Assembly: GCA_963663475.2 (NCBI GenBank) | Contig: CAXXJV010000001.1 | Coordinates: 128,001-192,000 of the forward strand | From: Candidatus Cloacimonadales bacterium | Lineage (GTDB): Bacteria > Cloacimonadota > Cloacimonadia > Cloacimonadales > JAFGVF01 | Direction: 5' to 3' | Length of the DNA stretch: 64,000 nt | Shown here: positions 1 through 64,000 of the stretch, in pieces | How the letters are laid out: each line of letters begins with the position of its first letter | Numbering within the stretch: position 1 is the stretch's first letter | The notes under the pieces: model-generated | Database searches by the model: none | Told to the model about the DNA's origin: nothing | Seen by the model: only the letters and a program-made list of their open reading frames with translations | Made by a program: the position numbers and the translations under genes

Positions 1-129
1 CAAAAACAGTTCTATTTTGTTATTGCCTACCCAACTGATGCTAGAACAGACATAGATGCATTTATCAATTCTCTTCGCTATATGACACGAGAAGGAATGG
101 TTGTTAAACTACCAAACTTAAACAAATAA
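1..129 (+). CDS. 3' end of an unidentified CDS (partial)
   Basis: Frame 1 is open from base 1 to TAA at 127-129 (QKQFYFVIAYPTDARTDIDAF...KLPNLNK*) and is followed by a terminator. Confidence 0.6.
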   Translation, partial: QKQFYFVIAYPTDARTDIDAFINSLRYMTREGMVVKLPNLNK

Positions 130-153
130 AGTAAAAACAAAACTTAGATACTT

Positions 154-189
154 AAGAGTGATGGAATTTATTCTATCACTCTTCTTTTT
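154..189 (+). terminator. Rho-independent terminator
   Basis: Hairpin AAGAGTGATGGAAT/ATTCTATCACTCTT followed by CTTTTT. Confidence 0.7.
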
Positions 190-214
190 GTTATTTACCC
201 TTGGTCAGTAAAAA

Positions 215-237
215 GGGCGTATGCAATACGCCCCTAC
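215..237 (-). repeat. GTAG-type REP palindrome
   Basis: Minus strand reads GTAG-GGGCGTATTGCATACGCCC, a tetranucleotide foot plus hairpin. Confidence 0.6.
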
Positions 238-300
238 AAAATTTGTATAAAAGGAAATGCTTTCAAAAAATGCAGACATTCCCAGTAATAATATTAAAAT

Positions 301-756
301 CTACTCATACTTCTCCAATCTTGCACTTATTTTCTTAACATGACCTATTTCTTGTAGTCTTAAATCTTCAAAGACCTTGAGAGCAAAATCATCCAAAGCA
401 GTAAAAGTTTTAAACATTTCATAAGCTTTTGCAGTATTTTTTTCTCTATTTAAGGCAATATTTAGTACATCAACAGCTGAGAAAGATGATTTTATTTCAT
501 CAGTATTTATCAACATATCTAGCAGTGCCTTTTCCATATTAATAGTTTTTTCAAGTTCTTCTTTACTAAGTACTCCCTCTTCCAGCAGACCTCTTAATCT
601 ATTATAGTGTCCAGTCTCTTCTGTAGCTAATTGACTAAGAACATCTTTAACCTCTGGGTCATTTACTATTTCACTAGCTTTTTCATAGAAAGAAAAGCTC
701 TCTAGTTCTATCTTTTCAGCATATTCAATAATTTCTTTTAAGTTTAATTCTCTCAT
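301..756 (-). CDS. Rubrerythrin/ferritin-like diiron protein
   Basis: Two ExxH motifs (EETGH, QEIGH) in a four-helix pattern. Confidence 0.85.
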   Translation of the reverse strand: MRELNLKEIIEYAEKIELESFSFYEKASEIVNDPEVKDVLSQLATEETGHYNRLRGLLEEGVLSKEELEKTINMEKALLDMLINTDEIKSSFSAVDVLNIALNREKNTAKAYEMFKTFTALDDFALKVFEDLRLQEIGHVKKISARLEKYE

Positions 757-922
757 GGTTCCTCCTGAAAGTTTTATTTATTCTTGCCACCCCTGTGTCC
801 CCCACTTAAGAGGGGAATAAGAGGTTTCTATAACGACATGAGTGCCTTTGACAACTCATGCTTTTGCAGGACATTCTTCTTTGTGTAATTCGTGTAACTC
901 GTGGATAGATTCTTTCATACTC

Positions 923-2728
923 TTATTTCTTCTGTTCATTCAAGTATTTATCCATCGCTTTGGCAGCTACATGACCGTTAGCTACACCATTAATTACATC
1001 AGGTCCTTTAATGATATCTCCACCCACAAATAGCCAATCTAAAGATGATTGGAAGCCTTGATTTACCTCAATTCGTCCACGAGGTCCAAACTTTAATTTC
1101 TCTTTCATGTCATCAGAAATATAAGATAAATCCATACCTTGACCAATAGATTCTACTATCATATCAGCTTCAAGGAAGATCTTTTCATTAGCATCAAACT
1201 TAGGATTAAAAGCACCTGCTTTATCAAAGACTGAAAGACATTTAATAAGGTGTAAGCCTTTAATTTTACCATTTTCGATTTCAATTTCTTGTGGTCCCCA
1301 CCCAGGTTCAATAACAGCTTTTTCTTCTCTGGATTCAATGATTTCTTCTCTATCTGCAGGCATAATATCTTCAGTTTCAAGACTTGTAGTCGTGATATCA
1401 ACTTTGCCATATTTGAGGTTTTGAAGTCTAGCTAAAGTCCTTGTAATATCCATAGCCACATTACCACCTCCGATAACTACTATTTTTTTACCCACAGGAA
1501 TAGCTTCTCCTAGAGTAAATTTTCTTAATAAATCAGTAGCAAAATATACTTCCGAATTATCAGAACCTGGTATTCTGGTAGATCTACCTAAATGAAGACC
1601 AGTAGCTGCATAAACAGCAGAATATTCTTTATGTAAGTCTTCTAAAGGAATGTCTTGTCCGATTCTGCTATTAAATTGAATCTCAACTCCCAGTGATTTG
1701 ATATAATCGATATCTTTGTTTATTTGATCATAAGGAAGCCTATATTCAGGTATCCCATAGCGCATCATCCCACCAGAATCAGGTAAGGCTTCGAAAATTT
1801 TAACTTGATACCCTAAAATCGCCAAATAGTAGGCTGCAGAAAGTCCAGAAGGTCCTGCCCCGATTATGGCAATCTTATGACCGATTTTTGGATCAGCAAG
1901 ATGATTACTACCTAAGACTTCTTGATATTTATCAGCAGGAATCTGATCTGCTATATATCTCTTTAACCAACGAATAGCTATTGCCTCTCCCTTATTATGT
2001 AGTGCACAAGCAGTCTCGCACTTATGAGTACAAATACGACCACATATTTCAGGTAAAGGATTAGTTTCATAGAGAATTCTAAAAGCTTCTTCTATATTAT
2101 CTTCTCTGAGAGCTGCAATATAAGCAGGTATATCCATGTGAGCAGGACAAGTAGCTGTGCATAATCCACACTCTAAACATCTGTCTGCTTCCAGCATTGC
2201 TTGCTCTTTATTATAACCTTTTACTATTTCAATAAATGATTTATCTCTATCTTCTGGAGCTAACTCTTCCATTTCTATTCTATCAAAATTGATTAAAGCT
2301 ATATCTTCTGAGCGAGAATAACCCTTCTCATCATCCTGCCATTTAGTCTTATCTGCACCAGGAGTGAATCTAAATACTTCAGGATCATCGTCAATCCAGA
2401 TATACTCATTGGACATGGTTAGGGCTCCAGTTGGGCAAACATCTACGCACAAAGCACACCAACAACATCTACCATAGTCTATCCGAGGCCTCAAACCACT
2501 GTTACCATCGGTAACCTCTTGCCCTTCTACATGCACTAAATCAATAGCTGCATTTTGACAAATCTCTTCACAAGATCCGCAACCAATACACTTTGAGAAA
2601 TCATTCTGGTGAAATCCCCTGTAGTTATCTGCTCCTGGTCTATCTTTTATAGGATCTTTAACCGTCCATGTTTCTTCAGCTATGCGTTTCCATATTGTTA
2701 ATGGTTGAATTATATCTTTTAATTTCAT
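923..2728 (-). CDS. NuoI/MbxN-like 2x[4Fe-4S] domain fused to a GltD/SudA-like FAD/NAD(P)H oxidoreductase
   Basis: N-terminal CIGCGSCEEIC and CCWCALCVDVCP; then RCLEC..C...CP, GAGPSG, GGMMRYGIPEYRLP and GGGNVAMD. Confidence 0.85.
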   Translation of the reverse strand: MKLKDIIQPLTIWKRIAEETWTVKDPIKDRPGADNYRGFHQNDFSKCIGCGSCEEICQNAAIDLVHVEGQEVTDGNSGLRPRIDYGRCCWCALCVDVCPTGALTMSNEYIWIDDDPEVFRFTPGADKTKWQDDEKGYSRSEDIALINFDRIEMEELAPEDRDKSFIEIVKGYNKEQAMLEADRCLECGLCTATCPAHMDIPAYIAALREDNIEEAFRILYETNPLPEICGRICTHKCETACALHNKGEAIAIRWLKRYIADQIPADKYQEVLGSNHLADPKIGHKIAIIGAGPSGLSAAYYLAILGYQVKIFEALPDSGGMMRYGIPEYRLPYDQINKDIDYIKSLGVEIQFNSRIGQDIPLEDLHKEYSAVYAATGLHLGRSTRIPGSDNSEVYFATDLLRKFTLGEAIPVGKKIVVIGGGNVAMDITRTLARLQNLKYGKVDITTTSLETEDIMPADREEIIESREEKAVIEPGWGPQEIEIENGKIKGLHLIKCLSVFDKAGAFNPKFDANEKIFLEADMIVESIGQGMDLSYISDDMKEKLKFGPRGRIEVNQGFQSSLDWLFVGGDIIKGPDVINGVANGHVAAKAMDKYLNEQKK

Positions 2729-2730
2729 TA

Positions 2731-3933
2731 TTACCTCTCAATTTCTGGTGGACATGTATGAAGTGAAACCATCAAAGCTGCTAAATCAGATATTGTGATA
2801 TTTACAGCCAACTTCTCTAAGACTGATATAGCATGGGTATAACTAGCTCCTCTAGCAAAGACTCTGCGAGGATATTTACTACCATCGGAAACCATGTAAA
2901 ATCCGTGTTCACCACGAGTTGATTCAGCCTTAACATAGGTCTGACCTGCAGGTATTTTCCAATGAAGAACATTGGGTAGTTTTGTCTGAATCTCCCCCTT
3001 CTGAGGAATTTTATCTATAATCTGCTTTACTAATTTAAGACTTTGTAATAGTTCTTGCAAACGAAGTTCTGCCCTATCATAAGCATCGCCAATATCAGAT
3101 GTTAACATCTGGATATCTAATTCTGAATATTTAAGATAAGGTTGATTGATTCTAATATCATCAGCAATTCCAGAAGCTCTAGCACTAGGTCCGACTATGC
3201 CATATTGGCTTACCATCTCCTTAGTGATAATCCCTAGGCCTTTCAATCTAGCCTTTGCGATAGCATTATTGAAAAATACTCTTTCAATATCATCTAATAA
3301 TTGGTAAGTTCTATCAACAGTTTTTAGCAATCTTTCTCTAAAACCTAGAGGCAAATCTTTACGAACACCACCAGGTATCATATACATATGATAAATCCTT
3401 CCCCCTGTCATCTCTTCAAAAAGATCCAACCAGTAATCTCTCATAGCAACTGTCCACTGACCTATTGCTCCCATTCCCAGAGAACCAGCTTGTCCTCCTA
3501 ACCACATTAAGAATCCAGCAACCCGAGACATTTCTAGATTTAATGTTCTTAGCCAAGCAGCTTTTTCTGGTATTTTTATTCCAGCTAGTTCTTCCATAGC
3601 TGCAGAGACACAATATTCATTAGTATCAGGTTCAGGGACACATATCCGACAGACAATAGGAAAACATTGAATATATCTTCTGCGTTCCATTAATTTCTCA
3701 AAACCTCTATGGAGATAGCCTACATGGGTCTTAGCATCTACGATTTCATCGCCATTTACAAGAATCTCAACTGACATATTACCTGTTACACCAGGATGTT
3801 GAGGACCTTGCCATATCCTAGTAAACTTATGAGAATCTATATCAATCACTGGCTTCCCATCCTGCATCTCAGGGTACTTAGATCTATCTGCTATAAAATC
3901 TTTATATTTGCTTTCAGATAATTTACTCATCAT
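2731..3933 (-). CDS. nuoD: NuoD-family subunit (MbxL/MbsL type)
   Basis: GPQHPG, GYLHRGFEKL, RICVPE, ESTRGE and C-terminal CPPEIER. Confidence 0.85.
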   Translation of the reverse strand: MMSKLSESKYKDFIADRSKYPEMQDGKPVIDIDSHKFTRIWQGPQHPGVTGNMSVEILVNGDEIVDAKTHVGYLHRGFEKLMERRRYIQCFPIVCRICVPEPDTNEYCVSAAMEELAGIKIPEKAAWLRTLNLEMSRVAGFLMWLGGQAGSLGMGAIGQWTVAMRDYWLDLFEEMTGGRIYHMYMIPGGVRKDLPLGFRERLLKTVDRTYQLLDDIERVFFNNAIAKARLKGLGIITKEMVSQYGIVGPSARASGIADDIRINQPYLKYSELDIQMLTSDIGDAYDRAELRLQELLQSLKLVKQIIDKIPQKGEIQTKLPNVLHWKIPAGQTYVKAESTRGEHGFYMVSDGSKYPRRVFARGASYTHAISVLEKLAVNITISDLAALMVSLHTCPPEIER

Positions 3934-4483
3934 CCCTCCTAATTTTTGGGGACTGTGGATAGTCTGGATATTTTTCTTTTTTCATTACTTCTTTAGGGTC
4001 AAAAGTTTGTCTTCCTGGTCTTTGATAGTAAGTTTTTTCTGAATAGGCTAAGGTATCAAAATCTCGTCTCATTGGAGGCATCTCTTCCCAACTCTCCATA
4101 ATGAATGCTTCATGCACTCGTGGGGAATTAGGAAAATCTATACCAAACATCTCATATAATTCTCTTTGATATTGCCAAGCATGATCCCATATTTGATGAA
4201 TAGAGTACATTGAAGCTTGATCCCTATCGATATAAACATTAAGAGCTAAATTGCCTTTAAGTTCATAGTTATAAAGCATATATGTTAGCATAAACTTATT
4301 CTCTTCTAAATAATCAACAGCTTGTAGGAAGGCTAAGTGTTTGAAAGCTAATTGATTCTTAAGGTAATTCAAGGCCATAACTAAGTGTTCTTTATCTATG
4401 GTAATAAAAGCAAGATCTGATCTTTTTTCATCCACCTCTATGATATCTACCATTTTACCTAATCTATTTATAATATCTTTCAT
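3923..4483 (-). CDS. nuoC: NuoC-family subunit (MbxK)
   Basis: QRELYEMFGIDF...PPMRRDF motif; operon position. Confidence 0.85.
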   Translation of the reverse strand: MKDIINRLGKMVDIIEVDEKRSDLAFITIDKEHLVMALNYLKNQLAFKHLAFLQAVDYLEENKFMLTYMLYNYELKGNLALNVYIDRDQASMYSIHQIWDHAWQYQRELYEMFGIDFPNSPRVHEAFIMESWEEMPPMRRDFDTLAYSEKTYYQRPGRQTFDPKEVMKKEKYPDYPQSPKIRRDDE

Positions 4484-4491
4484 TTTATCTC

Positions 4492-5133
4492 CTACCAGTT
4501 ATAGTCTGGCATATTCCAGTCTTTGATTATTTTCTTTTGATTAGCCTTATACCAATCAAAATTATCAGCATACTTATTCATTCCATCACATTGACCAGCC
4601 TGTATCTTCTTCTTAAGTCCATTAAAACCCGCGATTAAGGCTTCTGGTCTTGGCATACAACCAGTAACATAAATATCAACAGGGATATAGTAATCTATTC
4701 TATTTATAGTGTTGTAAGAATCATAATACATACCACCATTGATAGTACAAGAACCTAGAGCAATGACATATTTTGGACCCTGCATTTGCTCATAAGATCT
4801 TACTATTCTCTTAATAGTTTTTAAAGAAGCATAACCTCCAATTATGAAAACATTTGCTTGTCTAGGACTAGGTCTGCCAGCTATTCCATATCTAAAAGCA
4901 TCAAATCTTGCTGTCATCAAAGGACGTAATTCAATAGCTCCACAACCAGTTCCATAAGCTAAAATCCATAGAGACCTAGCCCTTGCCCAATTAAGGAATT
5001 GTTCTAAATACTTGTTCAAAGGTTCTATTCTCGAAGGTCTGTCATCAGCAAACAGGTCTCTCTCATGTTCAGGAAGGCCTGCATTTGCTAATTTCATTTC
5101 TCTTTCAATGTCTTTAATATCTTTATCTTTCAT
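4492..5133 (-). CDS. nuoB: NuoB-family Fe-S subunit (MbxJ)
   Basis: GTGCGAIE, SPRQA, ALGSC...GG and PVDIYVTGCMPRPE. Confidence 0.9.
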   Translation of the reverse strand: MKDKDIKDIEREMKLANAGLPEHERDLFADDRPSRIEPLNKYLEQFLNWARARSLWILAYGTGCGAIELRPLMTARFDAFRYGIAGRPSPRQANVFIIGGYASLKTIKRIVRSYEQMQGPKYVIALGSCTINGGMYYDSYNTINRIDYYIPVDIYVTGCMPRPEALIAGFNGLKKKIQAGQCDGMNKYADNFDWYKANQKKIIKDWNMPDYNW

Positions 5134-5142
5134 CTTAACTCC

Positions 5143-6054
5143 TTAAAAGTAAGCAATGATTATAACTGAAAGAATACCAATTAATGTAGGTACTCGTAAA
5201 AAGAATCTGAATGCTTGTTCTGGTCTAAATCTAGGGAAAGCAGCTCCGACAAAGACAGAGAACATGTAGATACAGAAGGTTTTTATCATCATAATAAACA
5301 AGTTACTTGCTCCACCAAAGAAGAGATTCATAAAAAGAACTAGTTTGGCTGAAGCAAAGAGAGCTCTATTAGTCTGTAATGTTCCCAAAAAGCTTCCATT
5401 CATTTCAATTGGAGGGCCAATAGGTATCTCTTGGGGGGCTAATACTAGAGAGAAAGGAGCATGCATATTCATCCCTAAAAGTGATATCATTGCTGCTATT
5501 ACTGCTAAAGGATTAGTAAAAAGGGTCCAGTTCAATATACCCCCTTGCTGAGCTGCCACAATACTAGTAATATTTAAGGTCTGATATTGAATAGCAATTG
5601 AGATAACTGCTAAAGAAAATGGCAACTCAAAAGTCGACATCTGAGATAATCCCCGAGCTATTCCTAAAGGTGAATACGGGTGACCTCCTTCTCCAGCACC
5701 TAAAGCCATTCCTAACTGACCAAAGAATATAAAATACATAACTAGTAAAAGATCACCTGCCATAGAGTAATTACTAAAAACAACTGATTCATATATTACA
5801 GGTATAAAAAGGAATGTTCCCATACCACCTGCAAGTCTAAAGACTGGTCCTAAAAAGAACATATATCCATGTGATGTAGCAACTTTTCTACCATGAGTTT
5901 GAATTATATCTAAAATAGGTTGCCAGACTGGTGCCCCATGTCTTCTGTGGACACGAGCATAAATCTTTCTGACTGTTCCTACCAAAAATAAACCATATAT
6001 TGTTGCAACTAATATTGAAATTACAGCATAAAGCATTTTAATTAATATTTCCAT
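5143..6054 (-). CDS. nuoH: NuoH-family membrane subunit (MbxM)
   Basis: RKIYARVHRRHG.P..QP, PF...APQEI..GP..E and PRFR motifs; hydrophobic. Confidence 0.85.
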   Translation of the reverse strand: MEILIKMLYAVISILVATIYGLFLVGTVRKIYARVHRRHGAPVWQPILDIIQTHGRKVATSHGYMFFLGPVFRLAGGMGTFLFIPVIYESVVFSNYSMAGDLLLVMYFIFFGQLGMALGAGEGGHPYSPLGIARGLSQMSTFELPFSLAVISIAIQYQTLNITSIVAAQQGGILNWTLFTNPLAVIAAMISLLGMNMHAPFSLVLAPQEIPIGPPIEMNGSFLGTLQTNRALFASAKLVLFMNLFFGGASNLFIMMIKTFCIYMFSVFVGAAFPRFRPEQAFRFFLRVPTLIGILSVIIIAYF

Positions 6055-6057
6055 AAT

Positions 6058-9000
6058 TTAAACTCCTAAGAAAAATACTATTATAAAGAAAAGTATAATA
6101 TGTAACAAGTAGCTTTGCCCATTACCTGAATAGATTCTTCGGCTTACATCAGCTAGGGTATGTGACCACTCAGCACAAGCTTGCCAGAAATCTGAAATTC
6201 TTGGTTTTCCCCAAGCTCCTAAAGCCTTCCTATAATGAGCAAACATATTATGAGCTACATGGGTAGTTTGAGGCTTGTCGGGCCTTTCAGCAGCATAAAC
6301 AATGTTAAATTGCTTGACTTTTGTTATCTTACCAATAAAGAGTATTAAGAAGAAGAGAGGAACTATAAAGACACCCATTGTTACCAACATGATTAAATTA
6401 CCATTCCAGTGTCCATATGAACTATAAACATTATATCCATCTACAATAATATTTGAGTTAAAATACTTTCCAGCCATAGCACTTAAAGGTCTTATAAGTA
6501 AATTAGGGAAAGTAGATAGCAACATTATTGCACCTATGTAAATATACTGGGGAAGTATAAACCAGATTGGGGCTTCTTTTACATTCTTATGCTCATGTTT
6601 AGCCTGTCCAAGGAATACACTATGAATCAACCTATATAAGTATAAGAAAGAAACAGCTGAAGCAAAGAATAAAACTCCTGCCTGTAAATACCAACCTCTT
6701 TCTATAAAAGAAGAATACATCAACCATTTCGAACCAAAACCAGATAATGGCGGAACTCCTGAAACAGCTATGATTGATATCAAGACACTTATAAAGGATA
6801 GTGGCATTTTCTTGATCAATCCCCCCATTTCATACATGTTACGTGTATGGGTTCTATAATAAATACCTGCAATTGCAATAAAAAGAGCAGACTTAAACAT
6901 CATATGATTAAGAGAGAGATAGAAGGCTGATACCCAGCCTAAATGACTTAGCATAGAAGCAGCAGCAATTATATAACCAACCTGACTCATGCTCGAATAA
7001 GCTAACAGGCGTTTCATGTCTTCTTGGAAAGCAGCTAAAAAAGCACCAACTAAGGCAGTGAAAACTCCAATCCAACCTATCCAATAATAAATATCTACCT
7101 GTGGACTATAAGCTACCGCAGAAATAGCTACTAAAAGAAATCCCCAGATACCTGCCTTTAACAAAATAGCAGAGATGAAGGAAGACACATCAGCTTCTGC
7201 TTCTGCATGAGCTTCTGGCAACCAGACATGTACTCCTAAAACTCCAGATTTTATCATAAAACCAACTGATAACAAGATAATTGAGACAAGGGGTAATTCT
7301 ATATAACTTAAAGACGTTATTAAAGGAATACCAGCAAGTATATTTGGAGCAAAAGCGAAACCAGATATCATAAGATAAGCTCCTGCCATTGAGAAAATCA
7401 TATACATTAAGGAAGCCTTAGCTGCACTTTTACCCCTCAAGATTAAGAGGAAGGATGAGATAGTCATTAACTCCCAGGAAAAGAAAAACTCTAGATAATT
7501 TGCAGCAATGAGTAGATTACCAAAAGACATAATCATCATTAGTAACAAACCATAAAAGCCAATAGAGAGGCCTTTTCTATTCAAGGTGCTTATAATATTA
7601 ATAGCTGAACCAACTATAAAGATAACCCCAAACAAGATTTGTATTGGATTGGAAAAATCAAAGTTGCTATATAAGTAATATGTATAAGCAACTAGTCCAG
7701 CTAATGTTAAAAAGCCCTTAACTTTGCTAGGTAAGAAATCAAGTAACAAGATAGCTAAAAGACCCATTATTGGAAGAAACATATTTACTTTTCCAGGGAA
7801 ATGGCTTGTTAAAAAACTTAAACCACTTGCTATAATTAGTAATACTAAACCATATAAAATGACTATCTGATTTCTGGTAAAGAATCTTCCATAAGCTATT
7901 TTTTCCTCTGTATCACTTTTAGCTACACCTATGAACCATCTGAAAAGATATACTATTTCTAAAAGAGAACCTAAAAGAATCATAATCATTAGTCCATAAG
8001 TCTCTTGACTTACTAAAGCTCTTATAAATGCCCATTTTGCCCAAAAACCAGCAAAAGGTGGCAAGCCTGCTAAAGCAAAAATTAATAAACCAAAAATAAG
8101 GAGTAAAGATTTATGATTCCTTAAACAAGCCCAGTCTTGCATTTTACTCTTATTTACGATTCCACTTAACCAGAAAAGACCAGCCTTAGCCAGTAAATGA
8201 TTTAAGAAGAATCCTCCAACAATTAACAAGCGAAGATTATTATCTAAGCCCTGACTAAAGATTATACTCCCCAAGAGTAGTCCTATCTGACCAATAGAAG
8301 AATATCCCAAAAGTCTCTGGCTATTTTCTTGCTTCAAAGCCATAAGATTGGAAGCTAAGAATGTTAACACAGCTATTATCCCAAAAATCTCTAAAAGATT
8401 AGCAGGAATTAATGGCATTATTTTATAAAACATAAAAACTATTGCTGTTGAATTTACAACTGATATTAAACTAGCAATACCTGGATTAGTAGCTTCATAT
8501 ACATCTAAAGCCCAACCATTAATAGGGAAAGACTTTAATTCAACTATCAGGCCAAAAGCTAACATATAAACAGCTATTATCCTGTAATCAGTAAAACTAA
8601 TGGAAATAAATTCAAGATTTAATGACCCGGTAAAGAAATAGATTAATACTATTCCTAACAAATAAAACAATGATGCTATACCGGTAGCTATCATATACTT
8701 AAACCCTGAACTTATGGAATTTCTCTCCCTACCCAATGTCACTAATACAAGAGTGGAAATCGATATAATTTCTAAGAAAACAAAGGAATTAAATAAATCC
8801 TGAGTTAAGACAATTCCATTTATTCCCAACATCATCAGTAGATATAATATCATAGCCGATACAGATTGTTTTTCAAATGCCTTACCAAGATATATTGCAG
8901 TCAAAAAAGCAATTAAATTAACAGCTAGTAAAATTACAACCTCTAATAATCCTAAGCTAAAATTTATCGATAAAGGAGCAATAAACCCTGCCGTATCAAA

Positions 9001-9180
9001 AGTTGACTGCCCTAAACCTTCATAGAAAATATTATATGTCCAACTTACTGAAATCAAGAGATTTGTTGCCACTATACCTAGAAAGATAGGATAAGAAACT
9101 TTCCGACTAAGTTTATCAAATAATGGTAAAGTAAAGGCTGCTATCAAGGATATTATTACGATATAGAGTGGATTTACCAT
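6058..9180 (-). CDS. mrpD: Tandem fusion of two MrpD/MrpA-type proton-conducting modules (MbxH+MbxH')
   Basis: Duplicated motif set: FVFLE/FFSWE, RLLGYSS/RLLAYSS, NH..K twice, GLPPFAGF/GVPPLSGF; 1040 aa. Confidence 0.85.
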   Translation of the reverse strand: MVNPLYIVIISLIAAFTLPLFDKLSRKVSYPIFLGIVATNLLISVSWTYNIFYEGLGQSTFDTAGFIAPLSINFSLGLLEVVILLAVNLIAFLTAIYLGKAFEKQSVSAMILYLLMMLGINGIVLTQDLFNSFVFLEIISISTLVLVTLGRERNSISSGFKYMIATGIASLFYLLGIVLIYFFTGSLNLEFISISFTDYRIIAVYMLAFGLIVELKSFPINGWALDVYEATNPGIASLISVVNSTAIVFMFYKIMPLIPANLLEIFGIIAVLTFLASNLMALKQENSQRLLGYSSIGQIGLLLGSIIFSQGLDNNLRLLIVGGFFLNHLLAKAGLFWLSGIVNKSKMQDWACLRNHKSLLLIFGLLIFALAGLPPFAGFWAKWAFIRALVSQETYGLMIMILLGSLLEIVYLFRWFIGVAKSDTEEKIAYGRFFTRNQIVILYGLVLLIIASGLSFLTSHFPGKVNMFLPIMGLLAILLLDFLPSKVKGFLTLAGLVAYTYYLYSNFDFSNPIQILFGVIFIVGSAINIISTLNRKGLSIGFYGLLLMMIMSFGNLLIAANYLEFFFSWELMTISSFLLILRGKSAAKASLMYMIFSMAGAYLMISGFAFAPNILAGIPLITSLSYIELPLVSIILLSVGFMIKSGVLGVHVWLPEAHAEAEADVSSFISAILLKAGIWGFLLVAISAVAYSPQVDIYYWIGWIGVFTALVGAFLAAFQEDMKRLLAYSSMSQVGYIIAAASMLSHLGWVSAFYLSLNHMMFKSALFIAIAGIYYRTHTRNMYEMGGLIKKMPLSFISVLISIIAVSGVPPLSGFGSKWLMYSSFIERGWYLQAGVLFFASAVSFLYLYRLIHSVFLGQAKHEHKNVKEAPIWFILPQYIYIGAIMLLSTFPNLLIRPLSAMAGKYFNSNIIVDGYNVYSSYGHWNGNLIMLVTMGVFIVPLFFLILFIGKITKVKQFNIVYAAERPDKPQTTHVAHNMFAHYRKALGAWGKPRISDFWQACAEWSHTLADVSRRIYSGNGQSYLLHIILFFIIVFFLGV

Positions 9181-9527
9181 TTTAACTCCTTATAATCATC
9201 TATGGAAAATGACCCCTTCTTCTTATGCATTTCAACTGCAAAAGCCAACATTAAAGCAGTAGTTGCCAATCCTATGACAATTGCTGTTAACACTAAAGCT
9301 GAAGGTATTGGATCTATTACCTCATTGATAGAATTACGTAAATTTACAGCTTTATCCAAAATAGGAGCAGTCCTCCCCTGTAAATAACCCAAAGAAACTA
9401 TTATAATATGTAAACCTGTATCTGCTATGGAAAATCCTAAGATGATTTTTATCAGATTCTTCTGTGAAAGCATAGCATAAATTCCTAATATAACTAATAT
9501 GAATCCCAAAATTAAAGTTTCTATCAT
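9174..9527 (-). CDS. mrpC: Na+/H+ antiporter subunit C
   Basis: KNLIKIILG and DPIPSALVLTAIVIG. Confidence 0.9.
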   Translation of the reverse strand: MIETLILGFILVILGIYAMLSQKNLIKIILGFSIADTGLHIIIVSLGYLQGRTAPILDKAVNLRNSINEVIDPIPSALVLTAIVIGLATTALMLAFAVEMHKKKGSFSIDDYKELKW

Positions 9528-10234
9528 CTTTCCCCCTTCACTGAACTTTCAGAGGATGTATGACTCCCCATCGTGTTAATAATATTTGTTAACTCAGAAC
9601 CAACCTTAAGACCTATCAAAGAATATATCACAGGAATAGCTCCAGCAGAAATTAAGCGTCCATAATCTCCCAAAGGTAAAATGCTTGGATTAAGAAAACC
9701 AATTGTCAATACTAAACCTACAAGCCCCAGCACTACATATATAAGCCCTGAAATCGACTCCACTAAAGTCAGTAATAGATGGCTAATCTTAAAACTTAAG
9801 TCTGATAAAATTAACAGAAGAAAACCAGAGGCAATTACGACTCCTCCTTGAAATCCTCCCCCAGGAGATAAATGCCCATGGGAAAAAATATAAACACCTA
9901 AGAGAATAATTAAAGCAACAAGAAAAGATGAGGTTGTTTTTAAGTTCTCTGAAACTTCCCTTTCTTCCAACTTTCTCTTTTTATTTTGTAGCAAAAAACC
10001 TACACCTAATGTTGCTAAGAATAAAACAGTAACCTCTCCAAGAGTATCAAGACCTCGGTAAGTTACCACAATAGATGTCACAACATTTGGCGAAGCTAAT
10101 TCAGCAAGAGAACCAGTTATATAAGACTTTGCCAATGGATTCAGTTCTTCCTGTCCTTGAAAATTACTAATCAATGGAAAAAATATAAGAATCAAGCCTA
10201 TGATTCCCATAATTGCTAATATTTTATTTATCAT
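9524..10234 (-). CDS. mrpB: Na+/H+ antiporter subunit B (MbxE+F-like)
   Basis: NVVTSIVVTYRGLDTLGE and GHLSPGGGFQGG. Confidence 0.9.
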   Translation of the reverse strand: MINKILAIMGIIGLILIFFPLISNFQGQEELNPLAKSYITGSLAELASPNVVTSIVVTYRGLDTLGEVTVLFLATLGVGFLLQNKKRKLEEREVSENLKTTSSFLVALIILLGVYIFSHGHLSPGGGFQGGVVIASGFLLLILSDLSFKISHLLLTLVESISGLIYVVLGLVGLVLTIGFLNPSILPLGDYGRLISAGAIPVIYSLIGLKVGSELTNIINTMGSHTSSESSVKGER

Positions 10235-10475
10235 CTTTTTCCCCCTTCCGCATCCTGTTCAAGGCATATAGAAATACTACTGTTGTTAAAGCTGAGCCAA
10301 TAGAAGCCTCTGTCATAGCAACATCTGGAGATCCTAAAAGGAGATATATTACACTAGCTAGCAAACTTATAACTCCTGCAGAAATAATTGCTGAGAATAA
10401 ATTCTTTTGAAAAATAGTGAATATTGCAGCAAATATCATGATAAGACCTAAGCCAATAATTATAAAATTCGTCAT
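10224..10475 (-). CDS. DUF4040/MbhD-type antiporter subunit
   Basis: PDVAMTEASIG motif. Confidence 0.85.
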   Translation of the reverse strand: MTNFIIIGLGLIMIFAAIFTIFQKNLFSAIISAGVISLLASVIYLLLGSPDVAMTEASIGSALTTVVFLYALNRMRKGEKDDK

Positions 10476-10816
10476 TGACCACCTCCCTCTGCTTCTCTCT
10501 CATCTCTTCTTAACTCATCCTTCAAAGATAACTTGGCTAATTTAATTCCATAAAAATGACTTGCCCTAGCTATAACATTAGATGAAACAGGATTCGTGGC
10601 AATCACAAATAAAATAATAATTGCTATCTTTCCACACCAAGCTGAACCAAAATTAGCTAAGCCAATTCCAATTGAAAAAAGTATTGTTCCTAAGGTAGTT
10701 GCTTTAGTACCAGCCTGCATCCTATTATAGACATCAGGCATTCTCAATATTCCCAAAGCTCCTAAGAAAAGAAAAATTGAGCCACATAAACTTATAATAG
10801 CAAATAACATTTCCAT
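10472..10816 (-). CDS. mrpG: Na+/H+ antiporter subunit G
   Basis: GILRMPDVYNRMQAGTKATTLG. Confidence 0.9.
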   Translation of the reverse strand: MEMLFAIISLCGSIFLFLGALGILRMPDVYNRMQAGTKATTLGTILFSIGIGLANFGSAWCGKIAIIILFVIATNPVSSNVIARASHFYGIKLAKLSLKDELRRDEREAEGGGQ

Positions 10817-11076
10817 TATAACCCCCTCTCTAAATATCGAGCCAAGGCTATAACACCTATGAAACTTACTAGGCCATAAACAATAGCAACATCTAAATAG
10901 ATTATTCGTTGAGCAAAATGGGATATCAGTACTATTAAAGATATTGAAACTACAGTCATTGCATCTAAAGCAACAATCCTATCTGCCAAACTTGGGCCTT
11001 TGACTAATCTTATCAATATAATAAACAAACTTAAGATAATCAATCCAGCAGAAATTTGATAAATAATATTAACCAA
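10816..11076 (-). CDS. mrpF: Na+/H+ antiporter subunit F
   Basis: GPSLADRIVALD. Confidence 0.9.
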   Translation of the reverse strand: MVNIIYQISAGLIILSLFIILIRLVKGPSLADRIVALDAMTVVSISLIVLISHFAQRIIYLDVAIVYGLVSFIGVIALARYLERGL

Positions 11077-11563
11077 AAATCACCTCCAAATATTTCTCAA
11101 ATTTACTAACTATCGCCTCTGTACTAGCATTTATATCACTGACAGAAACATCAATCCAGTGTATGTAAAAATACTGGTCCCGCATCTCGACTGTTAATGT
11201 TCCAGGTGTTAATGTTATAGAATTTGCCAAAATAGCTCTTCCTAAAGGAGATTTAAGTTTTGTTTTAACCTTAACAATACCTGGATTTATGGGCAATTTT
11301 GGAGAGATTATCCTTCTAGCTACATCTAAATTTGACTTTATCAACTCCCAGCTAAAAACAAATATGTAGCCGATACTGTATAAAAGAGCTCGGATATTTA
11401 AATTGATATCTGCTAAAATTGTTAATCTTTCTAGGAATAATAATGAAATTATAAGACTTGCTAGACCACCGTAAACTAGCTCTTGCTTTGCAGTACCTGC
11501 TAGTAAAATCCAAGTAATGAACAATAATAAACTGGCAATAATAAACGACTTAGCTTTCTTCAT
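11069..11563 (-). CDS. mrpE: Na+/H+ antiporter subunit E
   Basis: LANSITLTPGTLT. Confidence 0.9.
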   Translation of the reverse strand: MKKAKSFIIASLLLFITWILLAGTAKQELVYGGLASLIISLLFLERLTILADINLNIRALLYSIGYIFVFSWELIKSNLDVARRIISPKLPINPGIVKVKTKLKSPLGRAILANSITLTPGTLTVEMRDQYFYIHWIDVSVSDINASTEAIVSKFEKYLEVIFG

Positions 11564-11573
11564 TGCGATTTCC

Positions 11574-12176
11574 TCACACTTGTTTTATAGAATCTATGAT
11601 CAATTTGAAAAGGTAATCATAACTATTCTCACCTTTGCTTCCTAATTCCGAAATAAAACTCTCTTCCTCTCCCCATAATGCCTTAGCTAAGACCTCTACC
11701 TCCACATCTTGCCTTACTGATCCATCCCTCTTACCTTCTTCTAAAAAACTAACAATCTCCAGATTAATCTCCTGGTTATAGTTTCTATTTAGATCAATTT
11801 CCTCTTCAATGGCTTGACACTGGCTTCTGTGGTACTTAAAAGTCTGAAATATCTTACGAAAATCTTCCTTTTTAGAAAACTCTTCTAAGAACCTCTCTTT
11901 AAATATAATCAGTTTTTGCAATCCATCACATCTTTTTTTTGAAACTTCTTTCGCTACTTGTGCAATATTTTTAAAATAATTGTTCACTATACAAAAACAG
12001 ACTTCATTCTTACTCTTAAAATATGAATAGATTGATCCCTTACTATATCCGACCTTCTTAGCTATCTCCATCATGGTAGTATTCTCAAAACCCTTTGTGA
12101 AAAATATCTCTTCAGCAGCTTCCACAATTAAATTCTTCTTGAATTCATACTCTTGTTGTTTTCTGTTAATAATCAA
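11574..12176 (-). CDS. TetR/AcrR family regulator
   Basis: GFENTTMMEIAKKVGYSKGSIYSYFKSK HTH; TTG start preceded by AGGGAG. Confidence 0.9.
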   Translation of the reverse strand: MIINRKQQEYEFKKNLIVEAAEEIFFTKGFENTTMMEIAKKVGYSKGSIYSYFKSKNEVCFCIVNNYFKNIAQVAKEVSKKRCDGLQKLIIFKERFLEEFSKKEDFRKIFQTFKYHRSQCQAIEEEIDLNRNYNQEINLEIVSFLEEGKRDGSVRQDVEVEVLAKALWGEEESFISELGSKGENSYDYLFKLIIDSIKQV

Positions 12177-12255
12177 GTCTTACTCCCTTTTTTCCCCAAG
12201 TAGTACAGTATTTGCCTTTATCTGCCTAAAAAACTTCTTTAGTCCCAATGGTGCA

Positions 12256-12436
12256 GTAGTACCTTGATAATACTTGGCTAAAGCTATGTATCACAGGTGA
12301 AGAGAACTAGATTCTTTTAGCAAATAAGTTACAGAATTTGAAGGCATATAATATATAAATTCCTGAAAATTATGTACTTACTTTTGTAAAATAAGATTCT
12401 ACTATTCTCAAAGATCTACTGCATTATTAGGTTAAA
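12256..12436. repeat. Non-coding element, copy 1 (paralogous to 51576-51760)
   Basis: Colinear similarity over ~180 bp including GTATCACAGGTGAAGAG and ACTGCATTATT.GGTTAAA. Confidence 0.75.
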
Positions 12437-12477
12437 TCCTACTAGGTGAAATATTAGTATCATACTAAACAGAATTC

Positions 12478-12506
12478 ATTTTATTGACCAAGAGTCAATC
12501 TGTCAA
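12478..12506 (-). promoter_or_regulatory. Sigma70 promoter of the tetR-mbx operon with overlapping palindromic operator
   Basis: TTGACA-N17-TAAAAT on the minus strand; the spacer holds the dyad ATTGACCAAGAGTCAAT. Confidence 0.75.
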
Positions 12507-12572
12507 TATTTGTTTTATTTTTTTTATTAAGGGTTTAAATTTCATGATGAATTTGAGCTTTAGTGAAGTAAT

Positions 12573-12734
12573 ATCCGCAAAAATAAAAGAGAAAATCCGC
12601 AAGAAAAAAAGAGAAAAGTAGTTAAATCCTATTCTAATAGTCCGCAAGAATAAATGAGAAATTGTATAAAATGAATGTAAAAAAATAAAAGTCTGCAAAA
12701 AAAGAAGAGAAATTTCTCATTTAATTTTGCAGAC
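12573..12734 (+). repeat. Left-end putative transposase-binding sites (5 x 22 bp)
   Basis: RTCYGCAARAAWARAWGAGAAA-like copies at 12573, 12595, 12640 and 12691, and an inverted copy at 12713. Confidence 0.8.
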
Positions 12735-12747
12735 TTTTAATAAAATA

Positions 12748-13485
12748 TTATAATGGATCTTCAGGTCCTGAAGCATCAATTCTCTTAAACCATACAATAA
12801 TTTTATAGGTAGAACCAACCGTTAAACCACCTATATTAATCTTATCCAAATGCTCTTTAGTAATACCAGCATAGTCTTCTATTTTCTTATATATCTTAGT
12901 AGTGATGGTGTTTTCCTGAACATAGAAGTCACCTTCATCTTTAAGAATTTGGATTGCTAAGCCAGTGGATACAGATCCTCGTAAATCTGAGCGAAGATAA
13001 GCAAAATTCTTTAATACGCTTTCATTAATATCAACAGAAGTATTATCTGCTACATATCTCAAATCATACATATAAGGCATTCTTCCAAATATCAAATCCA
13101 ATAACTGATAAACATTACTTCCATATGATAGACCCCATTGACCATAACTACATAATATTGAATTAGCCGAGTGTCCTCCAGTAAATAAATGATCACTCAA
13201 ATCCTTCAAATTCCTAGTAAATTCACCAGGGTTAGTAGTCCCGACAATAGCTAATAACAGACTTTCCAAACTACCATTTACCAATGCATCAGCAGTTTGA
13301 GAATCTATCTGTTCTGCAGTATGCTTACTTGGAGTACCAGATAAATGCTCACTTAAAGCATCTCCAATCCCTTCATTAGCTTTCATTTTAGAATCAATCG
13401 CATCAAAGTTTCCGTTCACATCATTAGCCCATCCAGAAGAGCCTTCAGCAGGCTTTTTTAAGCCATAATTAGTTGTCTCAGTCAT
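12748..13485 (-). CDS. Putative tail fibre/receptor-binding protein
   Basis: N-terminal TTNYGLKKP...NGNFDAID, typical of tail-fibre attachment segments; last gene of the tail module. Confidence 0.55.
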   Translation of the reverse strand: MTETTNYGLKKPAEGSSGWANDVNGNFDAIDSKMKANEGIGDALSEHLSGTPSKHTAEQIDSQTADALVNGSLESLLLAIVGTTNPGEFTRNLKDLSDHLFTGGHSANSILCSYGQWGLSYGSNVYQLLDLIFGRMPYMYDLRYVADNTSVDINESVLKNFAYLRSDLRGSVSTGLAIQILKDEGDFYVQENTITTKIYKKIEDYAGITKEHLDKINIGGLTVGSTYKIIVWFKRIDASGPEDPL

Positions 13486-13497
13486 ATTATCCTCCTT

Positions 13498-13941
13498 TTA
13501 GAATCCCCAGCTTAAACCCCATGAATTACCCCACCCAGGAGCCTCATCATAGTTAATAGGAGATAGTTCTTTATATATTGCTTTTAATTCAATTCTTGTT
13601 ACTTCAGTAAAGTATCTTAAGTCATCAACTTGACTAGGGTATTTCTCTATAATCACAGGGAATTGCTTCTTACCAGTCTCATCATAATATTCTATATACA
13701 GTTTCCCTTCTTCCATTAGGTAGTCCTTAAGCTCGTTATATTGATCAGTATTTAGAATAGCATCAACTTTAAAGCTATCTTCATAATAAGGCTCTCTCCT
13801 AATCATTATTGTAGGATCATAGGCATTAGTCTTATCAATTAAGTACTTCTTATGGGGAGAATAATCTACTTCAGCATGTTCTAAGGTAAGCATTGAAACA
13901 CTGGAAGCTATTCTGATAAATCTTACTTCTTTATTATACAT
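13498..13941 (-). CDS. Phage tail module protein
   Basis: Position after the tape measure; coupled reading frames. Confidence 0.5.
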   Translation of the reverse strand: MYNKEVRFIRIASSVSMLTLEHAEVDYSPHKKYLIDKTNAYDPTIMIRREPYYEDSFKVDAILNTDQYNELKDYLMEEGKLYIEYYDETGKKQFPVIIEKYPSQVDDLRYFTEVTRIELKAIYKELSPINYDEAPGWGNSWGLSWGF

Positions 13942-15328
13942 TAGTCCTCCATGCTATTGCCTGGTATTCATCTTTGACATAATCTCTTTTAAGCTCTGTA
14001 AGGAATAACTGTTCTTCCTTAACTCTTATTATATCAAAGACAGACAGGTTATTCTTGTTTATATCATCTATTTTAAGCTTATATTTGATTGCTTTATTAG
14101 CAATTGAAGTATAATAGTCAGTTAAGAGAATTTTTAAAGGTTCAGCAGAGTTGTAAAGAGCATCTAAACAGCTAAAATCTGGTACTATCTGCTTAAAATT
14201 TCTAATCTCCTCACATTCAGTTACATCACTTGTTAGATCTCCATGATCAGTATTACCCCAGTGGTTCCTGACTATCCTTAAGAAGCCATCAGCCTCTCTT
14301 TTGATAATAGTGAAGTTATGAATTACCAGGAAGCATTTTAAGGCAGTAAGATACTTTCTATTATCAGATTTTAGGATTAAAGAAGTTGGAAATACCTTGC
14401 CTGAAATTGTAAGAGTTCTGTTATCAGAAGCAACCTTATAAGTTGTTCCGTATATCTCAAGGAAGGAATACTCTCTCCTGCCAATCCAAGAAGTGTCTTC
14501 ATAGTGTTCAGGATAATCTTCTTTAGCTGTTTCAATAGCGTTTCTAGCACTATCAAGAGAAGAATAAACTCCAATCTTCTCACTCTGGATATCCATATCA
14601 ATACAGACTTTATTTGATATTTCAGCAACAAAACTCCTCATTAATAAAGTATAGTCGTTATCTCCTTGATTAAGTACATCTCTTTCTGTGATAACCCAAT
14701 CAATCCTCCTAAACTTAATTATTATAGCATCATTGTGAAAAGGAAGAGTATAGCTGTCATAACCAATATCTGAAGTCCTTTCTAAGCAGGCAGTCTCATA
14801 AAAGGAGGCTATCTCATAGAAAGGATAATCAGTCAGCTCAGTATTATTATAGATAATGTTTTTATCTAGGAAGTTAGAAGTTCTGTTATACCTTTCAGCT
14901 ACCTTCTGACTTATCCCACTCATGATAAGATCTAAAGTCCTATTAGCAGGGAAGTAAGTAGTGTCCTTTTCTAAACTCAGCAAATATGAATAGGAATAAG
15001 CCTTAAATTTAAGCACTTTATCAGGATGTTTAAATCCAAGTCCCTCTAAAAGCACAGCACCTCTAAAATCAAGGATATTACCCCTATAAACCTTAATATC
15101 ATAGCTACTAATAGCATTTCTAACTTCAAGTCCATTAACCAAGTTAGCCTTAAGCCAATCATCCAGAATAATCTCAATTTCAACTCTATCAGGTTCCTGG
15201 TCAAAGTTGTTATTGATAGCTACCTTCTGAGGAGAGTATTCTATATTAACAAGTCCTGTATTGAAGTTATAAACTACAGGATTAAAGCCAAATTCAGCAG
15301 AAACAAACTCTACTCTATAATCTACCAT
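13934..15328 (-). CDS. Putative tail tip/hub protein
   Basis: Directly downstream of the tape measure; 464 aa. Confidence 0.5.
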   Translation of the reverse strand: MVDYRVEFVSAEFGFNPVVYNFNTGLVNIEYSPQKVAINNNFDQEPDRVEIEIILDDWLKANLVNGLEVRNAISSYDIKVYRGNILDFRGAVLLEGLGFKHPDKVLKFKAYSYSYLLSLEKDTTYFPANRTLDLIMSGISQKVAERYNRTSNFLDKNIIYNNTELTDYPFYEIASFYETACLERTSDIGYDSYTLPFHNDAIIIKFRRIDWVITERDVLNQGDNDYTLLMRSFVAEISNKVCIDMDIQSEKIGVYSSLDSARNAIETAKEDYPEHYEDTSWIGRREYSFLEIYGTTYKVASDNRTLTISGKVFPTSLILKSDNRKYLTALKCFLVIHNFTIIKREADGFLRIVRNHWGNTDHGDLTSDVTECEEIRNFKQIVPDFSCLDALYNSAEPLKILLTDYYTSIANKAIKYKLKIDDINKNNLSVFDIIRVKEEQLFLTELKRDYVKDEYQAIAWRTNV

Positions 15329-18249
15329 CTGCTCCTCACAATACTTCCTTCTTCATTCTTTTCATTAAATTTAGCACTATCAGCCTTATCAATTACTTCA
15401 TTGGCAGAGATGTAGTTATTTACAGTCATATTCTTTTCTCTAAATTCTTGTCTTAAAGATCTGATTTCAGTGATTAGATCATTAATGAAAGAATTGTTTG
15501 AAGATACTAAACCACCAGAAGCGTATGCTACTTTAGGAACAGCAGGGATATTCATCGTTGGTAATTGTATTCCAGTTAAAGCCTCTTTAACCTTATTAAT
15601 TGGTGCATTATTCAAGAATTCAAAGAATGGCACACCAAGTTCTCTAACTCTCTGCTTTCTAGTAATAAACTCATCCCCTTCAGCTTCAATCAAAATACCT
15701 CCCTTAGCATGTGAAGGTCCTGCAAGCAAACCTGCTAGACCACCCTTTTCTGCCTTAGGAATATATTTTGTGTTTTTAATTTTGCTAATTTCTGCAGCTA
15801 CTAGAGCTCCCTGAGTGGCTGCAACAATCATATTGAATGGGAAAGGATAATCTTTAAATGCTCTAGCTGCAGCCTCGAAACCACTTATTGTTGCTTGTGC
15901 TATTGATAAGCCTTTACCAATTGAAAATAGTGATTTAGATTGACCTTGATAAGCATTCATCAGCTTTGCACCTATTGCTACAGAGCTTTGGAGTTGTTGA
16001 ACTCTTACAGCAAGGATAGCTTTACTTTTGGCTTCTTCAATTTCAACTTCTGTTTTACCTGATTCAATAAGCCAATCATGATTTAAGTCATAATACTTTT
16101 TGATTTTCTTTATCTTATCCTCAAGCCCATCATCTTCTTCATCGAATTTTGATAGAGCTTCTTCAGAAGACAACTGATTAATTTTATCTCTATACTTCTC
16201 ATATTCATCACTATCTTCTTTATATAGTCTTTTAAGCTCAGCCATTAAGTTTTCATATTGATTTAAGAGCTTTGAGTTTGAATCTGAATCTAAAGCATTA
16301 ATTCTAGAAATAAAGTTCCCTTTCTCCTGAATCATCCTCATCTGGCTTGCTTTCTGAATGCTTTCTAATTCATCTCTTGTAGTTTGATACTCCTGGCTTT
16401 CTTCTCCATAAGCTTCTTTTACTTCTTTAAGGTAGTTAGCAAAGTCAGCTTTCATTTTATCATAGCTTATAGCTGATAATTGCTGAAGGTTAGCATAATA
16501 TTGAACCATCTCTAACTTCTTAGTATTGAGAGAATCAAGCAAAGCTTGCTTAGACTTTTCTTCCTCTATGCTTTCTGCAACTTGTGCCTCTGATTTGATT
16601 CGCTTTTCTTCATCAGCAATTTGTTTTTTATATACTAACATCTGTCTGTCTAAATCTAATTTAGCTTCAGCATTTTCAGCATCAAGCTTTCCAAGAGCAT
16701 CATATTCAGATTGTAGCTGACTTATCTTATACTGGTAGAGTTCTATACCTGAAAGACTTGCCTCATACTGCAGACGTTCCTTCTTAGCAAAATAATCTCT
16801 TGTAGCTTGAACATCAGCATCTCTTATCTTTTGTTTTAATACCGCTTCTTTGGCTTCCAGTTCATTCAGTTTATTGTAGAATTCATCAGCATCATCATTA
16901 GGAAAGTATATTATATCACTATCTCTATCAGCTCCTACCGAAGCATAAAGCTTATCTATAGATTCACTAATATCTTGCAAATCTTTCTTAGCTGTTGCAT
17001 AATCTAATGTATCGGCATAAGCTCTAGCCTCTTTTGTAAGTCTTTTAAACCTCTCTTCTTGATTCTCTATACCTCTGTTAGACTCATCAATAGCTTCATT
17101 AAAATTAGTCTGTTTTTCTTCAGCAAATACTACTGAAGAGGCATAAAGTCCTACACCAATTGCAGCAGCTGCTACAAGTGAAACCCAATTACCAGTTAAA
17201 GCAACCCCAACAGCCTTAGCTGCATTTAGGGCTATTTGTTTTGTTGTAAGATATGCTATCCTAACAGCAAGTACGCCTAATACAGATATTAACACTTTTA
17301 CAAGACCTGGGTAATCATTCAAGAAGCTAACGACTTTAGTAAGGACCTTTATTAAAGGAGTTAGAGCTTGATTTATAAAATCACCAACTTTCTCTCTCAG
17401 ATCACCTACTAAGTTTTGATATTGAACCATTGCACCTGAACCGCTTTCTGTCTCTGCTTTAGATAACTCGAAACCATCGGCCATAGCTTTTTGTAATATA
17501 GCCATCTTCTCAGTTTCATCTTTAGCACTCTGCAATGCAGGGATATATCTCTGGAGTTGAGTAAACTCACCTTCATAAGCAAGAGCTATTCCTTTCATGG
17601 CAGTCTCTCTGCTAAGTCCTGCAGATGCAAAAGCTGTAGCCAACCCTATTGAACCTTGTAAAGCTTCTTCCATCTTATCTGTAGCAAGCCCCATATTAGT
17701 TGCAAGAGTAAGAAGTTGCATACTTTCCTCATCACCTACAGTAGTTAGCTTTTGAGTCTCACTAGCTAATTTCATAACTAAATCAACATTCTTTTCAGTA
17801 GCAGTACCTTTAACTCTCATAGCATTTATAATGTCTAACTCTGCCTTTTCTTGAGTATAAGAAGCACTCACATACCCACCTAATGCGGATTTGACTTTAC
17901 CGTACAGCATTGATAATCCACCTAATGCTAAAGTTATCTGGCTCATAGTCTGAATAAGTGGCTGACCATCGCCCACAAACTTGGTCTCTTTTTCATCAGG
18001 TACTTCTGCAATAGCACCTTGAGCATCTGAAGAAGATGCAACTACTCCTGAAGCATCACCGTCAACACTAACAGTCTTACCATCAAGATCGTCAAGATTG
18101 CTTTCAGCCTCACTTACATCAATATCCAGCTTAACATTATTACCCAATGACTTTTGAACATCACTTATCTCACTTTGTATTACAGAGATAGCTCTACGAG
18201 CCTTATCTATATCAATCATCAAACTGAATTTTAAATTACTATTTGACAT
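15322..18249 (-). CDS. Tail tape measure protein
   Basis: 975 aa, helical/coiled-coil with a hydrophobic mid-segment; C-terminal GPSHAKGG..IEAEGDEF and YASGG. Confidence 0.85.
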   Translation of the reverse strand: MSNSNLKFSLMIDIDKARRAISVIQSEISDVQKSLGNNVKLDIDVSEAESNLDDLDGKTVSVDGDASGVVASSSDAQGAIAEVPDEKETKFVGDGQPLIQTMSQITLALGGLSMLYGKVKSALGGYVSASYTQEKAELDIINAMRVKGTATEKNVDLVMKLASETQKLTTVGDEESMQLLTLATNMGLATDKMEEALQGSIGLATAFASAGLSRETAMKGIALAYEGEFTQLQRYIPALQSAKDETEKMAILQKAMADGFELSKAETESGSGAMVQYQNLVGDLREKVGDFINQALTPLIKVLTKVVSFLNDYPGLVKVLISVLGVLAVRIAYLTTKQIALNAAKAVGVALTGNWVSLVAAAAIGVGLYASSVVFAEEKQTNFNEAIDESNRGIENQEERFKRLTKEARAYADTLDYATAKKDLQDISESIDKLYASVGADRDSDIIYFPNDDADEFYNKLNELEAKEAVLKQKIRDADVQATRDYFAKKERLQYEASLSGIELYQYKISQLQSEYDALGKLDAENAEAKLDLDRQMLVYKKQIADEEKRIKSEAQVAESIEEEKSKQALLDSLNTKKLEMVQYYANLQQLSAISYDKMKADFANYLKEVKEAYGEESQEYQTTRDELESIQKASQMRMIQEKGNFISRINALDSDSNSKLLNQYENLMAELKRLYKEDSDEYEKYRDKINQLSSEEALSKFDEEDDGLEDKIKKIKKYYDLNHDWLIESGKTEVEIEEAKSKAILAVRVQQLQSSVAIGAKLMNAYQGQSKSLFSIGKGLSIAQATISGFEAAARAFKDYPFPFNMIVAATQGALVAAEISKIKNTKYIPKAEKGGLAGLLAGPSHAKGGILIEAEGDEFITRKQRVRELGVPFFEFLNNAPINKVKEALTGIQLPTMNIPAVPKVAYASGGLVSSNNSFINDLITEIRSLRQEFREKNMTVNNYISANEVIDKADSAKFNEKNEEGSIVRSRW

Positions 18250-18290
18250 TTCTTACCTTCTTCTTATTTTTTCTATGTGAGGTGAATATT

Positions 18291-18494
18291 ATGACTTTTA
18301 ATGAAGTTTTGTCTGTTATTGTGCCAATTATAGCACTTTTCATTATTATATTTATCCCTGCTAAATGGGGTAAACCAATTACCTGGCTTCAAGATTTGGG
18401 AAGATATCCTCAATCTAAAAAGAAAGCTGAGAATATAACTAAAACAAAGACCTATCATATCAACATATCTCTTGATGAATCTCATCAAAAATAA
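18291..18494 (+). CDS. Small membrane protein, antisense to the tail operon (moron-like)
   Basis: GAGGTG RBS then ATG at 18291; MTFNEVLSVIVPIIALFIIIFIPAKW; reads on the + strand although the ORF track labels it -. Confidence 0.6.
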   Translation: MTFNEVLSVIVPIIALFIIIFIPAKWGKPITWLQDLGRYPQSKKKAENITKTKTYHINISLDESHQK

Positions 18495-18599
18495 CTTCCT
18501 ACTTGCTTTCATCTCTATATTTACTCAACAGATAAACAGCTTCATCAAGCTCAATATCATCATACCACAAACCCAATCTTTTAAGCATATAGATATAGT

Positions 18600-18920
18600 C
18601 TAAGAAGACATTCCCTGTGTTTTTTTTAGAATCCCCATTTTTTTGATTACTGATTCTGGTAAGAACTTGATGATACCTGTAAAAAAATCTGATACAAGTT
18701 GTTGCACCTCCTCAGGCTCCATTTCTCCAAAATCAACATCATTGTTTCTGGTAATTGTTTGTAAGAATTCAATAGCTTTTCCACCTGTTAGCAAATCATT
18801 TAACAGTTCATCTAAGTTCTTATTGGCTTTAGCTTCTCCATCAAGGACACCATTCAAACCTACTTCATCTAACAATCTCTTTACCTTAACCAAAGTATTA
18901 ATATTTGTATATACCTTCAT
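18600..18920 (-). CDS. Tail assembly chaperone (gpG-like), with a -1 frameshift extension to 18499
   Basis: Upstream of the tape measure; A AAA AAA slippery run near the 3' end; open -1 frame NTGNVFLDYIYMLKRLGLWYDD...ESK*. Confidence 0.7.
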   Translation of the reverse strand: MKVYTNINTLVKVKRLLDEVGLNGVLDGEAKANKNLDELLNDLLTGGKAIEFLQTITRNNDVDFGEMEPEEVQQLVSDFFTGIIKFLPESVIKKMGILKKTQGMSS

Positions 18921-19366
18921 CTTATCTCCTTATATTCTCCACTTTTCATCATCTCAGATAGTTCTTTAGCTCTATAACCTACCTGCACAGCCCATTTTGA
19001 TCTAAGCATCTCTTTACTAGCTTCATCAAAGTCTTCAGACTCTATCAAAGCAATTGTCTTCTTAAATGCTCCAAATCTTGGTATTCCTAAGTTAAAAGCC
19101 ATATCAATAACAACAGCCTTTCTAACAGCATTAAGTTTCTCAAACCAGTCATATCTTGCTTTAAGAACTTTAATCACACTATCAATATCATGCTCTAACA
19201 TTAGATAAGCTTCTTCTTCACTTATCCCATTATCCTGTAGATTGCGACCAACCCCAATAGTTAGCTTGCCTGCAGTACAGCGGTAAGGCTTAAGTTTTAG
19301 CCCTTCATGCTTTACTAACATCTTTCTAACTAATTCTTTATATTCAGCTTTAATGTGTCTCATCAT
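18917..19366 (-). CDS. Phage lysozyme (T4-lysozyme-like/GH24 endolysin)
   Basis: HEGLKLKPYRCTAGKLTIGVGRNL, DMAFNLG and SKWAVQVG.RA. Confidence 0.9.
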   Translation of the reverse strand: MMRHIKAEYKELVRKMLVKHEGLKLKPYRCTAGKLTIGVGRNLQDNGISEEEAYLMLEHDIDSVIKVLKARYDWFEKLNAVRKAVVIDMAFNLGIPRFGAFKKTIALIESEDFDEASKEMLRSKWAVQVGYRAKELSEMMKSGEYKEIR

Positions 19367-19410
19367 TGCTTTCTCCTTAAGAGATGAAGCAGACCGCAGT
19401 CTGCCTTTGT

Positions 19411-20196
19411 TTAATAGTTCTTTATCAGAATCTCTGTCTTTGGTAGTGTTTTCCCTGATAGAGAATAAAGTGTTTCAGCCTCCTGGATATCATAACCTTT
19501 GTATAATTCTCTTACTTTAGGATGATCATTATAAGAGAGTAACCATTTGCCTTTTACCTTGCCAAGAAGCTCTCTAAGTTCCTTATGCTGAGTAAAAGCA
19601 TCAACAGAATCTCTGTCATAAAGTTTCTCTTTCTCATAATAAGGAGGATCTACATAAAAGAAGGTAAAATCCCTATCATACTTAGTAATTAATTTCTCAA
19701 AGCTAAGATTATCTATTACCACATTAGCCAGCCTTTTAGAAGCTTTATCAACTTTATCCTTATTGAATAGAGGGATAATGTTAGAACCACCTCTTAAAGC
19801 AAATGAACGAGATAATCCACCAAAAGAACAAGACAGCTTATAATAAAAGAATACAGCTCTCTCTAAGTCTGTTCTAGGTTTCATTTCAATCATCTCTTTA
19901 AAAAGCTCTCTGGAAGCCATATATTGTTCTAACTCCTTATGAAAAGCATCTGGGTGGTATTTGATATATCTCCAGAAGTTTATCAAATCACCATTAATAT
20001 CATTAAATATTTCTCGGTAATTCGGTTTATTCTCTATTTTCCAATCTTTCGCATCATTGCTTTTAGCAAATAAAATCCAACCTGCTCCACCAAATGGCTC
20101 ACAGTACCAATTATGTTTTGGGATAAGTGGAATGATCCTTTTTCTTAAAAGTCTCTTTCCTCCTACCCAGCCTATTATACTACTCTCGAATGTTAT
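19411..20196 (-). CDS. Dam/D12-class DNA adenine methyltransferase, apparent ATA start
   Basis: The frame extends upstream of the tracked ORF through IGWVGGK and YCEPFGGAG; DPPY catalytic motif; no ATG/GTG/TTG upstream of these motifs; GGAG lies 4 nt before ATA. Confidence 0.75.
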   Translation of the reverse strand: MTFESSIIGWVGGKRLLRKRIIPLIPKHNWYCEPFGGAGWILFAKSNDAKDWKIENKPNYREIFNDINGDLINFWRYIKYHPDAFHKELEQYMASRELFKEMIEMKPRTDLERAVFFYYKLSCSFGGLSRSFALRGGSNIIPLFNKDKVDKASKRLANVVIDNLSFEKLITKYDRDFTFFYVDPPYYEKEKLYDRDSVDAFTQHKELRELLGKVKGKWLLSYNDHPKVRELYKGYDIQEAETLYSLSGKTLPKTEILIKNY

Positions 20197-20247
20197 ATTT
20201 CTCCATTATATTACTGGGAACGCCTGCATCCTGCAGGCATTCCATGA

Positions 20248-20655
20248 TTAAAACAGCTTCTTAGCTAATCCTTGAGCAAGTCCAGTCATAGCCGTTCGAC
20301 CTAATCCAGTAGCTAAGTTTTTAAGCCAACCTGAACCATCTTGTTCTCCTGCTTTCCTAGCAGGTTCTGTTACTATATCATATACTTTCTGCACTGGATT
20401 ATCCGTTGCTAGTTTCTTAGCTAATTTAGCCATTTCAGCAGAAGGAATATTCTTAATATCCTTCTCTATTTGTGATGCTGGATGTTCATACCTGGAAGCA
20501 CCCAGTATTGCTTCTATTACTCTTTGAACAGTAGGAAGTACACTATCGATAGAAAGCATTTTCTTTCTAATCAGATAAACTACTCCTATAATGATCATTG
20601 TTACTACCACACTTATTGCAGATACTACTGCAGGATGATTTAGTAATTCACTCAT
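20248..20655 (-). CDS. Membrane protein, holin candidate
   Basis: N-terminal TM helix; near the endolysin. Confidence 0.45.
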   Translation of the reverse strand: MSELLNHPAVVSAISVVVTMIIIGVVYLIRKKMLSIDSVLPTVQRVIEAILGASRYEHPASQIEKDIKNIPSAEMAKLAKKLATDNPVQKVYDIVTEPARKAGEQDGSGWLKNLATGLGRTAMTGLAQGLAKKLF

Positions 20656-20656
20656 C

Positions 20657-20854
20657 TTATCCTCCTATTATCGGTTTCAAAACACTGGCTATCATTACTC
20701 CAGCCATTAACCCATTCAACCAGATGACTATATTTAGCTTAGTTTCCACTCTGCTTAATCTCTCTAATATTCCAGGTCTTCCATTACCATCTAACTTCTT
20801 TTTGATATCTTTAATATCTCCTACTAAACTCTCGTGGTGTTCGCATACTGACAT
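20657..20854 (-). CDS. Small coiled-coil plus TM protein, holin candidate
   Basis: ERLSRVETKL followed by a C-terminal hydrophobic helix. Confidence 0.45.
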   Translation of the reverse strand: MSVCEHHESLVGDIKDIKKKLDGNGRPGILERLSRVETKLNIVIWLNGLMAGVMIASVLKPIIGG

Positions 20855-20868
20855 CTCAACTCCCTTGT

Positions 20869-21405
20869 TTAAGCTTCAGGAATTGAATCAATAATAAAAT
20901 ACCTATCCTTAGTAGGACCTGAATATTCAGTGCTTATAGTAGCTGTATATAAGCCATTAAACTCATTACTTCTCTCATAGCTCCATCTCATAGCATTGAA
21001 GATTAAACAGCTTGCTTTATCAGCTGACCATAAAGCAATAGTCCTAATTGCTTTGTTTAACTGACTTTCAAGCCAGTCTTTTCTAGCCTGATTAAGACCT
21101 ATTAAAGTCAGTTCGATTGTATTAGAACGCTTACCTTCAATTAAGAAGTTTGTTGTTTTAAACTTAGCTACCTTAGATTCTTCTTTACCAGGATTCTCTC
21201 CGAGGTCAGAAATCTCATCAAAAGCAGAGTTTAAAAAACCTTCAAACTCTCTTTGATTTAACAATACTTCAGGAGGTATGGCTTCAATAGCTTCAAAAGC
21301 ACCATCTCCTAACCAACAAGTACCATGATTAAAAACAGCTATCTGATCATGAAAATTTGTTACTAATTTATCTAAACTAGGTTTTGTAGGTATTCCACCT
21401 GCCAT
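20869..21405 (-). CDS. Putative major tail (tube) protein
   Basis: Size, beta-rich pattern and position after the capsid gene. Confidence 0.45.
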   Translation of the reverse strand: MAGGIPTKPSLDKLVTNFHDQIAVFNHGTCWLGDGAFEAIEAIPPEVLLNQREFEGFLNSAFDEISDLGENPGKEESKVAKFKTTNFLIEGKRSNTIELTLIGLNQARKDWLESQLNKAIRTIALWSADKASCLIFNAMRWSYERSNEFNGLYTATISTEYSGPTKDRYFIIDSIPEA

Positions 21406-21416
21406 AATCTACCTCC

Positions 21417-22331
21417 TTATGAAGTTGGGTCTGCAGTAGTTTTATCAGAGACCTGGTAAACCCAAGAGTCTTCTAATTTACCTCTACCAAATGTTCTGTA
21501 AGGTACATATCTATCAGTAGCAGATAAGTCATTAGTACTTGATAGAGTTTCCATTAATTGATTACCATACATATAGCAATACTTGTGGCCGAAGATAACA
21601 GGAGTACTATCATTTTTTACTGCAGTAGAGTTAATAGCACCAGCTTTATCTACCTTTGGTAAGTGATTTAATAGGATCACATCAAAACCCATCAATCGAC
21701 CTATCAAACCATTTGGAATCGGCATTTTACTCTGTTGGCCAATTTTATCAGCAGAAATGAACTGATCAATTTTGAACAATTGAGATTCATGTTCAGGTCC
21801 AATTAAACAGAATCTACCTGTTAGAGGTGCATTCTTTTCATTAAGATGTTTTCTTGCGTTGATGAAGTCATCTAAAGTAATCTTATTAGCTGTAGTCGCA
21901 TGACCCGCAAAATCAACCTTTTGCCCTGCAGGAATAGCTCCAATCAAACCTGTTAAGATATTAACATCTTCTTTGGTTAAAATGTGAGAACCAGAATCTT
22001 CAGACTTTTCTTTCAATGTTTTTACTGTTGTTTGATAATCAGTATCTCTTTGCACTATAAAAGGATTACCTGCTTTTTGATCTACTGCTAAATCAATAGA
22101 ACCTTCACCTGCACCTGAAGGAGCTTCGAAAGCTTCACCAATTCCCACAGTCTGGCCTGACTCAGTTGTAATATAAGGAACATGAATCACCTTCATTCCT
22201 TTCTTAGCAAACTTTGAGACATCATACAAATAGCTCATTGCATATCTATTATCCTGGCTCTTACGTTTAATTGCATTAAGGGTTTCTGTAGTGATTAAAT
22301 CACCAAAAATTGTGTTACTTGCGTTTGGCAT
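21417..22331 (-). CDS. Major capsid protein
   Basis: Follows the protease; DFINARKHLNEKNAP..GR and NGLIGRLMGFDV..NHLP HK97-fold-like motifs. Confidence 0.8.
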   Translation of the reverse strand: MPNASNTIFGDLITTETLNAIKRKSQDNRYAMSYLYDVSKFAKKGMKVIHVPYITTESGQTVGIGEAFEAPSGAGEGSIDLAVDQKAGNPFIVQRDTDYQTTVKTLKEKSEDSGSHILTKEDVNILTGLIGAIPAGQKVDFAGHATTANKITLDDFINARKHLNEKNAPLTGRFCLIGPEHESQLFKIDQFISADKIGQQSKMPIPNGLIGRLMGFDVILLNHLPKVDKAGAINSTAVKNDSTPVIFGHKYCYMYGNQLMETLSSTNDLSATDRYVPYRTFGRGKLEDSWVYQVSDKTTADPTS

Positions 22332-23371
22332 TATCTGTTATCCTCCAGGTATTTGTTTCTTAGTTCTTCGTATAACTTAGGATTTGTGTTATAGAGTTCT
22401 CCTGCCTTTTCAGGGTCCTGTATCAAAACTTCCCAAGTTAGTTCTTCATCAGCATTTGCACCTAGGGTGATAGTTTTAGTCAGATCTGACTTACTATTAC
22501 CAGCATTTTTAACAAACTCATCAAACAAAGCTTCATCTTTATTAATGAGTGTTGTCGCAAAGTCTTTCTGGGCTGGGGTAATCTTACCTTCACTTATTGC
22601 TTGATTGATTTTAGCTTCGATATTGATTTTTCTTAAGTCTTTTACTTCTGTTTCTAATTTCTGATTCTTTGTCCTTAAAGCTGTTACTTCAGTAGTTAAA
22701 GAATCAATCTTAACAACTGCTTCAGCCTTATCTTTTACACCTAGAACTTCAAATAATTCTTCCATATTCTCCTCTCTTATATTGTTTTTTATCCACTCTT
22801 GATACTCTTGTTTACCTTCGAATTGATGACCAAAGTTGTTACTAACTACTACATTATCTACTATTGAATCAATGAATCCTTTCTCCTTTGCTTCTTTAGC
22901 AGTTAACCAGGTTTCCTGATCCATCAGACTGCCTATCTCATCTGCAGATAGATTACTGTGACTAACATAGATATTAACTATCTGTTCTTTAATTCTATCT
23001 AAGAGTTCAGCATTCTTTCTAAGTTCTTCAGAGTCTCCAGTAACATTGACCAAAGGATTATGTATCATAAACATACTATTCTCTGCCATTTCGATAGTCT
23101 CTCCTGCTAAGGCTATAATAGAAGCCATTGAAGCTGCAATCCCTTCAATTTTAGTTGTCACTTTTGAAGTATGAGCTTTAAGAGAATTATAAATTGCCAA
23201 TCCATCAAAGACTTGCCCTCCTGGTGAATTGATATGTAAAATGATATCATTCTTAATCTGCCGAATCTCTTTCACAAAATCAGATGCCCTAGTACCCCAG
23301 AAGCCTATCTCATCATAGATATAGACATCAGTATGCTCTACCTTATTAACTATCTTATACCATTTGTTCAT
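22331..23371 (-). CDS. ClpP-type head maturation protease with C-terminal scaffold
   Basis: INSPGG, GIAASMAS, MIHNP, ETWLTAKEA...GFID; C-terminal AISEGKITPAQK as in Mu-type scaffolds. Confidence 0.9.
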   Translation of the reverse strand: MNKWYKIVNKVEHTDVYIYDEIGFWGTRASDFVKEIRQIKNDIILHINSPGGQVFDGLAIYNSLKAHTSKVTTKIEGIAASMASIIALAGETIEMAENSMFMIHNPLVNVTGDSEELRKNAELLDRIKEQIVNIYVSHSNLSADEIGSLMDQETWLTAKEAKEKGFIDSIVDNVVVSNNFGHQFEGKQEYQEWIKNNIREENMEELFEVLGVKDKAEAVVKIDSLTTEVTALRTKNQKLETEVKDLRKINIEAKINQAISEGKITPAQKDFATTLINKDEALFDEFVKNAGNSKSDLTKTITLGANADEELTWEVLIQDPEKAGELYNTNPKLYEELRNKYLEDNR

Positions 23372-23592
23372 TTAACCTTCCTCATATCAAAAGTAATCAA
23401 ATTTCTACCTAAGTTTGACATTTCCTCAAACTCACTTGTCGATAATTTGCTACAGTTTGTAATAGTGATATGACTCTTTGACTGAGCTGCTAAAAATATT
23501 AATTCCTCAATACTGCTATTGGTGAAGTTATCGCACTCTAGTATTACATTACTACCATTCTTTACTGCTTGTTTAATACTATCGAAGAACAT
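23368..23592 (-). CDS. Hypothetical protein
   Basis: AAGGAGG RBS; overlaps the protease start. Confidence 0.6.
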   Translation of the reverse strand: MFFDSIKQAVKNGSNVILECDNFTNSSIEELIFLAAQSKSHITITNCSKLSTSEFEEMSNLGRNLITFDMRKVK

Positions 23593-23628
23593 TGTTCCTC
23601 CTTAAACTTTCTTTTAATCAACACCACC

Positions 23629-23708
23629 ATATCACAGCTAATCATTTTTATAAAAAAAATGGGGTAAAATACCCACTTTTTTCAGTAAATTATTAACTCT
23701 ATGATATC
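23629..23708. promoter_or_regulatory. Symmetric divergent late control region
   Basis: Central dyad AAAAAATGGGGTA-AAA-TACCCACTTTTTT flanked by mirror TGATAT motifs between divergent structural operons. Confidence 0.5.
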
Positions 23709-23774
23709 ATGGCTCCAATAACTGGGAACGTGGATGACCACATCCGCATATTAAATATTATTAAAGGAGCAATA

Positions 23775-24176
23775 ATGCTAAGTACTTTATTAGAAGAATT
23801 AATCGTAAAATTGAAAGACTTGGAAACAGAGGAAGGGAAACTATTTAAGCAGGTAGAACCTTATGAAGGGCAGTATGATAACATTAGTGAATATACTCTA
23901 TTTCCTCCTTCTGCTTTTGTAGAACTTTCTGATGCTGACACTAATCCAAATGGCAGACAAAACACTATCAGAACTAGTATAGCTGTTTATATCTCCACAA
24001 ATCATATAAAAGGTAAGAAACCAACAGCAATCTTTAATATTATTGATGATATGCGTAAGTCACTTAATAAAAGAAGCTTCGCTAAGGGATTCTTATACTT
24101 TAATGGCTTTAGAAGACTTGCTATCTTCCCTGGATTTATAACCTACCAGGTAAATTTCATTCATGATGAATCTTAA
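23775..24176 (+). CDS. Mu gp37-like tail terminator/completion protein
   Basis: AAGGAG RBS; V.PYEGQ..P.AFV pattern; next to the gp36-like gene. Confidence 0.55.
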   Translation: MLSTLLEELIVKLKDLETEEGKLFKQVEPYEGQYDNISEYTLFPPSAFVELSDADTNPNGRQNTIRTSIAVYISTNHIKGKKPTAIFNIIDDMRKSLNKRSFAKGFLYFNGFRRLAIFPGFITYQVNFIHDES

Positions 24177-24278
24177 CACTGGGAACACCACTGGGAGCGC
24201 CGACATCCCTGTCGGCATCTTCATTAACTGGGAACGTGGGCTTCCAGCCCGCATCTTAAATAAATATAAGGAGAAAAA

Positions 24279-24656
24279 ATGTACGGTACAATAGATAATT
24301 TAAAAGACTCTTTTGGGTCTAAAAAAGACCTACTTTTACAAGATATTACAGACACACAGCTTACCATGTTGCTGGAAGACCAATCAAGCTACATTGATAG
24401 CTTCCTCCAGGTTAGGTATGAACTACCCTTACCTGGTTCAAATGCTATAATTAACAGACTCTGCATAATTCTTTCTAAAGCTGAATGCTACAGACTTTTT
24501 GCTTCTAATGACATCCCAGAAGCAGTTAAAGAACAAGAGAAACAAGCTTTAAAAGATTTGGTTAAAATTCAAAAAGGGCAAATTCTAATCATGAAAGAAG
24601 ACACCCTGGAGGATGATATCATTTCTAAAGAAGTCTATTTTGGAGACTGGCTATGA
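24279..24656 (+). CDS. Mu gp36-like (DUF1320) head-tail connector
   Basis: MYGTIDNL...IDSFLQVRYELPL...LVKIQKG. Confidence 0.8.
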   Translation: MYGTIDNLKDSFGSKKDLLLQDITDTQLTMLLEDQSSYIDSFLQVRYELPLPGSNAIINRLCIILSKAECYRLFASNDIPEAVKEQEKQALKDLVKIQKGQILIMKEDTLEDDIISKEVYFGDWL

Positions 24657-25162
24657 TTCAAGATCAACAACTTTTAAAAGCAATTGGCCAAGTAATTACC
24701 AGGAACATCAAGTCTAGGATAAGACAAAATAAAATCACTCCTGCTACTCCCAATAAGCTTAAAAACAAGGCTACTCTAACTGATAGTGGTAACCTTCTAA
24801 GTTCGATAACTTATGTAGTCCGAGGTGATTCTGTTGTGGTTGGCACCAATGTTACTTATGCCAGAATACACCAGGAAGGAGGGACAATCACTCCTAAAAA
24901 GGCAAAATACTTAGCAATACCTCTAACACCTGCCGCTAAGGTTAAAAGGCCTCTTGAATGGGAGGATACATTCATTCGGAAAGGCATCATCTTCAGAAAC
25001 CTGGGAAACGATAAAGTAGAGGCTCTCTATAAGCTCCAGAAGTCAGTCAAAATACCTGCAAGACCTTATTTGTTTATAAGTCCTGAAGATGAAAATCAAA
25101 TCTCTAATATTATTAGCAAATACTACGATAATAAGATAAGGAGTAAGTTCAATGGCTCATAA
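24653..25162 (+). CDS. Phage virion morphogenesis protein (Mu gpG/P2 gpS family)
   Basis: LTDSGNLLSSI, VGTNVTYARIHQEGG and IPARPYL. Confidence 0.9.
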   Translation: MIQDQQLLKAIGQVITRNIKSRIRQNKITPATPNKLKNKATLTDSGNLLSSITYVVRGDSVVVGTNVTYARIHQEGGTITPKKAKYLAIPLTPAAKVKRPLEWEDTFIRKGIIFRNLGNDKVEALYKLQKSVKIPARPYLFISPEDENQISNIISKYYDNKIRSKFNGS

Positions 25163-25625
25163 ACGTATTGTAAAAGAACAAGCTGAAAGACTCTACATCA
25201 TGGAAGGCAAGCCAATAAACGAAATTGCTACTATTCTAAAAGTCTCTCAGCAGACAATCTATGCTTGGAAAAAGAAACATGAATGGGATAAGGCTATTAG
25301 AGCTTCAGGTACCATTGGTTTAACTATCGAAATGACTAAGTCTCTCTTTTCTGAAATGAATAAAGCCATGAAAGAAGGAAAGTTAACAGATCCTAAAACT
25401 GCTGATGCTTTAGCAAAGATATCAAAAATAGCAGAGAAACTATCTCCTGAAAAAATGATGCTTTCCAACATCTTTAATATGTTAGAAGACATTACTCATT
25501 GTATTCAGAATAAAATAAGAGATGAAGATTTTCTTATGCTCTGGGGCAAGTATCTTAGAGAAATTTCAGATGATTTAAGAAGAAAATATGCTTCTGGTAA
25601 CAACTTTAGGATGTCTGATGAATAA
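25152..25625 (+). CDS. Terminase small subunit-like HTH protein (DUF1804-like)
   Basis: AERLY...EIA..LKVSQQTIYAWKKKHEWD; directly upstream of the large terminase. Confidence 0.7.
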   Translation: MAHKRIVKEQAERLYIMEGKPINEIATILKVSQQTIYAWKKKHEWDKAIRASGTIGLTIEMTKSLFSEMNKAMKEGKLTDPKTADALAKISKIAEKLSPEKMMLSNIFNMLEDITHCIQNKIRDEDFLMLWGKYLREISDDLRRKYASGNNFRMSDE

Positions 25626-27116
25626 GCAAATTACAGTAAAAGAATTTGATAAGAAACTCGAGCTCTTAATAGCTAATATTAAGAAGTTCTCTACACCTCT
25701 GCCTAATGATAGAGTAGCTAAAGCCAAGAGAATTGATAAAGCTAAAAAAGACTTCTTCTTCTTTGCCGAAACTTACTTTCCTCACTATATCCGCTGTAAG
25801 TCAGGAACTCCTCATAAAATAGCTCATGAAGAAACAGAAGTACTGGGTCAAATTACAGCTATTGCTGGCTTTAGAGGTATGGGTAAGACAACTCAGTTAT
25901 CTATTATCAAACCTATCTGGAAAGCTCTTAAGGAAGAAATATTCTTTAATGTCAAGATTGCTAAATCTGATGACAAAGCAGCTGAAAGAACTGCAGCTAT
26001 TAGAGCTGAATTCCTCTTTAATGAAAGAATAAAGCAAGACTTCGGTCAGCTCTTAGCATCAACATCTTCAGAGTCTGATTTTACTATTAAAACTGGCTGT
26101 CGTTTCATAGCTCTTGGTTATAAATCAGGAGTTCGTGGTATTATCAATATGACTCACAGACCTGACTATATAGACATCGATGACTTAGAAGACCACCTAT
26201 CTTTTAATGAAAGAATTGCTAAGGAAAAACTTCAATTTGTTACTGAAGAAGCTTATGGTGCCCTGGAAGATGGACAAGGCTATATCATCTGGCTTGGTAA
26301 TCTTACTCACCAGAAATCAGCTTTAAATCTCTTTAAGAAATCACAGAAACAGGAGATCTCTCTGGTCGTAAGATGCTTATCTTCAAAGTTGATGATGGTC
26401 ACTTTAATCCAACATGGCCAGAAAAACATACCAAAGAACAACTGATCAAAATCTATCAGACTATCGGTCGTTTTGGTTATGAACGCCACTTTAGGATGAA
26501 TCCAGTAGTCGAAGGCCTTAAGTTCAAAGAAGCCTGGTTTAGATATTACTCACCTGAAGATATCGAAAACATCACCTTTGAGAAAATAGTTAACTACACA
26601 GACCCTTCTTTAGGTGAAAAATCTACTTCAGACTACAAAGCCTCCATGACTATTGGCTTCTATAAAAAACACTATTATCTACTTGAATGCTACTTAAGAA
26701 AAGCTTCTATTACAGAAATGCTTAAATACCTCTATTCAGTTCATAGTAGATACAATGCCCGTCTTTATATGGAGTCCAACTTCTGGCAAAAGGTTATCTG
26801 GGACTACATCCCTGATATTGCTCTTGTTATGGGTTATATGCTACCTCTTTCAGGAGTTGAAAACAAAGAGAAGAAAGAACTTAGAATTGAAAGACTTGAA
26901 CCTTACTTCGAATGGGGTTGGCTTCTCTTTCCTAAACAAAAAACAGCAGAAACACAACTACTGGAAGACCAATTACTCGGCTTCCCTGATTATCCTAACG
27001 ATGACGGACCTGATGCCTTAGCAGGAGGAGTAAATTGCCTTAGAATTAACTCTCAAGAAGAAAGCTATGATACAGTTGAAACAAGTCTGGCCACTCAATT
27101 TTCTGATGTCTGGTAA
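25618..27116 (+). pseudogene. Terminase large subunit, split by a -1 frameshift near 26338-26372
   Basis: ATPase half (FRGMGKT, DIDDLED) in one frame; nuclease half (DPS, DYKA, ESN, DDGPDALAG) in the -1 frame. Confidence 0.75.
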
Positions 27117-27256
27117 CACTACTGGGAGCGCCGACATCCCTGTCGGCATCTTAATTAACTGGGAACGTGGGCATCTTGCCCGCATTAATTCGTGTTAATT
27201 CGCTTAAATTCGCGTTAATTCGTGTAAAAGCTCTTAAAATATTAAAGGAGAAAAAA

Positions 27257-29935
27257 ATGAATATACTTGATTTATTTAAAAAAACATCAACAACCATCTT
27301 AACTCAAAATAAAATTGAGGAAGAAAAACCTCTTTGGTCAGCTAAAATCACACCTTCAGAAATGGATTTAGCTCTACATAATGCCCATAATGGAAGATTG
27401 AAACACCTTAATAACTTATATGATAGACTTTATAAGCTTGATGATAACCTGGCTGGGGATACTGATGTCAGAGTAGAAGCTCTTAAATCAGCTTCTTTCA
27501 CTTTCCCTGAAGGTCTCTCGAAGCAACAACAAGACTTCTTTAAAGCCTTTTTAGAGAACTTTTTTACAGTCCTCATTGACCAGGCTCTTGATTTAAAACT
27601 AACTGGTTCTCTCTTTCGTCAGATTACCTTTAAGCTGGAAAACAATCTTTATACCATAGACAAGTTCATAGAATACAAAAACCTCGATTTGAGGGCTGAA
27701 AAATCTGAATTGGTCTTGTATGTCGAAGATGAGAAGAAAAGCCTCTCTGATGATAAATTTGTGCGTCTATATCAAAATTATTCAGTCTATGAGTCTATAA
27801 TCAAATACTATGCTTTCTTTTCCTTTGCTCTCAACAACTGGGCTTCCTTTGTTGAAACCTATGGAAAACCTATCAGAATTGGTAAGTATAAACCAGGTTC
27901 AACCCCTGAAGAGAAGAACCTACTCAAGTCTATGGTAAAGAACCTGGGTACAGACTTAGGAGCTGTTATCTCTGAAAATACTCTAATTGAGTTCGCAGAC
28001 TTTAAAAATGCTTCAGCTAATGCTAATCTCTACGCAACTCTTTTAGATTTCTGTAAAAAATCAATCTCTAAAAGAATACTTGGCCAAACTCTCACAACTA
28101 ATACTGAAAAGACAGGATCCTATGCTCAAGCTAAGGTTCATAACATGGTCAGACAGGATATCCTCCAGGCTGACATCAGAGACTGCTCTAAGTATATCTC
28201 TTATATCTGCTCCAGGTTAAACAGATTGAACTTCGTTGACCAAGATATTAAAGTAACTCTTACTATCCCTGAACATGTTGATTTAAACACTAAGATAAAC
28301 ATCGATACTCAACTAAACAAAATCATCGAAATCGAACCTGATTATTGGTACACCACTTATGGCATCCCTGTACCAAAGTCTGGTGCAAAACTAAAGGAGG
28401 TTGCATCTCAGCTCTTCCCTTTTCAGAATAGGATTGGGGTTGGCTCCACTGGGATCGCTGGCATCCCTGTCGGCATAACTGGGAACACGGGCATCCCTGC
28501 CGCCATAACTGGGAACGCGGGCATCCCTGCCCGCACAGGCAGTTCAACTGATTGTATATCTTCAAAGTCCCCTTCAGGGGATTTAGGGGCTTCCCTCAAA
28601 GAACTCAAGAAAATCAAATCTCAAATTAAAGAAGCCAAATCTTTCAAAGATATAGAAAATATGTCTTATCCTAAAGACCTCTATTTAACCTATGCGAATG
28701 AGATGTATCAAACACTTCTTAAAGAATACTATAAGCTAAGAAAAGCTTCTCTAAAGAAGAAAGCTTCCTCTTCAATTCTCAACTCTCAATTCTCAATTCT
28801 CAATTCTGATGACTTCAACTTCGAAATAGACTGGACCCTGGAAGATACCAAAGCCCTCCATGCATTCAGAGCAGAAACCTTTATCGTAGCAGGAGTTACT
28901 TCTCAATCCATGCTTGACATGATTAAGTCTGAAGCTGAAAAAGCCTTTACTCAAGGTACTACCTTTCAAGAGTTCCAGGAAAATCTAAAACTAAAAGGCT
29001 TTGAACCTGATAATCCTTACCACCTAAGAACTAACTTCCAACAAGCTATTAAATCAGCTCGTGCATCTGCAGAATGGAAAGATATCCAGGACACTAAAGA
29101 AATCTTCCCTTATCTCCGTTATGTTACTATGCAAGATGATGCTGTGAGAGATGAACATAGAGCCTTAGATGGCATAGTCAGACATGTAGATGATCCTTTC
29201 TGGGATGAGTATTATCCTCCTAATGGCTGGGGTTGTCGTTGTGGTAAAGAACAACTAACTGAAGAAGAAGCAAACGGAGACCCTGGACTCAAGAGAGATG
29301 TTCCTCCTGATTCAAATGTTAAAGAAGAGTTTAAACGCAATGTAGGCAAAGACAATTCTCTCTTTGGGGATTGGTTAAGCTGTGAAGATGCTAAAAACAT
29401 CTCTATTTTATACCCAGAAATGTCTATCAGAAGCAAGCGTTTACACATCTACAACTCAGGTAAAAAGCATTGCCCTGATTTATATGCAAATACCTACAAG
29501 GATTTAAAGCTTAAGGATTGGAAAGATATGCCAGAGAATAAACTGCCAAAACTCTACGATACAGATGGTAAAACTAAAGATGAATTGCTCAAAGACTATG
29601 CAGATTATCTTGGAGACAGGAGGATTAAGTACAACGATAACACTCCAATAGAACTACTTGCTATTAAAGCTCAAAAATTCAAGAACTACGATTTGAAAGA
29701 CATTAAAGGTAGACTAAAGTATATGAATACCATCGATGATGTTTTAACAAAGCCTGATGAAGTATGGCAACAATCTGATAAAAAGAGAATACGATTCTTT
29801 AAGAAATACTCTAAAAATATCATTCTTCTTGTGGAAATCAAGGAAGGTTCTTATGAATACTTTAACATCATTGTAGCTTCCAATTCAAATAGTATAGATA
29901 AAAAACGTACTGGATTCTTTGGAATAAAGAAATAA
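27257..29935 (+). CDS. Portal (Mu gp29/DUF935) fused to MuF (gp30) and a C-terminal PBECR-like nuclease-fold domain
   Basis: WASFVETYGKP..IGKY and ISKRILGQTLTT..GSYAQAKVH (portal); HLRTN, VRDEH and PFW..YYPPNGWGCRC (MuF); LTKPDEVW...KKRTG tail; AAGGAG RBS. Confidence 0.85.
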   Translation: MNILDLFKKTSTTILTQNKIEEEKPLWSAKITPSEMDLALHNAHNGRLKHLNNLYDRLYKLDDNLAGDTDVRVEALKSASFTFPEGLSKQQQDFFKAFLENFFTVLIDQALDLKLTGSLFRQITFKLENNLYTIDKFIEYKNLDLRAEKSELVLYVEDEKKSLSDDKFVRLYQNYSVYESIIKYYAFFSFALNNWASFVETYGKPIRIGKYKPGSTPEEKNLLKSMVKNLGTDLGAVISENTLIEFADFKNASANANLYATLLDFCKKSISKRILGQTLTTNTEKTGSYAQAKVHNMVRQDILQADIRDCSKYISYICSRLNRLNFVDQDIKVTLTIPEHVDLNTKINIDTQLNKIIEIEPDYWYTTYGIPVPKSGAKLKEVASQLFPFQNRIGVGSTGIAGIPVGITGNTGIPAAITGNAGIPARTGSSTDCISSKSPSGDLGASLKELKKIKSQIKEAKSFKDIENMSYPKDLYLTYANEMYQTLLKEYYKLRKASLKKKASSSILNSQFSILNSDDFNFEIDWTLEDTKALHAFRAETFIVAGVTSQSMLDMIKSEAEKAFTQGTTFQEFQENLKLKGFEPDNPYHLRTNFQQAIKSARASAEWKDIQDTKEIFPYLRYVTMQDDAVRDEHRALDGIVRHVDDPFWDEYYPPNGWGCRCGKEQLTEEEANGDPGLKRDVPPDSNVKEEFKRNVGKDNSLFGDWLSCEDAKNISILYPEMSIRSKRLHIYNSGKKHCPDLYANTYKDLKLKDWKDMPENKLPKLYDTDGKTKDELLKDYADYLGDRRIKYNDNTPIELLAIKAQKFKNYDLKDIKGRLKYMNTIDDVLTKPDEVWQQSDKKRIRFFKKYSKNIILLVEIKEGSYEYFNIIVASNSNSIDKKRTGFFGIKK
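28448..28537 (+). repeat. Three tandem 30-bp ACTGGGA-REP units in-frame in the portal-MuF linker
   Basis: Encode TGIAGIPVGI/TGNTGIPAAI/TGNAGIPART; same family as the intergenic host copies. Confidence 0.85.
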
Positions 29936-29949
29936 ATAAGTTATAACGT

Positions 29950-29977
29950 AAAAAGGGCTATTCTATATAGCCCTTTT
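29950..29977. terminator. Bidirectional terminator
   Basis: AAAAGGGCTA-TTCTATA-TAGCCCTTTT. Confidence 0.8.
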
Positions 29978-30200
29978 GTTTGATATTAAGACGCTAACAC
30001 GCCACGAATCAACAAACGTCGCCTCAGGGTTAGCCCCATCAGTCAAGATGCTCGTGGTTTACTTATCAACCTCAGCGTCCACACAGCTTAAACAAGGATA
30101 AGCTCTGGCTGTGCTTCCAGTTTCATGGACCCGTAAAGTCTTAATCACTTCTAGGCTTTCCACACCAATCAAACGAGGATTAAGCTCTCTCGGTGCTTCT
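29950..30200 (-). ncRNA. Candidate phage structured ncRNA (~250 nt), family unassigned
   Basis: Own TTGCAA-N16-TATAAT promoter (30207-30234) and terminator; GC-richer than its flanks; repeated hairpins with covarying stems; no credible ORF. Confidence 0.7.
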
Positions 30201-30238
30201 ATTTATATTATACTCAAGTTCTTACTTTTTGCAAGTTA

Positions 30239-31537
30239 TCATTCATCAATTAAACCCAAAATCCACTCAATCCAAGAAATTACAGTACTTGCTCTTCGAT
30301 TATATGTATACTCTGATTCTACACTATTAATATTAGATATTTTCATAAATTCTACTATACTTTCTTTCTCTGGTCTAACCTGATTATCTAAGTAATCTAA
30401 TAGTGCTAATCTGAAAGGTTTATGAGATAATATTAGTTCTGTATATTTAAGATTTCTTTCTCTATTAGTTTTATTGAAAAGAGATTTACCCATTTCACTC
30501 AAGTAATATACGATATCTCCTTGTTCATTTTTTCCTTTCTCTATTAGCATTAAATATAAACAAGCATTAGTATAATAGCCAGTTTGTCTATTAGTAAAAT
30601 TATAGTTTTCAGTTATTTCATCATTGCTAATCTCATTTTTATCGTTCAGAATCTCACAAATGTTAATAACTCTTTCAAAACTATTAGCTTGTGGAAAAGG
30701 TACATTTGTAGATTCCTCTGTAACTCTTACAAAAGATAATATCTCTATAATATCATTTAGCCGTATTGGTGAATCTGTGAAAGTATAAGATTGTTTTCTC
30801 ACGAGTACTATTGAATTATATTTGTTTTTGTCAGTAAATCTGTATTCATGTAGAGTAAAAATACCATTTAAAAACGTCATATAAACTGGTCTTATAGTCT
30901 TATTGATTTTATTCTCCCATAAACGGTATGGATAATAAAGTTGCCTAATCAGAAAGTCCTCAGATATTGTGTTCTTAGCTTCTATTAGAATTAAAGAGTT
31001 TTGACTCTCAAATCCTCCATCTATCTCCATTTGAGATTTCTCTACAGAACACTCCAAAAGATTCAGATCATGTTTTTGGACACTAAAATTGAAACATCCT
31101 GAAGACATTCTACCACTTACTGTTAATTGGCTATCCTCATCAAAGAAATCATTAAAAATACCTGAAATTTGAGCAATATTTATTGCTGTAGATTCGCTTG
31201 TGATATTCCCTTGTTCAATTGATAGGATATGTTCTGGAAAAGGTACAGTCTTAACATCTGTTTTAATTTTTTCAAAGTCATGATATGCTTCAAAATTTGA
31301 AATGACATAATCACCTCTTGTTAAAGGGAGGATTGCAAGTTTATATTTTTTAAATAATTTTGGCAAAGTATTCTTGAAGTCAAACTTAGTCATAAGTCTT
31401 GCTTCTCGAAATTCTTTAATCTCCTTTGCGGTAATAATATATTTACCTTCATCAGTTATTTTTTTATCAATCTTATATTTATCAAACAATTTTCCCCAAG
31501 CCTCATCAAGCTTAGTTTCACTAGATTTTTTACTCAT
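30239..31537 (-). CDS. Putative type II restriction endonuclease (PD-(D/E)XK, C-terminal winged-helix-like domain)
   Basis: QMEIDGGFESQNSLILIEAK and RQLYYPYR; coupled to a Dam-like methylase. Confidence 0.7.
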   Translation of the reverse strand: MSKKSSETKLDEAWGKLFDKYKIDKKITDEGKYIITAKEIKEFREARLMTKFDFKNTLPKLFKKYKLAILPLTRGDYVISNFEAYHDFEKIKTDVKTVPFPEHILSIEQGNITSESTAINIAQISGIFNDFFDEDSQLTVSGRMSSGCFNFSVQKHDLNLLECSVEKSQMEIDGGFESQNSLILIEAKNTISEDFLIRQLYYPYRLWENKINKTIRPVYMTFLNGIFTLHEYRFTDKNKYNSIVLVRKQSYTFTDSPIRLNDIIEILSFVRVTEESTNVPFPQANSFERVINICEILNDKNEISNDEITENYNFTNRQTGYYTNACLYLMLIEKGKNEQGDIVYYLSEMGKSLFNKTNRERNLKYTELILSHKPFRLALLDYLDNQVRPEKESIVEFMKISNINSVESEYTYNRRASTVISWIEWILGLIDE

Positions 31538-32366
31538 AGTTCCTCACTAGGACTTCATCAACTTCTCCTCTAGATGATCCTACAGAGTTAATCGACCTTC
31601 TAGCCTGAACATTAAGTATTTGATAATCTTTGTATAATTCTCTTATATACTCTGTGTTTGAATTAGATAAAAGAAATTTAACTCCTCTTTGATTTAAATT
31701 ATCACATAATAATTTTAATCTCAATTGCTCATCTTTATTGAAGCCACCCTGAGTGTATCCAGTAAAACTTGAACTAGAAGAAACAGGATCATAAGGTGGA
31801 TCAAAATAAACAAATGCTCCCTTTCTAATTCCTTTTACTGATTCTTCAAAATCACCATTGAGAAAAGTTATATTATTATTCAACAGATATTTACTAACAG
31901 CTCTTAGTGTTACCTCATTAACGATGTTTGGATTCTTATAGAAACCAAAAGGGGCATTGAATTCTCCAGCTTGATTTACTCTAAACAAACCATTATAACA
32001 AGTTTTATTTAAATATATTATTCTTGAGGCTTTTTCTATATTAGAAAGTCTTTCATACGAACCTAAATCTCTATCCTTAGCACGAAGCTCATAAAAATAA
32101 TCTTTTGTATTTTCATGAGTTTTTAAATTATCAATTAGTTCTTCAACGTTTTCTTTAACAACTTGATAAACATTGATTAGTTCGGAGTTGTAGTCATTAA
32201 CTATGGCTTTTTTAGGTTGGATATCAAATAAAACAGCCCCACCCCCTAAAAATGGTTCATAATAAGTTGAGACATTTTGTGGTCTTAATTTATTTATCTG
32301 TGTTAAAAGTTGTCTTTTACCACCGACCCATTTTAAAATTGGCATTACTAATTTATTTTTTGGCAT
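31530..32366 (-). CDS. Dam/DpnII-like DNA adenine methyltransferase
   Basis: KWVGGKRQL, YYEPFLGGGAV, LNKTCYNGLFRVN, DPPY and SNS. Confidence 0.9.
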   Translation of the reverse strand: MPKNKLVMPILKWVGGKRQLLTQINKLRPQNVSTYYEPFLGGGAVLFDIQPKKAIVNDYNSELINVYQVVKENVEELIDNLKTHENTKDYFYELRAKDRDLGSYERLSNIEKASRIIYLNKTCYNGLFRVNQAGEFNAPFGFYKNPNIVNEVTLRAVSKYLLNNNITFLNGDFEESVKGIRKGAFVYFDPPYDPVSSSSSFTGYTQGGFNKDEQLRLKLLCDNLNQRGVKFLLSNSNTEYIRELYKDYQILNVQARRSINSVGSSRGEVDEVLVRNYE

Positions 32367-32465
32367 AATCATCTCCAACTTCTTGTCTTTTTTAAGACAT
32401 AATATATTTAAACAGCTTAGTGTCAATAAAATTTATATAAAATTAAGTAACACTTAAAAAGAATA

Positions 32466-33023
32466 TTATTTAAGCCCATAATTCATTTGTTCAAAAAATT
32501 CTCTTTTCACTTCATCAGGAACTTCTTTTTTTTCAGACTCTAGCATAGAAATCTCTGCCAGATATATTTTATCTGATTTGTACCTTTTCCCTCTTGAGTC
32601 TACTACATGCATTCTAATATACCATCTTTCTTTTATACTATCTTTGATATCAATAGGATACTGACTAAGTAAATATCCAATATCTAGATGGAACTTCTTC
32701 CTCTCTTCTTTATCATATATATTATTATCTTGAAGTAATGGAATATGCATAATAGGATTTGTTTTTTTTCTAATATTAAATCTGTTATAAACAACATATT
32801 CAAATCTCTGTATGTACTTTCGATAATTAGATAAGTTTGTTATTATAATTAAATATATATCAATAGGATATTCACCATATTCCAATGTTCCATAAGTTAT
32901 TTCAGCTTTCATTTTTGATCTTCTATCAAGGAAATAAAATAATGCATTGAGAAATAAACTAACTAGACTTATTGCAACTGCAATTCCTGAATAAAAAGAA
33001 CTGTCCAAATTAACCTCCATCAT
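32466..33023 (-). CDS. Hypothetical N-terminally anchored membrane protein
   Basis: IAVAISLVSLFLNALFYF TM segment; GAGG near the start. Confidence 0.6.
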   Translation of the reverse strand: MMEVNLDSSFYSGIAVAISLVSLFLNALFYFLDRRSKMKAEITYGTLEYGEYPIDIYLIIITNLSNYRKYIQRFEYVVYNRFNIRKKTNPIMHIPLLQDNNIYDKEERKKFHLDIGYLLSQYPIDIKDSIKERWYIRMHVVDSRGKRYKSDKIYLAEISMLESEKKEVPDEVKREFFEQMNYGLK

Positions 33024-33201
33024 TTTTTTACTTTTTTAGTACACTTTATTTTTTATGCCGTTCTAAATATTTCTTTAGAAAATAATTCTAACTATTTGAA
33101 TAATAGATTTTAATATCTTACAAAAAAAATAATCCGTTTATGAATATTGACAAATTATCAGTATTTTATATATTAACTAAAATCTAAAAAAGGAGGTAAA
33201 C

Positions 33202-33357
33202 ATGGATACTTGGAAATTCTATTTAGACGCTAATAATAAATGGCGTTGGCAAAGAAAAGCCAGTAACGGTGAAATAGTTGGTGCATCTACTCAAGGCTAT
33301 GTAAATAAGTCTGATTGTGTAGAAAATGCTCGTAGAAATGGATATAAAGGCAACTAA
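33202..33357 (+). CDS. DUF1508/YegP-family small protein (not in the ORF track)
   Basis: MDTWKFYLDANNKWRWQRKASNGEIVGASTQGYVNKSDC; AGGAGG RBS, TTGACA promoter, downstream hairpin 33385-33425. Confidence 0.85.
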   Translation: MDTWKFYLDANNKWRWQRKASNGEIVGASTQGYVNKSDCVENARRNGYKGN

Positions 33358-33449
33358 CAAAATAGTTACCTTTATATGAGAAACAAAAGCTTCAGTTTTT
33401 ATGTGACAGTTTAAACTGGAGCTTTATTTTATGCCACTTTTATAATTAT

Positions 33450-34160
33450 TTAATGGATGTCAAATAAATTCTGAACATCTATTATAGTTCCCTTCAACCA
33501 CTGCACAAACAAATTTCGCACCAGGTTATCCTCCAGCCCTCTCTTGTAGGCCATGTCTTTAAAAGGGGGCTTTAACTGCTTATAAAAAGCCTTATAATCT
33601 TCATCACTAGCTTTAGCTAAGAGCTTCTTACTTAGTTCTCTCCACTCTTCTTGTTTTTTCAAATCTTCTGGAGTAATATCTTCATCAGGAAGACCTCTCT
33701 CAATTCTTTTAGCTTTCTCAAACTCTGCTTTCTGTTGATCAAGTTTCTTCTGGTAAGAATACCATTCTTGCAAATATCCCTCAAATTTATTACTAAACAA
33801 AGTCTTAGGTCGCAAGTAAGGAGTAAATTTCTCATCTCCTAACCATTGTTTTGACTTAATAAATATCACCTTTTTAAAGTCTTCAGGACTAAAGCCATCA
33901 TTTAATCTAGCTCTGATTAAGGCTTTTGTTTCGGTAGTATTCCAGCGATATTGTTTCCCTGTCTTTTGGTTAAGTTCTTCCACTATCTGTTGATAAATAT
34001 CTACACTTATTCCCCTCTGTGGAGGGGTGCCCGAAAGGGTGGGGTGGTGTTTTGCTTTTAACCTTTGCAGAAATTGCAGGGTCTTGACTTCCAGGATTTC
34101 AAGCCCTACAATCTCTATCAATTCCTTATATATCTGATTAATCTTCTCTTTTGTGGTCAT
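33450..34160 (-). CDS. Conserved phage C-terminal domain (Phg_2220_C-like) protein
   Basis: LNQKTGK.Y...LIRARL.DG..DFKKVI..K..QW....YLRPKTLFSNKFEGYL. Confidence 0.8.
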   Translation of the reverse strand: MTTKEKINQIYKELIEIVGLEILEVKTLQFLQRLKAKHHPTLSGTPPQRGISVDIYQQIVEELNQKTGKQYRWNTTETKALIRARLNDGFSPEDFKKVIFIKSKQWLGDEKFTPYLRPKTLFSNKFEGYLQEWYSYQKKLDQQKAEFEKAKRIERGLPDEDITPEDLKKQEEWRELSKKLLAKASDEDYKAFYKQLKPPFKDMAYKRGLEDNLVRNLFVQWLKGTIIDVQNLFDIH

Positions 34161-34172
34161 TGTAGTTAGTCC

Positions 34173-34466
34173 TTATTCATCATCTCTACTAATTATCCTC
34201 TCTCCACAAAACGGACAAAACAACATTTCCTCAGCAATAATTTTCTTTTCTCCACCATATCTTAGTACTTGAAACGGAACAAAATAATTGCGGTTTCTCA
34301 TATAAATATAAGGGTATGAAACAGTGAATATTGGGTCTTCAAAGTGTATTCTATTCTCAATCTTCTCTATTTCTTTAATACGATTTTCAAAGCACTTACA
34401 CATTTGATGTTTCCTCACTCTTCTCCTATTAGTACCAGTCTGGTCTTTCACAGCTTGTTTCTTCAT
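34173..34466 (-). CDS. Hypothetical Cys-rich phage protein
   Basis: MCKC...FCPFCG. Confidence 0.55.
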   Translation of the reverse strand: MKKQAVKDQTGTNRRRVRKHQMCKCFENRIKEIEKIENRIHFEDPIFTVSYPYIYMRNRNYFVPFQVLRYGGEKKIIAEEMLFCPFCGERIISRDDE

Positions 34467-34614
34467 GTTTAACTTCTTTAGTTTTTAAACATTTTTCACA
34501 GTAAAACCTATCTATCTTAGTATAGTGATAGCTTCTACTGCCATAATAAGCAGAGCTTTTGTTTGACTCCATATATACCCACTTGTGTACACATTGCTTT
34601 TTATTTTCATTCAT
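34429..34614 (-). CDS. Hypothetical zinc-binding phage protein
   Basis: C.HKW...CEKC; AGGAG RBS. Confidence 0.55.
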   Translation of the reverse strand: MNENKKQCVHKWVYMESNKSSAYYGSRSYHYTKIDRFYCEKCLKTKEVKHEETSCERPDWY

Positions 34615-34679
34615 TCTTTTCTCCTATTCGTGTTAATTCGTTATAATTCGTGCTAATTAGTGTAAAAGCTCTTTAACCT

Positions 34680-34829
34680 TCAACTCTTCTTAAATCTCCA
34701 AATATCAGCCACTCTTGCTTCAGATAAAAAGAATTCCCCTGCTACAATTTTAAAGCAGTCTTTTAACCGAAACCCACTGCCTTTAAGTTCTTTAATTCTA
34801 ACTCTTATTTTCTTATACTTCTTATTCAC
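34680..34829 (-). CDS. Small HTH protein, Mor/C activator-like (not in the ORF track)
   Basis: GTG start overlapping the upstream gene end; IVAGEFFLSEARVADIW. Confidence 0.45.
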   Translation of the reverse strand: MNKKYKKIRVRIKELKGSGFRLKDCFKIVAGEFFLSEARVADIWRFKKS

Positions 34830-35013
34830 TCTTTTTTCTCCAGTAGTAAACATAGTGATAAAGTTCTACATTTCCTGCCACAGCTTTACGTACCTGCTTT
34901 TGATGCTCCAAAAAACAGCGTCTGAGGGCACAGAACCTCTTTCTCTTAGTACTGCACCAACTCTCCTGACAAAGTGGCACCAAGCACCCCACACGCTTTT
35001 TATCTGGATTCAT
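34822..35013 (-). CDS. Hypothetical protein
   Basis: GGAGGG RBS; Cys-rich. Confidence 0.5.
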   Translation of the reverse strand: MNPDKKRVGCLVPLCQESWCSTKRKRFCALRRCFLEHQKQVRKAVAGNVELYHYVYYWRKKSE

Positions 35014-35091
35014 TTACCCTCCAATTAACTGGGACATCGGGCATCTCTGCCGTATCTTCTCTAACTGGGAACGCTGGCATCCCTGCCCGCA

Positions 35092-35703
35092 TTACAGTGC
35101 TGAAAAATTCAAAGTAATTGATTTCCAGCTCCCATCTTCTTGCTTTTCTTTGAAGTTAAAATATCGCTTAGTAGAATCAATTCTGATAGCTTCAGAGATT
35201 AGATCCATTGCTTCTTGCCATTCAGGATGTTCAATCTTCAATGTCCTAAGGGATAGAATCTGTTTTACATCAACATTTCCCTTTTTATCTACATTAAAGG
35301 CCTTGTTTATAAGCATAACAATCTCTTTGCCTGCATTCTTTACTAAGCTTTTGATATAGTTATCAATCTTAGATTTAGCAATCTGTAGCTTATTATCAAA
35401 GCTAATTTTATCACTAATACTAACATCAATTCTATACTTCTCAGCAAAGTCCATTATAACAGCATTGCCTTTCCATTTCTCATTATGTTTATGGGCTAAG
35501 GAATCTAGGTAATCATCTACCATTTTTGCTAGTTTGCTTTTGAATGAAGTTAAATCACTTACCAGTTTATCAACTTCACTAAAGACTTCAGTGACTAGCT
35601 TATCTCTATTCTGATCATCTTTATCTATATACCTGATTGGTACTTCATAGCCATCAGGATTTATCCATAATTTAGTTCTTCCATCAACTCTTACTTCTGC
35701 CAT
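35092..35703 (-). CDS. DUF3164 family protein (Mu-like early gene)
   Basis: FDNKLQIAK..ID, AFNVDKKG, W.EAMDLI and ITLNFSAL. Confidence 0.85.
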   Translation of the reverse strand: MAEVRVDGRTKLWINPDGYEVPIRYIDKDDQNRDKLVTEVFSEVDKLVSDLTSFKSKLAKMVDDYLDSLAHKHNEKWKGNAVIMDFAEKYRIDVSISDKISFDNKLQIAKSKIDNYIKSLVKNAGKEIVMLINKAFNVDKKGNVDVKQILSLRTLKIEHPEWQEAMDLISEAIRIDSTKRYFNFKEKQEDGSWKSITLNFSAL

Positions 35704-35720
35704 TCTTTACTCCTCTTTTA

Positions 35721-36467
35721 TTAACTGGGATTGTGGGCATCCTTGCCCGCATTAATTCCCCCCTGTGGAGGGGTGTCAGTGTATTTCACTGACGGGGTGG
35801 TCTCCGCAATTTGCTCTTCAAATCTTCTCTGCTTCTCTCTTATCACCTCATTAATTTTGTCTAAATCCATATCCTGGAAGTAGAGTGCTAATTTATAGTT
35901 AAGTTCTTTCCCAGAACAATTAAAGTAACCTTTCATGTTATCAATAAACTGCTCAACTAAGACATCTTTTAATGTCTTAGAATCCTCTTTTTTCTTAACT
36001 CTTATCTCCTTCACCTTCTCACTAAGCTCTTGTTGAGATAGTTCTTCAGCTTGTTTTAACCACTCCTCCTGGACTACATAATCAGAATCTTTAATAAGAG
36101 GATGAATAGTATTCAATCTATCCAAACCTATCTCCTGAACTGTAGCAGAATCAATGCCCATATCTTTAATAAAGTAATCATAAATCTTAACTAACTTATT
36201 AGCAACACTTGCAGGCAGGTTATGTTCAATCTCTACAAAATCTCTAAAGTTCTTATAACCTTTAATCTTGAATATGCGTTTACTCTTTATCTCAGAAAGT
36301 ATCTCTCCTAGGCTAATAAAGTCTTCTTCTAACCTGCCTTTCATTACTTCAACAGCCTTAAATCTCTCTTCTGGTGTCATCTCCACTGGGAGCGCCGACA
36401 TCCCTGTCGGCATCTTCCTTTCATCTCCGCCATTAATTTTGCTTCTTCCAAATAATTCTCTACTCAT
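35721..36467 (-). CDS. Hypothetical phage protein
   Basis: FISLGEILSEIK....GYKNFRDFVE pattern; repeat-derived segments at both ends. Confidence 0.65.
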   Translation of the reverse strand: MSRELFGRSKINGGDERKMPTGMSALPVEMTPEERFKAVEVMKGRLEEDFISLGEILSEIKSKRIFKIKGYKNFRDFVEIEHNLPASVANKLVKIYDYFIKDMGIDSATVQEIGLDRLNTIHPLIKDSDYVVQEEWLKQAEELSQQELSEKVKEIRVKKKEDSKTLKDVLVEQFIDNMKGYFNCSGKELNYKLALYFQDMDLDKINEVIREKQRRFEEQIAETTPSVKYTDTPPQGGINAGKDAHNPS

Positions 36468-37021
36468 CTTTTTTCTCCTTCTTTATTCTTAGTGTAATTT
36501 GTGTAATTAGCTTGGGATGGCGTAGCTTTGCGAAGACAGCTGGATAGATTTTCTTTTCCCTGCTCTTTATAATACTTCAACATAGCTATCATTCCTCTTT
36601 TCTGCTCATCATTAAGTACGTTCCAGTGCAAAGTATGATACTTCTTAATCATGTACTTCTGTACTCTTAACCAATCCCAGCCAATCTCTTTCATAAGGTG
36701 CCAGGCAAATCTACCTTGAGCATCTAAGAAGCCGATTGAGTACTTATCTAATTGTCTTTGAAGCTCGTTGCAGCTATCAGGTATATAATCTCCCTTAACT
36801 ATTCCCAGCACAGTCTGAAGTTGCTGAATTGTTAGCTTTCTTAAAGAACTACCGAATCCCCAGGACTTCAACATGTCATGAAATTCTTCATTGCTCCAAT
36901 TGTGTTGCTTCTTACTGCTTATCATTATATGCTGTCTCAAGCTCTTAGCATAAGCTTCTTGTTTAGCACTCATTCCACTGGGAACGCCTGCATCCCTGCA
37001 GGCATTCATTGCATTTTTCAT
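36464..37021 (-). CDS. GemA/Mu gp16-like (DUF1018) protein
   Basis: SSLRKLT..QL..V and L...Q...MIAMLK pattern; canonical position after MuB. Confidence 0.55.
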   Translation of the reverse strand: MKNAMNACRDAGVPSGMSAKQEAYAKSLRQHIMISSKKQHNWSNEEFHDMLKSWGFGSSLRKLTIQQLQTVLGIVKGDYIPDSCNELQRQLDKYSIGFLDAQGRFAWHLMKEIGWDWLRVQKYMIKKYHTLHWNVLNDEQKRGMIAMLKYYKEQGKENLSSCLRKATPSQANYTNYTKNKEGEKR

Positions 37022-37548
37022 TATGATATCCTCCTATTTTCGATAAAATTGTATCTTTCTCCCTTCTTTTCTAAATAACCCATATTCTCAAGTTCACTAA
37101 TTATATCATTTGCACGTCCTGAACTTCCTCCAACAGCGTCAGTTATTTCACTAACAGTAGCTTGTTTTCTTAAAGTTAGCATCCTTACTACTTTAACCAG
37201 TTGCCTCCTATAGACCCTACTAGGATCATCTTTCATTGCAACTTCCCCCTTCTCAATCCTATAAACAGTACGTGTACTAACTCCTAATTCCTTTGCCTTA
37301 TCTTCTACCTCAGCATATCTACTACCTTCAGGACTTAATCTTACTGTAGAAGTCTGATAATTATATCTGTAGAGTACTGGGTGTGATGAAACACTTACCC
37401 TTTTAATCTTACCTTCGTTCTCCCAATTTTTAAGAACTCTATGGCAAGATGTTTTTGGAACACCAGTGTGCTCAATAACTTGTTGAACACTAAAGCTTTC
37501 CCTTATTTGATATATATAGTTATTGATTAATCTCTCATTTCGTGTCAT
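37021..37548 (-). CDS. Multi-HTH DNA-binding protein
   Basis: Winged-HTH segments; AKELGVSTRTVYR. Confidence 0.65.
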   Translation of the reverse strand: MTRNERLINNYIYQIRESFSVQQVIEHTGVPKTSCHRVLKNWENEGKIKRVSVSSHPVLYRYNYQTSTVRLSPEGSRYAEVEDKAKELGVSTRTVYRIEKGEVAMKDDPSRVYRRQLVKVVRMLTLRKQATVSEITDAVGGSSGRANDIISELENMGYLEKKGERYNFIENRRIS

Positions 37549-37551
37549 TGA

Positions 37552-38307
37552 TTACCCTCTATTGAACTTAAAATTGTATTTTTTAATATCTTCTTTAGTG
37601 ATTCTACCTAAGTTCTCACTCTTAGCCAAAATCTCAAATTTCTTTATATAACTCTCTAAATTGTGTAAATTACCTCTCATCTCTTCGATCATTCGTCTAT
37701 AAACCTCAGGGTCAGCTTCAACTTCCATAGTCTTACCAATAATGCTGATTATGTCTTCTCTGGTAAGGATATCAAAAGGACAGTAGTTAGTAATCCTTCC
37801 TGAGAAGTGAGAATCGTAGCTTTCAATTTTCTTCTTGGTATCTTCCTCTCCAATCATCACTATTTTAGCACCAGCCTTATCTCTGAAGTCTCTTAACAGC
37901 TCAACGATATCCCACTTCCTGAATTTAAAAGCTACATTAACTTCATCTATAAAAAACACAAATGGTGGCATACCTGAAGCAGATCTTCTTAAATTGATCT
38001 CTTCAAACAACCTGATACATTCTTTCGCTATTTCTGAAGAGTAACCCCTAGGAATGATATCATTACCAGTAAGAATAAAGTTCAATGTCCTATAAATCTC
38101 TCTTAAGAAACTTCTACCTGATTCTTTGGTTTCAATTCGATAATATCCCCAGTCATTTTTAGGAAAATTCTTCAAAGCAAGTTGGCTTTTACCAGTACCT
38201 GTAAAACCATAAAAAACTACTAAATCGCCCCCATTTCGGCTACATATCTCTTTGATAATTTGATTAGCCTTAACTACGTTTTTTGTTTCAATTAATAAAT
38301 TTTTCAT
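37552..38307 (-). CDS. MuB-like AAA+ transposition ATPase
   Basis: GFTGTGKS, FFIDE and LRDFRD...IVMIG; follows the transposase. Confidence 0.85.
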   Translation of the reverse strand: MKNLLIETKNVVKANQIIKEICSRNGGDLVVFYGFTGTGKSQLALKNFPKNDWGYYRIETKESGRSFLREIYRTLNFILTGNDIIPRGYSSEIAKECIRLFEEINLRRSASGMPPFVFFIDEVNVAFKFRKWDIVELLRDFRDKAGAKIVMIGEEDTKKKIESYDSHFSGRITNYCPFDILTREDIISIIGKTMEVEADPEVYRRMIEEMRGNLHNLESYIKKFEILAKSENLGRITKEDIKKYNFKFNRG

Positions 38308-38317
38308 TTTTACTCCT

Positions 38318-41077
38318 TTAGTTCAGACCAGCCTGCTTAAAAGCTTGCTCCCACTCCTGGTCTTCTTCTTCTTCTTGATTGTCTAATTCTTCGATTTGTT
38401 TTCTAATTTCTTCTAATTCTTTATCTTCTTTACTTATATATTCTTGCTCAACAACTTGAGCATTAATAACTTCTTCTTCAGTAACAATTATCTCGTTTTC
38501 AGGTAATAGTTCGGTTTTCTTATCTCTTGGCTTGTAATCTAAAGAAGTGTAACTATCCTTCTGCTTAGTATGTAGTCGATCCTGATCAGCTATAAGTTCT
38601 TCAACTGGAGCTTTTAATACCTTTTGAACCTCTTTCATACTCTTAGCTCCAGTAGCTCTTAAAGCTAAATAATACCCAATACCATGCTTTTCATATCTTC
38701 TAGTATCTCTTAAGGAAGTCATATCATCATCATATTGATAACCTGCTACAAAAGCTCTGGCAGGTTCATCATAATATTCTCCCATTGTAGAAGCTATCTT
38801 TACACTCCAGATATCTCTCTCATCGTAATAATAGAGGATTTTCTTACCTATTAAGCTGGCAAAAATTGCATGTCTGTAATAGATACCACCTACATAAATA
38901 CCATCTCTTTGAACCTTTACTTCCTTTAGATATGGATCTCTCATATACCTATCTAAAGTGGCTTGTGATGGAACTACCTTGTCTTTAAGATTATAAGCTT
39001 CTATTGGTGATAAAACCTTACCTTCGATATTCCTGTTAATTGTACATAACTCAGTTGAAGTATTCCACATGTGGATAAAAGCTCTTAATAGTTCTTCAAA
39101 TTCTTCTAATGTAGGTATAGCATCACTAAATTTAACACAAAGCTCCCTGTTGGTCATTTTGAGCATTTCTTCTCTTTCTTCAGGTTTCCTTCCAAAATAG
39201 ACAGGGAACTTATCTTCAAACCTACTAAAACACCACTTCCAAAATGGCTCTATCATCTTTGATTCTGAGTTCTTTGGTATAGTGAAATGATACTCTTTAA
39301 TCCCAATATTCTTATACATACCTAAATCACCTGAATCAAGCATAGCCTGTGCCCTCTGTTTACCCTTAGTATTTCTTTTTTTATAAATAAACTCTTCAGG
39401 TGCAAAGGCTATATTCCTATATGATTTAGCATTATCAGTTCTGATATGCTCAGGTAGTCCAAAATGTTCAATTCCATCTCGCAAAGCATTTCTGACTAAG
39501 TTACCAGTTTCTGTTTTACCCACTGCACAGCCAGTTATAGCTTTTGTGGCTATATCAATCCACCAAACCACTACAGGCTTAAAAATTACGCTGTATTCAG
39601 CCTTTTCTCTATAAAATGGACTAAAGACAGGCACACTTGAATGTTTGCCGTCACTCTCCCATATTTGCCCAGGCAAAGCGTTATTGATTCTGATAGTGTG
39701 AGGCCTTGCTTTATTCTTATACCCTTCAGGACCTTCTAAAGCTGACATACCAAGTACATCTTCTCTGGTCTCTTTCATTATATTGAATAAGGTCCTCTGG
39801 GATATCTGAAGCTTTAAACCCTTTTCAGCTAATTTGTTTTTAACAATAGTCATTACTTCAGTACTATCCCAGCTAATCCTGGCTTTTGATACATTCTCAA
39901 TTAACTTTCTTACTTGGTTGCTGACTTGTGATTTTCTTCCTACCACACCTCTTTTTTGCTCAAGTAAACTAACTGGATAAGCTGAATCACCCGAGTCTCT
40001 ATACTTCTTCTCCCACTTCTTAACAGTCTTAATTGAAATACTCTCCACATCCATCTTCTTCAGGATAAATGGTAATATCTCACCTTTATTAAGCTTAATC
40101 TCAAACTCATGATCAGCTCGGCCAAGTTTCTCACCTCTTAGCTTAGCCTGCTTTTTATATTCTAAATACTTATCAATAATAGCTTTTCTTTGCCAGGCTT
40201 TCTCTCTCTCAGCCATAGAATGAACATTAAATTCATTCTTCTCAGCTTCCAGCAAGTCGCCTAAGGCTCTGTTACCATCTAAGACTTCTAACTCCCATCT
40301 TCTTTTAACCATATCAGATAATCCATCTATTGAAATAAGAGTCCTTGTCTTGCTAACCTTATCAGCAACAGTAATTGAAATCAGCTCTTTACTCTCTATT
40401 CTTCTATATATAGTCCTTTCACTTAAACCAGATAAAACAACAGCCCTATCAAGAGGTATCCATCTTAATGGATCTAATTCTGAAGGGATAGTTCTCTCAA
40501 CTGGGACCACCGACATCCCTGTCGGCATTAATTCCCCTCTTGAAGAGGGGTGGCTTGGTATTTCCAAGTCGGGGTGCTTCTTCCTTTCATTAAAACCACT
40601 TGCACTTTGATTTTCAATTTGCACATTGCTTTGCACATTGCACATTGGTTTTAAAATTGCACTTTGATTTTCATTTTGCACATTGCTTTGCACATTGCAC
40701 TTTGATTGCACATTGTTAATCTCTTTATCTTTCAATGCTTTATCTAATTCTGCACATTGATTTTCCAGTTTTGGCAGACCCGGCTCTGCCATCTTTTCAT
40801 TTTTTTGCTTCTTGAGGCTAAAAATTTTTGGACTTTCTTCTGTTTCAACATTAAAAGTTGCACATTGGATTTGGGAACGATCTACACCATTATCTTCAAA
40901 AATTGCACTTTGGTTTGCTTCTTTTACAAACATAAAAACAACAGGTCTTCCACCTCTGGGGTTCTTAACCTCAGCAACAGGCCACTCACCTTCGTTTCTT
41001 TTATTAATAGCTGTTCTTCTGCTAAATCCATAAAATGCTATCAATTCTTTATATGTTAACCACATAAGCATCTCCAA
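38318..41077 (-). CDS. MuA-like DDE transposase
   Basis: WESDG, RTDNA, SKMIEPFW catalytic triad; C-terminal YYDERD Mu-transposase-like domain; N-terminal HTH modules. Confidence 0.9.
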   Translation of the reverse strand: MEMLMWLTYKELIAFYGFSRRTAINKRNEGEWPVAEVKNPRGGRPVVFMFVKEANQSAIFEDNGVDRSQIQCATFNVETEESPKIFSLKKQKNEKMAEPGLPKLENQCAELDKALKDKEINNVQSKCNVQSNVQNENQSAILKPMCNVQSNVQIENQSASGFNERKKHPDLEIPSHPSSRGELMPTGMSVVPVERTIPSELDPLRWIPLDRAVVLSGLSERTIYRRIESKELISITVADKVSKTRTLISIDGLSDMVKRRWELEVLDGNRALGDLLEAEKNEFNVHSMAEREKAWQRKAIIDKYLEYKKQAKLRGEKLGRADHEFEIKLNKGEILPFILKKMDVESISIKTVKKWEKKYRDSGDSAYPVSLLEQKRGVVGRKSQVSNQVRKLIENVSKARISWDSTEVMTIVKNKLAEKGLKLQISQRTLFNIMKETREDVLGMSALEGPEGYKNKARPHTIRINNALPGQIWESDGKHSSVPVFSPFYREKAEYSVIFKPVVVWWIDIATKAITGCAVGKTETGNLVRNALRDGIEHFGLPEHIRTDNAKSYRNIAFAPEEFIYKKRNTKGKQRAQAMLDSGDLGMYKNIGIKEYHFTIPKNSESKMIEPFWKWCFSRFEDKFPVYFGRKPEEREEMLKMTNRELCVKFSDAIPTLEEFEELLRAFIHMWNTSTELCTINRNIEGKVLSPIEAYNLKDKVVPSQATLDRYMRDPYLKEVKVQRDGIYVGGIYYRHAIFASLIGKKILYYYDERDIWSVKIASTMGEYYDEPARAFVAGYQYDDDMTSLRDTRRYEKHGIGYYLALRATGAKSMKEVQKVLKAPVEELIADQDRLHTKQKDSYTSLDYKPRDKKTELLPENEIIVTEEEVINAQVVEQEYISKEDKELEEIRKQIEELDNQEEEEDQEWEQAFKQAGLN
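40600..40912 (+). repeat. Cluster of 12 TTGCAC(A/T)TTG decamers inside the transposase 5' region
   Basis: Counted directly (one copy has C at position 1); includes an imperfect 57-bp tandem duplication; copies fall in different reading frames. Confidence 0.85.
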
Positions 41078-41216
41078 TTAAGGCTTGGAAGTAAGTAGCC
41101 CATCGGTGATATACCAAGGAGGATTTCCTTTGTTGAACTACTTACTAATATTTTATTAATCATATTTAGCCTCTTATTAATATTCATAGTAGTGGGGCTA
41201 TTTCCAGCCCCATTGG

Positions 41217-41435
41217 CTATGAACATCTCTTTCTTAAGTCCTGAAGGCTTTTGAAGTTCTGATTGGCTAAACTAAGCTTATTCTTAAGTTCTTTATTCTT
41301 CTTCTTTAAGCTGTAGTTATCAGCCTTGAGTTCAAAATTCTTACTCTCTAAATCAGAAGATTTACCTATCCCTGATATGTCGTGCATCACTAACAAAACT
41401 AAGATAATTGATAATATTACTATGGTGGTTATCAT
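41217..41435 (-). CDS. Small membrane/coiled-coil protein
   Basis: AGGAG RBS; N-terminal TM. Confidence 0.55.
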   Translation of the reverse strand: MITTIVILSIILVLLVMHDISGIGKSSDLESKNFELKADNYSLKKKNKELKNKLSLANQNFKSLQDLRKRCS

Positions 41436-41447
41436 GGCTTACTCCTA

Positions 41448-41858
41448 CTAATGTAATTGATCTGGTTTGAATTCTAAATTGTTCATTTCCATAAACTTCT
41501 TGATTGCAACCTTCTTCACTTCATTAAGAATGCCTTCAAGCATAAAACATGCTGTAGTTGTGGGGTATCGAGAACTTAATATGATACTTTTATTATTAAA
41601 AAGTTCCCAAAGATAATAATTTACGGTAGTTCCATAGTCACATCTTCTTATCTTACAAAACTCATTGAAAGCATCCTTTTCATCAATACAGGACAACTTG
41701 TGCATATGATCAATCCCTAGTGTACCATTGTCTAATATGATATATCTAACTATTGAAATGTCTATACTACCTTTCTTATGCATAAATTCTGTAATTGTAT
41801 CATCTTCAATTATAACCTTTTTACCTGAATTATATTTACTGTCATTATAATCTAGCAT
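41448..41858 (-). CDS. Hypothetical early protein
   Basis: Coupled to the Ner-like gene. Confidence 0.55.
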   Translation of the reverse strand: MLDYNDSKYNSGKKVIIEDDTITEFMHKKGSIDISIVRYIILDNGTLGIDHMHKLSCIDEKDAFNEFCKIRRCDYGTTVNYYLWELFNNKSIILSSRYPTTTACFMLEGILNEVKKVAIKKFMEMNNLEFKPDQLH

Positions 41859-41859
41859 C

Positions 41860-42144
41860 TTACTCTCCTCTGCTTATTTTTTCATTAACAACATGTTCTG
41901 GTATCATAGCTCCTTCAATAATCTTGTTTTTAAGGACTTCTCTGTGACTTTCAATCCAAGGACCAAGCAAATCTTCTATCACTTTCTCAACTTCTGCATT
42001 ATTACGAACTCCCATGATAATTCTCCTAATACTATCAGGTTTCAGGTCCTTTCCAGTCTCCTGATTTATATAATCTGTTAATAAATCATTAGATAAAGAA
42101 TTCGCAGTCATAGCAGCTCTTATTTCTCTTACTTCATACTTCAT
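41860..42144 (-). CDS. Ner/Cro-like regulator
   Basis: First gene divergent from the repressor; HTH-like; AAGGAG RBS. Confidence 0.55.
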   Translation of the reverse strand: MKYEVREIRAAMTANSLSNDLLTDYINQETGKDLKPDSIRRIIMGVRNNAEVEKVIEDLLGPWIESHREVLKNKIIEGAMIPEHVVNEKISRGE

Positions 42145-42218
42145 ATTTATCTCCTTTAATTATTTTTCTTGACGGTTTTAACTTTTTACTTCACGCTGTC
42201 CACATATAGGACAACAAT

Positions 42219-42263
42219 GTTTACTTTAAGAAACTTGTCAAGAAATTATTTACTTTAGGAAAC
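42219..42263. promoter_or_regulatory. Putative repressor operators
   Basis: GTTTACTTTAAGAAAC and ATTTACTTTAGGAAAC; a third copy at 42410-42425. Confidence 0.6.
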
Positions 42264-42271
42264 AAAAACTT

Positions 42272-43006
42272 ATGATAGGATTACGATTTAAAGAGTTTAG
42301 AAAGGCGTTAAACCTTACTATAGAGGAACTTGCGACTGCTATAGGCAAAAGTAAGGGTGCGTTAAGTAAAATTGAAAATAATCAAAATATTCCTAAATCG
42401 GACATCTTAGTTTCCTTTAATAAACTTTATAATCTAAACATCAACTGGCTTCTTTCAGGTAAAGGGGAGATGTTCTTATCCCAAGAAATAGATCAAAAAC
42501 CTAAACACAAAACAGAACTCAATGCCGACAAACTCAAACAATACATCGACCTGGGTAAATCAAAACTAGAGGATGAACAAGCCAAGAGCATTAATAATCC
42601 TTCTTCTGTTGTTTCACTTCCAATTGTAGGTGAAATTGCAGCAGGTAACCCTTTAGAAGTTAGAGATTCAGATCTTCTTGGTAAAATACTAGTATCTACT
42701 GAACTGATCAGTGATCCTGAAAACTTTTTTTGCTTCAGGGTAAATGGATGGAGCATGAGTCCAGAGATACAGCATAACGATGTCGTTATAGTTAATAAGA
42801 TATATGACTATGATGATATGGATAACAGAATTGTAGCTGTCAGATTAGATGATGGTATCACACTTAAATTACTTAAGCTTGATCATGAAAATGAATGCTC
42901 CTGGTTAATGCCAATCAATGATGACTATAAACCTATTCTTATAAATCAATACTCCTCAATAGCGATGTTGGGAGTTCTAGAATTCTTAATTAGGAGTTAT
43001 AAGTAA
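42272..43006 (+). CDS. CI-like repressor (XRE HTH + S24 peptidase)
   Basis: N-terminal HTH; VGEIAAG, VNGWSM and TLK autoproteolysis motifs. Confidence 0.9.
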   Translation: MIGLRFKEFRKALNLTIEELATAIGKSKGALSKIENNQNIPKSDILVSFNKLYNLNINWLLSGKGEMFLSQEIDQKPKHKTELNADKLKQYIDLGKSKLEDEQAKSINNPSSVVSLPIVGEIAAGNPLEVRDSDLLGKILVSTELISDPENFFCFRVNGWSMSPEIQHNDVVIVNKIYDYDDMDNRIVAVRLDDGITLKLLKLDHENECSWLMPINDDYKPILINQYSSIAMLGVLEFLIRSYK

Positions 43007-43049
43007 ATAACTCAAGGCATAATCCTAACTAGTGTATTTGGAGGCTTTT

Positions 43050-44423
43050 ATGAAGCTAAGACCAAAGAATGGTCCAATTGATTTTGGTTATTTTGTTGAT
43101 TATTATTTAGAGTTACAATTAAATTTATCTGAAGATTTTAAAGATTCCGATGTAGAAATATTAGGGAATTGGAAAAGTTCAACTAGTAAATATTATGATT
43201 TAGTTCTTATACAAAAATCGAAGGAAATTGCATTTTTTGAAATAAAAGATAACATTTCCTTAACATCAAGTAGCAATAATACATCACAAGAGAATTTTGA
43301 ATCTACTTCCCTTTTTTTCTTAATTAGCTTAAAAGAAGGAAAGATTTATTTGACTGACTATAAAAAATCAAACCCGTATCAAGAAGTAACATATAAACAA
43401 GTAGTAGATAAAATTAAAGATCTAATGCGTAAATTGAACGAAGATATTTTAGATGTTATTGGTCGCGATTTCGTTGATTATATGAAAATGGAATCTTTAG
43501 GAATGAAGTTAAAAGATGATACTATAACTTTAATTAATAGAAAATTAAAACCAATAATGTTCACTTTAAATCAGCAACTAGAGTTAGAATTCAAAAATAA
43601 AACAGAAAGTGGATTCGAAAATCAACTCTTTAAAAGTATGTTAACAGAATCTAATAATAGAATTGCTAGATATATGTCTTTGGAATCTTTCTATTTAACA
43701 ATAAAAGAAAGCAAGATGTATTTTGGAAGTATCTTTGCTATGAATGATAAAAGAGAATTCGGGTTCTTCGAGAAAATTGTAGAAAAAGAAAAGTCTCATT
43801 TAGAAAAATGCACAGATAGCGATATTGAAATTGGTAACAAGAATTTTATCACTTCATATGTTACAGAAAAAAAACAAGATAGTCTGACTTTATGGAGACT
43901 TTACGGTGATAATGCAACTGGTGTATGTTTAGTTTTCCAGATTGATAATAAAAAAAATCAACCTCCTTTTTATATTAGTAAGGTCAACTATTGTGATGAA
44001 TCAGAAGATGATGCAGCTATTTTCTTAAAGAAGTTAAGAACTTATAAATATCAAACAAATAGTCCGACACAACAATTTTATACATTCAGATTCAATAAAT
44101 CTTTGAAGTGGAAGTATTTCTTTAAAGCAAATGATTTTAGTGACGAAGATGAAGTTAGAGTTCTTTATCATTATAACGAAAGTGAAGAAAAATCCGACAA
44201 GATTAAATTAGAGTGGAGGTTGATTAATAATATAATTGTACCAAGTGTATTAATTCCAATCAACTATGACAAATTCCCACTAACTTTAAAAAAAATAATT
44301 ATTGGGCCAAGAGCTTTCGAAAAAGAAGTGAATGTTAGGCAAATTAAACAATTTTTATCAGATAATGGATTTGATACAAAAAATATTGATGTGAAGCCTT
44401 CAGAAATAGATAATTACAGATAG
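43050..44423 (+). CDS. DUF2971-domain protein with N-terminal PD-(D/E)XK-like segment
   Basis: MNDKRE, DSLTLWRLYGDNATGVC, KANDFSDEDEVR and IIIGP; YDLVL...FFEIK. Confidence 0.75.
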   Translation: MKLRPKNGPIDFGYFVDYYLELQLNLSEDFKDSDVEILGNWKSSTSKYYDLVLIQKSKEIAFFEIKDNISLTSSSNNTSQENFESTSLFFLISLKEGKIYLTDYKKSNPYQEVTYKQVVDKIKDLMRKLNEDILDVIGRDFVDYMKMESLGMKLKDDTITLINRKLKPIMFTLNQQLELEFKNKTESGFENQLFKSMLTESNNRIARYMSLESFYLTIKESKMYFGSIFAMNDKREFGFFEKIVEKEKSHLEKCTDSDIEIGNKNFITSYVTEKKQDSLTLWRLYGDNATGVCLVFQIDNKKNQPPFYISKVNYCDESEDDAAIFLKKLRTYKYQTNSPTQQFYTFRFNKSLKWKYFFKANDFSDEDEVRVLYHYNESEEKSDKIKLEWRLINNIIVPSVLIPINYDKFPLTLKKIIIGPRAFEKEVNVRQIKQFLSDNGFDTKNIDVKPSEIDNYR

Positions 44424-44488
44424 AATAAATTTTATTAGCGATTATCAGCTAGATTTTTACATTTCTACATAATTAAATAAATGGAGTT

Positions 44489-44995
44489 ATGATGACAGAC
44501 AAAATTCAGACATTGCTTATCAAGGCAATAAAAGAATCACAGATATTGAGAATAGATTTTAGAAAGCAGATAAAACAACAGTTATTAAGCATTAATGAAA
44601 CTGATTCTGGTGTTTACATGTTCTTTGTAAAGCTTCCTGATGATAAGACCGAAGATGATTTCATGAAAGTTTGGAAAGAACACACAAATTATTTTGATTC
44701 ATCCCCAAAATTAAATGGAAATTATAAAGACCTTAGCATATTTCACAATCCAAATGCAATAATAAAGTTATATGTAGGACAATCAATGAATCTACTCCGT
44801 AGAATTACTGAACATTGTACTATTTCCGAAAACAATCGTATAGGAAGCTTAAGGTTATCAGAATTCTGTGATAATAATCCTTCTTATAAACATTCATTTA
44901 TCCTTTTTAGCTTTTCTTTTGATGGGGATGTAAAACTTAGAATAGAACTTGAGAGTGAATTAATGCAAAGGTATAAATTCATCGTTGGACAATAA
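44489..44995 (+). CDS. GIY-YIG nuclease family protein
   Basis: SGVYMF...LYVGQSMNLLRRITEH...LE..L. Confidence 0.7.
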   Translation: MMTDKIQTLLIKAIKESQILRIDFRKQIKQQLLSINETDSGVYMFFVKLPDDKTEDDFMKVWKEHTNYFDSSPKLNGNYKDLSIFHNPNAIIKLYVGQSMNLLRRITEHCTISENNRIGSLRLSEFCDNNPSYKHSFILFSFSFDGDVKLRIELESELMQRYKFIVGQ

Positions 44996-45223
44996 TTTCT
45001 CATTTAATCTTGCAGACTATTAAAGGTCTAAATTAGTTTTTTTCTCATTTATTTTTGCAGACTTTCAACTAAGATAGGCCTTTTATATTTTTCTCATTTA
45101 TTTCTACGAATTTATAAGAAATTCAACTTTTTTCTCATTAATTAAAAATACCAATAATCCCAGCAAGCCTACTTATAACACACACAACCCAACTTTTATT
45201 ATTTCTCACTTATTCTTACCCCC
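44996..45223 (-). repeat. Right-end putative transposase-binding sites (5 x ~22 bp)
   Basis: TTTCTCAYTWA... copies at 44996, 45041, 45090, 45131 and 45202, inverted relative to most left-end sites. Confidence 0.8.
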
Positions 45224-45274
45224 CTTATGAAGAGTTAAGAATAATATTCTGCTATTGACACTTGCCCAGCTTTA

Positions 45275-45381
45275 ACTGGGAAGGCGGGCATCCTTGCCCG
45301 CTTCCAGCAAGTAAGTGCTGGAATTCTTCTTACACACCCACTAAAGTGCGTGTTGCGGGCAGGGATGCCCGCATTCCCAGT
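45275..45381. repeat. REPIN-like doublet of ACTGGGA-REPs
   Basis: Inverted REP pair enclosing two hairpins; homologous units at 59914-60175. Confidence 0.7.
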
Positions 45382-45721
45382 TAGGCCCGCATTCCCAGTT
45401 AGAATCTTCTTTCCCTTTTGTGTTTTCGTGCCTTTGTGGTGAATCACTTATTATTATCGGTGTTTTCGGTGGCTTATTCTTCCTTATTAAAACTCTGTGA
45501 AACTCCTCTTTACCTCTATGAACTCTGTGTTAAAGAGCTTTTCTTATTCGTGAAATTCGTTCTAATTCGCGTTAATTCGTGTAAAGAATCTCCCCGTCTC
45601 CCCGTCTCTCTATCTCCCCGTCTTTGAGCCGAAAGGCGAAAACCTTTCTCCCCATCTCCCCAAAGGATATTTAGAAAATAATTTGACAATAAGTCAACTA
45701 GTTTAAACTTGTCTCCTAATA

Positions 45722-45788
45722 GGTAGATTGATTTGTCTTTTTTGCAACTGCCAACCTCCTAATTAGGGGGTGAAACAAAGTGCTAATT
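45722..45788 (+). promoter_or_regulatory. SAM-II-like riboswitch
   Basis: GGTAG-A-TTGATTTG...TTGCAA-CTGCC...AAACAA...GCTAA directly upstream of metK. Confidence 0.65.
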
Positions 45789-45855
45789 AAGTTTGAAAAT
45801 TAGTTATGCAATATCAAACCTAATCCTACCTGTAAAACAAACAAAGGAGACGCAA

Positions 45856-46815
45856 ATGTTAAGAACTGCGGAATTTGTAAGTCCAGGACATCCGGACAAA
45901 TTATGTGACAGAATTGCTGATAGCATTCTGGATGTTTGTTTATCACAGGATGAAAATACTCGTGCTGCCATCGAAGTTATGGGTGGCCACAAATTAATAA
46001 GTGTTACAGGAGAAATTACTACTACAGCATTTGTTAATGTTCAAGAAACTGTTAGGAAAATTACGGGTGAAAACTGTGGAGTACAAGTAAATATTGTTCG
46101 CCAATCACCTGAAATAGCTAATGGTGTTAATAGTGGTGGAGCTGGCGATCAGGGCATTATGATTGGTTATGCCTGTAATGAAAATGAAGAAATGATCCCT
46201 CAGGAAGCCTACCTAGCTCGTTCACTCAACAGATATTTATACAAGAATCATCCTTATGATGGTAAGACTCAGGTAACCCTTAAGGACAATGAAATTGTAG
46301 CCTTAGTAGCTAGTTTCCAGTTATCAAAGACTTCTGACTTACAGTCTGAAATCAAAGACTGGGCTAAAGAGATGAACTTAGATATCTCAAATGCTAAGAT
46401 TCATGTAAATCCAGCTGGTGAATGGAATGTTGGTGGTTTTGATGCTGATACTGGTGTAACAGGTAGAAAACTTGCTGTTGATAATTACGGACCTCGTATC
46501 CCTATTGGTGGAGGAGCTTTCTCAGGTAAGGACTCTACTAAAGTTGACCGTTCTGCTGCCTATATGGCCCGTAGAATTGCTGTGGATTATCTTAGAAAAG
46601 AAAATGCCAAAGAAGTTTTTGTTGAACTAGCATATGCCATTGGTGTTGCTGAACCTGTTCAAGCTACTGCTATTATTGATGGTGTTGAAAAACAAGTTGA
46701 AGGCTATGATTTGACCCCTAAAGGAATTATTAAAGCTTTAGGTTTAACTAAACCTATCTTCGGCGTTACTGCTGAGTGGGGACACTTCGGTAATGGTTAC
46801 AACTGGGATAAATAA
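45856..46815 (+). CDS. metK: S-adenosylmethionine synthetase
   Basis: GHPDKLCDRIAD, GAGDQG, GRKLAVDNYG and GGGAFSGKDSTKVDRS; AAGGAG RBS. Confidence 0.95.
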   Translation: MLRTAEFVSPGHPDKLCDRIADSILDVCLSQDENTRAAIEVMGGHKLISVTGEITTTAFVNVQETVRKITGENCGVQVNIVRQSPEIANGVNSGGAGDQGIMIGYACNENEEMIPQEAYLARSLNRYLYKNHPYDGKTQVTLKDNEIVALVASFQLSKTSDLQSEIKDWAKEMNLDISNAKIHVNPAGEWNVGGFDADTGVTGRKLAVDNYGPRIPIGGGAFSGKDSTKVDRSAAYMARRIAVDYLRKENAKEVFVELAYAIGVAEPVQATAIIDGVEKQVEGYDLTPKGIIKALGLTKPIFGVTAEWGHFGNGYNWDK

Positions 46816-46900
46816 TATTTAACCTGGAAAACTTTATATTTACTCTCCCCGCCTTACGGCACCCCTCTCATACCGCTCTTACGAGCTGAAAGGGGAATAT

Positions 46901-46926
46901 AGGCAGATTCAACTCTGCCTTTTTTT
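46901..46926 (+). terminator. Terminator after metK
   Basis: AGGCAGA-TTCAAC-TCTGCCT plus a T tract. Confidence 0.7.
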
Positions 46927-47378
46927 ATTTCTCTCCGTCTCTCCGTCTCCCTGTCTCTCCGTCATTGAGCCGAAAGGCGAAAACCTTCTTATTCGTGTTA
47001 ATTTGTGTAAAGAATCTTCCTTCTTAAAACTCTGTGTAACTCTGTGGCAACCTCTGTGAACTCTGTGTTAAGGATAATTCTCCTTCGTGAAATCCCTGGA
47101 TAGACTTCTATGTCATACTGTTTTGTTTCTTGTAGGCAGTTTTAAAACTGCCTACTGCGAGCAAGGATGCTCGCGTTCCCAGTTAGTTGTAAAGAATCTT
47201 TCTTCTTAAAACTCTGTGGACTCTGTGGCTACCTTTGTGAACTCTGTGTTAAGGTTCTTAAAAAATCCGTGAAATTCGTGAAATCCGTGTGTAGATGGAA
47301 GTTTAAACTGGTACACAAATGGCAGTTTAATCTGGTACAGTTTTCAGGAGTAAAAAAGTAAAAATTCCTGGAGACAAT

Positions 47379-48860
47379 ATGAAAGGAGCCAAAGTGTATC
47401 ATGCAATCAAGTCGTTAAGCAAAGCAGGTAATAGTGTAAGAGATATAGCCAAGCAGTTAAAAGTATCTAAAACAACTGTTTTACGCTATTTAAATGTACC
47501 TGATAATGAAGTAGAAGAGCTTTTAACAAAAGTTAAAAGACCGAGTGTTTTAGAAGTTCACAGAGAAGCAATAACTCAGAAAATATCATCAAATCCAAAG
47601 ATGAGACTAAGCAAATTATACAAAATATTTAAGAGAGATTATGAAGATTTACAGATAAGTCAAAGAGGTTTTTTTAATTTTTCTAAAAGAATTAAAGAGA
47701 GCTTAGAACTACCAACAAAAAGATATTACAAAGTCGTAAGTTATAAGCCAGGGATTCAGATGCAAGTAGATCCTGGAGAATGTTATATTAAACTATCAAA
47801 TAAAGAGCGGAAAAAGATATATTTTTGCGTGTTTAAATATTGCTATTCAAGAATGACTTTTGTGCATTTCCAGTTTAAGCCATATAATACAGATGATTTT
47901 ATTAGTGCTCATAAAGAATGTTTTGAATATTACGGATATATACCAGAGACAATGATTTATGATCAAACAAAACTAGTAGTAATCAAAGAAATATATAGAG
48001 AGGTTACTTATAATAGTAAGTTTTTCCAATTTATGAACAATCTATCAATAAATCCATATTCTTGTGAGGGTTATGATCCTGAGAGTAAGGGATTAGTTGA
48101 AAGAGCAGTTAGAGAAGTAAAAGAAGATTTTCTTTATGGTGAAGTTTTTAGTGGTTTGTCAGAAGTAAGAGTTAGAGCAAAAGATTGGTTTGAAGAGGTT
48201 AATAATCGAATTCACAGTTCCTTAAATGAAACTCCACGCAATATGTTTAAAGAAGAAGAGAAGATCCTTAGATCCTATAATTTATATATCGAAGAACTTA
48301 GAAAAGTAGATAAAACAGGATTAATATCCTGGAAAAGAAATAAATATTCTGTACCTTATCTCTATCAGCAAAAGAGTGTATATGTAAGAGAGAATGGAAC
48401 TTCTTTGGAAATATTAGATACTAAGAGTAGAAAAAAAGTTGCTTCTCACAGATTATCACATGAAAAAAGAAGACCTATTATATCTCAATGTCATTATATC
48501 GATTATTCTCAAACAATTGAGAAATTAAAAGAAGAAATTAAGGCATTATTCCCCAATAAGATTAATATCTCCATTTTGCTAGATTCTCTTATTTCAAACA
48601 ACAGCAAAAATCCAAGAGAGCAACTTTTAGCATTACTTAAATTTATTAATAATAATAAACATCTTAATTGGTCAATAATAATTTCCAAAGTTCTTAAATT
48701 AGAAGATATAAGAGCAACTAAAATTGAAAGTATAGTTAATGAAGAAAACAAAAAATACAAATTGCTAAACATCAAAAAGGCTAATTCATACAATCAAGAA
48801 AACACTAAAAAATCTTTAATTCAAAGAGATTTATCAATATATGATAGGATAATAAAATGA
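47379..48860 (+). CDS. istA: IS21 transposase
   Basis: HTH, PGIQMQVD, YDQTK and PESKGLVE. Confidence 0.95.
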   Translation: MKGAKVYHAIKSLSKAGNSVRDIAKQLKVSKTTVLRYLNVPDNEVEELLTKVKRPSVLEVHREAITQKISSNPKMRLSKLYKIFKRDYEDLQISQRGFFNFSKRIKESLELPTKRYYKVVSYKPGIQMQVDPGECYIKLSNKERKKIYFCVFKYCYSRMTFVHFQFKPYNTDDFISAHKECFEYYGYIPETMIYDQTKLVVIKEIYREVTYNSKFFQFMNNLSINPYSCEGYDPESKGLVERAVREVKEDFLYGEVFSGLSEVRVRAKDWFEEVNNRIHSSLNETPRNMFKEEEKILRSYNLYIEELRKVDKTGLISWKRNKYSVPYLYQQKSVYVRENGTSLEILDTKSRKKVASHRLSHEKRRPIISQCHYIDYSQTIEKLKEEIKALFPNKINISILLDSLISNNSKNPREQLLALLKFINNNKHLNWSIIISKVLKLEDIRATKIESIVNEENKKYKLLNIKKANSYNQENTKKSLIQRDLSIYDRIIK

Positions 48861-49585
48861 TAGAAAATTTAAGGAAAAATTTATTAAGAATTAGATGCAG
48901 ACATACAATTAATAATTTAGAATCATATTTAAAATATGCACAAGATAAAGAATTATCATATCTTAGTTTTTTATCTTATGTTATTGAAAATGAATGCAAT
49001 AGCAGAAATCAGACATTGATATCTTTGCAATTAAGAAGGGCAAATTTCCCAATATTAAAGAATTTTGATGAGTTCGATTTTAAATATCAGCATTCAGTAA
49101 CTAAAAGAATGATAACAGAGTGGAAGGAGTTTAATTGGATCGATAACAGAGAAAACAAAATATTAATGGGACCTCCAGGGGTTGGTAAGACGCATATATC
49201 TATTGCCTTGGGATATGAAGCTATTTTGAAAGGATACAAGGTAATATTTTACAATATGAATGAATTAATCGATGAAATGATTATAGCCAATAATGAAAAT
49301 GATTTTAAAAAGTGGATATCTAAATTAGTAAAAAATGATTTAATCATTATTGATGAAATAGGATATTTACCTATTAAGGCAGTTAATGCAAGTTTATTCT
49401 TTAAGCTTGTTAATGAACTTTATGAATTCAGATCAGTCATAATAACCTCAAACAGACTTTTTCAAGAATGGGGAGAATCTTTTGGAGATAATGTTATCAC
49501 TACAGCAATAGTCGACAGATTAGTCCATCATGCTGAAACTATCCTGATCGATGGAAATAGCTATCGAATGAAAGGAAAAATGTAG
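48857..49585 (+). CDS. istB: IS21 helper ATPase
   Basis: GPPGVGKTH, IIDEIGY, DRLVHHA and GNSYRMK. Confidence 0.95.
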   Translation: MIENLRKNLLRIRCRHTINNLESYLKYAQDKELSYLSFLSYVIENECNSRNQTLISLQLRRANFPILKNFDEFDFKYQHSVTKRMITEWKEFNWIDNRENKILMGPPGVGKTHISIALGYEAILKGYKVIFYNMNELIDEMIIANNENDFKKWISKLVKNDLIIIDEIGYLPIKAVNASLFFKLVNELYEFRSVIITSNRLFQEWGESFGDNVITTAIVDRLVHHAETILIDGNSYRMKGKM

Positions 49586-49894
49586 AAAAAAATTGTTTAC
49601 AACAGTGTACCAGTTATGACTTCCAAAAGTGTACCAGTTTAAACTTCCATTGACACCGTGGATAGACTTCTTTTGTAGGCAGTTTTAAAACTGCCTACTG
49701 CGAGCAAGGATGCTCGCGTTCCCAGTTAGTTGTAAAGAATCTTTCTTCTTAAAACTCTGTGGACTCTGTGGTAAGAATCTTCTATCTTCTCTTTTTTTTT
49801 GCTTTTAGCAAAAATAATTCGTGAAATTCGTCTTAATTCGTGTTAATTTGTGTAAAGAATCTCCCCGTCTATGAGCCGAAAGGCGAAAACCTTC

Positions 49895-51451
49895 TTATTC
49901 TTGTTTAGCAAGCTCTCTTTCTTTTTCGTCCTCTTTAGCACTTTCTAGTTTAGCAAAGTATTGATTCTTACTCGTAGCAATTTTCCCTTTCAAGTCTGAA
50001 ACTTGTTTAAGGTATCTATTTTTTCTTTCCCCTTCAAGTTTATTAGCAGCAACCATTTTTAGGTTAGTTTTAGGATTAACCCAACGTCCGTTAAGTTTCA
50101 CTCCGAAATGAAGATGAGGCCCTGTTGATCTTCCAGTTGACCCTACACTTCCGATAATCTGTCCTTTAGAAACGTAACGACCTTTGCGAGTATTAATTTT
50201 GTGAAGGTGGGCATATTGGGTAATCATACCATTGTCATGTCTTATTCTAACATCATTTCCGTAGCCATCACCAGTATTGCTAGCTTTGATAACATAGCCT
50301 GATGTTACAGCATAGACTGGTGTTCCTGTTGAGCCACGCAAGTCCATACCTTGGTGTTTTATCCTTCTACCTAAAATTGGATGAATTCTATAACCATAAG
50401 GAGAAGTAATATGCATAAGGTTCAAAGGTGTTCTAATATTTCCTTGTACTAGACCTTTTCCAGATTCTGTGTACATACCATTAAAAGCAGAAGCATCATT
50501 ATCATCAACAAAGCGATAAGCCGATTTTGAACCAGTTCTTTTACCTGAGTATTCAACATAAAGAACTTTCCCTTGAGGTTGGCTTTCCCCATTAACGACC
50601 TTTTCCTGAACATACAATTCAAAAGTATCACCTACCCTTGCATCAGAACTCAGAGATAACTGGGATTCAATGGCATCATTAGCCTGCTGTCTTACAAAAG
50701 AAGTTAATCCTAAGGCTGCCATTGCCCTATCCATTGAATTATTTTCTTTGGTCACCTGGCCAGTATAGTAAGACTCAACTATCTCATAAGGATAAGTAAT
50801 TAACTTATATTCTAAGTCTCTTTCCCCCTTGATATAGAATTCATGCAGGGAAATTTTATCATTTTTATAAGAGAATTTGTTAAACTTTTTTACCTTAAGG
50901 GAATCTAAGTAGTAATCAACAAAAAGGGTATCTCCAACATCAATACTTGTAGCATCGATATATTCACCTAATTTCCAAGCATAATAACCTATATGCTGGG
51001 CTTCCATACCTAAATCAGTTAATACTTGATAGACAGATCCTCCCTTGAGAATAGGTTTTCTTACTTCCACTAAATAACTTATTGAGTCTTGCTCACACTT
51101 CTTGATATCATATTTAGCATTGAATAAATCTACTTTAGCTTCCTTGATTTCTCTAGTATCTAGACTAGCCTTAAACAAGATATTACTCTCTGTTTCTGTT
51201 GCTTTTTCCCCAATCTTAGACCCAATGATATCTAGAATATCACCAGTATTGATAAAGTTTCTGGCAGTTATCTCAGCAAAAAGATCTGCATTCTTACTAA
51301 TAGTAAACTTATCTATCAACTCATTAGTCTGACGTACTATTTTTACCTTTTTACCATCAACAACCTTATATTCAGGTCCACTCTTACACATGCATCCTGA
51401 CATTATTACCAGTAAATATATTATTAATAAATAAATGATTGATTTTTTCAT
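49895..51451 (-). CDS. M23 family (MepM-like) peptidoglycan endopeptidase, putative lipoprotein
   Basis: HQGMD, YAHL and GRSTGPHLHF; N-terminal signal ending SGC. Confidence 0.9.
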   Translation of the reverse strand: MKKSIIYLLIIYLLVIMSGCMCKSGPEYKVVDGKKVKIVRQTNELIDKFTISKNADLFAEITARNFINTGDILDIIGSKIGEKATETESNILFKASLDTREIKEAKVDLFNAKYDIKKCEQDSISYLVEVRKPILKGGSVYQVLTDLGMEAQHIGYYAWKLGEYIDATSIDVGDTLFVDYYLDSLKVKKFNKFSYKNDKISLHEFYIKGERDLEYKLITYPYEIVESYYTGQVTKENNSMDRAMAALGLTSFVRQQANDAIESQLSLSSDARVGDTFELYVQEKVVNGESQPQGKVLYVEYSGKRTGSKSAYRFVDDNDASAFNGMYTESGKGLVQGNIRTPLNLMHITSPYGYRIHPILGRRIKHQGMDLRGSTGTPVYAVTSGYVIKASNTGDGYGNDVRIRHDNGMITQYAHLHKINTRKGRYVSKGQIIGSVGSTGRSTGPHLHFGVKLNGRWVNPKTNLKMVAANKLEGERKNRYLKQVSDLKGKIATSKNQYFAKLESAKEDEKERELAKQE

Positions 51452-51575
51452 ATATACTCCTATCGCGACAAATAATATTTTCTATTTTTTTGGCAATATT
51501 TTTTTTACCACATCCTTAACTTAAACTCAGATAGTATAGTAAAAATAGTATAGTAAAACTTTTATCCCAGATAGA

Positions 51576-51760
51576 GTAGTAGAGCTTTAGTAATACTTCG
51601 TTAAAGCTAAGTATCACAGGTGAAGAGTGCAGATTATTCTAGCAAAATAGCTTACAGAATTTTGACGCATATATTTTATATATTCGGAGAAATTATGGAT
51701 CTTGCTTTTGCAGAAGAATATTCTGCTGTTCACAAAGGTCGACTGCATTATTGGGTTAAA
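51576..51760. repeat. Non-coding element, copy 2 (paralogous to 12256-12436)
   Basis: Colinear similarity to copy 1. Confidence 0.75.
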
Positions 51761-51832
51761 ATTGTTTTCTAAAATCTTGACAGTTATAATCACCTCTATA
51801 ATTTTAACTTTATTAATATAGGAGATTAATTA

Positions 51833-52663
51833 GTGAATCAAAAAAATCTTATAAAAGCCATATTGAGAGCTCGTTATAAAAAGAAGATAGAATCTTTCAA
51901 GGCTAAAATAAATATTGAAATAAATAAAAAAAACTATATCATTAAAACTGCATCAAATCAAGATGAGTTAGAGCAGGTTCTTACCTTAAGACATCAAGTT
52001 TTCTTAGAAGAACTACTCCATAAAAAAAGACTTATTGAAGTAGATTTTGACAAATTTGATATCTTATGCGACCATTTAATGATCATTAATAAAAGCGATG
52101 ATTCACTTATTGGTACCTACCGACTTAACTGCTCTAAATTCTCCAATGATTTCTACTCTGCTACTGAATTCAATATTACTGCTATTCTTGAACTCCCAGG
52201 CGATAAAGTTGAACTTGGAAGAGCCTGTGTCCACCCTGATTACCGTAATGGCATGACTATTGCCCTCCTCTGGAAAGGTCTTTCAGAATACATGACTGTC
52301 TCTGAAAGTAGATTTTTCTTCGGTTGTTCTAGTATCAAATCTCTCGATTATAGGCATATCTTAAACATTTATAATGCACTAGTAAACTCTGGTTCTCTTA
52401 TCCATTTACCTGATGTTAAACCCATAGGGAAATTTAAATCCAAAAGTTTGAAAAAATTAGTTAAAAGTCAAGACCCTGATTATAAAGAACAAGAGATAGA
52501 CATCATGAATCAACTCCCTCCCCTCTTAAAAAGCTACATTAAAGCTGGAGCTAAAGTAATCGGTCAACCTGCCCTTGATAAAGATTTCCAATGCTTTGAT
52601 TTCTTAACCCTCTTAGATTTCCAAAATGCTGATAAAAAGTATAAGGACAAATATACCAAATGA
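51833..52663 (+). CDS. GNAT N-acyltransferase, OlsB-like
   Basis: LRHQVF, DFDKFD..CDHL, GTYRL, ELGRACVHPDYRNG and LPPLLKSY. Confidence 0.85.
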   Translation: MNQKNLIKAILRARYKKKIESFKAKINIEINKKNYIIKTASNQDELEQVLTLRHQVFLEELLHKKRLIEVDFDKFDILCDHLMIINKSDDSLIGTYRLNCSKFSNDFYSATEFNITAILELPGDKVELGRACVHPDYRNGMTIALLWKGLSEYMTVSESRFFFGCSSIKSLDYRHILNIYNALVNSGSLIHLPDVKPIGKFKSKSLKKLVKSQDPDYKEQEIDIMNQLPPLLKSYIKAGAKVIGQPALDKDFQCFDFLTLLDFQNADKKYKDKYTK

Positions 52664-53439
52664 TTATCCTAAAATTAATTCTTACTATCTGGTATTTTAC
52701 TTGCTTCTTTGCTAAAGGAGGCTGCATCATGCTTTTTGTAAGAAATAAAGTCAAAAGACATCACTTAAATGCCCTCAATACTGCTAATGCCTGTAAAAAA
52801 ATGATTAAGCTCCTTGATATAAAAATCAACCTAACCAATCCAGACAAATGGGATCTGCTAAAAGAGAATAATTACCTAGTCCTTGCTAACCACGTTTCTT
52901 ACCTCGATATAGCAATCTTAACCTCAGTTCGACCTTTCCTATTTATCACCTCAAATGAAATGAAAAATACCCCCTTTTTGGGCCAATTAACCCAACTCGG
53001 AGGTAGCTTATATACTAACCGTAAACAATTCACTGGGATTATGGGGGAAATTAAAAACTTTGCTAGCTTTCTCCAAGATGGCTTCAATGTGGTCCTCTTC
53101 CCTGAAGCAACCTCTACTGATGGGAAACAACTACGACCCTTTAAGAAATCACTCCTCCAAGTTGCTATTGAAGCTCAAAAACCTATCCTTCCTATCTGTA
53201 TCAAATATCTATCTAGCGCTGGCCAACCTATTAGTGATAAAAATCGAGACGATTTCTACTGGTATGGAGATATGGCCTTTCTACCTCACTTTATGAGACT
53301 TATAAAAACAAGAAAAACTAGCATTGAAATTACTATTCTTGATGAAATTCAAGTAAGCCAAGATAGCAATAGAAAAGAACTTAGTGATAAAGCTTTTAAA
53401 CAAATAAGCGATAAATATTACTCATATAAACATCTATAA
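52660..53439 (+). CDS. Lysophospholipid acyltransferase, OlsA/PlsC-like
   Basis: NHVSYLD and FPEATS. Confidence 0.85.
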   Translation: MIILKLILTIWYFTCFFAKGGCIMLFVRNKVKRHHLNALNTANACKKMIKLLDIKINLTNPDKWDLLKENNYLVLANHVSYLDIAILTSVRPFLFITSNEMKNTPFLGQLTQLGGSLYTNRKQFTGIMGEIKNFASFLQDGFNVVLFPEATSTDGKQLRPFKKSLLQVAIEAQKPILPICIKYLSSAGQPISDKNRDDFYWYGDMAFLPHFMRLIKTRKTSIEITILDEIQVSQDSNRKELSDKAFKQISDKYYSYKHL

Positions 53440-53472
53440 ATATTAAGCAGGAAGACAGGCTTCTTCCTAAGT

Positions 53473-53553
53473 GTGAAGGCGGGTAGCTTGCCAGATCTTA
53501 ATTCCTTTCCCGTCTAGGTGTGGCTAGGTATTCCCGAGTCGGGCTGCCTTCAC
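53473..53553. ncRNA. Unassigned structured RNA/DNA element upstream of ispF
   Basis: Closing stem GTGAAGGCGG/CTGCCTTCAC with two internal stems. Confidence 0.45.
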
Positions 53554-53578
53554 TGCAACAAAAGAAAGGAGAAAAATA

Positions 53579-54052
53579 ATGAGAATAGGAATGGGCTACG
53601 ATGTTCATCAACTTGGAACAGACAGAAAATTAATATTAGGTGGAGTAGAAATACCTTATGATCAAGGATTAATTGGTCATTCCGATGCAGATGTCCTCCT
53701 ACACGCCATAACTGATGCTTTAATCGGTGCCTTAGCCTTAGGTGATATTGGTAAACTTTTCCCTGATACTGACCAACAATACTCAAATATAGATTCCCGA
53801 ATCCTCCTCAGGACAACTTGGCAAATTATCAAAGATAAAGGCTATCTTATCGGAAATATAGATTCTACTATCTGTGCCCAAAAACCCAAACTCCAAGCTT
53901 ATATCAACCAAATGAGATGTAATATTGCCCAAGATTTAGAGTGTGAACTTGACAGAGTCTCTGTAAAAGCAACTACTGAAGAAAAAATGGGTATTAGTGG
54001 TTCAGAAAAAGGTATGACTGCTTATGCTGTGGTCTTGTTAGAAAAAGTATAG
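53579..54052 (+). CDS. ispF: 2-C-methyl-D-erythritol 2,4-cyclodiphosphate synthase
   Basis: RIGMGYDVH, HSDADVLLHA..DA and VKATTEE. Confidence 0.97.
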   Translation: MRIGMGYDVHQLGTDRKLILGGVEIPYDQGLIGHSDADVLLHAITDALIGALALGDIGKLFPDTDQQYSNIDSRILLRTTWQIIKDKGYLIGNIDSTICAQKPKLQAYINQMRCNIAQDLECELDRVSVKATTEEKMGISGSEKGMTAYAVVLLEKV

Positions 54053-54131
54053 CTGGAAGGTCTGTCACTGGGAAGGTCTGTCACTGGGAACGCTGACATC
54101 CTTGTCGGCATCTTCATTCATTTTTCATTTT

Positions 54132-54321
54132 GTTGGAGACCAGACTTCCTCAGCCCTAGGCAATGGACTTTGGGTGAAGAAACTTGTTGGAAGTCGCTAC
54201 TCCGTAAGCAACTGGCGTCATAAATGGTTGGAGACCAGACTTCCTCAGCCGTAGGCAAGGGACTTCGGGCGAAAGAAAGAAAAGTTGTCGGAAGTCGCTA
54301 CTCCGTGAGCAACTCCCGTCA
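54132..54321. repeat. Two tandem ~95-bp hairpin repeats
   Basis: GGAGACCAGACTTCC...GGAAGTCGCTACTCC twice. Confidence 0.8.
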
Positions 54322-54322
54322 C

Positions 54323-54395
54323 TTTTCATTTTTCATTTTTCATTTTTCATTTTTCATTTTTCATTTTTCATTTTTCATTTTTCATTTTTCATTTT
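54323..54395. repeat. (TTTTCAT)x10 heptamer tandem repeat
   Basis: Counted directly; similar tract at 60189-60243. Confidence 0.9.
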
Positions 54396-54427
54396 AAAAA
54401 GCCCCCGCTTATTAGCGAGGGCTTTTT
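54396..54427 (-). terminator. Terminator of the surface-protein gene
   Basis: AAAAAGCCC...GGGCTTTTT; near-identical one at 60244-60277. Confidence 0.75.
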
Positions 54428-54442
54428 GATTATATTAATCCT

Positions 54443-57400
54443 TTATTGTCTTCTAAGTCCCTTTGCAGGAGTTTCAATAACATCAGAAGATGCTGTAACT
54501 CTGAAGAATTTCATATTTTCTGTACCAGTATAAGTATAACTTAATTCTGAAACAGAAGCAATTGGATTTTCTTCATCATAATCACCATCAGGTGTATCAC
54601 AAGCATAAACATTATAAGAATTTGCATTAGCAGCAGCTTCCCATGAAATTACAATAGCACCATCAGCAGAAATACTTACAGAAGTTGGTATTTCAGGAAC
54701 AACAACAAGTGGACTTGCAGTCAAGTTGATTTCATAAGCAAATGACTGAGGACTTGGGTATGTTGATAGTATCAAGTAATATGTACCAGCTGATATTTCT
54801 ACACTTGTATAGGTAATTACAGTACTAGAAGTTGTATTTTGATTAACAGGTGTAGGAGGATTATCTGCATTAGGTTCTTCATCAAGAATAAAAGCCCCAA
54901 TCCAGCTTCCTGTAGTCGCTGTTATAGTACCATCAAGTGTTACGTCTGTATCAAAAGTAAATTGATATACAACATCATCACCATTAAGATAACTAGATGA
55001 TGGAGAAATCATAGTAGAACCATAATCATCACCATAATCAGCAGTATTGCCAGTAACATCTACAACAGGGAATTCTAATGGTAATGGATTAGAGCATACT
55101 GAACCTTGAGGTGGTATATATCCTTCACCACTTAATGCAACTTCATTAACACCTCTGTTATTACTAGTGTTTTTAACAGCAGTATTAACTCTGAATCTTC
55201 TACCTAAATCATCAGTAATTTGAAGAGTTGCATTTCTTACACCTTCAACACTTGGAGTAAAATCAAGACTAATAACTAATGATTGATCTTCACCAAGAGC
55301 CATAGAAGCTTCAGGATCTGTAGAATAAGCAAAGTCAGTAGCATTATCACCAACGATCTCAATAGTTGAGATATTAAGTGTTCCCACACCAATATTAGAG
55401 ATAATAACATTATCAGAAGCAGTTTGACCTACATTCACTAAACCAAAATCAATTTCAGTAGCATTTAGAGAAGCAACTGGAGTAGAAGCAGGTTCACCAA
55501 AGTAGATATTGTCAATATCGAACCAATAGTCATTTACATCATCATCTAACATTTCAAATCTAAAGATTACTGATTGACCAGCAAAAGCACTAATATCAGT
55601 AGTAAATGTTGTGAAATCAGCAGTATCAATATGATCACTACCATTAACTGAAGCAATCGGATTGAATGTTGCACCATTATCTGTAGATGCGGTAACAGTT
55701 AGATAATCATGTCCATCAACTGAAGTGATACCAACAGTACCTGCTGACCAGTTTGTAAGTCTATAATCAAGAGTAATCTCAGCTGAAGCATTAATATTAT
55801 TCATTGATTGGAACTGAATATAACCATTACTATCAGTACTATAAATGTTTTTATACATTACATTACCAACTGTGTTATGCTGATCTGTTCCAATAATGAA
55901 ATTGTGTTCAGTTATTGCTTGTGGAGTTGAGGTTGAACCCTCAAAATCTACCATAATTGGCATAGGTATTGTAGGATCAGGAATTGTAGTAAATGACCAC
56001 ACCTCTATACCTTCAGTAGCTTGACCAACAACATTATAAGGAATAACTTTCCAGTAGTAACTTGTTGAGTAGTCTAAACCACTATAAGCATAAGTAGTTT
56101 CAATTTGATCTACAGGAGTTACACCAGCAAATGTATTATCAGTTGATAAATAAACATAATATCCTGTAGCACCTGTAGCAGCTTGCCAGCTTAAGTTACC
56201 ATTGAGAGCAACATCAGTAGCTTCATCAGCAGGTGAAGTATATGCAACAGCATCAGGAGCATTACCAATAGTAGTAAATGACCAAGTTACTTGCTCTTCA
56301 ACTGGTGTTGTTCCTGAAACATTACGAGCAATAACTTTCCAATTATAGACTGTAGAAGGATCTAAATCTGTCACTTCATACTCTTCAACAGCAAGAACAT
56401 TATCTAAGACTAATGTCATGTTATCAGGAGTACCAAAGTATAGATCTATATTATCTGTATATTCTGGGTTTGTCCAAGTCAAAGTAAGGCTAGTAGGTAG
56501 GTCAATAGCTTCATCAGCAGGACTTGGGTTAGATACTGCAGCAGGAAGTGGAATATCAGCTGTTTCAACTGTAAGAGTATAATCACCATTGTTAGAACTA
56601 TATCCAGCAACTACAATATAGTATTCACCTGCTGGTGTATATGTCTCAAGCATTTCAGACCAAGTAGCTCTATCTCTTGCTTTAGCTCTATCTCCACCAG
56701 TACTTGCAGAAGATTCATCATCATTATAGTACCAAGCATCATTATTGCTTATAGCTTGATCAATTTGATCATAAGAATTAAATATCCAAAGTTTTGTATC
56801 CCAAGCTGTACCTTCTAAAGATACTGACATTAGTTTATCGGTAGGAAGTGTTAACTGATAAACTACAGATTGAGATGAACAGAAAGGATAATAAGTTTGG
56901 AAAGGAGTAGTTGAACCAGTAACTGTTACAGAATCACCTAAGGTCATAATAAATGGATTATCATGAGTATCACCTTCAGGAATAGGAATACCTGTTCCGG
57001 TAAGGGCAACTTCGTGATTAATTGCCACGAATGGATTATTAGGATCTAATTCTTTAACTACTAGATTTCCAGCATAAATCATTTCTGCTTGTGGAGCAAA
57101 AGTCACCTCAACATCAAAGGATGAACCAACCTCTAAAGTATAAGGAGTTACGATTGCTGTATCATAAGAGTATCCTGCAGGAGTTTCAAACTCAGTAATA
57201 GTAGCAGCGATTGCTCCATTGTTTGCAACTGTAAATGTCTGACTTGCTTCATTAGCTAAGAAAACATCTTGGAAATCATAAGATTCTGGAGTAATATTAA
57301 TTAAAGTTCCTTGAGGAATCTCTTCTAAAGTTAAATCATCAATATAAAGATATTGATAAGTTGATGAGAAAGAAGTTTTGAAAGCTATTCTTTCATTAGC

Positions 57401-59659
57401 TCTTACAGGAACTTCCATTTCCACACTATATTCTGCATAAGTTGTTGTCAAATCTAATGTATCAATGGCTGTGAAGCTATCCATTGCTTGATTATATTTA
57501 CCAAGTATTAAAGTTGGAGTACCTGATCTTTTTGCCCAGAATCTAAGTCTATAAGCATCCATATCTGGAACTACAACAGGTGATATTAATTCTGCCAAAG
57601 CAGAACTATCACCAGCGTTATAAGCTCTGTAACTATAAGTCCCATTATTTGCAGAATATGAAGAAGAATATCTTCCAGCTGATGCATAAGAGCTAGTTGA
57701 AGTTAAGTTGCTTGTCCAACCAAAGAATCCTTCTTCAGTTTCAAAGTCCTGACTATAAGGAATATTGATCTCATAGATATTAGTATCAATACCAGTACCT
57801 GAAAGAGCAATTTCATAAACTTCTCTGGCTAAATCATCAGTGATTTGTAAAGTAGCTGTTTTCTCGCCAGCAGAAGTAGGATTAAAAGTAATACTTACTA
57901 ATAATTCTTCAGTTGCAGTTAAAGCATAATCTTCACTATCTGTATAAGCAAATTGATCAGCATCAGTACCAGTTATTGAAATATCAGTAATATTAAGACT
58001 ACCACCACCAATATTTTGGAGTGAGACAATTTCTTCTTCTGATGATTCATTGAGTGAGATTGTTCCGAAAGCTATAGGATCGGTGTTAATCTCAACAACT
58101 GGATTTTGTGGTAGTTCTTCAACAGTAACGTTATCAATATAAAGTCTCCAACCATCTAAACCTTCAGCTGGTACGTGAAAAGCTAAGTAGCAATTACCAC
58201 TGTAAGCTGATAAATCTACAGTTATTTCTTGATAAGTTGTATTTGAATATTCAGCAAGAGGTAAAACAATTTCTGTAAAATCTTCTGCCCCGCTTCCACT
58301 TGTTGATAAAACAACTTGGAAATCATTTGGTTCACCAGCTGATTGAACTCTTTGCCAGAATTTTAATCTTTCATTACCTGTTAAAGTTAATTGTGGGGTA
58401 ATAAGATAATCATCATTACCACCAGCATTATAATCAGTAGTAATAGTAGCTACTTGACTACCTTCATAAGTATTGGAAGTATAGTTTGTTACCCACTTAT
58501 CATTATCTTCATTATTATCAAGAATTGCCCAATTTAAGTCATCATCTTCAAAATCTTCAAACCATGGAAATTCTGAAATCACAGGATAAGCTGTTGTAAA
58601 AGAATATACTTCACTTTCTGTTTCTATAGCAGTAGGACCTACAGCTACAACTTTCCAGAAGTAAGTAGTTCCATTTGTTAATGAACTTGTATAAGGTGAA
58701 GTAGCAGGATTAACAATAATTGCATCAGTAAGTTCTGCATTTTCTGCCAAATATAAGACTGCATAATCTGTGTTTGAACCGTTTGTCCATTCTAAGTTTG
58801 TATCGATTGCCACATTTAAAGCTCCATTACTTGGGAGTGTTAATTCTGGTATATCTGGAGTATTTGGGTCAACAACTGTTGTAAAAGATCTAATCTCAGA
58901 TATTACTGCAAGATCAGTTGGTCCAATAGCTTCCACTTTCCAAAAATAAGTTGTACTATAATCTAATGAAGAAGTATATGGTGAAGTAGCAGGATCAACA
59001 ATAGTTGCTCCAGTAAAATCTTCATTATCTGCTAAATATAATACAGCATGATCTGTGTTTTCACCTTCTGTCCATTCTAAATTTGTATCAATTGCTACAT
59101 TAGTTGTACCATTAACTGGTGAAACTAAAGTTGGAGCATCTGGTGTGCCTGCAACAAAATTACCCAAGACAACATCATCAATATAGCAATAATAAGCATA
59201 ATTACTAAAATAGTGGATTGCTACATATTTTGTCTCTGCTGGTAAGGTAGTGTTGAGGTACTGTGTCCAACTTGTTGTTGGGTAAATAGTCTCTGTCCAG
59301 GTAAAATCAGTTTCTACATCATTACCAGTTGTTGACCAACCTACAGCGATAGATTCTGAACCAGAAGTATATTTACGATGATAAAATGAAAACTCATTTT
59401 CAGCATCAGTCCAATTTATTTCATTAGAAACCATGTACTGATCGTAGGAACTATCTGAACTGAAAGAAGAAAATCTTAGAGAATAAGTTCCAGTGTTAGC
59501 ATAAGTGTTTGATTGGGTGATTGGGTTAGTTGCACTACCAGTATCAATCAAATTCCAGTTTGGTGAAGGCCAGGTTTCAAATCCATCTGTTAGTTGCTGT
59601 GCAAAAACAGATGTTATTGTTAAAACAAATAGCATTAAGGCTAATATCGTTTTTTTCAT
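54443..59659 (-). CDS. Large secreted/surface modular protein (cleaved-adhesin/choice-of-anchor J, Ig-like choice-of-anchor D, FN3-like repeats)
   Basis: Signal peptide; DDYLITP, YIDDV, N.G...L.I, F.P...G...A.L.I and TTY.WKV repeats. Confidence 0.8.
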   Translation of the reverse strand: MKKTILALMLFVLTITSVFAQQLTDGFETWPSPNWNLIDTGSATNPITQSNTYANTGTYSLRFSSFSSDSSYDQYMVSNEINWTDAENEFSFYHRKYTSGSESIAVGWSTTGNDVETDFTWTETIYPTTSWTQYLNTTLPAETKYVAIHYFSNYAYYCYIDDVVLGNFVAGTPDAPTLVSPVNGTTNVAIDTNLEWTEGENTDHAVLYLADNEDFTGATIVDPATSPYTSSLDYSTTYFWKVEAIGPTDLAVISEIRSFTTVVDPNTPDIPELTLPSNGALNVAIDTNLEWTNGSNTDYAVLYLAENAELTDAIIVNPATSPYTSSLTNGTTYFWKVVAVGPTAIETESEVYSFTTAYPVISEFPWFEDFEDDDLNWAILDNNEDNDKWVTNYTSNTYEGSQVATITTDYNAGGNDDYLITPQLTLTGNERLKFWQRVQSAGEPNDFQVVLSTSGSGAEDFTEIVLPLAEYSNTTYQEITVDLSAYSGNCYLAFHVPAEGLDGWRLYIDNVTVEELPQNPVVEINTDPIAFGTISLNESSEEEIVSLQNIGGGSLNITDISITGTDADQFAYTDSEDYALTATEELLVSITFNPTSAGEKTATLQITDDLAREVYEIALSGTGIDTNIYEINIPYSQDFETEEGFFGWTSNLTSTSSYASAGRYSSSYSANNGTYSYRAYNAGDSSALAELISPVVVPDMDAYRLRFWAKRSGTPTLILGKYNQAMDSFTAIDTLDLTTTYAEYSVEMEVPVRANERIAFKTSFSSTYQYLYIDDLTLEEIPQGTLINITPESYDFQDVFLANEASQTFTVANNGAIAATITEFETPAGYSYDTAIVTPYTLEVGSSFDVEVTFAPQAEMIYAGNLVVKELDPNNPFVAINHEVALTGTGIPIPEGDTHDNPFIMTLGDSVTVTGSTTPFQTYYPFCSSQSVVYQLTLPTDKLMSVSLEGTAWDTKLWIFNSYDQIDQAISNNDAWYYNDDESSASTGGDRAKARDRATWSEMLETYTPAGEYYIVVAGYSSNNGDYTLTVETADIPLPAAVSNPSPADEAIDLPTSLTLTWTNPEYTDNIDLYFGTPDNMTLVLDNVLAVEEYEVTDLDPSTVYNWKVIARNVSGTTPVEEQVTWSFTTIGNAPDAVAYTSPADEATDVALNGNLSWQAATGATGYYVYLSTDNTFAGVTPVDQIETTYAYSGLDYSTSYYWKVIPYNVVGQATEGIEVWSFTTIPDPTIPMPIMVDFEGSTSTPQAITEHNFIIGTDQHNTVGNVMYKNIYSTDSNGYIQFQSMNNINASAEITLDYRLTNWSAGTVGITSVDGHDYLTVTASTDNGATFNPIASVNGSDHIDTADFTTFTTDISAFAGQSVIFRFEMLDDDVNDYWFDIDNIYFGEPASTPVASLNATEIDFGLVNVGQTASDNVIISNIGVGTLNISTIEIVGDNATDFAYSTDPEASMALGEDQSLVISLDFTPSVEGVRNATLQITDDLGRRFRVNTAVKNTSNNRGVNEVALSGEGYIPPQGSVCSNPLPLEFPVVDVTGNTADYGDDYGSTMISPSSSYLNGDDVVYQFTFDTDVTLDGTITATTGSWIGAFILDEEPNADNPPTPVNQNTTSSTVITYTSVEISAGTYYLILSTYPSPQSFAYEINLTASPLVVVPEIPTSVSISADGAIVISWEAAANANSYNVYACDTPDGDYDEENPIASVSELSYTYTGTENMKFFRVTASSDVIETPAKGLRRQ

Positions 59660-59913
59660 ATTTTCTCCCTTAATTAATGTGCGTTTTATACTCTGAAATG
59701 TGCATAAAACACTTTTGCTGTAATTTGTTAGTGAGTCTGAGGGGGATTGTGTAGTGTGCGTGGTGATGCATTTAAATGGTGCAAGCCCCTACAGCCCTAA
59801 CTCATTACAATGTAATTATTTATAATGTACATGTTAATTTATCATTAATAATATCTTTGTCAATCTTTTTTTAATAATTCTTCATTTTTTCTGGATTACG
59901 AGCTTCTTCTTAC

Positions 59914-60175
59914 TAGCTGGGTGCGACTGCATCTCTGCCAGCGTCCAGTGCGTAAGTGTTGGACTTCTGCAATTTTACCATTGACAACGCACACCAGTGC
60001 GTGGTGCGGGCAGGGATGCCCGCCTTCCCAGTTAATATGCCAGCAGGGATGTTGACGCTCCCAGTGCGTAAGTAAGTGCTGGACTTCTACAATTTTACCA
60101 TTGACAACGCACACCAGTGCGTGGTGCGGGCAGGGATGCCCGCCTTCCCAGTTAATATGCCAGCAGGGATGTTGG
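59914..60175. repeat. 120-bp tandem duplication built from REP units
   Basis: 59945-60054 repeated at about 60062-60174. Confidence 0.8.
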
Positions 60176-60299
60176 CATCTCATTCAAATTTCATTTTTCA
60201 TTTTCTTTTTCATTTTTCATTTTTCATTTTTCATTTTTCATTTAAAAAAGCCCCCGCTTTTTTAGCAGGGGCTTTTGATTAATTAAGGGTTAATATATC

Positions 60300-63200
60300 T
60301 TAGTTTCTACCGAATCTTTTAGCAGGGCTAATAGTATCAGTAGAAGCTTTAACTTTATAGAATTTCATAGGTTCAGTTGCTGTGAATGTATGACCAGTAG
60401 CAGCAATTGATTCAAGTAATACATATTCGCCATCAGGTGTATCACAACCGTAGATATTATAAGAGTTTGCATTAGCAGCAACATCCCATGTTATGGTTAT
60501 TGAAGCACCATCATTAGAAATAACGAAGTTAACAGGTACTTCAGGATCTGTAACCATAGGTTCACCGAAGTAGATGTTATCAATATCGAACCAGTAGTCA
60601 TTAACACCATCATCTTCCATTTCGAATCTAAAGATAACAGATTGACCAGCATAAGCAGAGATATCAGCAGTAAATGTTGCAAATTCAGCTGAATCTACAT
60701 GGTCAGTACCATTAACTGCGTCAACAGGGTCAAAGCTTGCGCCATTATCTGTAGAAGCATAAATACTTAAGTAGTCATGTCCTTCAACTGAGGTAATACC
60801 TACAGTTCCAGCTGACCAGTCTGTCATTCTGTAATCTAAAGAAATTACTGCAGAAGCAGGAATGTTATTCATTGATTGGAATAGAATATATCCATTTGTT
60901 GCAGTGCTATAGATATTCTTATACATAACATAACCCACAGTATTATGAGCACCTATTCCGATATTGAAGTTTTCAGAGGTAATAGCTGCAGGATTAGTAG
61001 TAGAACCTTCGAAGTCAATAGCAACAGGCATTGGGATAGATGGGTCAGGAATTGTAGTAAATGACCAGACTTCTATATTACCTGTAGCTTGACCAATAAC
61101 ATTGTAAGGAATAACTTTCCAGTAGTAAGTAGTCTCGTAGTCTAAACCACTGAAATCATAATAATTAGCAATTTCATCTTCAGGAGTTACACTAGCAAAT
61201 GTTTCATCTGTTGAGAAATAAACATAATAACCATCAGCACCTGTAGCAGCAGACCATGTTAAACTTCCACTAAGAGCTACATTAGTAGCTTCATCAGCAG
61301 GAGCTGTATAAGTAACAGGTTCTGGAGCTGAGCCAACAGTTGTGAATGTCCAAGTTACAACTGAATCAGCAATTGTTTCACCAGTATAGTTACGACAAAT
61401 CACTTTCCATGAATATTCAGTATTTGGATCTAAATCAGTTACAGCATACTCTTCAACAGCAGCAACATTATCAAGAACTTTAACCATGCTACGTGTTGCC
61501 ATAAGACTACGACTATTAGCTGGTTCAGGTGTTGGTCCAAACCAAAGATCAACTGTTTCTGTATAATCTGCATTATTCCAAGTTAATGTAAGATCTGTTA
61601 ACTGGTCAATATCCCCATCAGCTGGACTTGGGCTAGTTGCAACTTCAGGAGCTGGTAAAGGATCAGCTGTTAAGTTGATTGTATAATCAATACTTTGAGG
61701 TGCAGGATAGCTAGAAATAATTAAGAAATATGTTCCAGCAGGGATCATCTCATTTGTATAAGTTAAAGAATTACTTGAAGTTGATTTAGTCAAAAGAACT
61801 TCAGCTGGGGTAGTTTCATTAGGTTCGTCAGCAAGGATAAAAGCACCAATCCAAGAACCAGTTGTTGTAATAGTACCATTTAACAACATTGAATTTGCTA
61901 AAGTAAATTGATAAACAACATCATCACCATTCATATAAGAAGAGCTTGGAGAAATCCAACTAGATGAATAATCGTCTATGAAGTCAATTGTATTACCAGT
62001 AACATCAACAGCAGGGAAGGTTAAAGGAATAGGATCAGCACATGTTGAACCTTGAGGTGGTAACCAACCACTACCAGTAAGAGCTACTTCATTTACTGCT
62101 CTATTATTATTTGAAGCCTTAGAGCTTGAAGAAATTCTTACATTTCTAGCTAGGTCATCAGTTATTGCTAATGTTGCTTCTTTCAAACCTAAAGCATCAG
62201 GAGTAAAGGTAACAGTAATAGCTAATGATTCACCATTGTCTAAAGCCATATCAGGGGTTTCATCAACATAATCCCAAGCAAAGAGGCCTGCATCAGTTCC
62301 AGTAATTTCAACATTAGAAATGTTAAGAGTACCAGGACCAACATTAGTAATAGTAACTTCTTCAGCTACTGATGTAGTTGCAACTTCAACTTCACCAAAA
62401 TCAAGAGCTTGACTACTAAGCTCTGCTACTGGTGTTAGAGGAGTTTCTTCAAATGTTATGTTATCTAAATAAATGTAATTAGAAGTATTAGCAAATACAG
62501 GTATGAAAGCAAATCTTTCATTACCAGTAGTTGTGCCTTCAAATTCTATAGTTCTTTGTTCATATGTTAATGGAACGTCAAATGTATCAATGGCGGTTAA
62601 GACATTTAATTCAGTGTCATATTTTCCTAAAATCATTTCAGAATTTAGTGGACCTTTTGTCCAGAATCTTAATCTGTATCCATCCATATCAGGTACGATA
62701 TTAGGAGTGATTAGTTGAAGATTTGCACTAGCATCAGAAGAATTATAGAATTCAATAGCATTAGAACCATCTTGAACATTAGTTGCACTTGTATTTAAAG
62801 CAACTCTTGCAAAAGTAGAAGTTGATTCTACAATTGAAAGCCATCCATATAAATCACCTTCAAAAGAATCGTTCCATGGTAAATCTTCTGTATATATATT
62901 TGTATCAATTGAATTACCAACTAGTTCTACTGTATGAATAACTCTGGCTTGGTCATCTGTAATAACAAGTTGAGCTCTATGATTACCTTCTGTAGTAGGT
63001 GCATAGGCAACTTGAACAGACATATTTTCACCAGTTGCTAAAGTAACTTGGTAAGTGTTTTCATCTGTAAGTTGGAACTGATCAGCATTTGTACCACTAA
63101 TTGTAGTACTAACAAGACCAAGATCAGAAATACCTAGATTACTAACTGTTACAGTTTGAGGATCACTCACTTCGTCCATAATCTGATCAGTGAAGGTCAA

Positions 63201-64000
63201 GGTATCAGCATTTACTGTGAAAACAGGCTCAAGAGGAAGCTCTTGATAATTAAAACCTGTAACAGGTAAATAAGCTTTCATAGTACCATAAGGAATATTT
63301 CCACTTAATAATGGATAATATGTATACCCAGAATTTGATATAGATCTATTTCCATTTACAGAACAAGAATAGAAATCATCTGATGAACCCTGTGCTCCAG
63401 ATTCTTTTGCGATAAAGGTAACCACTAAATTATTAACATTATCATAGATAAATGGGGTATCTAATTCAATATTAACCACTGGATCACTTGTAGTTGTAGA
63501 TAAATCACCACTATATACTAAAGTCATTTCATCTAGATCCCAATCATAAGAATCAGCAAAAGTATTCTTAATAGTATGTCCCATATAGATATCAATTTCT
63601 TCAGTGAAAGCACTGTTATTATTAAATAAATAAGAAATTGATGTAATATAAGAATCTTCAAAATCTAATTCTGATTGATAATAAATACTTTGAGTTGTTG
63701 TATATGGATAGTAAGGATTCATTGGTAGTCCTTGAGAAGTATTTCTTGGACCATCGAAGACAATGTCAGCTCTTGGGAATGGATTACTAACAATAGTGAA
63801 TGACCAAACTTCTATAATTCCAGTAGCAGGACCAACTGCATTGTATGGTATAACTTTCCAATAGTAAGTTTGTCCATATTCAGCTGAATAAGTATAAGAG
63901 GTACCTGTTTGATCAATAGGGGTTACTCCAGCAAATAAAGAATCTGTTGCTAGATACACATTATAGCCATCAGCACCATCTACTGCTTGCCAAGTAAGAT
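60300..64000 (-). CDS. Paralogous large surface protein (5' part beyond the window)
   Basis: Frame stays open to the window edge; shares modules with 54443-59659. Confidence 0.8.
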   Translation of the reverse strand, partial: LTWQAVDGADGYNVYLATDSLFAGVTPIDQTGTSYTYSAEYGQTYYWKVIPYNAVGPATGIIEVWSFTIVSNPFPRADIVFDGPRNTSQGLPMNPYYPYTTTQSIYYQSELDFEDSYITSISYLFNNNSAFTEEIDIYMGHTIKNTFADSYDWDLDEMTLVYSGDLSTTTSDPVVNIELDTPFIYDNVNNLVVTFIAKESGAQGSSDDFYSCSVNGNRSISNSGYTYYPLLSGNIPYGTMKAYLPVTGFNYQELPLEPVFTVNADTLTFTDQIMDEVSDPQTVTVSNLGISDLGLVSTTISGTNADQFQLTDENTYQVTLATGENMSVQVAYAPTTEGNHRAQLVITDDQARVIHTVELVGNSIDTNIYTEDLPWNDSFEGDLYGWLSIVESTSTFARVALNTSATNVQDGSNAIEFYNSSDASANLQLITPNIVPDMDGYRLRFWTKGPLNSEMILGKYDTELNVLTAIDTFDVPLTYEQRTIEFEGTTTGNERFAFIPVFANTSNYIYLDNITFEETPLTPVAELSSQALDFGEVEVATTSVAEEVTITNVGPGTLNISNVEITGTDAGLFAWDYVDETPDMALDNGESLAITVTFTPDALGLKEATLAITDDLARNVRISSSSKASNNNRAVNEVALTGSGWLPPQGSTCADPIPLTFPAVDVTGNTIDFIDDYSSSWISPSSSYMNGDDVVYQFTLANSMLLNGTITTTGSWIGAFILADEPNETTPAEVLLTKSTSSNSLTYTNEMIPAGTYFLIISSYPAPQSIDYTINLTADPLPAPEVATSPSPADGDIDQLTDLTLTWNNADYTETVDLWFGPTPEPANSRSLMATRSMVKVLDNVAAVEEYAVTDLDPNTEYSWKVICRNYTGETIADSVVTWTFTTVGSAPEPVTYTAPADEATNVALSGSLTWSAATGADGYYVYFSTDETFASVTPEDEIANYYDFSGLDYETTYYWKVIPYNVIGQATGNIEVWSFTTIPDPSIPMPVAIDFEGSTTNPAAITSENFNIGIGAHNTVGYVMYKNIYSTATNGYILFQSMNNIPASAVISLDYRMTDWSAGTVGITSVEGHDYLSIYASTDNGASFDPVDAVNGTDHVDSAEFATFTADISAYAGQSVIFRFEMEDDGVNDYWFDIDNIYFGEPMVTDPEVPVNFVISNDGASITITWDVAANANSYNIYGCDTPDGEYVLLESIAATGHTFTATEPMKFYKVKASTDTISPAKRFGRN

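Follow-up and report, generated by a model that had tools for sequence, protein, structure and literature searches.

Few features of DDE elements are as conserved as the terminal TG/CA, and to our knowledge only one described group of transposable phages, in Leptospira, departs from it. A 64,000-nucleotide stretch of contig CAXXJV010000001.1 from Candidatus Cloacimonadales bacterium, referred to below as the window, raises the question of whether a Mu-like prophage from another phylum carries TA at both of its ends. A CAST study describes the canonical dinucleotide as highly conserved in IS3, Tn7, Mu, and retroelements alike, and found it to be strictly required in the system investigated there (PMC10201428); phage Mu itself has CA ends and a 5-bp stagger (PMC3562280). 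Here, we describe a Mu-type prophage of a Cloacimonadota bacterium that lies between a TetR gene and a metK-like gene and most probably entered this spacer through DDE transposition, a reading to which we assign a probability of about 0.85.

Gene content of the element

The identification of the locus as a Mu-like transposable prophage is supported by its gene set. The MuA-like DDE transposase of 919 aa (38318..41077, minus strand) matches PHROG 310 over residues 206-910 (3.2e-48) and Pfam Mu-transpos_C at 25.5 bits, above the cutoff of 21.7; Pfam rve scored 31.6 against a cutoff of 32.6, with DDE_2 also falling just under its cutoff. Searched as a profile, the transposase family matches MuA in two structures, 1bcm and 4fcy (3e-4 to 5e-4), with D548 aligned on the D of the MuA core. 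D476, D548, and E610, all invariant in the family, are proposed as candidate catalytic residues, of which E610 is presumptive. The structure model (mean pLDDT 46, catalytic core below 50) was too poor to be used, except for two similar N-terminal helix-turn-helix units. Directly downstream lies the gene of a MuB-like AAA+ transposition ATPase of 251 aa (37552..38307, minus strand), which matches PHROG 296, “DNA transposition protein,” at 1.6e-18, along with weak AAA_22 and AAA matches. Mu-type early genes follow at 35092..37021 on the minus strand, comprising a DUF3164 gene (35092-35703) and a GemA-like gene (36464-37021) with a match scoring under the Pfam cutoff, and a repressor with HTH_3 and S24 (LexA-like) peptidase domain matches is encoded at 42272..43006 on the plus strand. 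A scan of 41 ORFs of the element detected no tyrosine or serine recombinase and no integrase.

The Mu-type head and packaging matches include Portal_Mu (1.4e-56), Phage_Mu_F, Mu gp36, Mu-like_Pro, and DUF1804. The packaging and connector block is located on the opposite, plus strand (23709..29935) and encodes a gp36-like protein, a tail-completion protein, the DUF1804 small terminase, the large terminase, and a fusion of portal, Mu F, and PBECR2 (27167-29935). The large terminase is distributed over two ORFs (25588-26445 and 26373-27116) by a frameshift near 26345-26372, and its counterpart in a related locus (L005) is a single ORF of 500 aa; the window copy may therefore be packaging-defective, or the frameshift may reflect an assembly error. 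The head, lysis, and tail block (12748..23592, minus strand) includes a ClpP-type protease/scaffold (22331-23371), the major head protein (21417-22331), a second methyltransferase (19411-19986), lysozyme (18917-19366), and a tape measure protein (15322-18249), together with three distal genes without family matches. Given that the ORFs of the element yielded no match to the tail-sheath family and that a tape-measure gene is present, a non-contractile tail is likely.

The element also carries a type II restriction-modification pair (30239..32426, minus strand), consisting of a Dam-class methyltransferase (31530-32426) and a restriction enzyme (30239-31537), which was recognized by PADLOC (REase_II 4.6e-120, MTase 5e-108) as well as by Pfam. 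Cargo genes are found between the repressor and the adjacent end (43032..44995, plus strand), namely a DUF2971/PDC-S31-like gene (43032-44423) and a weakly GIY-YIG-like gene (44489-44995); in four related elements (L001-L004, described below), this slot is filled by different DNA.

Termini, target-site duplication, and end sites

The original prediction held that TGAAG is duplicated around the element, that both ends stand in exact register with a 22-bp motif, and that they read TA...TA. The duplication was confirmed from the letters of the window: the copies at 12564..12568 and 45228..45232 form a 5-bp target-site duplication that encloses 32,659 bp (12569..45227), with 5'-TAA reading inward at both ends. 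The plus strand from 12569 is TAATATCCGCAAAAATAAAAGAGAAA, and the reverse complement from 45227 is TAAGGGGGGTAAGAATAAGTGAGAAA. The repeat is exactly 5 bp long, the adjoining bases differing on both sides. When each end was shifted by up to 6 bases and repeat lengths of 4-9 were tried, 12569..45227 was the sole solution of at least 5 bp, and the two other solutions were 4-bp subsets of the same repeat. The insertion lies in the spacer between the TetR gene, which with an Mbh/Mrp-type operon makes up the left flank, and the metK-like gene. GC content is continuous over both junctions, with host genes on both sides, and neither an Rfam family nor a tRNA was detected in the window.

The end motif GCARRAAWAAADGAGAAA was searched across the window with up to 3 mismatches allowed, yielding 15 matches against 4.66 expected, a number reached in none of 100 shuffles. 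Nine of these are located near the termini, within 170 nt of the left (12577, 12599, 12644, and 12695 on the plus strand; 12713 on the minus strand) or 232 nt of the right one (44996, 45041, 45090, and 45202, all on the minus strand); the remaining six are scattered, with 2-3 mismatches each. The tail-side array of 22-bp predicted transposase sites (12573..12734) accordingly comprises 12573-12594, 12595-12616, 12640-12661, and 12691-12712 on the plus strand and an inverted site at 12713-12734 that makes a palindrome with the fourth. The repressor-side array (44996..45223, minus strand) comprises the terminal, G-rich variant (45202-45223) followed by 45090-45111, 45041-45062, and 44996-45017, and a weak half-site at 45131-45152 that is absent from the motif matches at this threshold. 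Facing inward, there are five sites on the left, and four plus the weak one on the right. Since GAGAAA ends 26 nt from the terminus at both ends, the predicted register of the first binding sites is correct. The tail-side terminus is of the TAATATCC type.

The tail-side TA end was examined in one copy, that of the window, where the 5-bp duplication fixes it together with the register of the first binding site; the loci of relatives extend about 12.7 kb beyond the start of the transposase. A minus-strand motif in the relative L003 (22676-22693) was considered as a distal end and rejected because it falls within an ORF. The alternative that survives best, although improbable, starts from this single copy: the repressor end would be TA, as read, but the left TGAAG, a pentamer that occurs 107 times in the window, would be coincidental, and the true tail-side end would lie elsewhere, perhaps with another dinucleotide. 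However, the match falls at the sole position predicted by the first-site register, and of 31,331 position pairs with this spacing, 54 show identical 5-mers, a chance of 0.0017 at fixed positions. Moreover, the end-motif search found no copies left of 12569 near the end, the DNA on that side is the TetR gene and the Mbh/Mrp-type operon, and TAA is present at both ends.

Repressor-side ends of related elements

Related transposases were found by genome contig search only in Cloacimonadota MAGs and in one labelled Ratteibacteria. The family is small and, judged by these sequences, its host group is Cloacimonadota. Its members include elements on contigs OY782831.1 (L001), OY829950.1 (L002 and L004), OY782781.1 (L003), and JAKPKU010000157.1 (L006), with transposases from 94% down to 36% identical to that of the window. 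In all six elements carrying it (the window, L001-L004, and L006), the repressor-side end begins TAAGGGGGG. In these six independent insertions, the flanks are unrelated and homology sets in at one and the same T, the first of this sequence, and the comparison thereby fixes the TA end on this side. Positions 1-9 are invariant, position -1 is A, C, A, C, C, and A, and the mean identity over 40 nt for the 15 pairs is 31.5% outside versus 81.7% inside. The array itself is 95-96% identical to that of the window in L001 and L002, 86% in L004, and 75% in L003. At the position of the right TGAAG (45228-45232), five relatives carry unrelated bases, so this copy is target DNA outside the element. In the more distant L007/L008 group, all three copies share TAAAGGGG, and TTGT directly upstream is common to two of the three, such that a TG start is possible and the boundary in this group reads as ambiguous. 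The TA...TA termini are therefore supported, by six insertions on the repressor side and by duplication and register on the tail side, and inspection of prophages with homologous transposases, as the prediction had proposed, bears out the repressor-side TA for L001-L004 and L006, the L007/L008 group being ambiguous.

These comparisons also weigh against an originally canonical TG...CA element that lost its terminal dinucleotides to mutation after insertion and became a dead prophage. One G to A transition at position 2 of each end would suffice for this, and the terminase frameshift points to some decay or error in the window copy. Yet all six elements have TA on the repressor side across the span of transposase identities given above, L002 and L004 are two distinct prophages of this kind in one and the same genome, the duplication is intact, and the other large ORFs are all open, which makes such decay highly unlikely. 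An assembly artefact or chimeric join mimicking a prophage with its duplication is less credible still: the source is apparently an environmental assembly and the frameshift is possibly an assembly error, but the same end sequence adjoins different host DNA in L001-L004 and L006, and both junctions are continuous in GC and flanked by host genes.

For a Mu-type prophage with TA at each end, the mechanism would run as follows. The MuA-like transposase would bind the site arrays and pair the ends. On either strand, it would nick 3' of the terminal A, at a distance of 20 nt outward from the GAGAA core of the first site. The two ...TTA-3'OH ends would then be joined to target phosphates with a 5-bp stagger, the target being delivered by the MuB-like ATPase, and gap filling by repair or replication would generate the TGAAG duplication. 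The S24 repressor would hold the element silent, and after induction the packaging of copies would fall to the Mu-like terminase and portal.

Comparison with known transposable phages

With Mu and canonical Mu-like phages, the element shares a MuA-like DDE transposase gene followed by that of a MuB-like ATPase, multiple end sites, the Mu-type portal, F, gp36, protease, and DUF1804 genes, a 5-bp duplication (seen in one element), and many insertion sites (six different flanks). It differs from them in its S24/LexA-like repressor, in its probably non-contractile tail, in the opposite orientation of the packaging block, and in its ends, where only the second base pair is altered, from G:C to A:T, the terminal T:A and the cleaved A being kept. 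BalMu-1 and Villandry, which among sequenced phages with trimmed records are the nearest, start with TG and end with CA, so that TA is a property of the lineage of the window element. Of the phage transposases matched, that of Fusobacterium phage phiRTG5 (OR492272.1) has the best E-value (6e-10, 25.6% identity), and its record, like the terminus of the window element, has TAAGGGGG and then GAGAA repeats near the repressor end. TG precedes TAAGGGGG there, at a distance of 20 nt from the first GAGAA on its outer side, the very register of TA in the window element, which suggests a canonical TG end. The bounds of this record are not the phage ends, however, as it includes 35 additional bases at one end and apparently lacks 2 at the other. 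No second phiRTG5 copy was found in the phage collection.

The claim of an undescribed lineage holds with respect to sequenced phages. The best identities of the transposase to sequenced phages are 20-26% over 28-60% of its length, such that the element has no close relative among them and its lineage is unsampled there. TA as a terminal dinucleotide has a precedent, however, because TA-TA prophages have been described in Leptospira: the 2021 report (PMC8705779) presents a TA-TA group with a 6-bp duplication, notes that 28 of 74 complete Leptospira prophages are without TG...CA termini, records an additional WETA1 copy acquired on another replicon, a precedent for transposition by TA-TA elements, and leaves open whether the type exists in other bacteria. 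The WETA1 group and the window element are both Mu-like, both end in TA on either side and have a short target duplication, and in both cases the ends were found by comparing flanks. In contrast, the duplication is 6 bp in Leptospira and 5 bp, not extendable, here; the prophages are 37.9-40.4 kb versus 32.7 kb; and the hosts are a spirochaete and Cloacimonadota, respectively. The Leptospira TnpA is nearest to phage B3, with predicted D163/D269/E305 (PMC8705779), and its spacings of 106/36 differ from the 72/62 of the proposed D476/D548/E610. The transposase matched 8 phage and 6 plasmid records, none from Leptospira, in collections that may hold no Leptospira prophages.

The window element represents a second TA-ended lineage, probably independent of that in Leptospira, in a new phylum and with a 5-bp duplication. 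We lean, by a modest degree, towards TA being ancestral and lineage-wide in a Cloacimonadota-specific MuA/MuB family of prophages and smaller multi-copy transposons, having arisen independently of Leptospira by a change at position 2 only, with the distance to the first site fixed. A literature search found no paper pairing “Cloacimon” with “Mu-like,” and Cloacimonadota appears to have had no transposable phage noted before this one. Border tools that seek TG...CA would misplace the ends of such prophages. The element answers the question left by the Leptospira authors in the affirmative, for another phylum, a 5-bp stagger, and a transposase with different DDE spacing, and, if the reading of TA as ancestral and lineage-wide is correct, the family would be a second natural system in which to study the recognition of the penultimate base by a DDE transposase.

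Boundaries and end arrays of the prophage

TGAAG occurs at 12564-12568 and again at 45228-45232 of the window, and this direct repeat, exactly 5 bp long, brackets a 32,659-bp prophage with TA at each terminus. Just inside the left copy the + strand reads TAATATCCGCAAAAATAAAAGAGAAA from 12569, and just inside the right copy the reverse complement reads TAAGGGGGGTAAGAATAAGTGAGAAA from 45227. When each end was moved by up to 6 bases and repeat lengths of 4-9 were tried, the element 12569..45227 was the sole solution with a repeat of at least 5 bp; the chance of identical 5-mers at this separation is 0.0017 (54 of 31,331 position pairs). The 22-bp end motif, a putative transposase-binding site, has 15 matches in the window where 4.66 would be expected; none of 100 shuffles gave as many, and nine of the 15 gather at the two termini, oriented inward. 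The left array comprises four direct and one inverted 22-bp sites, the right array four such sites and a weak half-site, and the distance from the terminus to the end of GAGAAA is 26 nt on both sides. The original prediction of a TA-ended, TGAAG-flanked prophage, with both ends in the same register relative to the motif, is thus confirmed.

The repressor-side (right) end was checked against prophages with homologous transposases. A search of one genome per species yielded 11 loci encoding a relative of the transposase (L001-L011), all from MAGs, 10 of which are Cloacimonadota and one of which is labelled Ratteibacteria. In five of the loci (L001-L004 and L006) the transposase is preceded by the same end array as in the window, L002 and L004 being two distinct prophages of one genome. 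In an alignment with the window copy the six elements all start TAAGGGGGG, with positions 1-9 invariant; position -1 is A, C, A, C, C and A. Over 15 pairs, the 40 nt inside the end have a mean identity of 81.7% (minimum 55%), and the 40 nt outside a mean of 31.5% (maximum 47.5%). The five bases outside TAAGGGGGG differ in all six elements, and TGAAG is therefore target DNA rather than part of the element. By this sequence comparison the repressor-side end is fixed, at the TA terminus that had been claimed. In five of the six insertions the presumed 5-bp target has T as its central base, a sample too small to indicate a target preference.

The remaining six loci contribute little. L005 begins inside the element, at a contig end, and L009 and L011 are both truncated. 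A multi-copy MuA/MuB element of one MAG is represented by L007, with one copy nested in a second, and by L008; these copies start TAAAGGGG, and because TTGT lies just upstream in two of the three, a TG start is possible there. An inverted TAAGGGGG word with three CTTTGAGG repeats takes the place of the end in L010. The MAG WRLO01, of termite-gut type and assigned to Cloacimonadota, holds at least five copies, 87-91% mutually identical, of this shorter MuA/MuB element (L007 8378 and 10509, L008 9122, L010 9218, also L009 and L011); its 664-aa transposase starts about 700 bp from the end, and the nesting in L007 places one copy within the transposase gene of another.

The tail-side (left) end was examined in the window copy only, the relatives' loci reaching no further than about 12.7 kb beyond the start of the transposase; a boundary misplaced on this side is the alternative to weigh. 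It is very improbable: TGAAG falls at the one position predicted by the motif register, no end-motif copy was found further left in the window scan, and host genes lie beyond, and on these grounds we assign the predicted TA terminus at 12569.

Gene content, cargo and repeats

The gene set bears out a Mu-like prophage. On the - strand lie genes for a 919-aa MuA-like transposase (38318-41077), a MuB-like ATPase (37552-38307), a GemA-like protein (36464-37021), a DUF3164 protein (35092-35703), a ClpP-type protease/scaffold (22331-23371), the major head protein (21417-22331), a lysozyme (18917-19366) and the tape measure (15322-18249); on the + strand lie an HTH/S24 repressor (42272-43006), a DUF1804 small terminase (25152-25625), a large terminase split into two ORFs (25588-27116), a fused Mu portal, Mu F and PBECR2 nuclease domain protein (27167-29935) and a Mu gp36-like protein (24279-24656). 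No integrase was detected among the 41 prophage ORFs scanned. The packaging/connector block (23709-29935) runs opposite to the early and head-tail genes, an arrangement kept in all six loci reaching that far (L001-L006). The flanks are ordinary chromosome, with an Mbh/Mrp-type complex operon and a TetR gene on the left, and a metK-like gene, an IS21 and housekeeping genes on the right.

The large terminase is a single 500-aa ORF in L005; in the window, one frame encodes residues 4-243 and another residues 254-500, in overlapping ORFs, with the frameshift near 26345-26372. This reflects either decay or an assembly error; the remaining sizeable ORFs are all open.

The prophage also carries a complete type II restriction-modification pair (30239-32426; REase_II, 4.6e-120, with a Dam-class methyltransferase) and a second Dam-class methyltransferase (19411-20213), whose frame, followed upstream from the listed ORF, runs on across the SAM-binding motif and offers no ATG, GTG or TTG start. 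Between the repressor-side array and the immunity region, a slot holds different DNA in every relative (window 43032-44995; L001 5270-7210; L002 6063-7593; L003 6141-7735; L004 6630-7601); in the window it contains a candidate defence gene of DUF2971/PDC-S31-like type and a second gene with weak similarity to GIY-YIG. No match to the window repressor was found in L004, and hence the L002 and L004 prophages probably differ in immunity.

GC-rich hairpin repeats of about 29 nt (ACTGGGA, stem-loop, GCAT) number 17 in the window, with 0 expected. Ten, all on the + strand, lie in the prophage (24190-24218, 27121-27186, 28448-28536, 35064-35092, 35724-35752, 36385-36413, 36977-37005) and seven in the right flank (45275-45381, 47155-47183, 49698-49726, 54083-54111, 60004-60152), with none in the left 12.5 kb. 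Several fall within ORFs and leave the frame unbroken: the portal-Mu F linker has three in tandem, and the GemA-like gene and ORF 35721-36467 have one each. A related hairpin unit occurs at 40520-40592, in the part of the transposase gene that encodes the disordered linker. The same repeats occur at other positions in L001, L002 and L004, and they look like REP- or MITE-like elements able to insert in frame. Two identical 29-mers in the same orientation (the copies at 47155 and 49698) bracket the IS21-type element 2 kb right of the prophage (IstA 47379-48860, IstB 48857-49585).

The transposase and proposed transposition

Among sequenced phages, the transposase matched eight records (five phages) at 20.5-25.6% identity over 28-60% of its length, and no close sequenced phage was found by this match. 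A word-seeded search of 5.8 billion proteins returned six relatives, and a full profile search of 1.84 billion representatives returned 41 at E ≤ 1e-30, 529 at E ≤ 1e-10 and 1819 at E ≤ 1e-3; judged by these searches, this is a small family on the margin of the MuA superfamily. D476, D548 and E610, all invariant in a seven-sequence alignment, are proposed as the catalytic residues; D548 aligns with the MuA core aspartate in 1bcm, and E610 would fit the usual pattern of the transposase fold. The N-terminus contains two similar helix-turn-helix units (residues 1-52 and 203-250) and, between them, a predicted disordered linker some 150 residues long (53-201); since the phage-transposase profile starts only at residue 206, the first unit is a predicted extra DNA-binding domain. 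L005 (1-13093) and L006 (5551-18715) share prophage DNA 98.75% identical over 13 kb under MAG labels of two different phyla, Ratteibacteria and Cloacimonadota, and one of these bins is probably mis-assigned.

Mu has CA ends and a 5-bp stagger (PMC3562280). The parts list, inward site arrays, 5-bp duplication and unrelated insertion sites are observed here, and along the established Mu pathway the transposase would assemble on the end arrays, nick 3' of the terminal A on each strand and join the ...TTA-3'OH ends to phosphates 5 bp apart in a target presented by the MuB-like ATPase. Relative to a canonical end, the second base pair alone is changed and the terminal T:A pair is retained; T is reportedly, from the title of Lee and Harshey 2003, the base that matters for assembly.

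Relation to other transposable phages

Of the phages with trimmed records, the nearest are BalMu-1 and Villandry, which start with TG and end with CA, whereas the window prophage has TA...TA. Near its repressor end, the Fusobacterium phage phiRTG5 (OR492272.1) has TAAGGGGG and then GAGAA repeats, but with TG preceding TAAGGGGG, 20 nt outside the first GAGAA, in the place of TA in the window prophage. This layout would fit a dinucleotide that changed while keeping its spacing to the first site, although the record boundaries are inexact: TG, TAAGGGGG and the repeats (36-60) lie 35 bases inside its first base, and the "complete genome" probably includes flanking DNA on the TG side and falls about 2 bases short on the other.

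In a Leptospira study, TA is reported at each end of 28 of 74 complete transposable prophages, which form one group with a 6-bp duplication, and the presence of this type in other bacteria is left to be investigated (PMC8705779). No TA-ended transposable phage beyond Leptospira was found in literature since 2021, and no paper pairing "Cloacimon" with "Mu-like", in searches mostly outside subscription journals. Compared with the Leptospira group, the window prophage differs in its duplication (5 versus 6 bp), its host phylum (Cloacimonadota) and its apparent DDE spacing (72 and 62, versus 106 and 36 reported for WETA1, one Leptospira TA-TA prophage; PMC8705779). An independent origin of its TA ends is likely. 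The original interpretation is supported; the Leptospira precedent lowers the novelty of the predicted undescribed lineage, TA-TA ends being already known. No close sequenced phage was found, and the host phylum is unsampled. The window prophage represents a new and probably independent TA-ended lineage in that phylum.

Follow-up and report, generated by a model that had tools for sequence, protein, structure and literature searches.

Cloacimonadota and their prophages encode a previously undescribed family of small structured RNAs, which belongs to no Rfam family and whose genes lie, across very divergent phages, directly behind the gene of a phage head protein that ends in a PBECR2 domain, a predicted RNase. 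As shown by covariation among the 33 sequences that we collected, each unit of ~85 nt is made of two neighbouring hairpins whose apical loops are base-paired with each other. We regard it as firm that a new family of structured small RNAs exists and adopts this fold. Its occurrence directly behind a nuclease-like head-protein gene in many uncultured phages suggests that the two work as a pair, and we tentatively propose that the RNA is a ligand that neutralises the PBECR2 domain.

The RNA gene and its relatives

The RNA gene was found in the window, i.e., the whole 64,000-nt stretch of DNA that we analysed, where it spans 30234-29946 on the minus strand from promoter to terminator and is non-coding. 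Both control elements proposed in the initial annotation could be located, and all the sequences it quoted were found on the minus strand at the positions it gave. The sigma-70-type promoter (30207..30234) combines a -35 element TTGCAA (30234-30229) and a -10 element TATAAT (30212-30207) across a 16-nt spacer, scores 10/12 and predicts an RNA 5' end at ~30202-30199. Taken by itself, the promoter scan does not exceed chance, the region being AT-rich (11 sites versus 9.1 expected). The intrinsic terminator (29946..29977) is an 11-bp hairpin (29951-29977) with a T run on both strands and is shared with the convergent head-protein gene, whose stop codon stands 16 nt ahead of the terminator stem. 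Only three ORFs touch the RNA region (37, 41 and 90 aa), with TTG or GTG starts, which agrees with the earlier view that no credible ORF is present. The 256-nt stretch folds at -79 kcal/mol compared to -64.4 ± 4 kcal/mol for shuffled sequences (z = -3.64; 0/200 shuffles), while single units fold only modestly better than their shuffles (z of -1.3 to -2.3, with one at +1.0).

A second related RNA locus is present in the window's own genome, in another prophage. More copies were obtained by BLAST against 61 related genomes and by an exact-word scan of genome and viral collections, and their hosts are Cloacimonadota according to the sequence records. Nine of 16 exact 17-mers in the genome collection were discarded as chance matches, as they fell into unrelated taxa and the surrounding hairpin was absent. 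When 151 genomes of the phylum were searched with a covariance model built from 12 units (R1), 6 proved to contain the RNA, with 1-8 matches per genome. This model misses distant members, and those of f4 were reached only through the protein. A MAFFT alignment of 19 diverse members (A5) misaligned the 3' half, which is why no second covariance model was built; distant members were segmented by eye. A motif descriptor of our own was rejected as too unspecific, since it gave 1-8 matches at nearly every locus. A promoter-like site of at least 9/12 lies upstream in 25 of the 33 family copies, compared to 16% of shuffles, and in most of these 25 its -10 element ends 10-12 nt before hairpin 1.

When the whole 64 kb were scanned against Rfam (release 15), as the initial annotation had advised, no match reached the gathering score. 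In E-value mode, 11 chance-level matches were obtained, all at E ≥ 0.29 and mostly on the terminator. With the exception of SNORD36 (19 of 30 bits), these scored less than half of their gathering scores, and the best local match, sited on the terminator, had 23 bits where 47 are required. A search for tRNA and tmRNA genes found none. Among 50,697 records of cultured phages, there was neither a DNA match to the RNA nor a protein match to the C-terminal domain of its partner protein. The accessible texts on PBECR domains, MuF toxins and phage RNA motifs, supplementary tables aside, contain no mention that we could find of an RNA beside PBECR2, and a literature search for small RNAs in Cloacimonadota gave nothing relevant.

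A metatranscriptome run (X1) yielded a 239-nt contig that covers window positions 29980-30202 at 97% identity. Six differences separate it from the window; three of them fall into helices, and all three keep the pair. Within the contig, 29980 is joined head-to-tail to 30202 across a single extra letter, an arrangement that resembles the tandem units of the second prophage at the DNA level. Contigs show neither starts, ends, strand nor level; of the 1401 bases compared, coverage is limited to 29980-30202, and the uncovered flanks carry no meaning. We take the contig as a close relative present in an RNA library and not as proof of transcription; a transcript is possible.

Fold and covariation of the unit

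The 5' half of a unit consists of RAA, an outer stem of 4-7 bp, X plus GA, a G-rich inner stem of 2-4 bp and an apical loop of 4-8 nt. The 3' half continues with the inner stem, 3-5 nt followed by GA and Y, the outer stem, GG(A/G), a linker and hairpin 2, often with a terminator. The apical loops of the two hairpins are reverse complements of each other, and across 17 sequence versions all 100 cells of the loop-loop helix hold standard pairs. The loop pairs are CUUAAUC/GAUUAAG and CUUAUC/GAUAAG in units 1 and 2 of the window, respectively, and elsewhere CUUAAAC/GUUUAAG, CUUAGCC/GGCUAAG, CGUGCAA/UUGCACG, CUUGCU/AGCAAG, AUUGCC/GGCAAU, AUUGUC/GACAAU, CCUGCC/GGCAGG and others. One path of covariation leads from AUUGCC/GGCAAU through AUUGUC/GGCAAU, with a G·U pair, to AUUGUC/GACAAU. 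Cognate loops pair over their full length in 12 of 14 classes, compared to 38 of 182 non-cognate combinations. When only Watson-Crick pairs are counted, shuffles are beaten at p ≤ 0.05 by 9 of 12 representatives, whose lineages are not independent; a single loop-loop match is weak once G·U pairs count as well and the partner may lie anywhere downstream (p of 0.02-0.8). The initial annotation had missed the second hairpin with its complementary loop and had described the loops as conserved. They are conserved, yet they are not free: the region contains a short inner helix, a kink-turn-like loop and an apical loop of 4-7 nt that pairs with the second hairpin.

Hand segmentation of the 33 sequences yields 397 cells across four helices, of which 384 hold standard pairs (44 of them G·U). 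On the opposite strand, these helices score only 343 of 397, and through the G·U pairs the RNA strand is identified as minus. Among close relatives (18 distinct sequences in a model-fitted alignment), 91.3% of the cells are paired compared to 80.0% in shuffles (0/500), with slid controls at 30-42%, and 12 pairs are changed on both sides versus 6.1 expected. The compensatory stem changes described initially are thereby borne out across homologues.

In place of the three repeats of one hairpin that had been described, the 250-nt RNA of the window is a fusion of two family units. Unit 1 has lost its terminator and runs into unit 2, which has no promoter (6/12) and carries a 3' extension seen also in L002 and L048. 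As defined by covariation and a base-by-base check of the segmentation, hairpin 1 of unit 1 (30162..30196, minus strand, as for all features of the RNA) has the outer stem GCACCGA/UUGGUGU (30196-30190 / 30168-30162), an inner stem (30187-30185 / 30177-30175) and the apical loop CUUAAUC (30184-30178). Its kink-turn-like internal loop is formed by a 5' GA (30189-30188) and by a 3' bulge plus GA (30174-30169). Next come the conserved GGA linker (30159..30161) and hairpin 2 (30135..30151), with a stem at 30151-30147 / 30139-30135 and the loop GAUUAAG (30146-30140) complementary to the hairpin-1 loop. In unit 2, hairpin 1 (30081..30114) has the stem GCACAGC/GCUGUGU (30114-30108 / 30087-30081) and the loop CUUAUC (30102-30097), and its kink-turn signature is degenerate (CA / AA), both Gs being absent. 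Hairpin 2 of this unit (30056..30071; stem GGUU/AACC) contains in its loop GAUAAG (30067-30062), which pairs with the hairpin-1 loop of unit 2; relative to unit 1, one base pair is gone, on both sides.

The 3' extension (29985..30079) defines a long form, found only in the window, L002 and L048; with three sequences the covariation is too thin, and the fold is unsettled. The long-range complementary sequences pointed out initially are present, GACGCUGA/UUAGCGUC as a stem of 30079-30072 with 29997-29990, and AUUAAGAC/GUCUUAAU at 30145-30138 and 29992-29985. The extension further contains a stem CCACGA/UCGUGG (30057-30052 with 30007-30002) and a GGG-CUAA-CCC mini-hairpin (30037-30027). The kink-turn that had been placed in this third part is not kept in L002 or L048; the signature is conserved in hairpin 1 instead. 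There, the GA of the 5' strand, immediately ahead of the inner stem, is found in 27 of 33 copies, and that of the 3' strand, preceded by a bulge of 3-5 nt (4 nt for the window's clade), in 31 of 33. The internal loop of hairpin 1 hence retains the sequence signature of a kink-turn, with a three-dimensional kink and L7Ae-type binding as candidate features. Behind the outer stem, 32 of 33 copies have GG(A/G), L113 as segmented here being the exception; among the 29 copies tabulated, 28 have it immediately next to the stem, and in L077 a single A intervenes. In "type B" units, the middle of the outer stem consists of three purine-purine oppositions. Whatever its function, a compact natural RNA with a covariation-backed kink-turn and kissing-loop fold is a good target for structure determination.

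A conserved kink-turn signature would fit a sponge or decoy for a host RNA-binding protein, e.g. a kink-turn binder of the L7Ae family. The RNA occurs as multi-unit arrays, and the host encodes one L7Ae-family protein (33 bits against a cut-off of 22; C2:194452-194700, L128) on its 403-kb second replicon. We nevertheless consider a sponge improbable: kink-turns of riboswitches fold without protein, each unit has one kink-turn motif only, and the constant PBECR2 neighbour would be left unexplained.

In lysine and SAM-I riboswitch aptamers, a kink-turn closes a loop-loop or pseudoknot contact, and our RNA is similar to them in that the loop of a (putatively) kinked hairpin reaches a neighbouring element. 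It differs from riboswitches in that the contact is made by the loop of hairpin 2 and not by its stem, and in lacking an Rfam match even in E-value mode. Moreover, the prophage RNA has its own terminator, no switchable expression platform and no downstream gene on the same strand, the next gene being convergent, although two orphan copies do precede an ORF of 88-93 aa. The resemblance to aptamers counts for an independent trans-acting riboregulator of phage or host, which would act by base-pairing or ligand sensing and would merely sit at the boundary of the early operon and the packaging genes. Its own promoter and terminator, the 1-8 matches per genome, and the orphan and tandem copies in ordinary chromosomal intergenic regions point in the same direction. 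We take such a riboregulator seriously while judging it unlikely, because the structure accounts for nearly every conserved nucleotide and leaves little room for a seed, because the genome has no complement of at least 12 nt apart from the RNA genes themselves, and because one neighbour is constant over deep divergence whereas the other side varies. A search of the whole genome for 10-13 nt complements of the conserved loop was at chance level after subtraction of the matches of the three RNA genes themselves, so the antisense regulator considered initially found no target; one candidate complementary to a ribosome-binding site lies at C1:1502087.

Position behind the portal-MuF-PBECR2 gene

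The convergent partner gene (27167..29935, plus strand) encodes a 922-aa fusion of Mu-type portal, MuF and PBECR2 (Pfam Portal_Mu, Phage_Mu_F and PBECR2), with the PBECR2 domain at residues 832-917 (~29660-29917; Pfam E 2.7e-11). A structure model of the C-terminal part of the protein (pLDDT 75) gave nothing at E ≤ 0.001 in a Foldseek search against the PDB. In a wide fold search (VIA) with the last ~100 residues, the nearest folds were those of colicin D (Z 4.7, rmsd 3.2, 81 aligned), CdiA toxins, RelE and BrnT RNases, all of them weak matches (Z 3.0-4.7). The BECR fold comprises an N-terminal helix and a sheet of 4-5 strands, with a catalytic His (or Arg) and Ser/Thr. Among the PBECR2 domains here, the invariant residues are R, E, W, K, F, R and G; there is no conserved His, and one invariant Arg lies in the helix. 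The BECR fold and the RNase activity of the PBECR2 domain are thus predictions. To our knowledge, the inhibitors of known BECR toxins are all proteins. As far as the accessible part of PMC5512222 goes, PBECR domains are found on head proteins of very many phages with no target, partner or inhibitor known; where fused to MuF and portal, they are predicted to be RNases which the phage packages and injects.

Further upstream (25152-27116, plus strand), two overlapping ORFs (25588-26445 and 26373-27116) encode a split large terminase: they match a single PHROG terminase profile at positions 247-464 and 484-713, respectively, and are preceded by a 157-aa TerS/HTH-like ORF. The split could be a frameshift, either programmed or a defect.

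Starting from the RNA, the portal-MuF protein is encoded convergently and directly behind it in 9 of 16 loci; two further loci end at the RNA, with the protein beyond view. Starting from the protein, with its last 222 residues as the query, the C-terminal domain was found in 14 of 61 related genomes, and the RNA lies behind it in the window's own genome G000 (2 loci), G002 (2), G005, G006 (4), G033, G021, G022 and G056. A Pfam PBECR2 search of 151 genomes, 16 of them positive, added the RNA-bearing genomes G134, G111, G144 and G076. An alignment-based scan of viral and metagenome contigs for the C-terminal domain returned 6 and 24 loci, respectively. At all 12 strong loci that were inspected (E ≤ 1e-21), the RNA is convergent just behind the stop codon, at a protein identity of ~32-50%. 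In G017, two RNAs surround a 72-aa remnant of the C-terminal domain. Adjacency of RNA and PBECR2 is hence shown, at the level of gene order, to be kept across very divergent phages; it can stem from a conserved order of modules in related phages.

At the weak protein matches L078-L080 and L094-L104 (without the duplicate L095), an unfiltered R1 search found no RNA, and L094, L096 and L097 were also viewed by eye. No recognisable member of the RNA family accompanies the MuF-PBECR2 genes of G009, G012, G013 and G008. Another promoter-hairpin-terminator unit takes the RNA's place in the first three, two of these units being capped by tetraloops, and G008 has a terminator only. In the units behind the PBECR2 genes of G009 and G012 (L061/L107 and L109), which run from promoter to terminator, the inner hairpin is closed not by a kissing loop but by a tetraloop (AUCG, GAAA). 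Such units may be variants in which the loop-loop contact has been replaced. RNAs without a nearby PBECR2 gene occur at L020, L025, L032 and L048, and the C-terminal domain of the partner protein has no match in G038 or G052. Such RNAs fit orphan immunity and an independent small RNA equally well.

The convergent arrangement itself might point to a cis-acting element, either an insulator or terminator of the two operons or an antisense RNA to the head-protein mRNA via the shared terminator. With one bidirectional terminator between convergent genes, the 3' ends would overlap by ~30-40 nt, and such 3' overlaps are used by type I toxin-antitoxin pairs in prophages. It is very improbable that this explains the RNA, as the part that is conserved and covaries has no complementarity to the mRNA, a simple terminator would suffice, as in G008, and the orphan copies have no convergent gene.

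On the RNA's other side, the neighbouring genes fall into 14 unrelated clusters among 19 loci, and no conserved protein ORF is found at the position that immunity genes occupy behind BECR toxins. Co-occurrence with one or the other of the flanking nucleases had been suggested as a check, and it held for portal-MuF-PBECR2; the restriction enzyme, as part of a restriction-modification pair, is confined to the window among 127 loci. In the window (30239-32426, minus strand), this pair consists of a DUF6996/DUF6997/DUF7226 protein and a D12-class (Dam-type) adenine methylase, and it looks like a restriction-modification moron between the early genes and the RNA gene. In L075, L077, L083, L087, L089 and L115, the gene upstream of the RNA encodes a small protein whose C-terminus is similar among them, with I-W/Y-Y-G or nearly so at its end, and which could be a late-gene regulator in these distant phages. 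The corresponding upstream position of L002 holds a protein with ORF6N and sigma-70 region 4.

Among the orphan RNAs, those of L020, L025 and L032 lie between housekeeping genes, and that of L048 beside a TetR gene. At L025:5355-5621 and L020:6416-6697, which belong to another family, the RNA is followed by a protein of 88-93 aa without a Pfam match, the two having similar C-terminal ends; in L025, this ORF is flanked by two RNA genes in inverted orientation. Four identical prophage copies in one genome (L006:438-1500) carry a truncated unit of hairpin 1 only and, further on, a complete unit; between the two lies a cassette of two genes that brings its own promoter, as if it had been inserted into the RNA gene.

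Possible roles at the immunity-gene position

The constant neighbour leaves two ways in which the RNA may serve the PBECR2 protein, by inhibiting it or by assisting it. In the latter case, the RNA would be a non-inhibitory binder of MuF-PBECR2, i.e., a cofactor, an assembly aid, capsid cargo that is injected, or an RNA akin to the phi29 pRNA with loops joining different molecules. The pRNA of phi29 is phage-encoded, tied to the portal, and serves packaging without a small terminase; covarying complementary loops, of which it has two, are its hallmark. Our RNA likewise has two covarying complementary loops and stands beside the gene of a portal fusion. The linkage evidence speaks equally for a non-inhibitory partner, and, in the accessible part of PMC5512222, the MuF C-terminal domain of phage Mu, an inactive PBECR version, is predicted to bind RNA. 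The likeness to pRNA ends with the sequence and the fold, which are different, and with the chromosomal orphans. Furthermore, the prophage has ordinary small- and large-terminase genes (TerS-like and TerL), for which reason we lowered the packaging reading. The two units of the window have different loop pairs, each matching itself, which fits pairing within a unit, and a kink-turn beside a linker of 4-10 nt would fit an intramolecular contact too; the loop-loop pairing is probably intramolecular. As orphan copies also exist without any phage genes, we find a non-inhibitory partner rather unlikely.

Inhibition is the role that we rank first, because the RNA occupies the position of an immunity gene, because it forms arrays of differing units, and because orphan copies exist. 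Among the roles initially put forward, i.e., RNA antitoxin or decoy, protein sponge and packaging RNA, an antitoxin or decoy likewise comes out highest. The proposal of an RNA "immunity" that neutralises PBECR2, drawn from gene order and comparative sequence analysis, is our leading explanation and remains a tentative one. The kink would bring the loops of the two hairpins together and so create a compact, rigid RNA of specific shape, which the PBECR2 domain of the head protein would recognise as its ligand. As a tight-binding pseudo-substrate or inhibitor, the RNA would then neutralise the domain. Constitutive synthesis by the prophage would protect both the lysogen and the producing cell against the nuclease that related phages bring in their virions and inject. 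Arrays of differing units and chromosomal orphans would then parallel, at the RNA level, the immunity-gene arrays and orphans known from polymorphic toxins.

Several known systems offer parallels to such an RNA. In type III toxin-antitoxin systems (ToxI/ToxN, CptIN, TenpIN), a pseudoknotted, protein-binding RNA is encoded beside an endoribonuclease gene in a setting of phage conflict. Their RNA is a tandem array of 34-45 nt repeats located upstream of a ToxN/AbiQ-type toxin in the same operon. The present case is similar in that a structured RNA lies beside a predicted RNase gene, with inhibition as the proposed mechanism. In contrast to type III, the units are ~85 nt long, mostly have promoters of their own, are convergent with the protein gene and form no short head-to-tail repeats, and the protein is not of the ToxN/AbiQ family: its predicted BECR-fold domain ends a virion protein. 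The pairs of BECR toxins with their immunity proteins (colicin D-ImmD, CdiA-CdiI, RelE-RelB and BrnT-BrnA) share with our system an element that adjoins the C-terminal toxin module, as well as arrays and orphans. Unlike these protein partners, the element here is an RNA, its gene is convergent and not co-directional, and its immunity role is a proposal. By analogy, the RNA would work most like a type III antitoxin or one half of a toxin-immunity pair, while it lacks the defining features of type III. As in the MuF polymorphic toxins described in the accessible part of PMC5576092, the putative toxin module is carried on a MuF head protein of temperate phages, and the same source proposes that prophage-encoded immunity protects lysogens from MuF toxins.

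A wider reading, which is bolder and which we regard as speculative, makes these RNAs the first RNA-based immunity factors against a polymorphic RNase toxin delivered by virions. The kink-turn/kissing-loop fold would plug the PBECR2 domain that MuF proteins bring in at infection, and the prophage RNA would protect lysogens against superinfecting relatives. Arrays would widen this protection, and chromosomal orphans would be captured "RNA antidotes" that serve in anti-phage defence. The RNA, placed exactly where an immunity gene would be expected, is the first concrete candidate partner for PBECR domains. If it inhibits the domain, RNA antitoxins would extend beyond type III to polymorphic and injected toxins, and superinfection immunity would gain a new layer.

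A mimic of CRISPR repeats, i.e., an RNA anti-CRISPR, was also considered and rejected, as comparison by eye showed no resemblance of the RNA to the 37-nt repeat of the genome's single array. This array (C1:1257810-1264175) has 88 repeats and lies outside the window. Scattered over both replicons of the same genome are, in addition, ~15 arrays in which a tandem repeat of 55-57 nt includes a G+C-rich palindrome.
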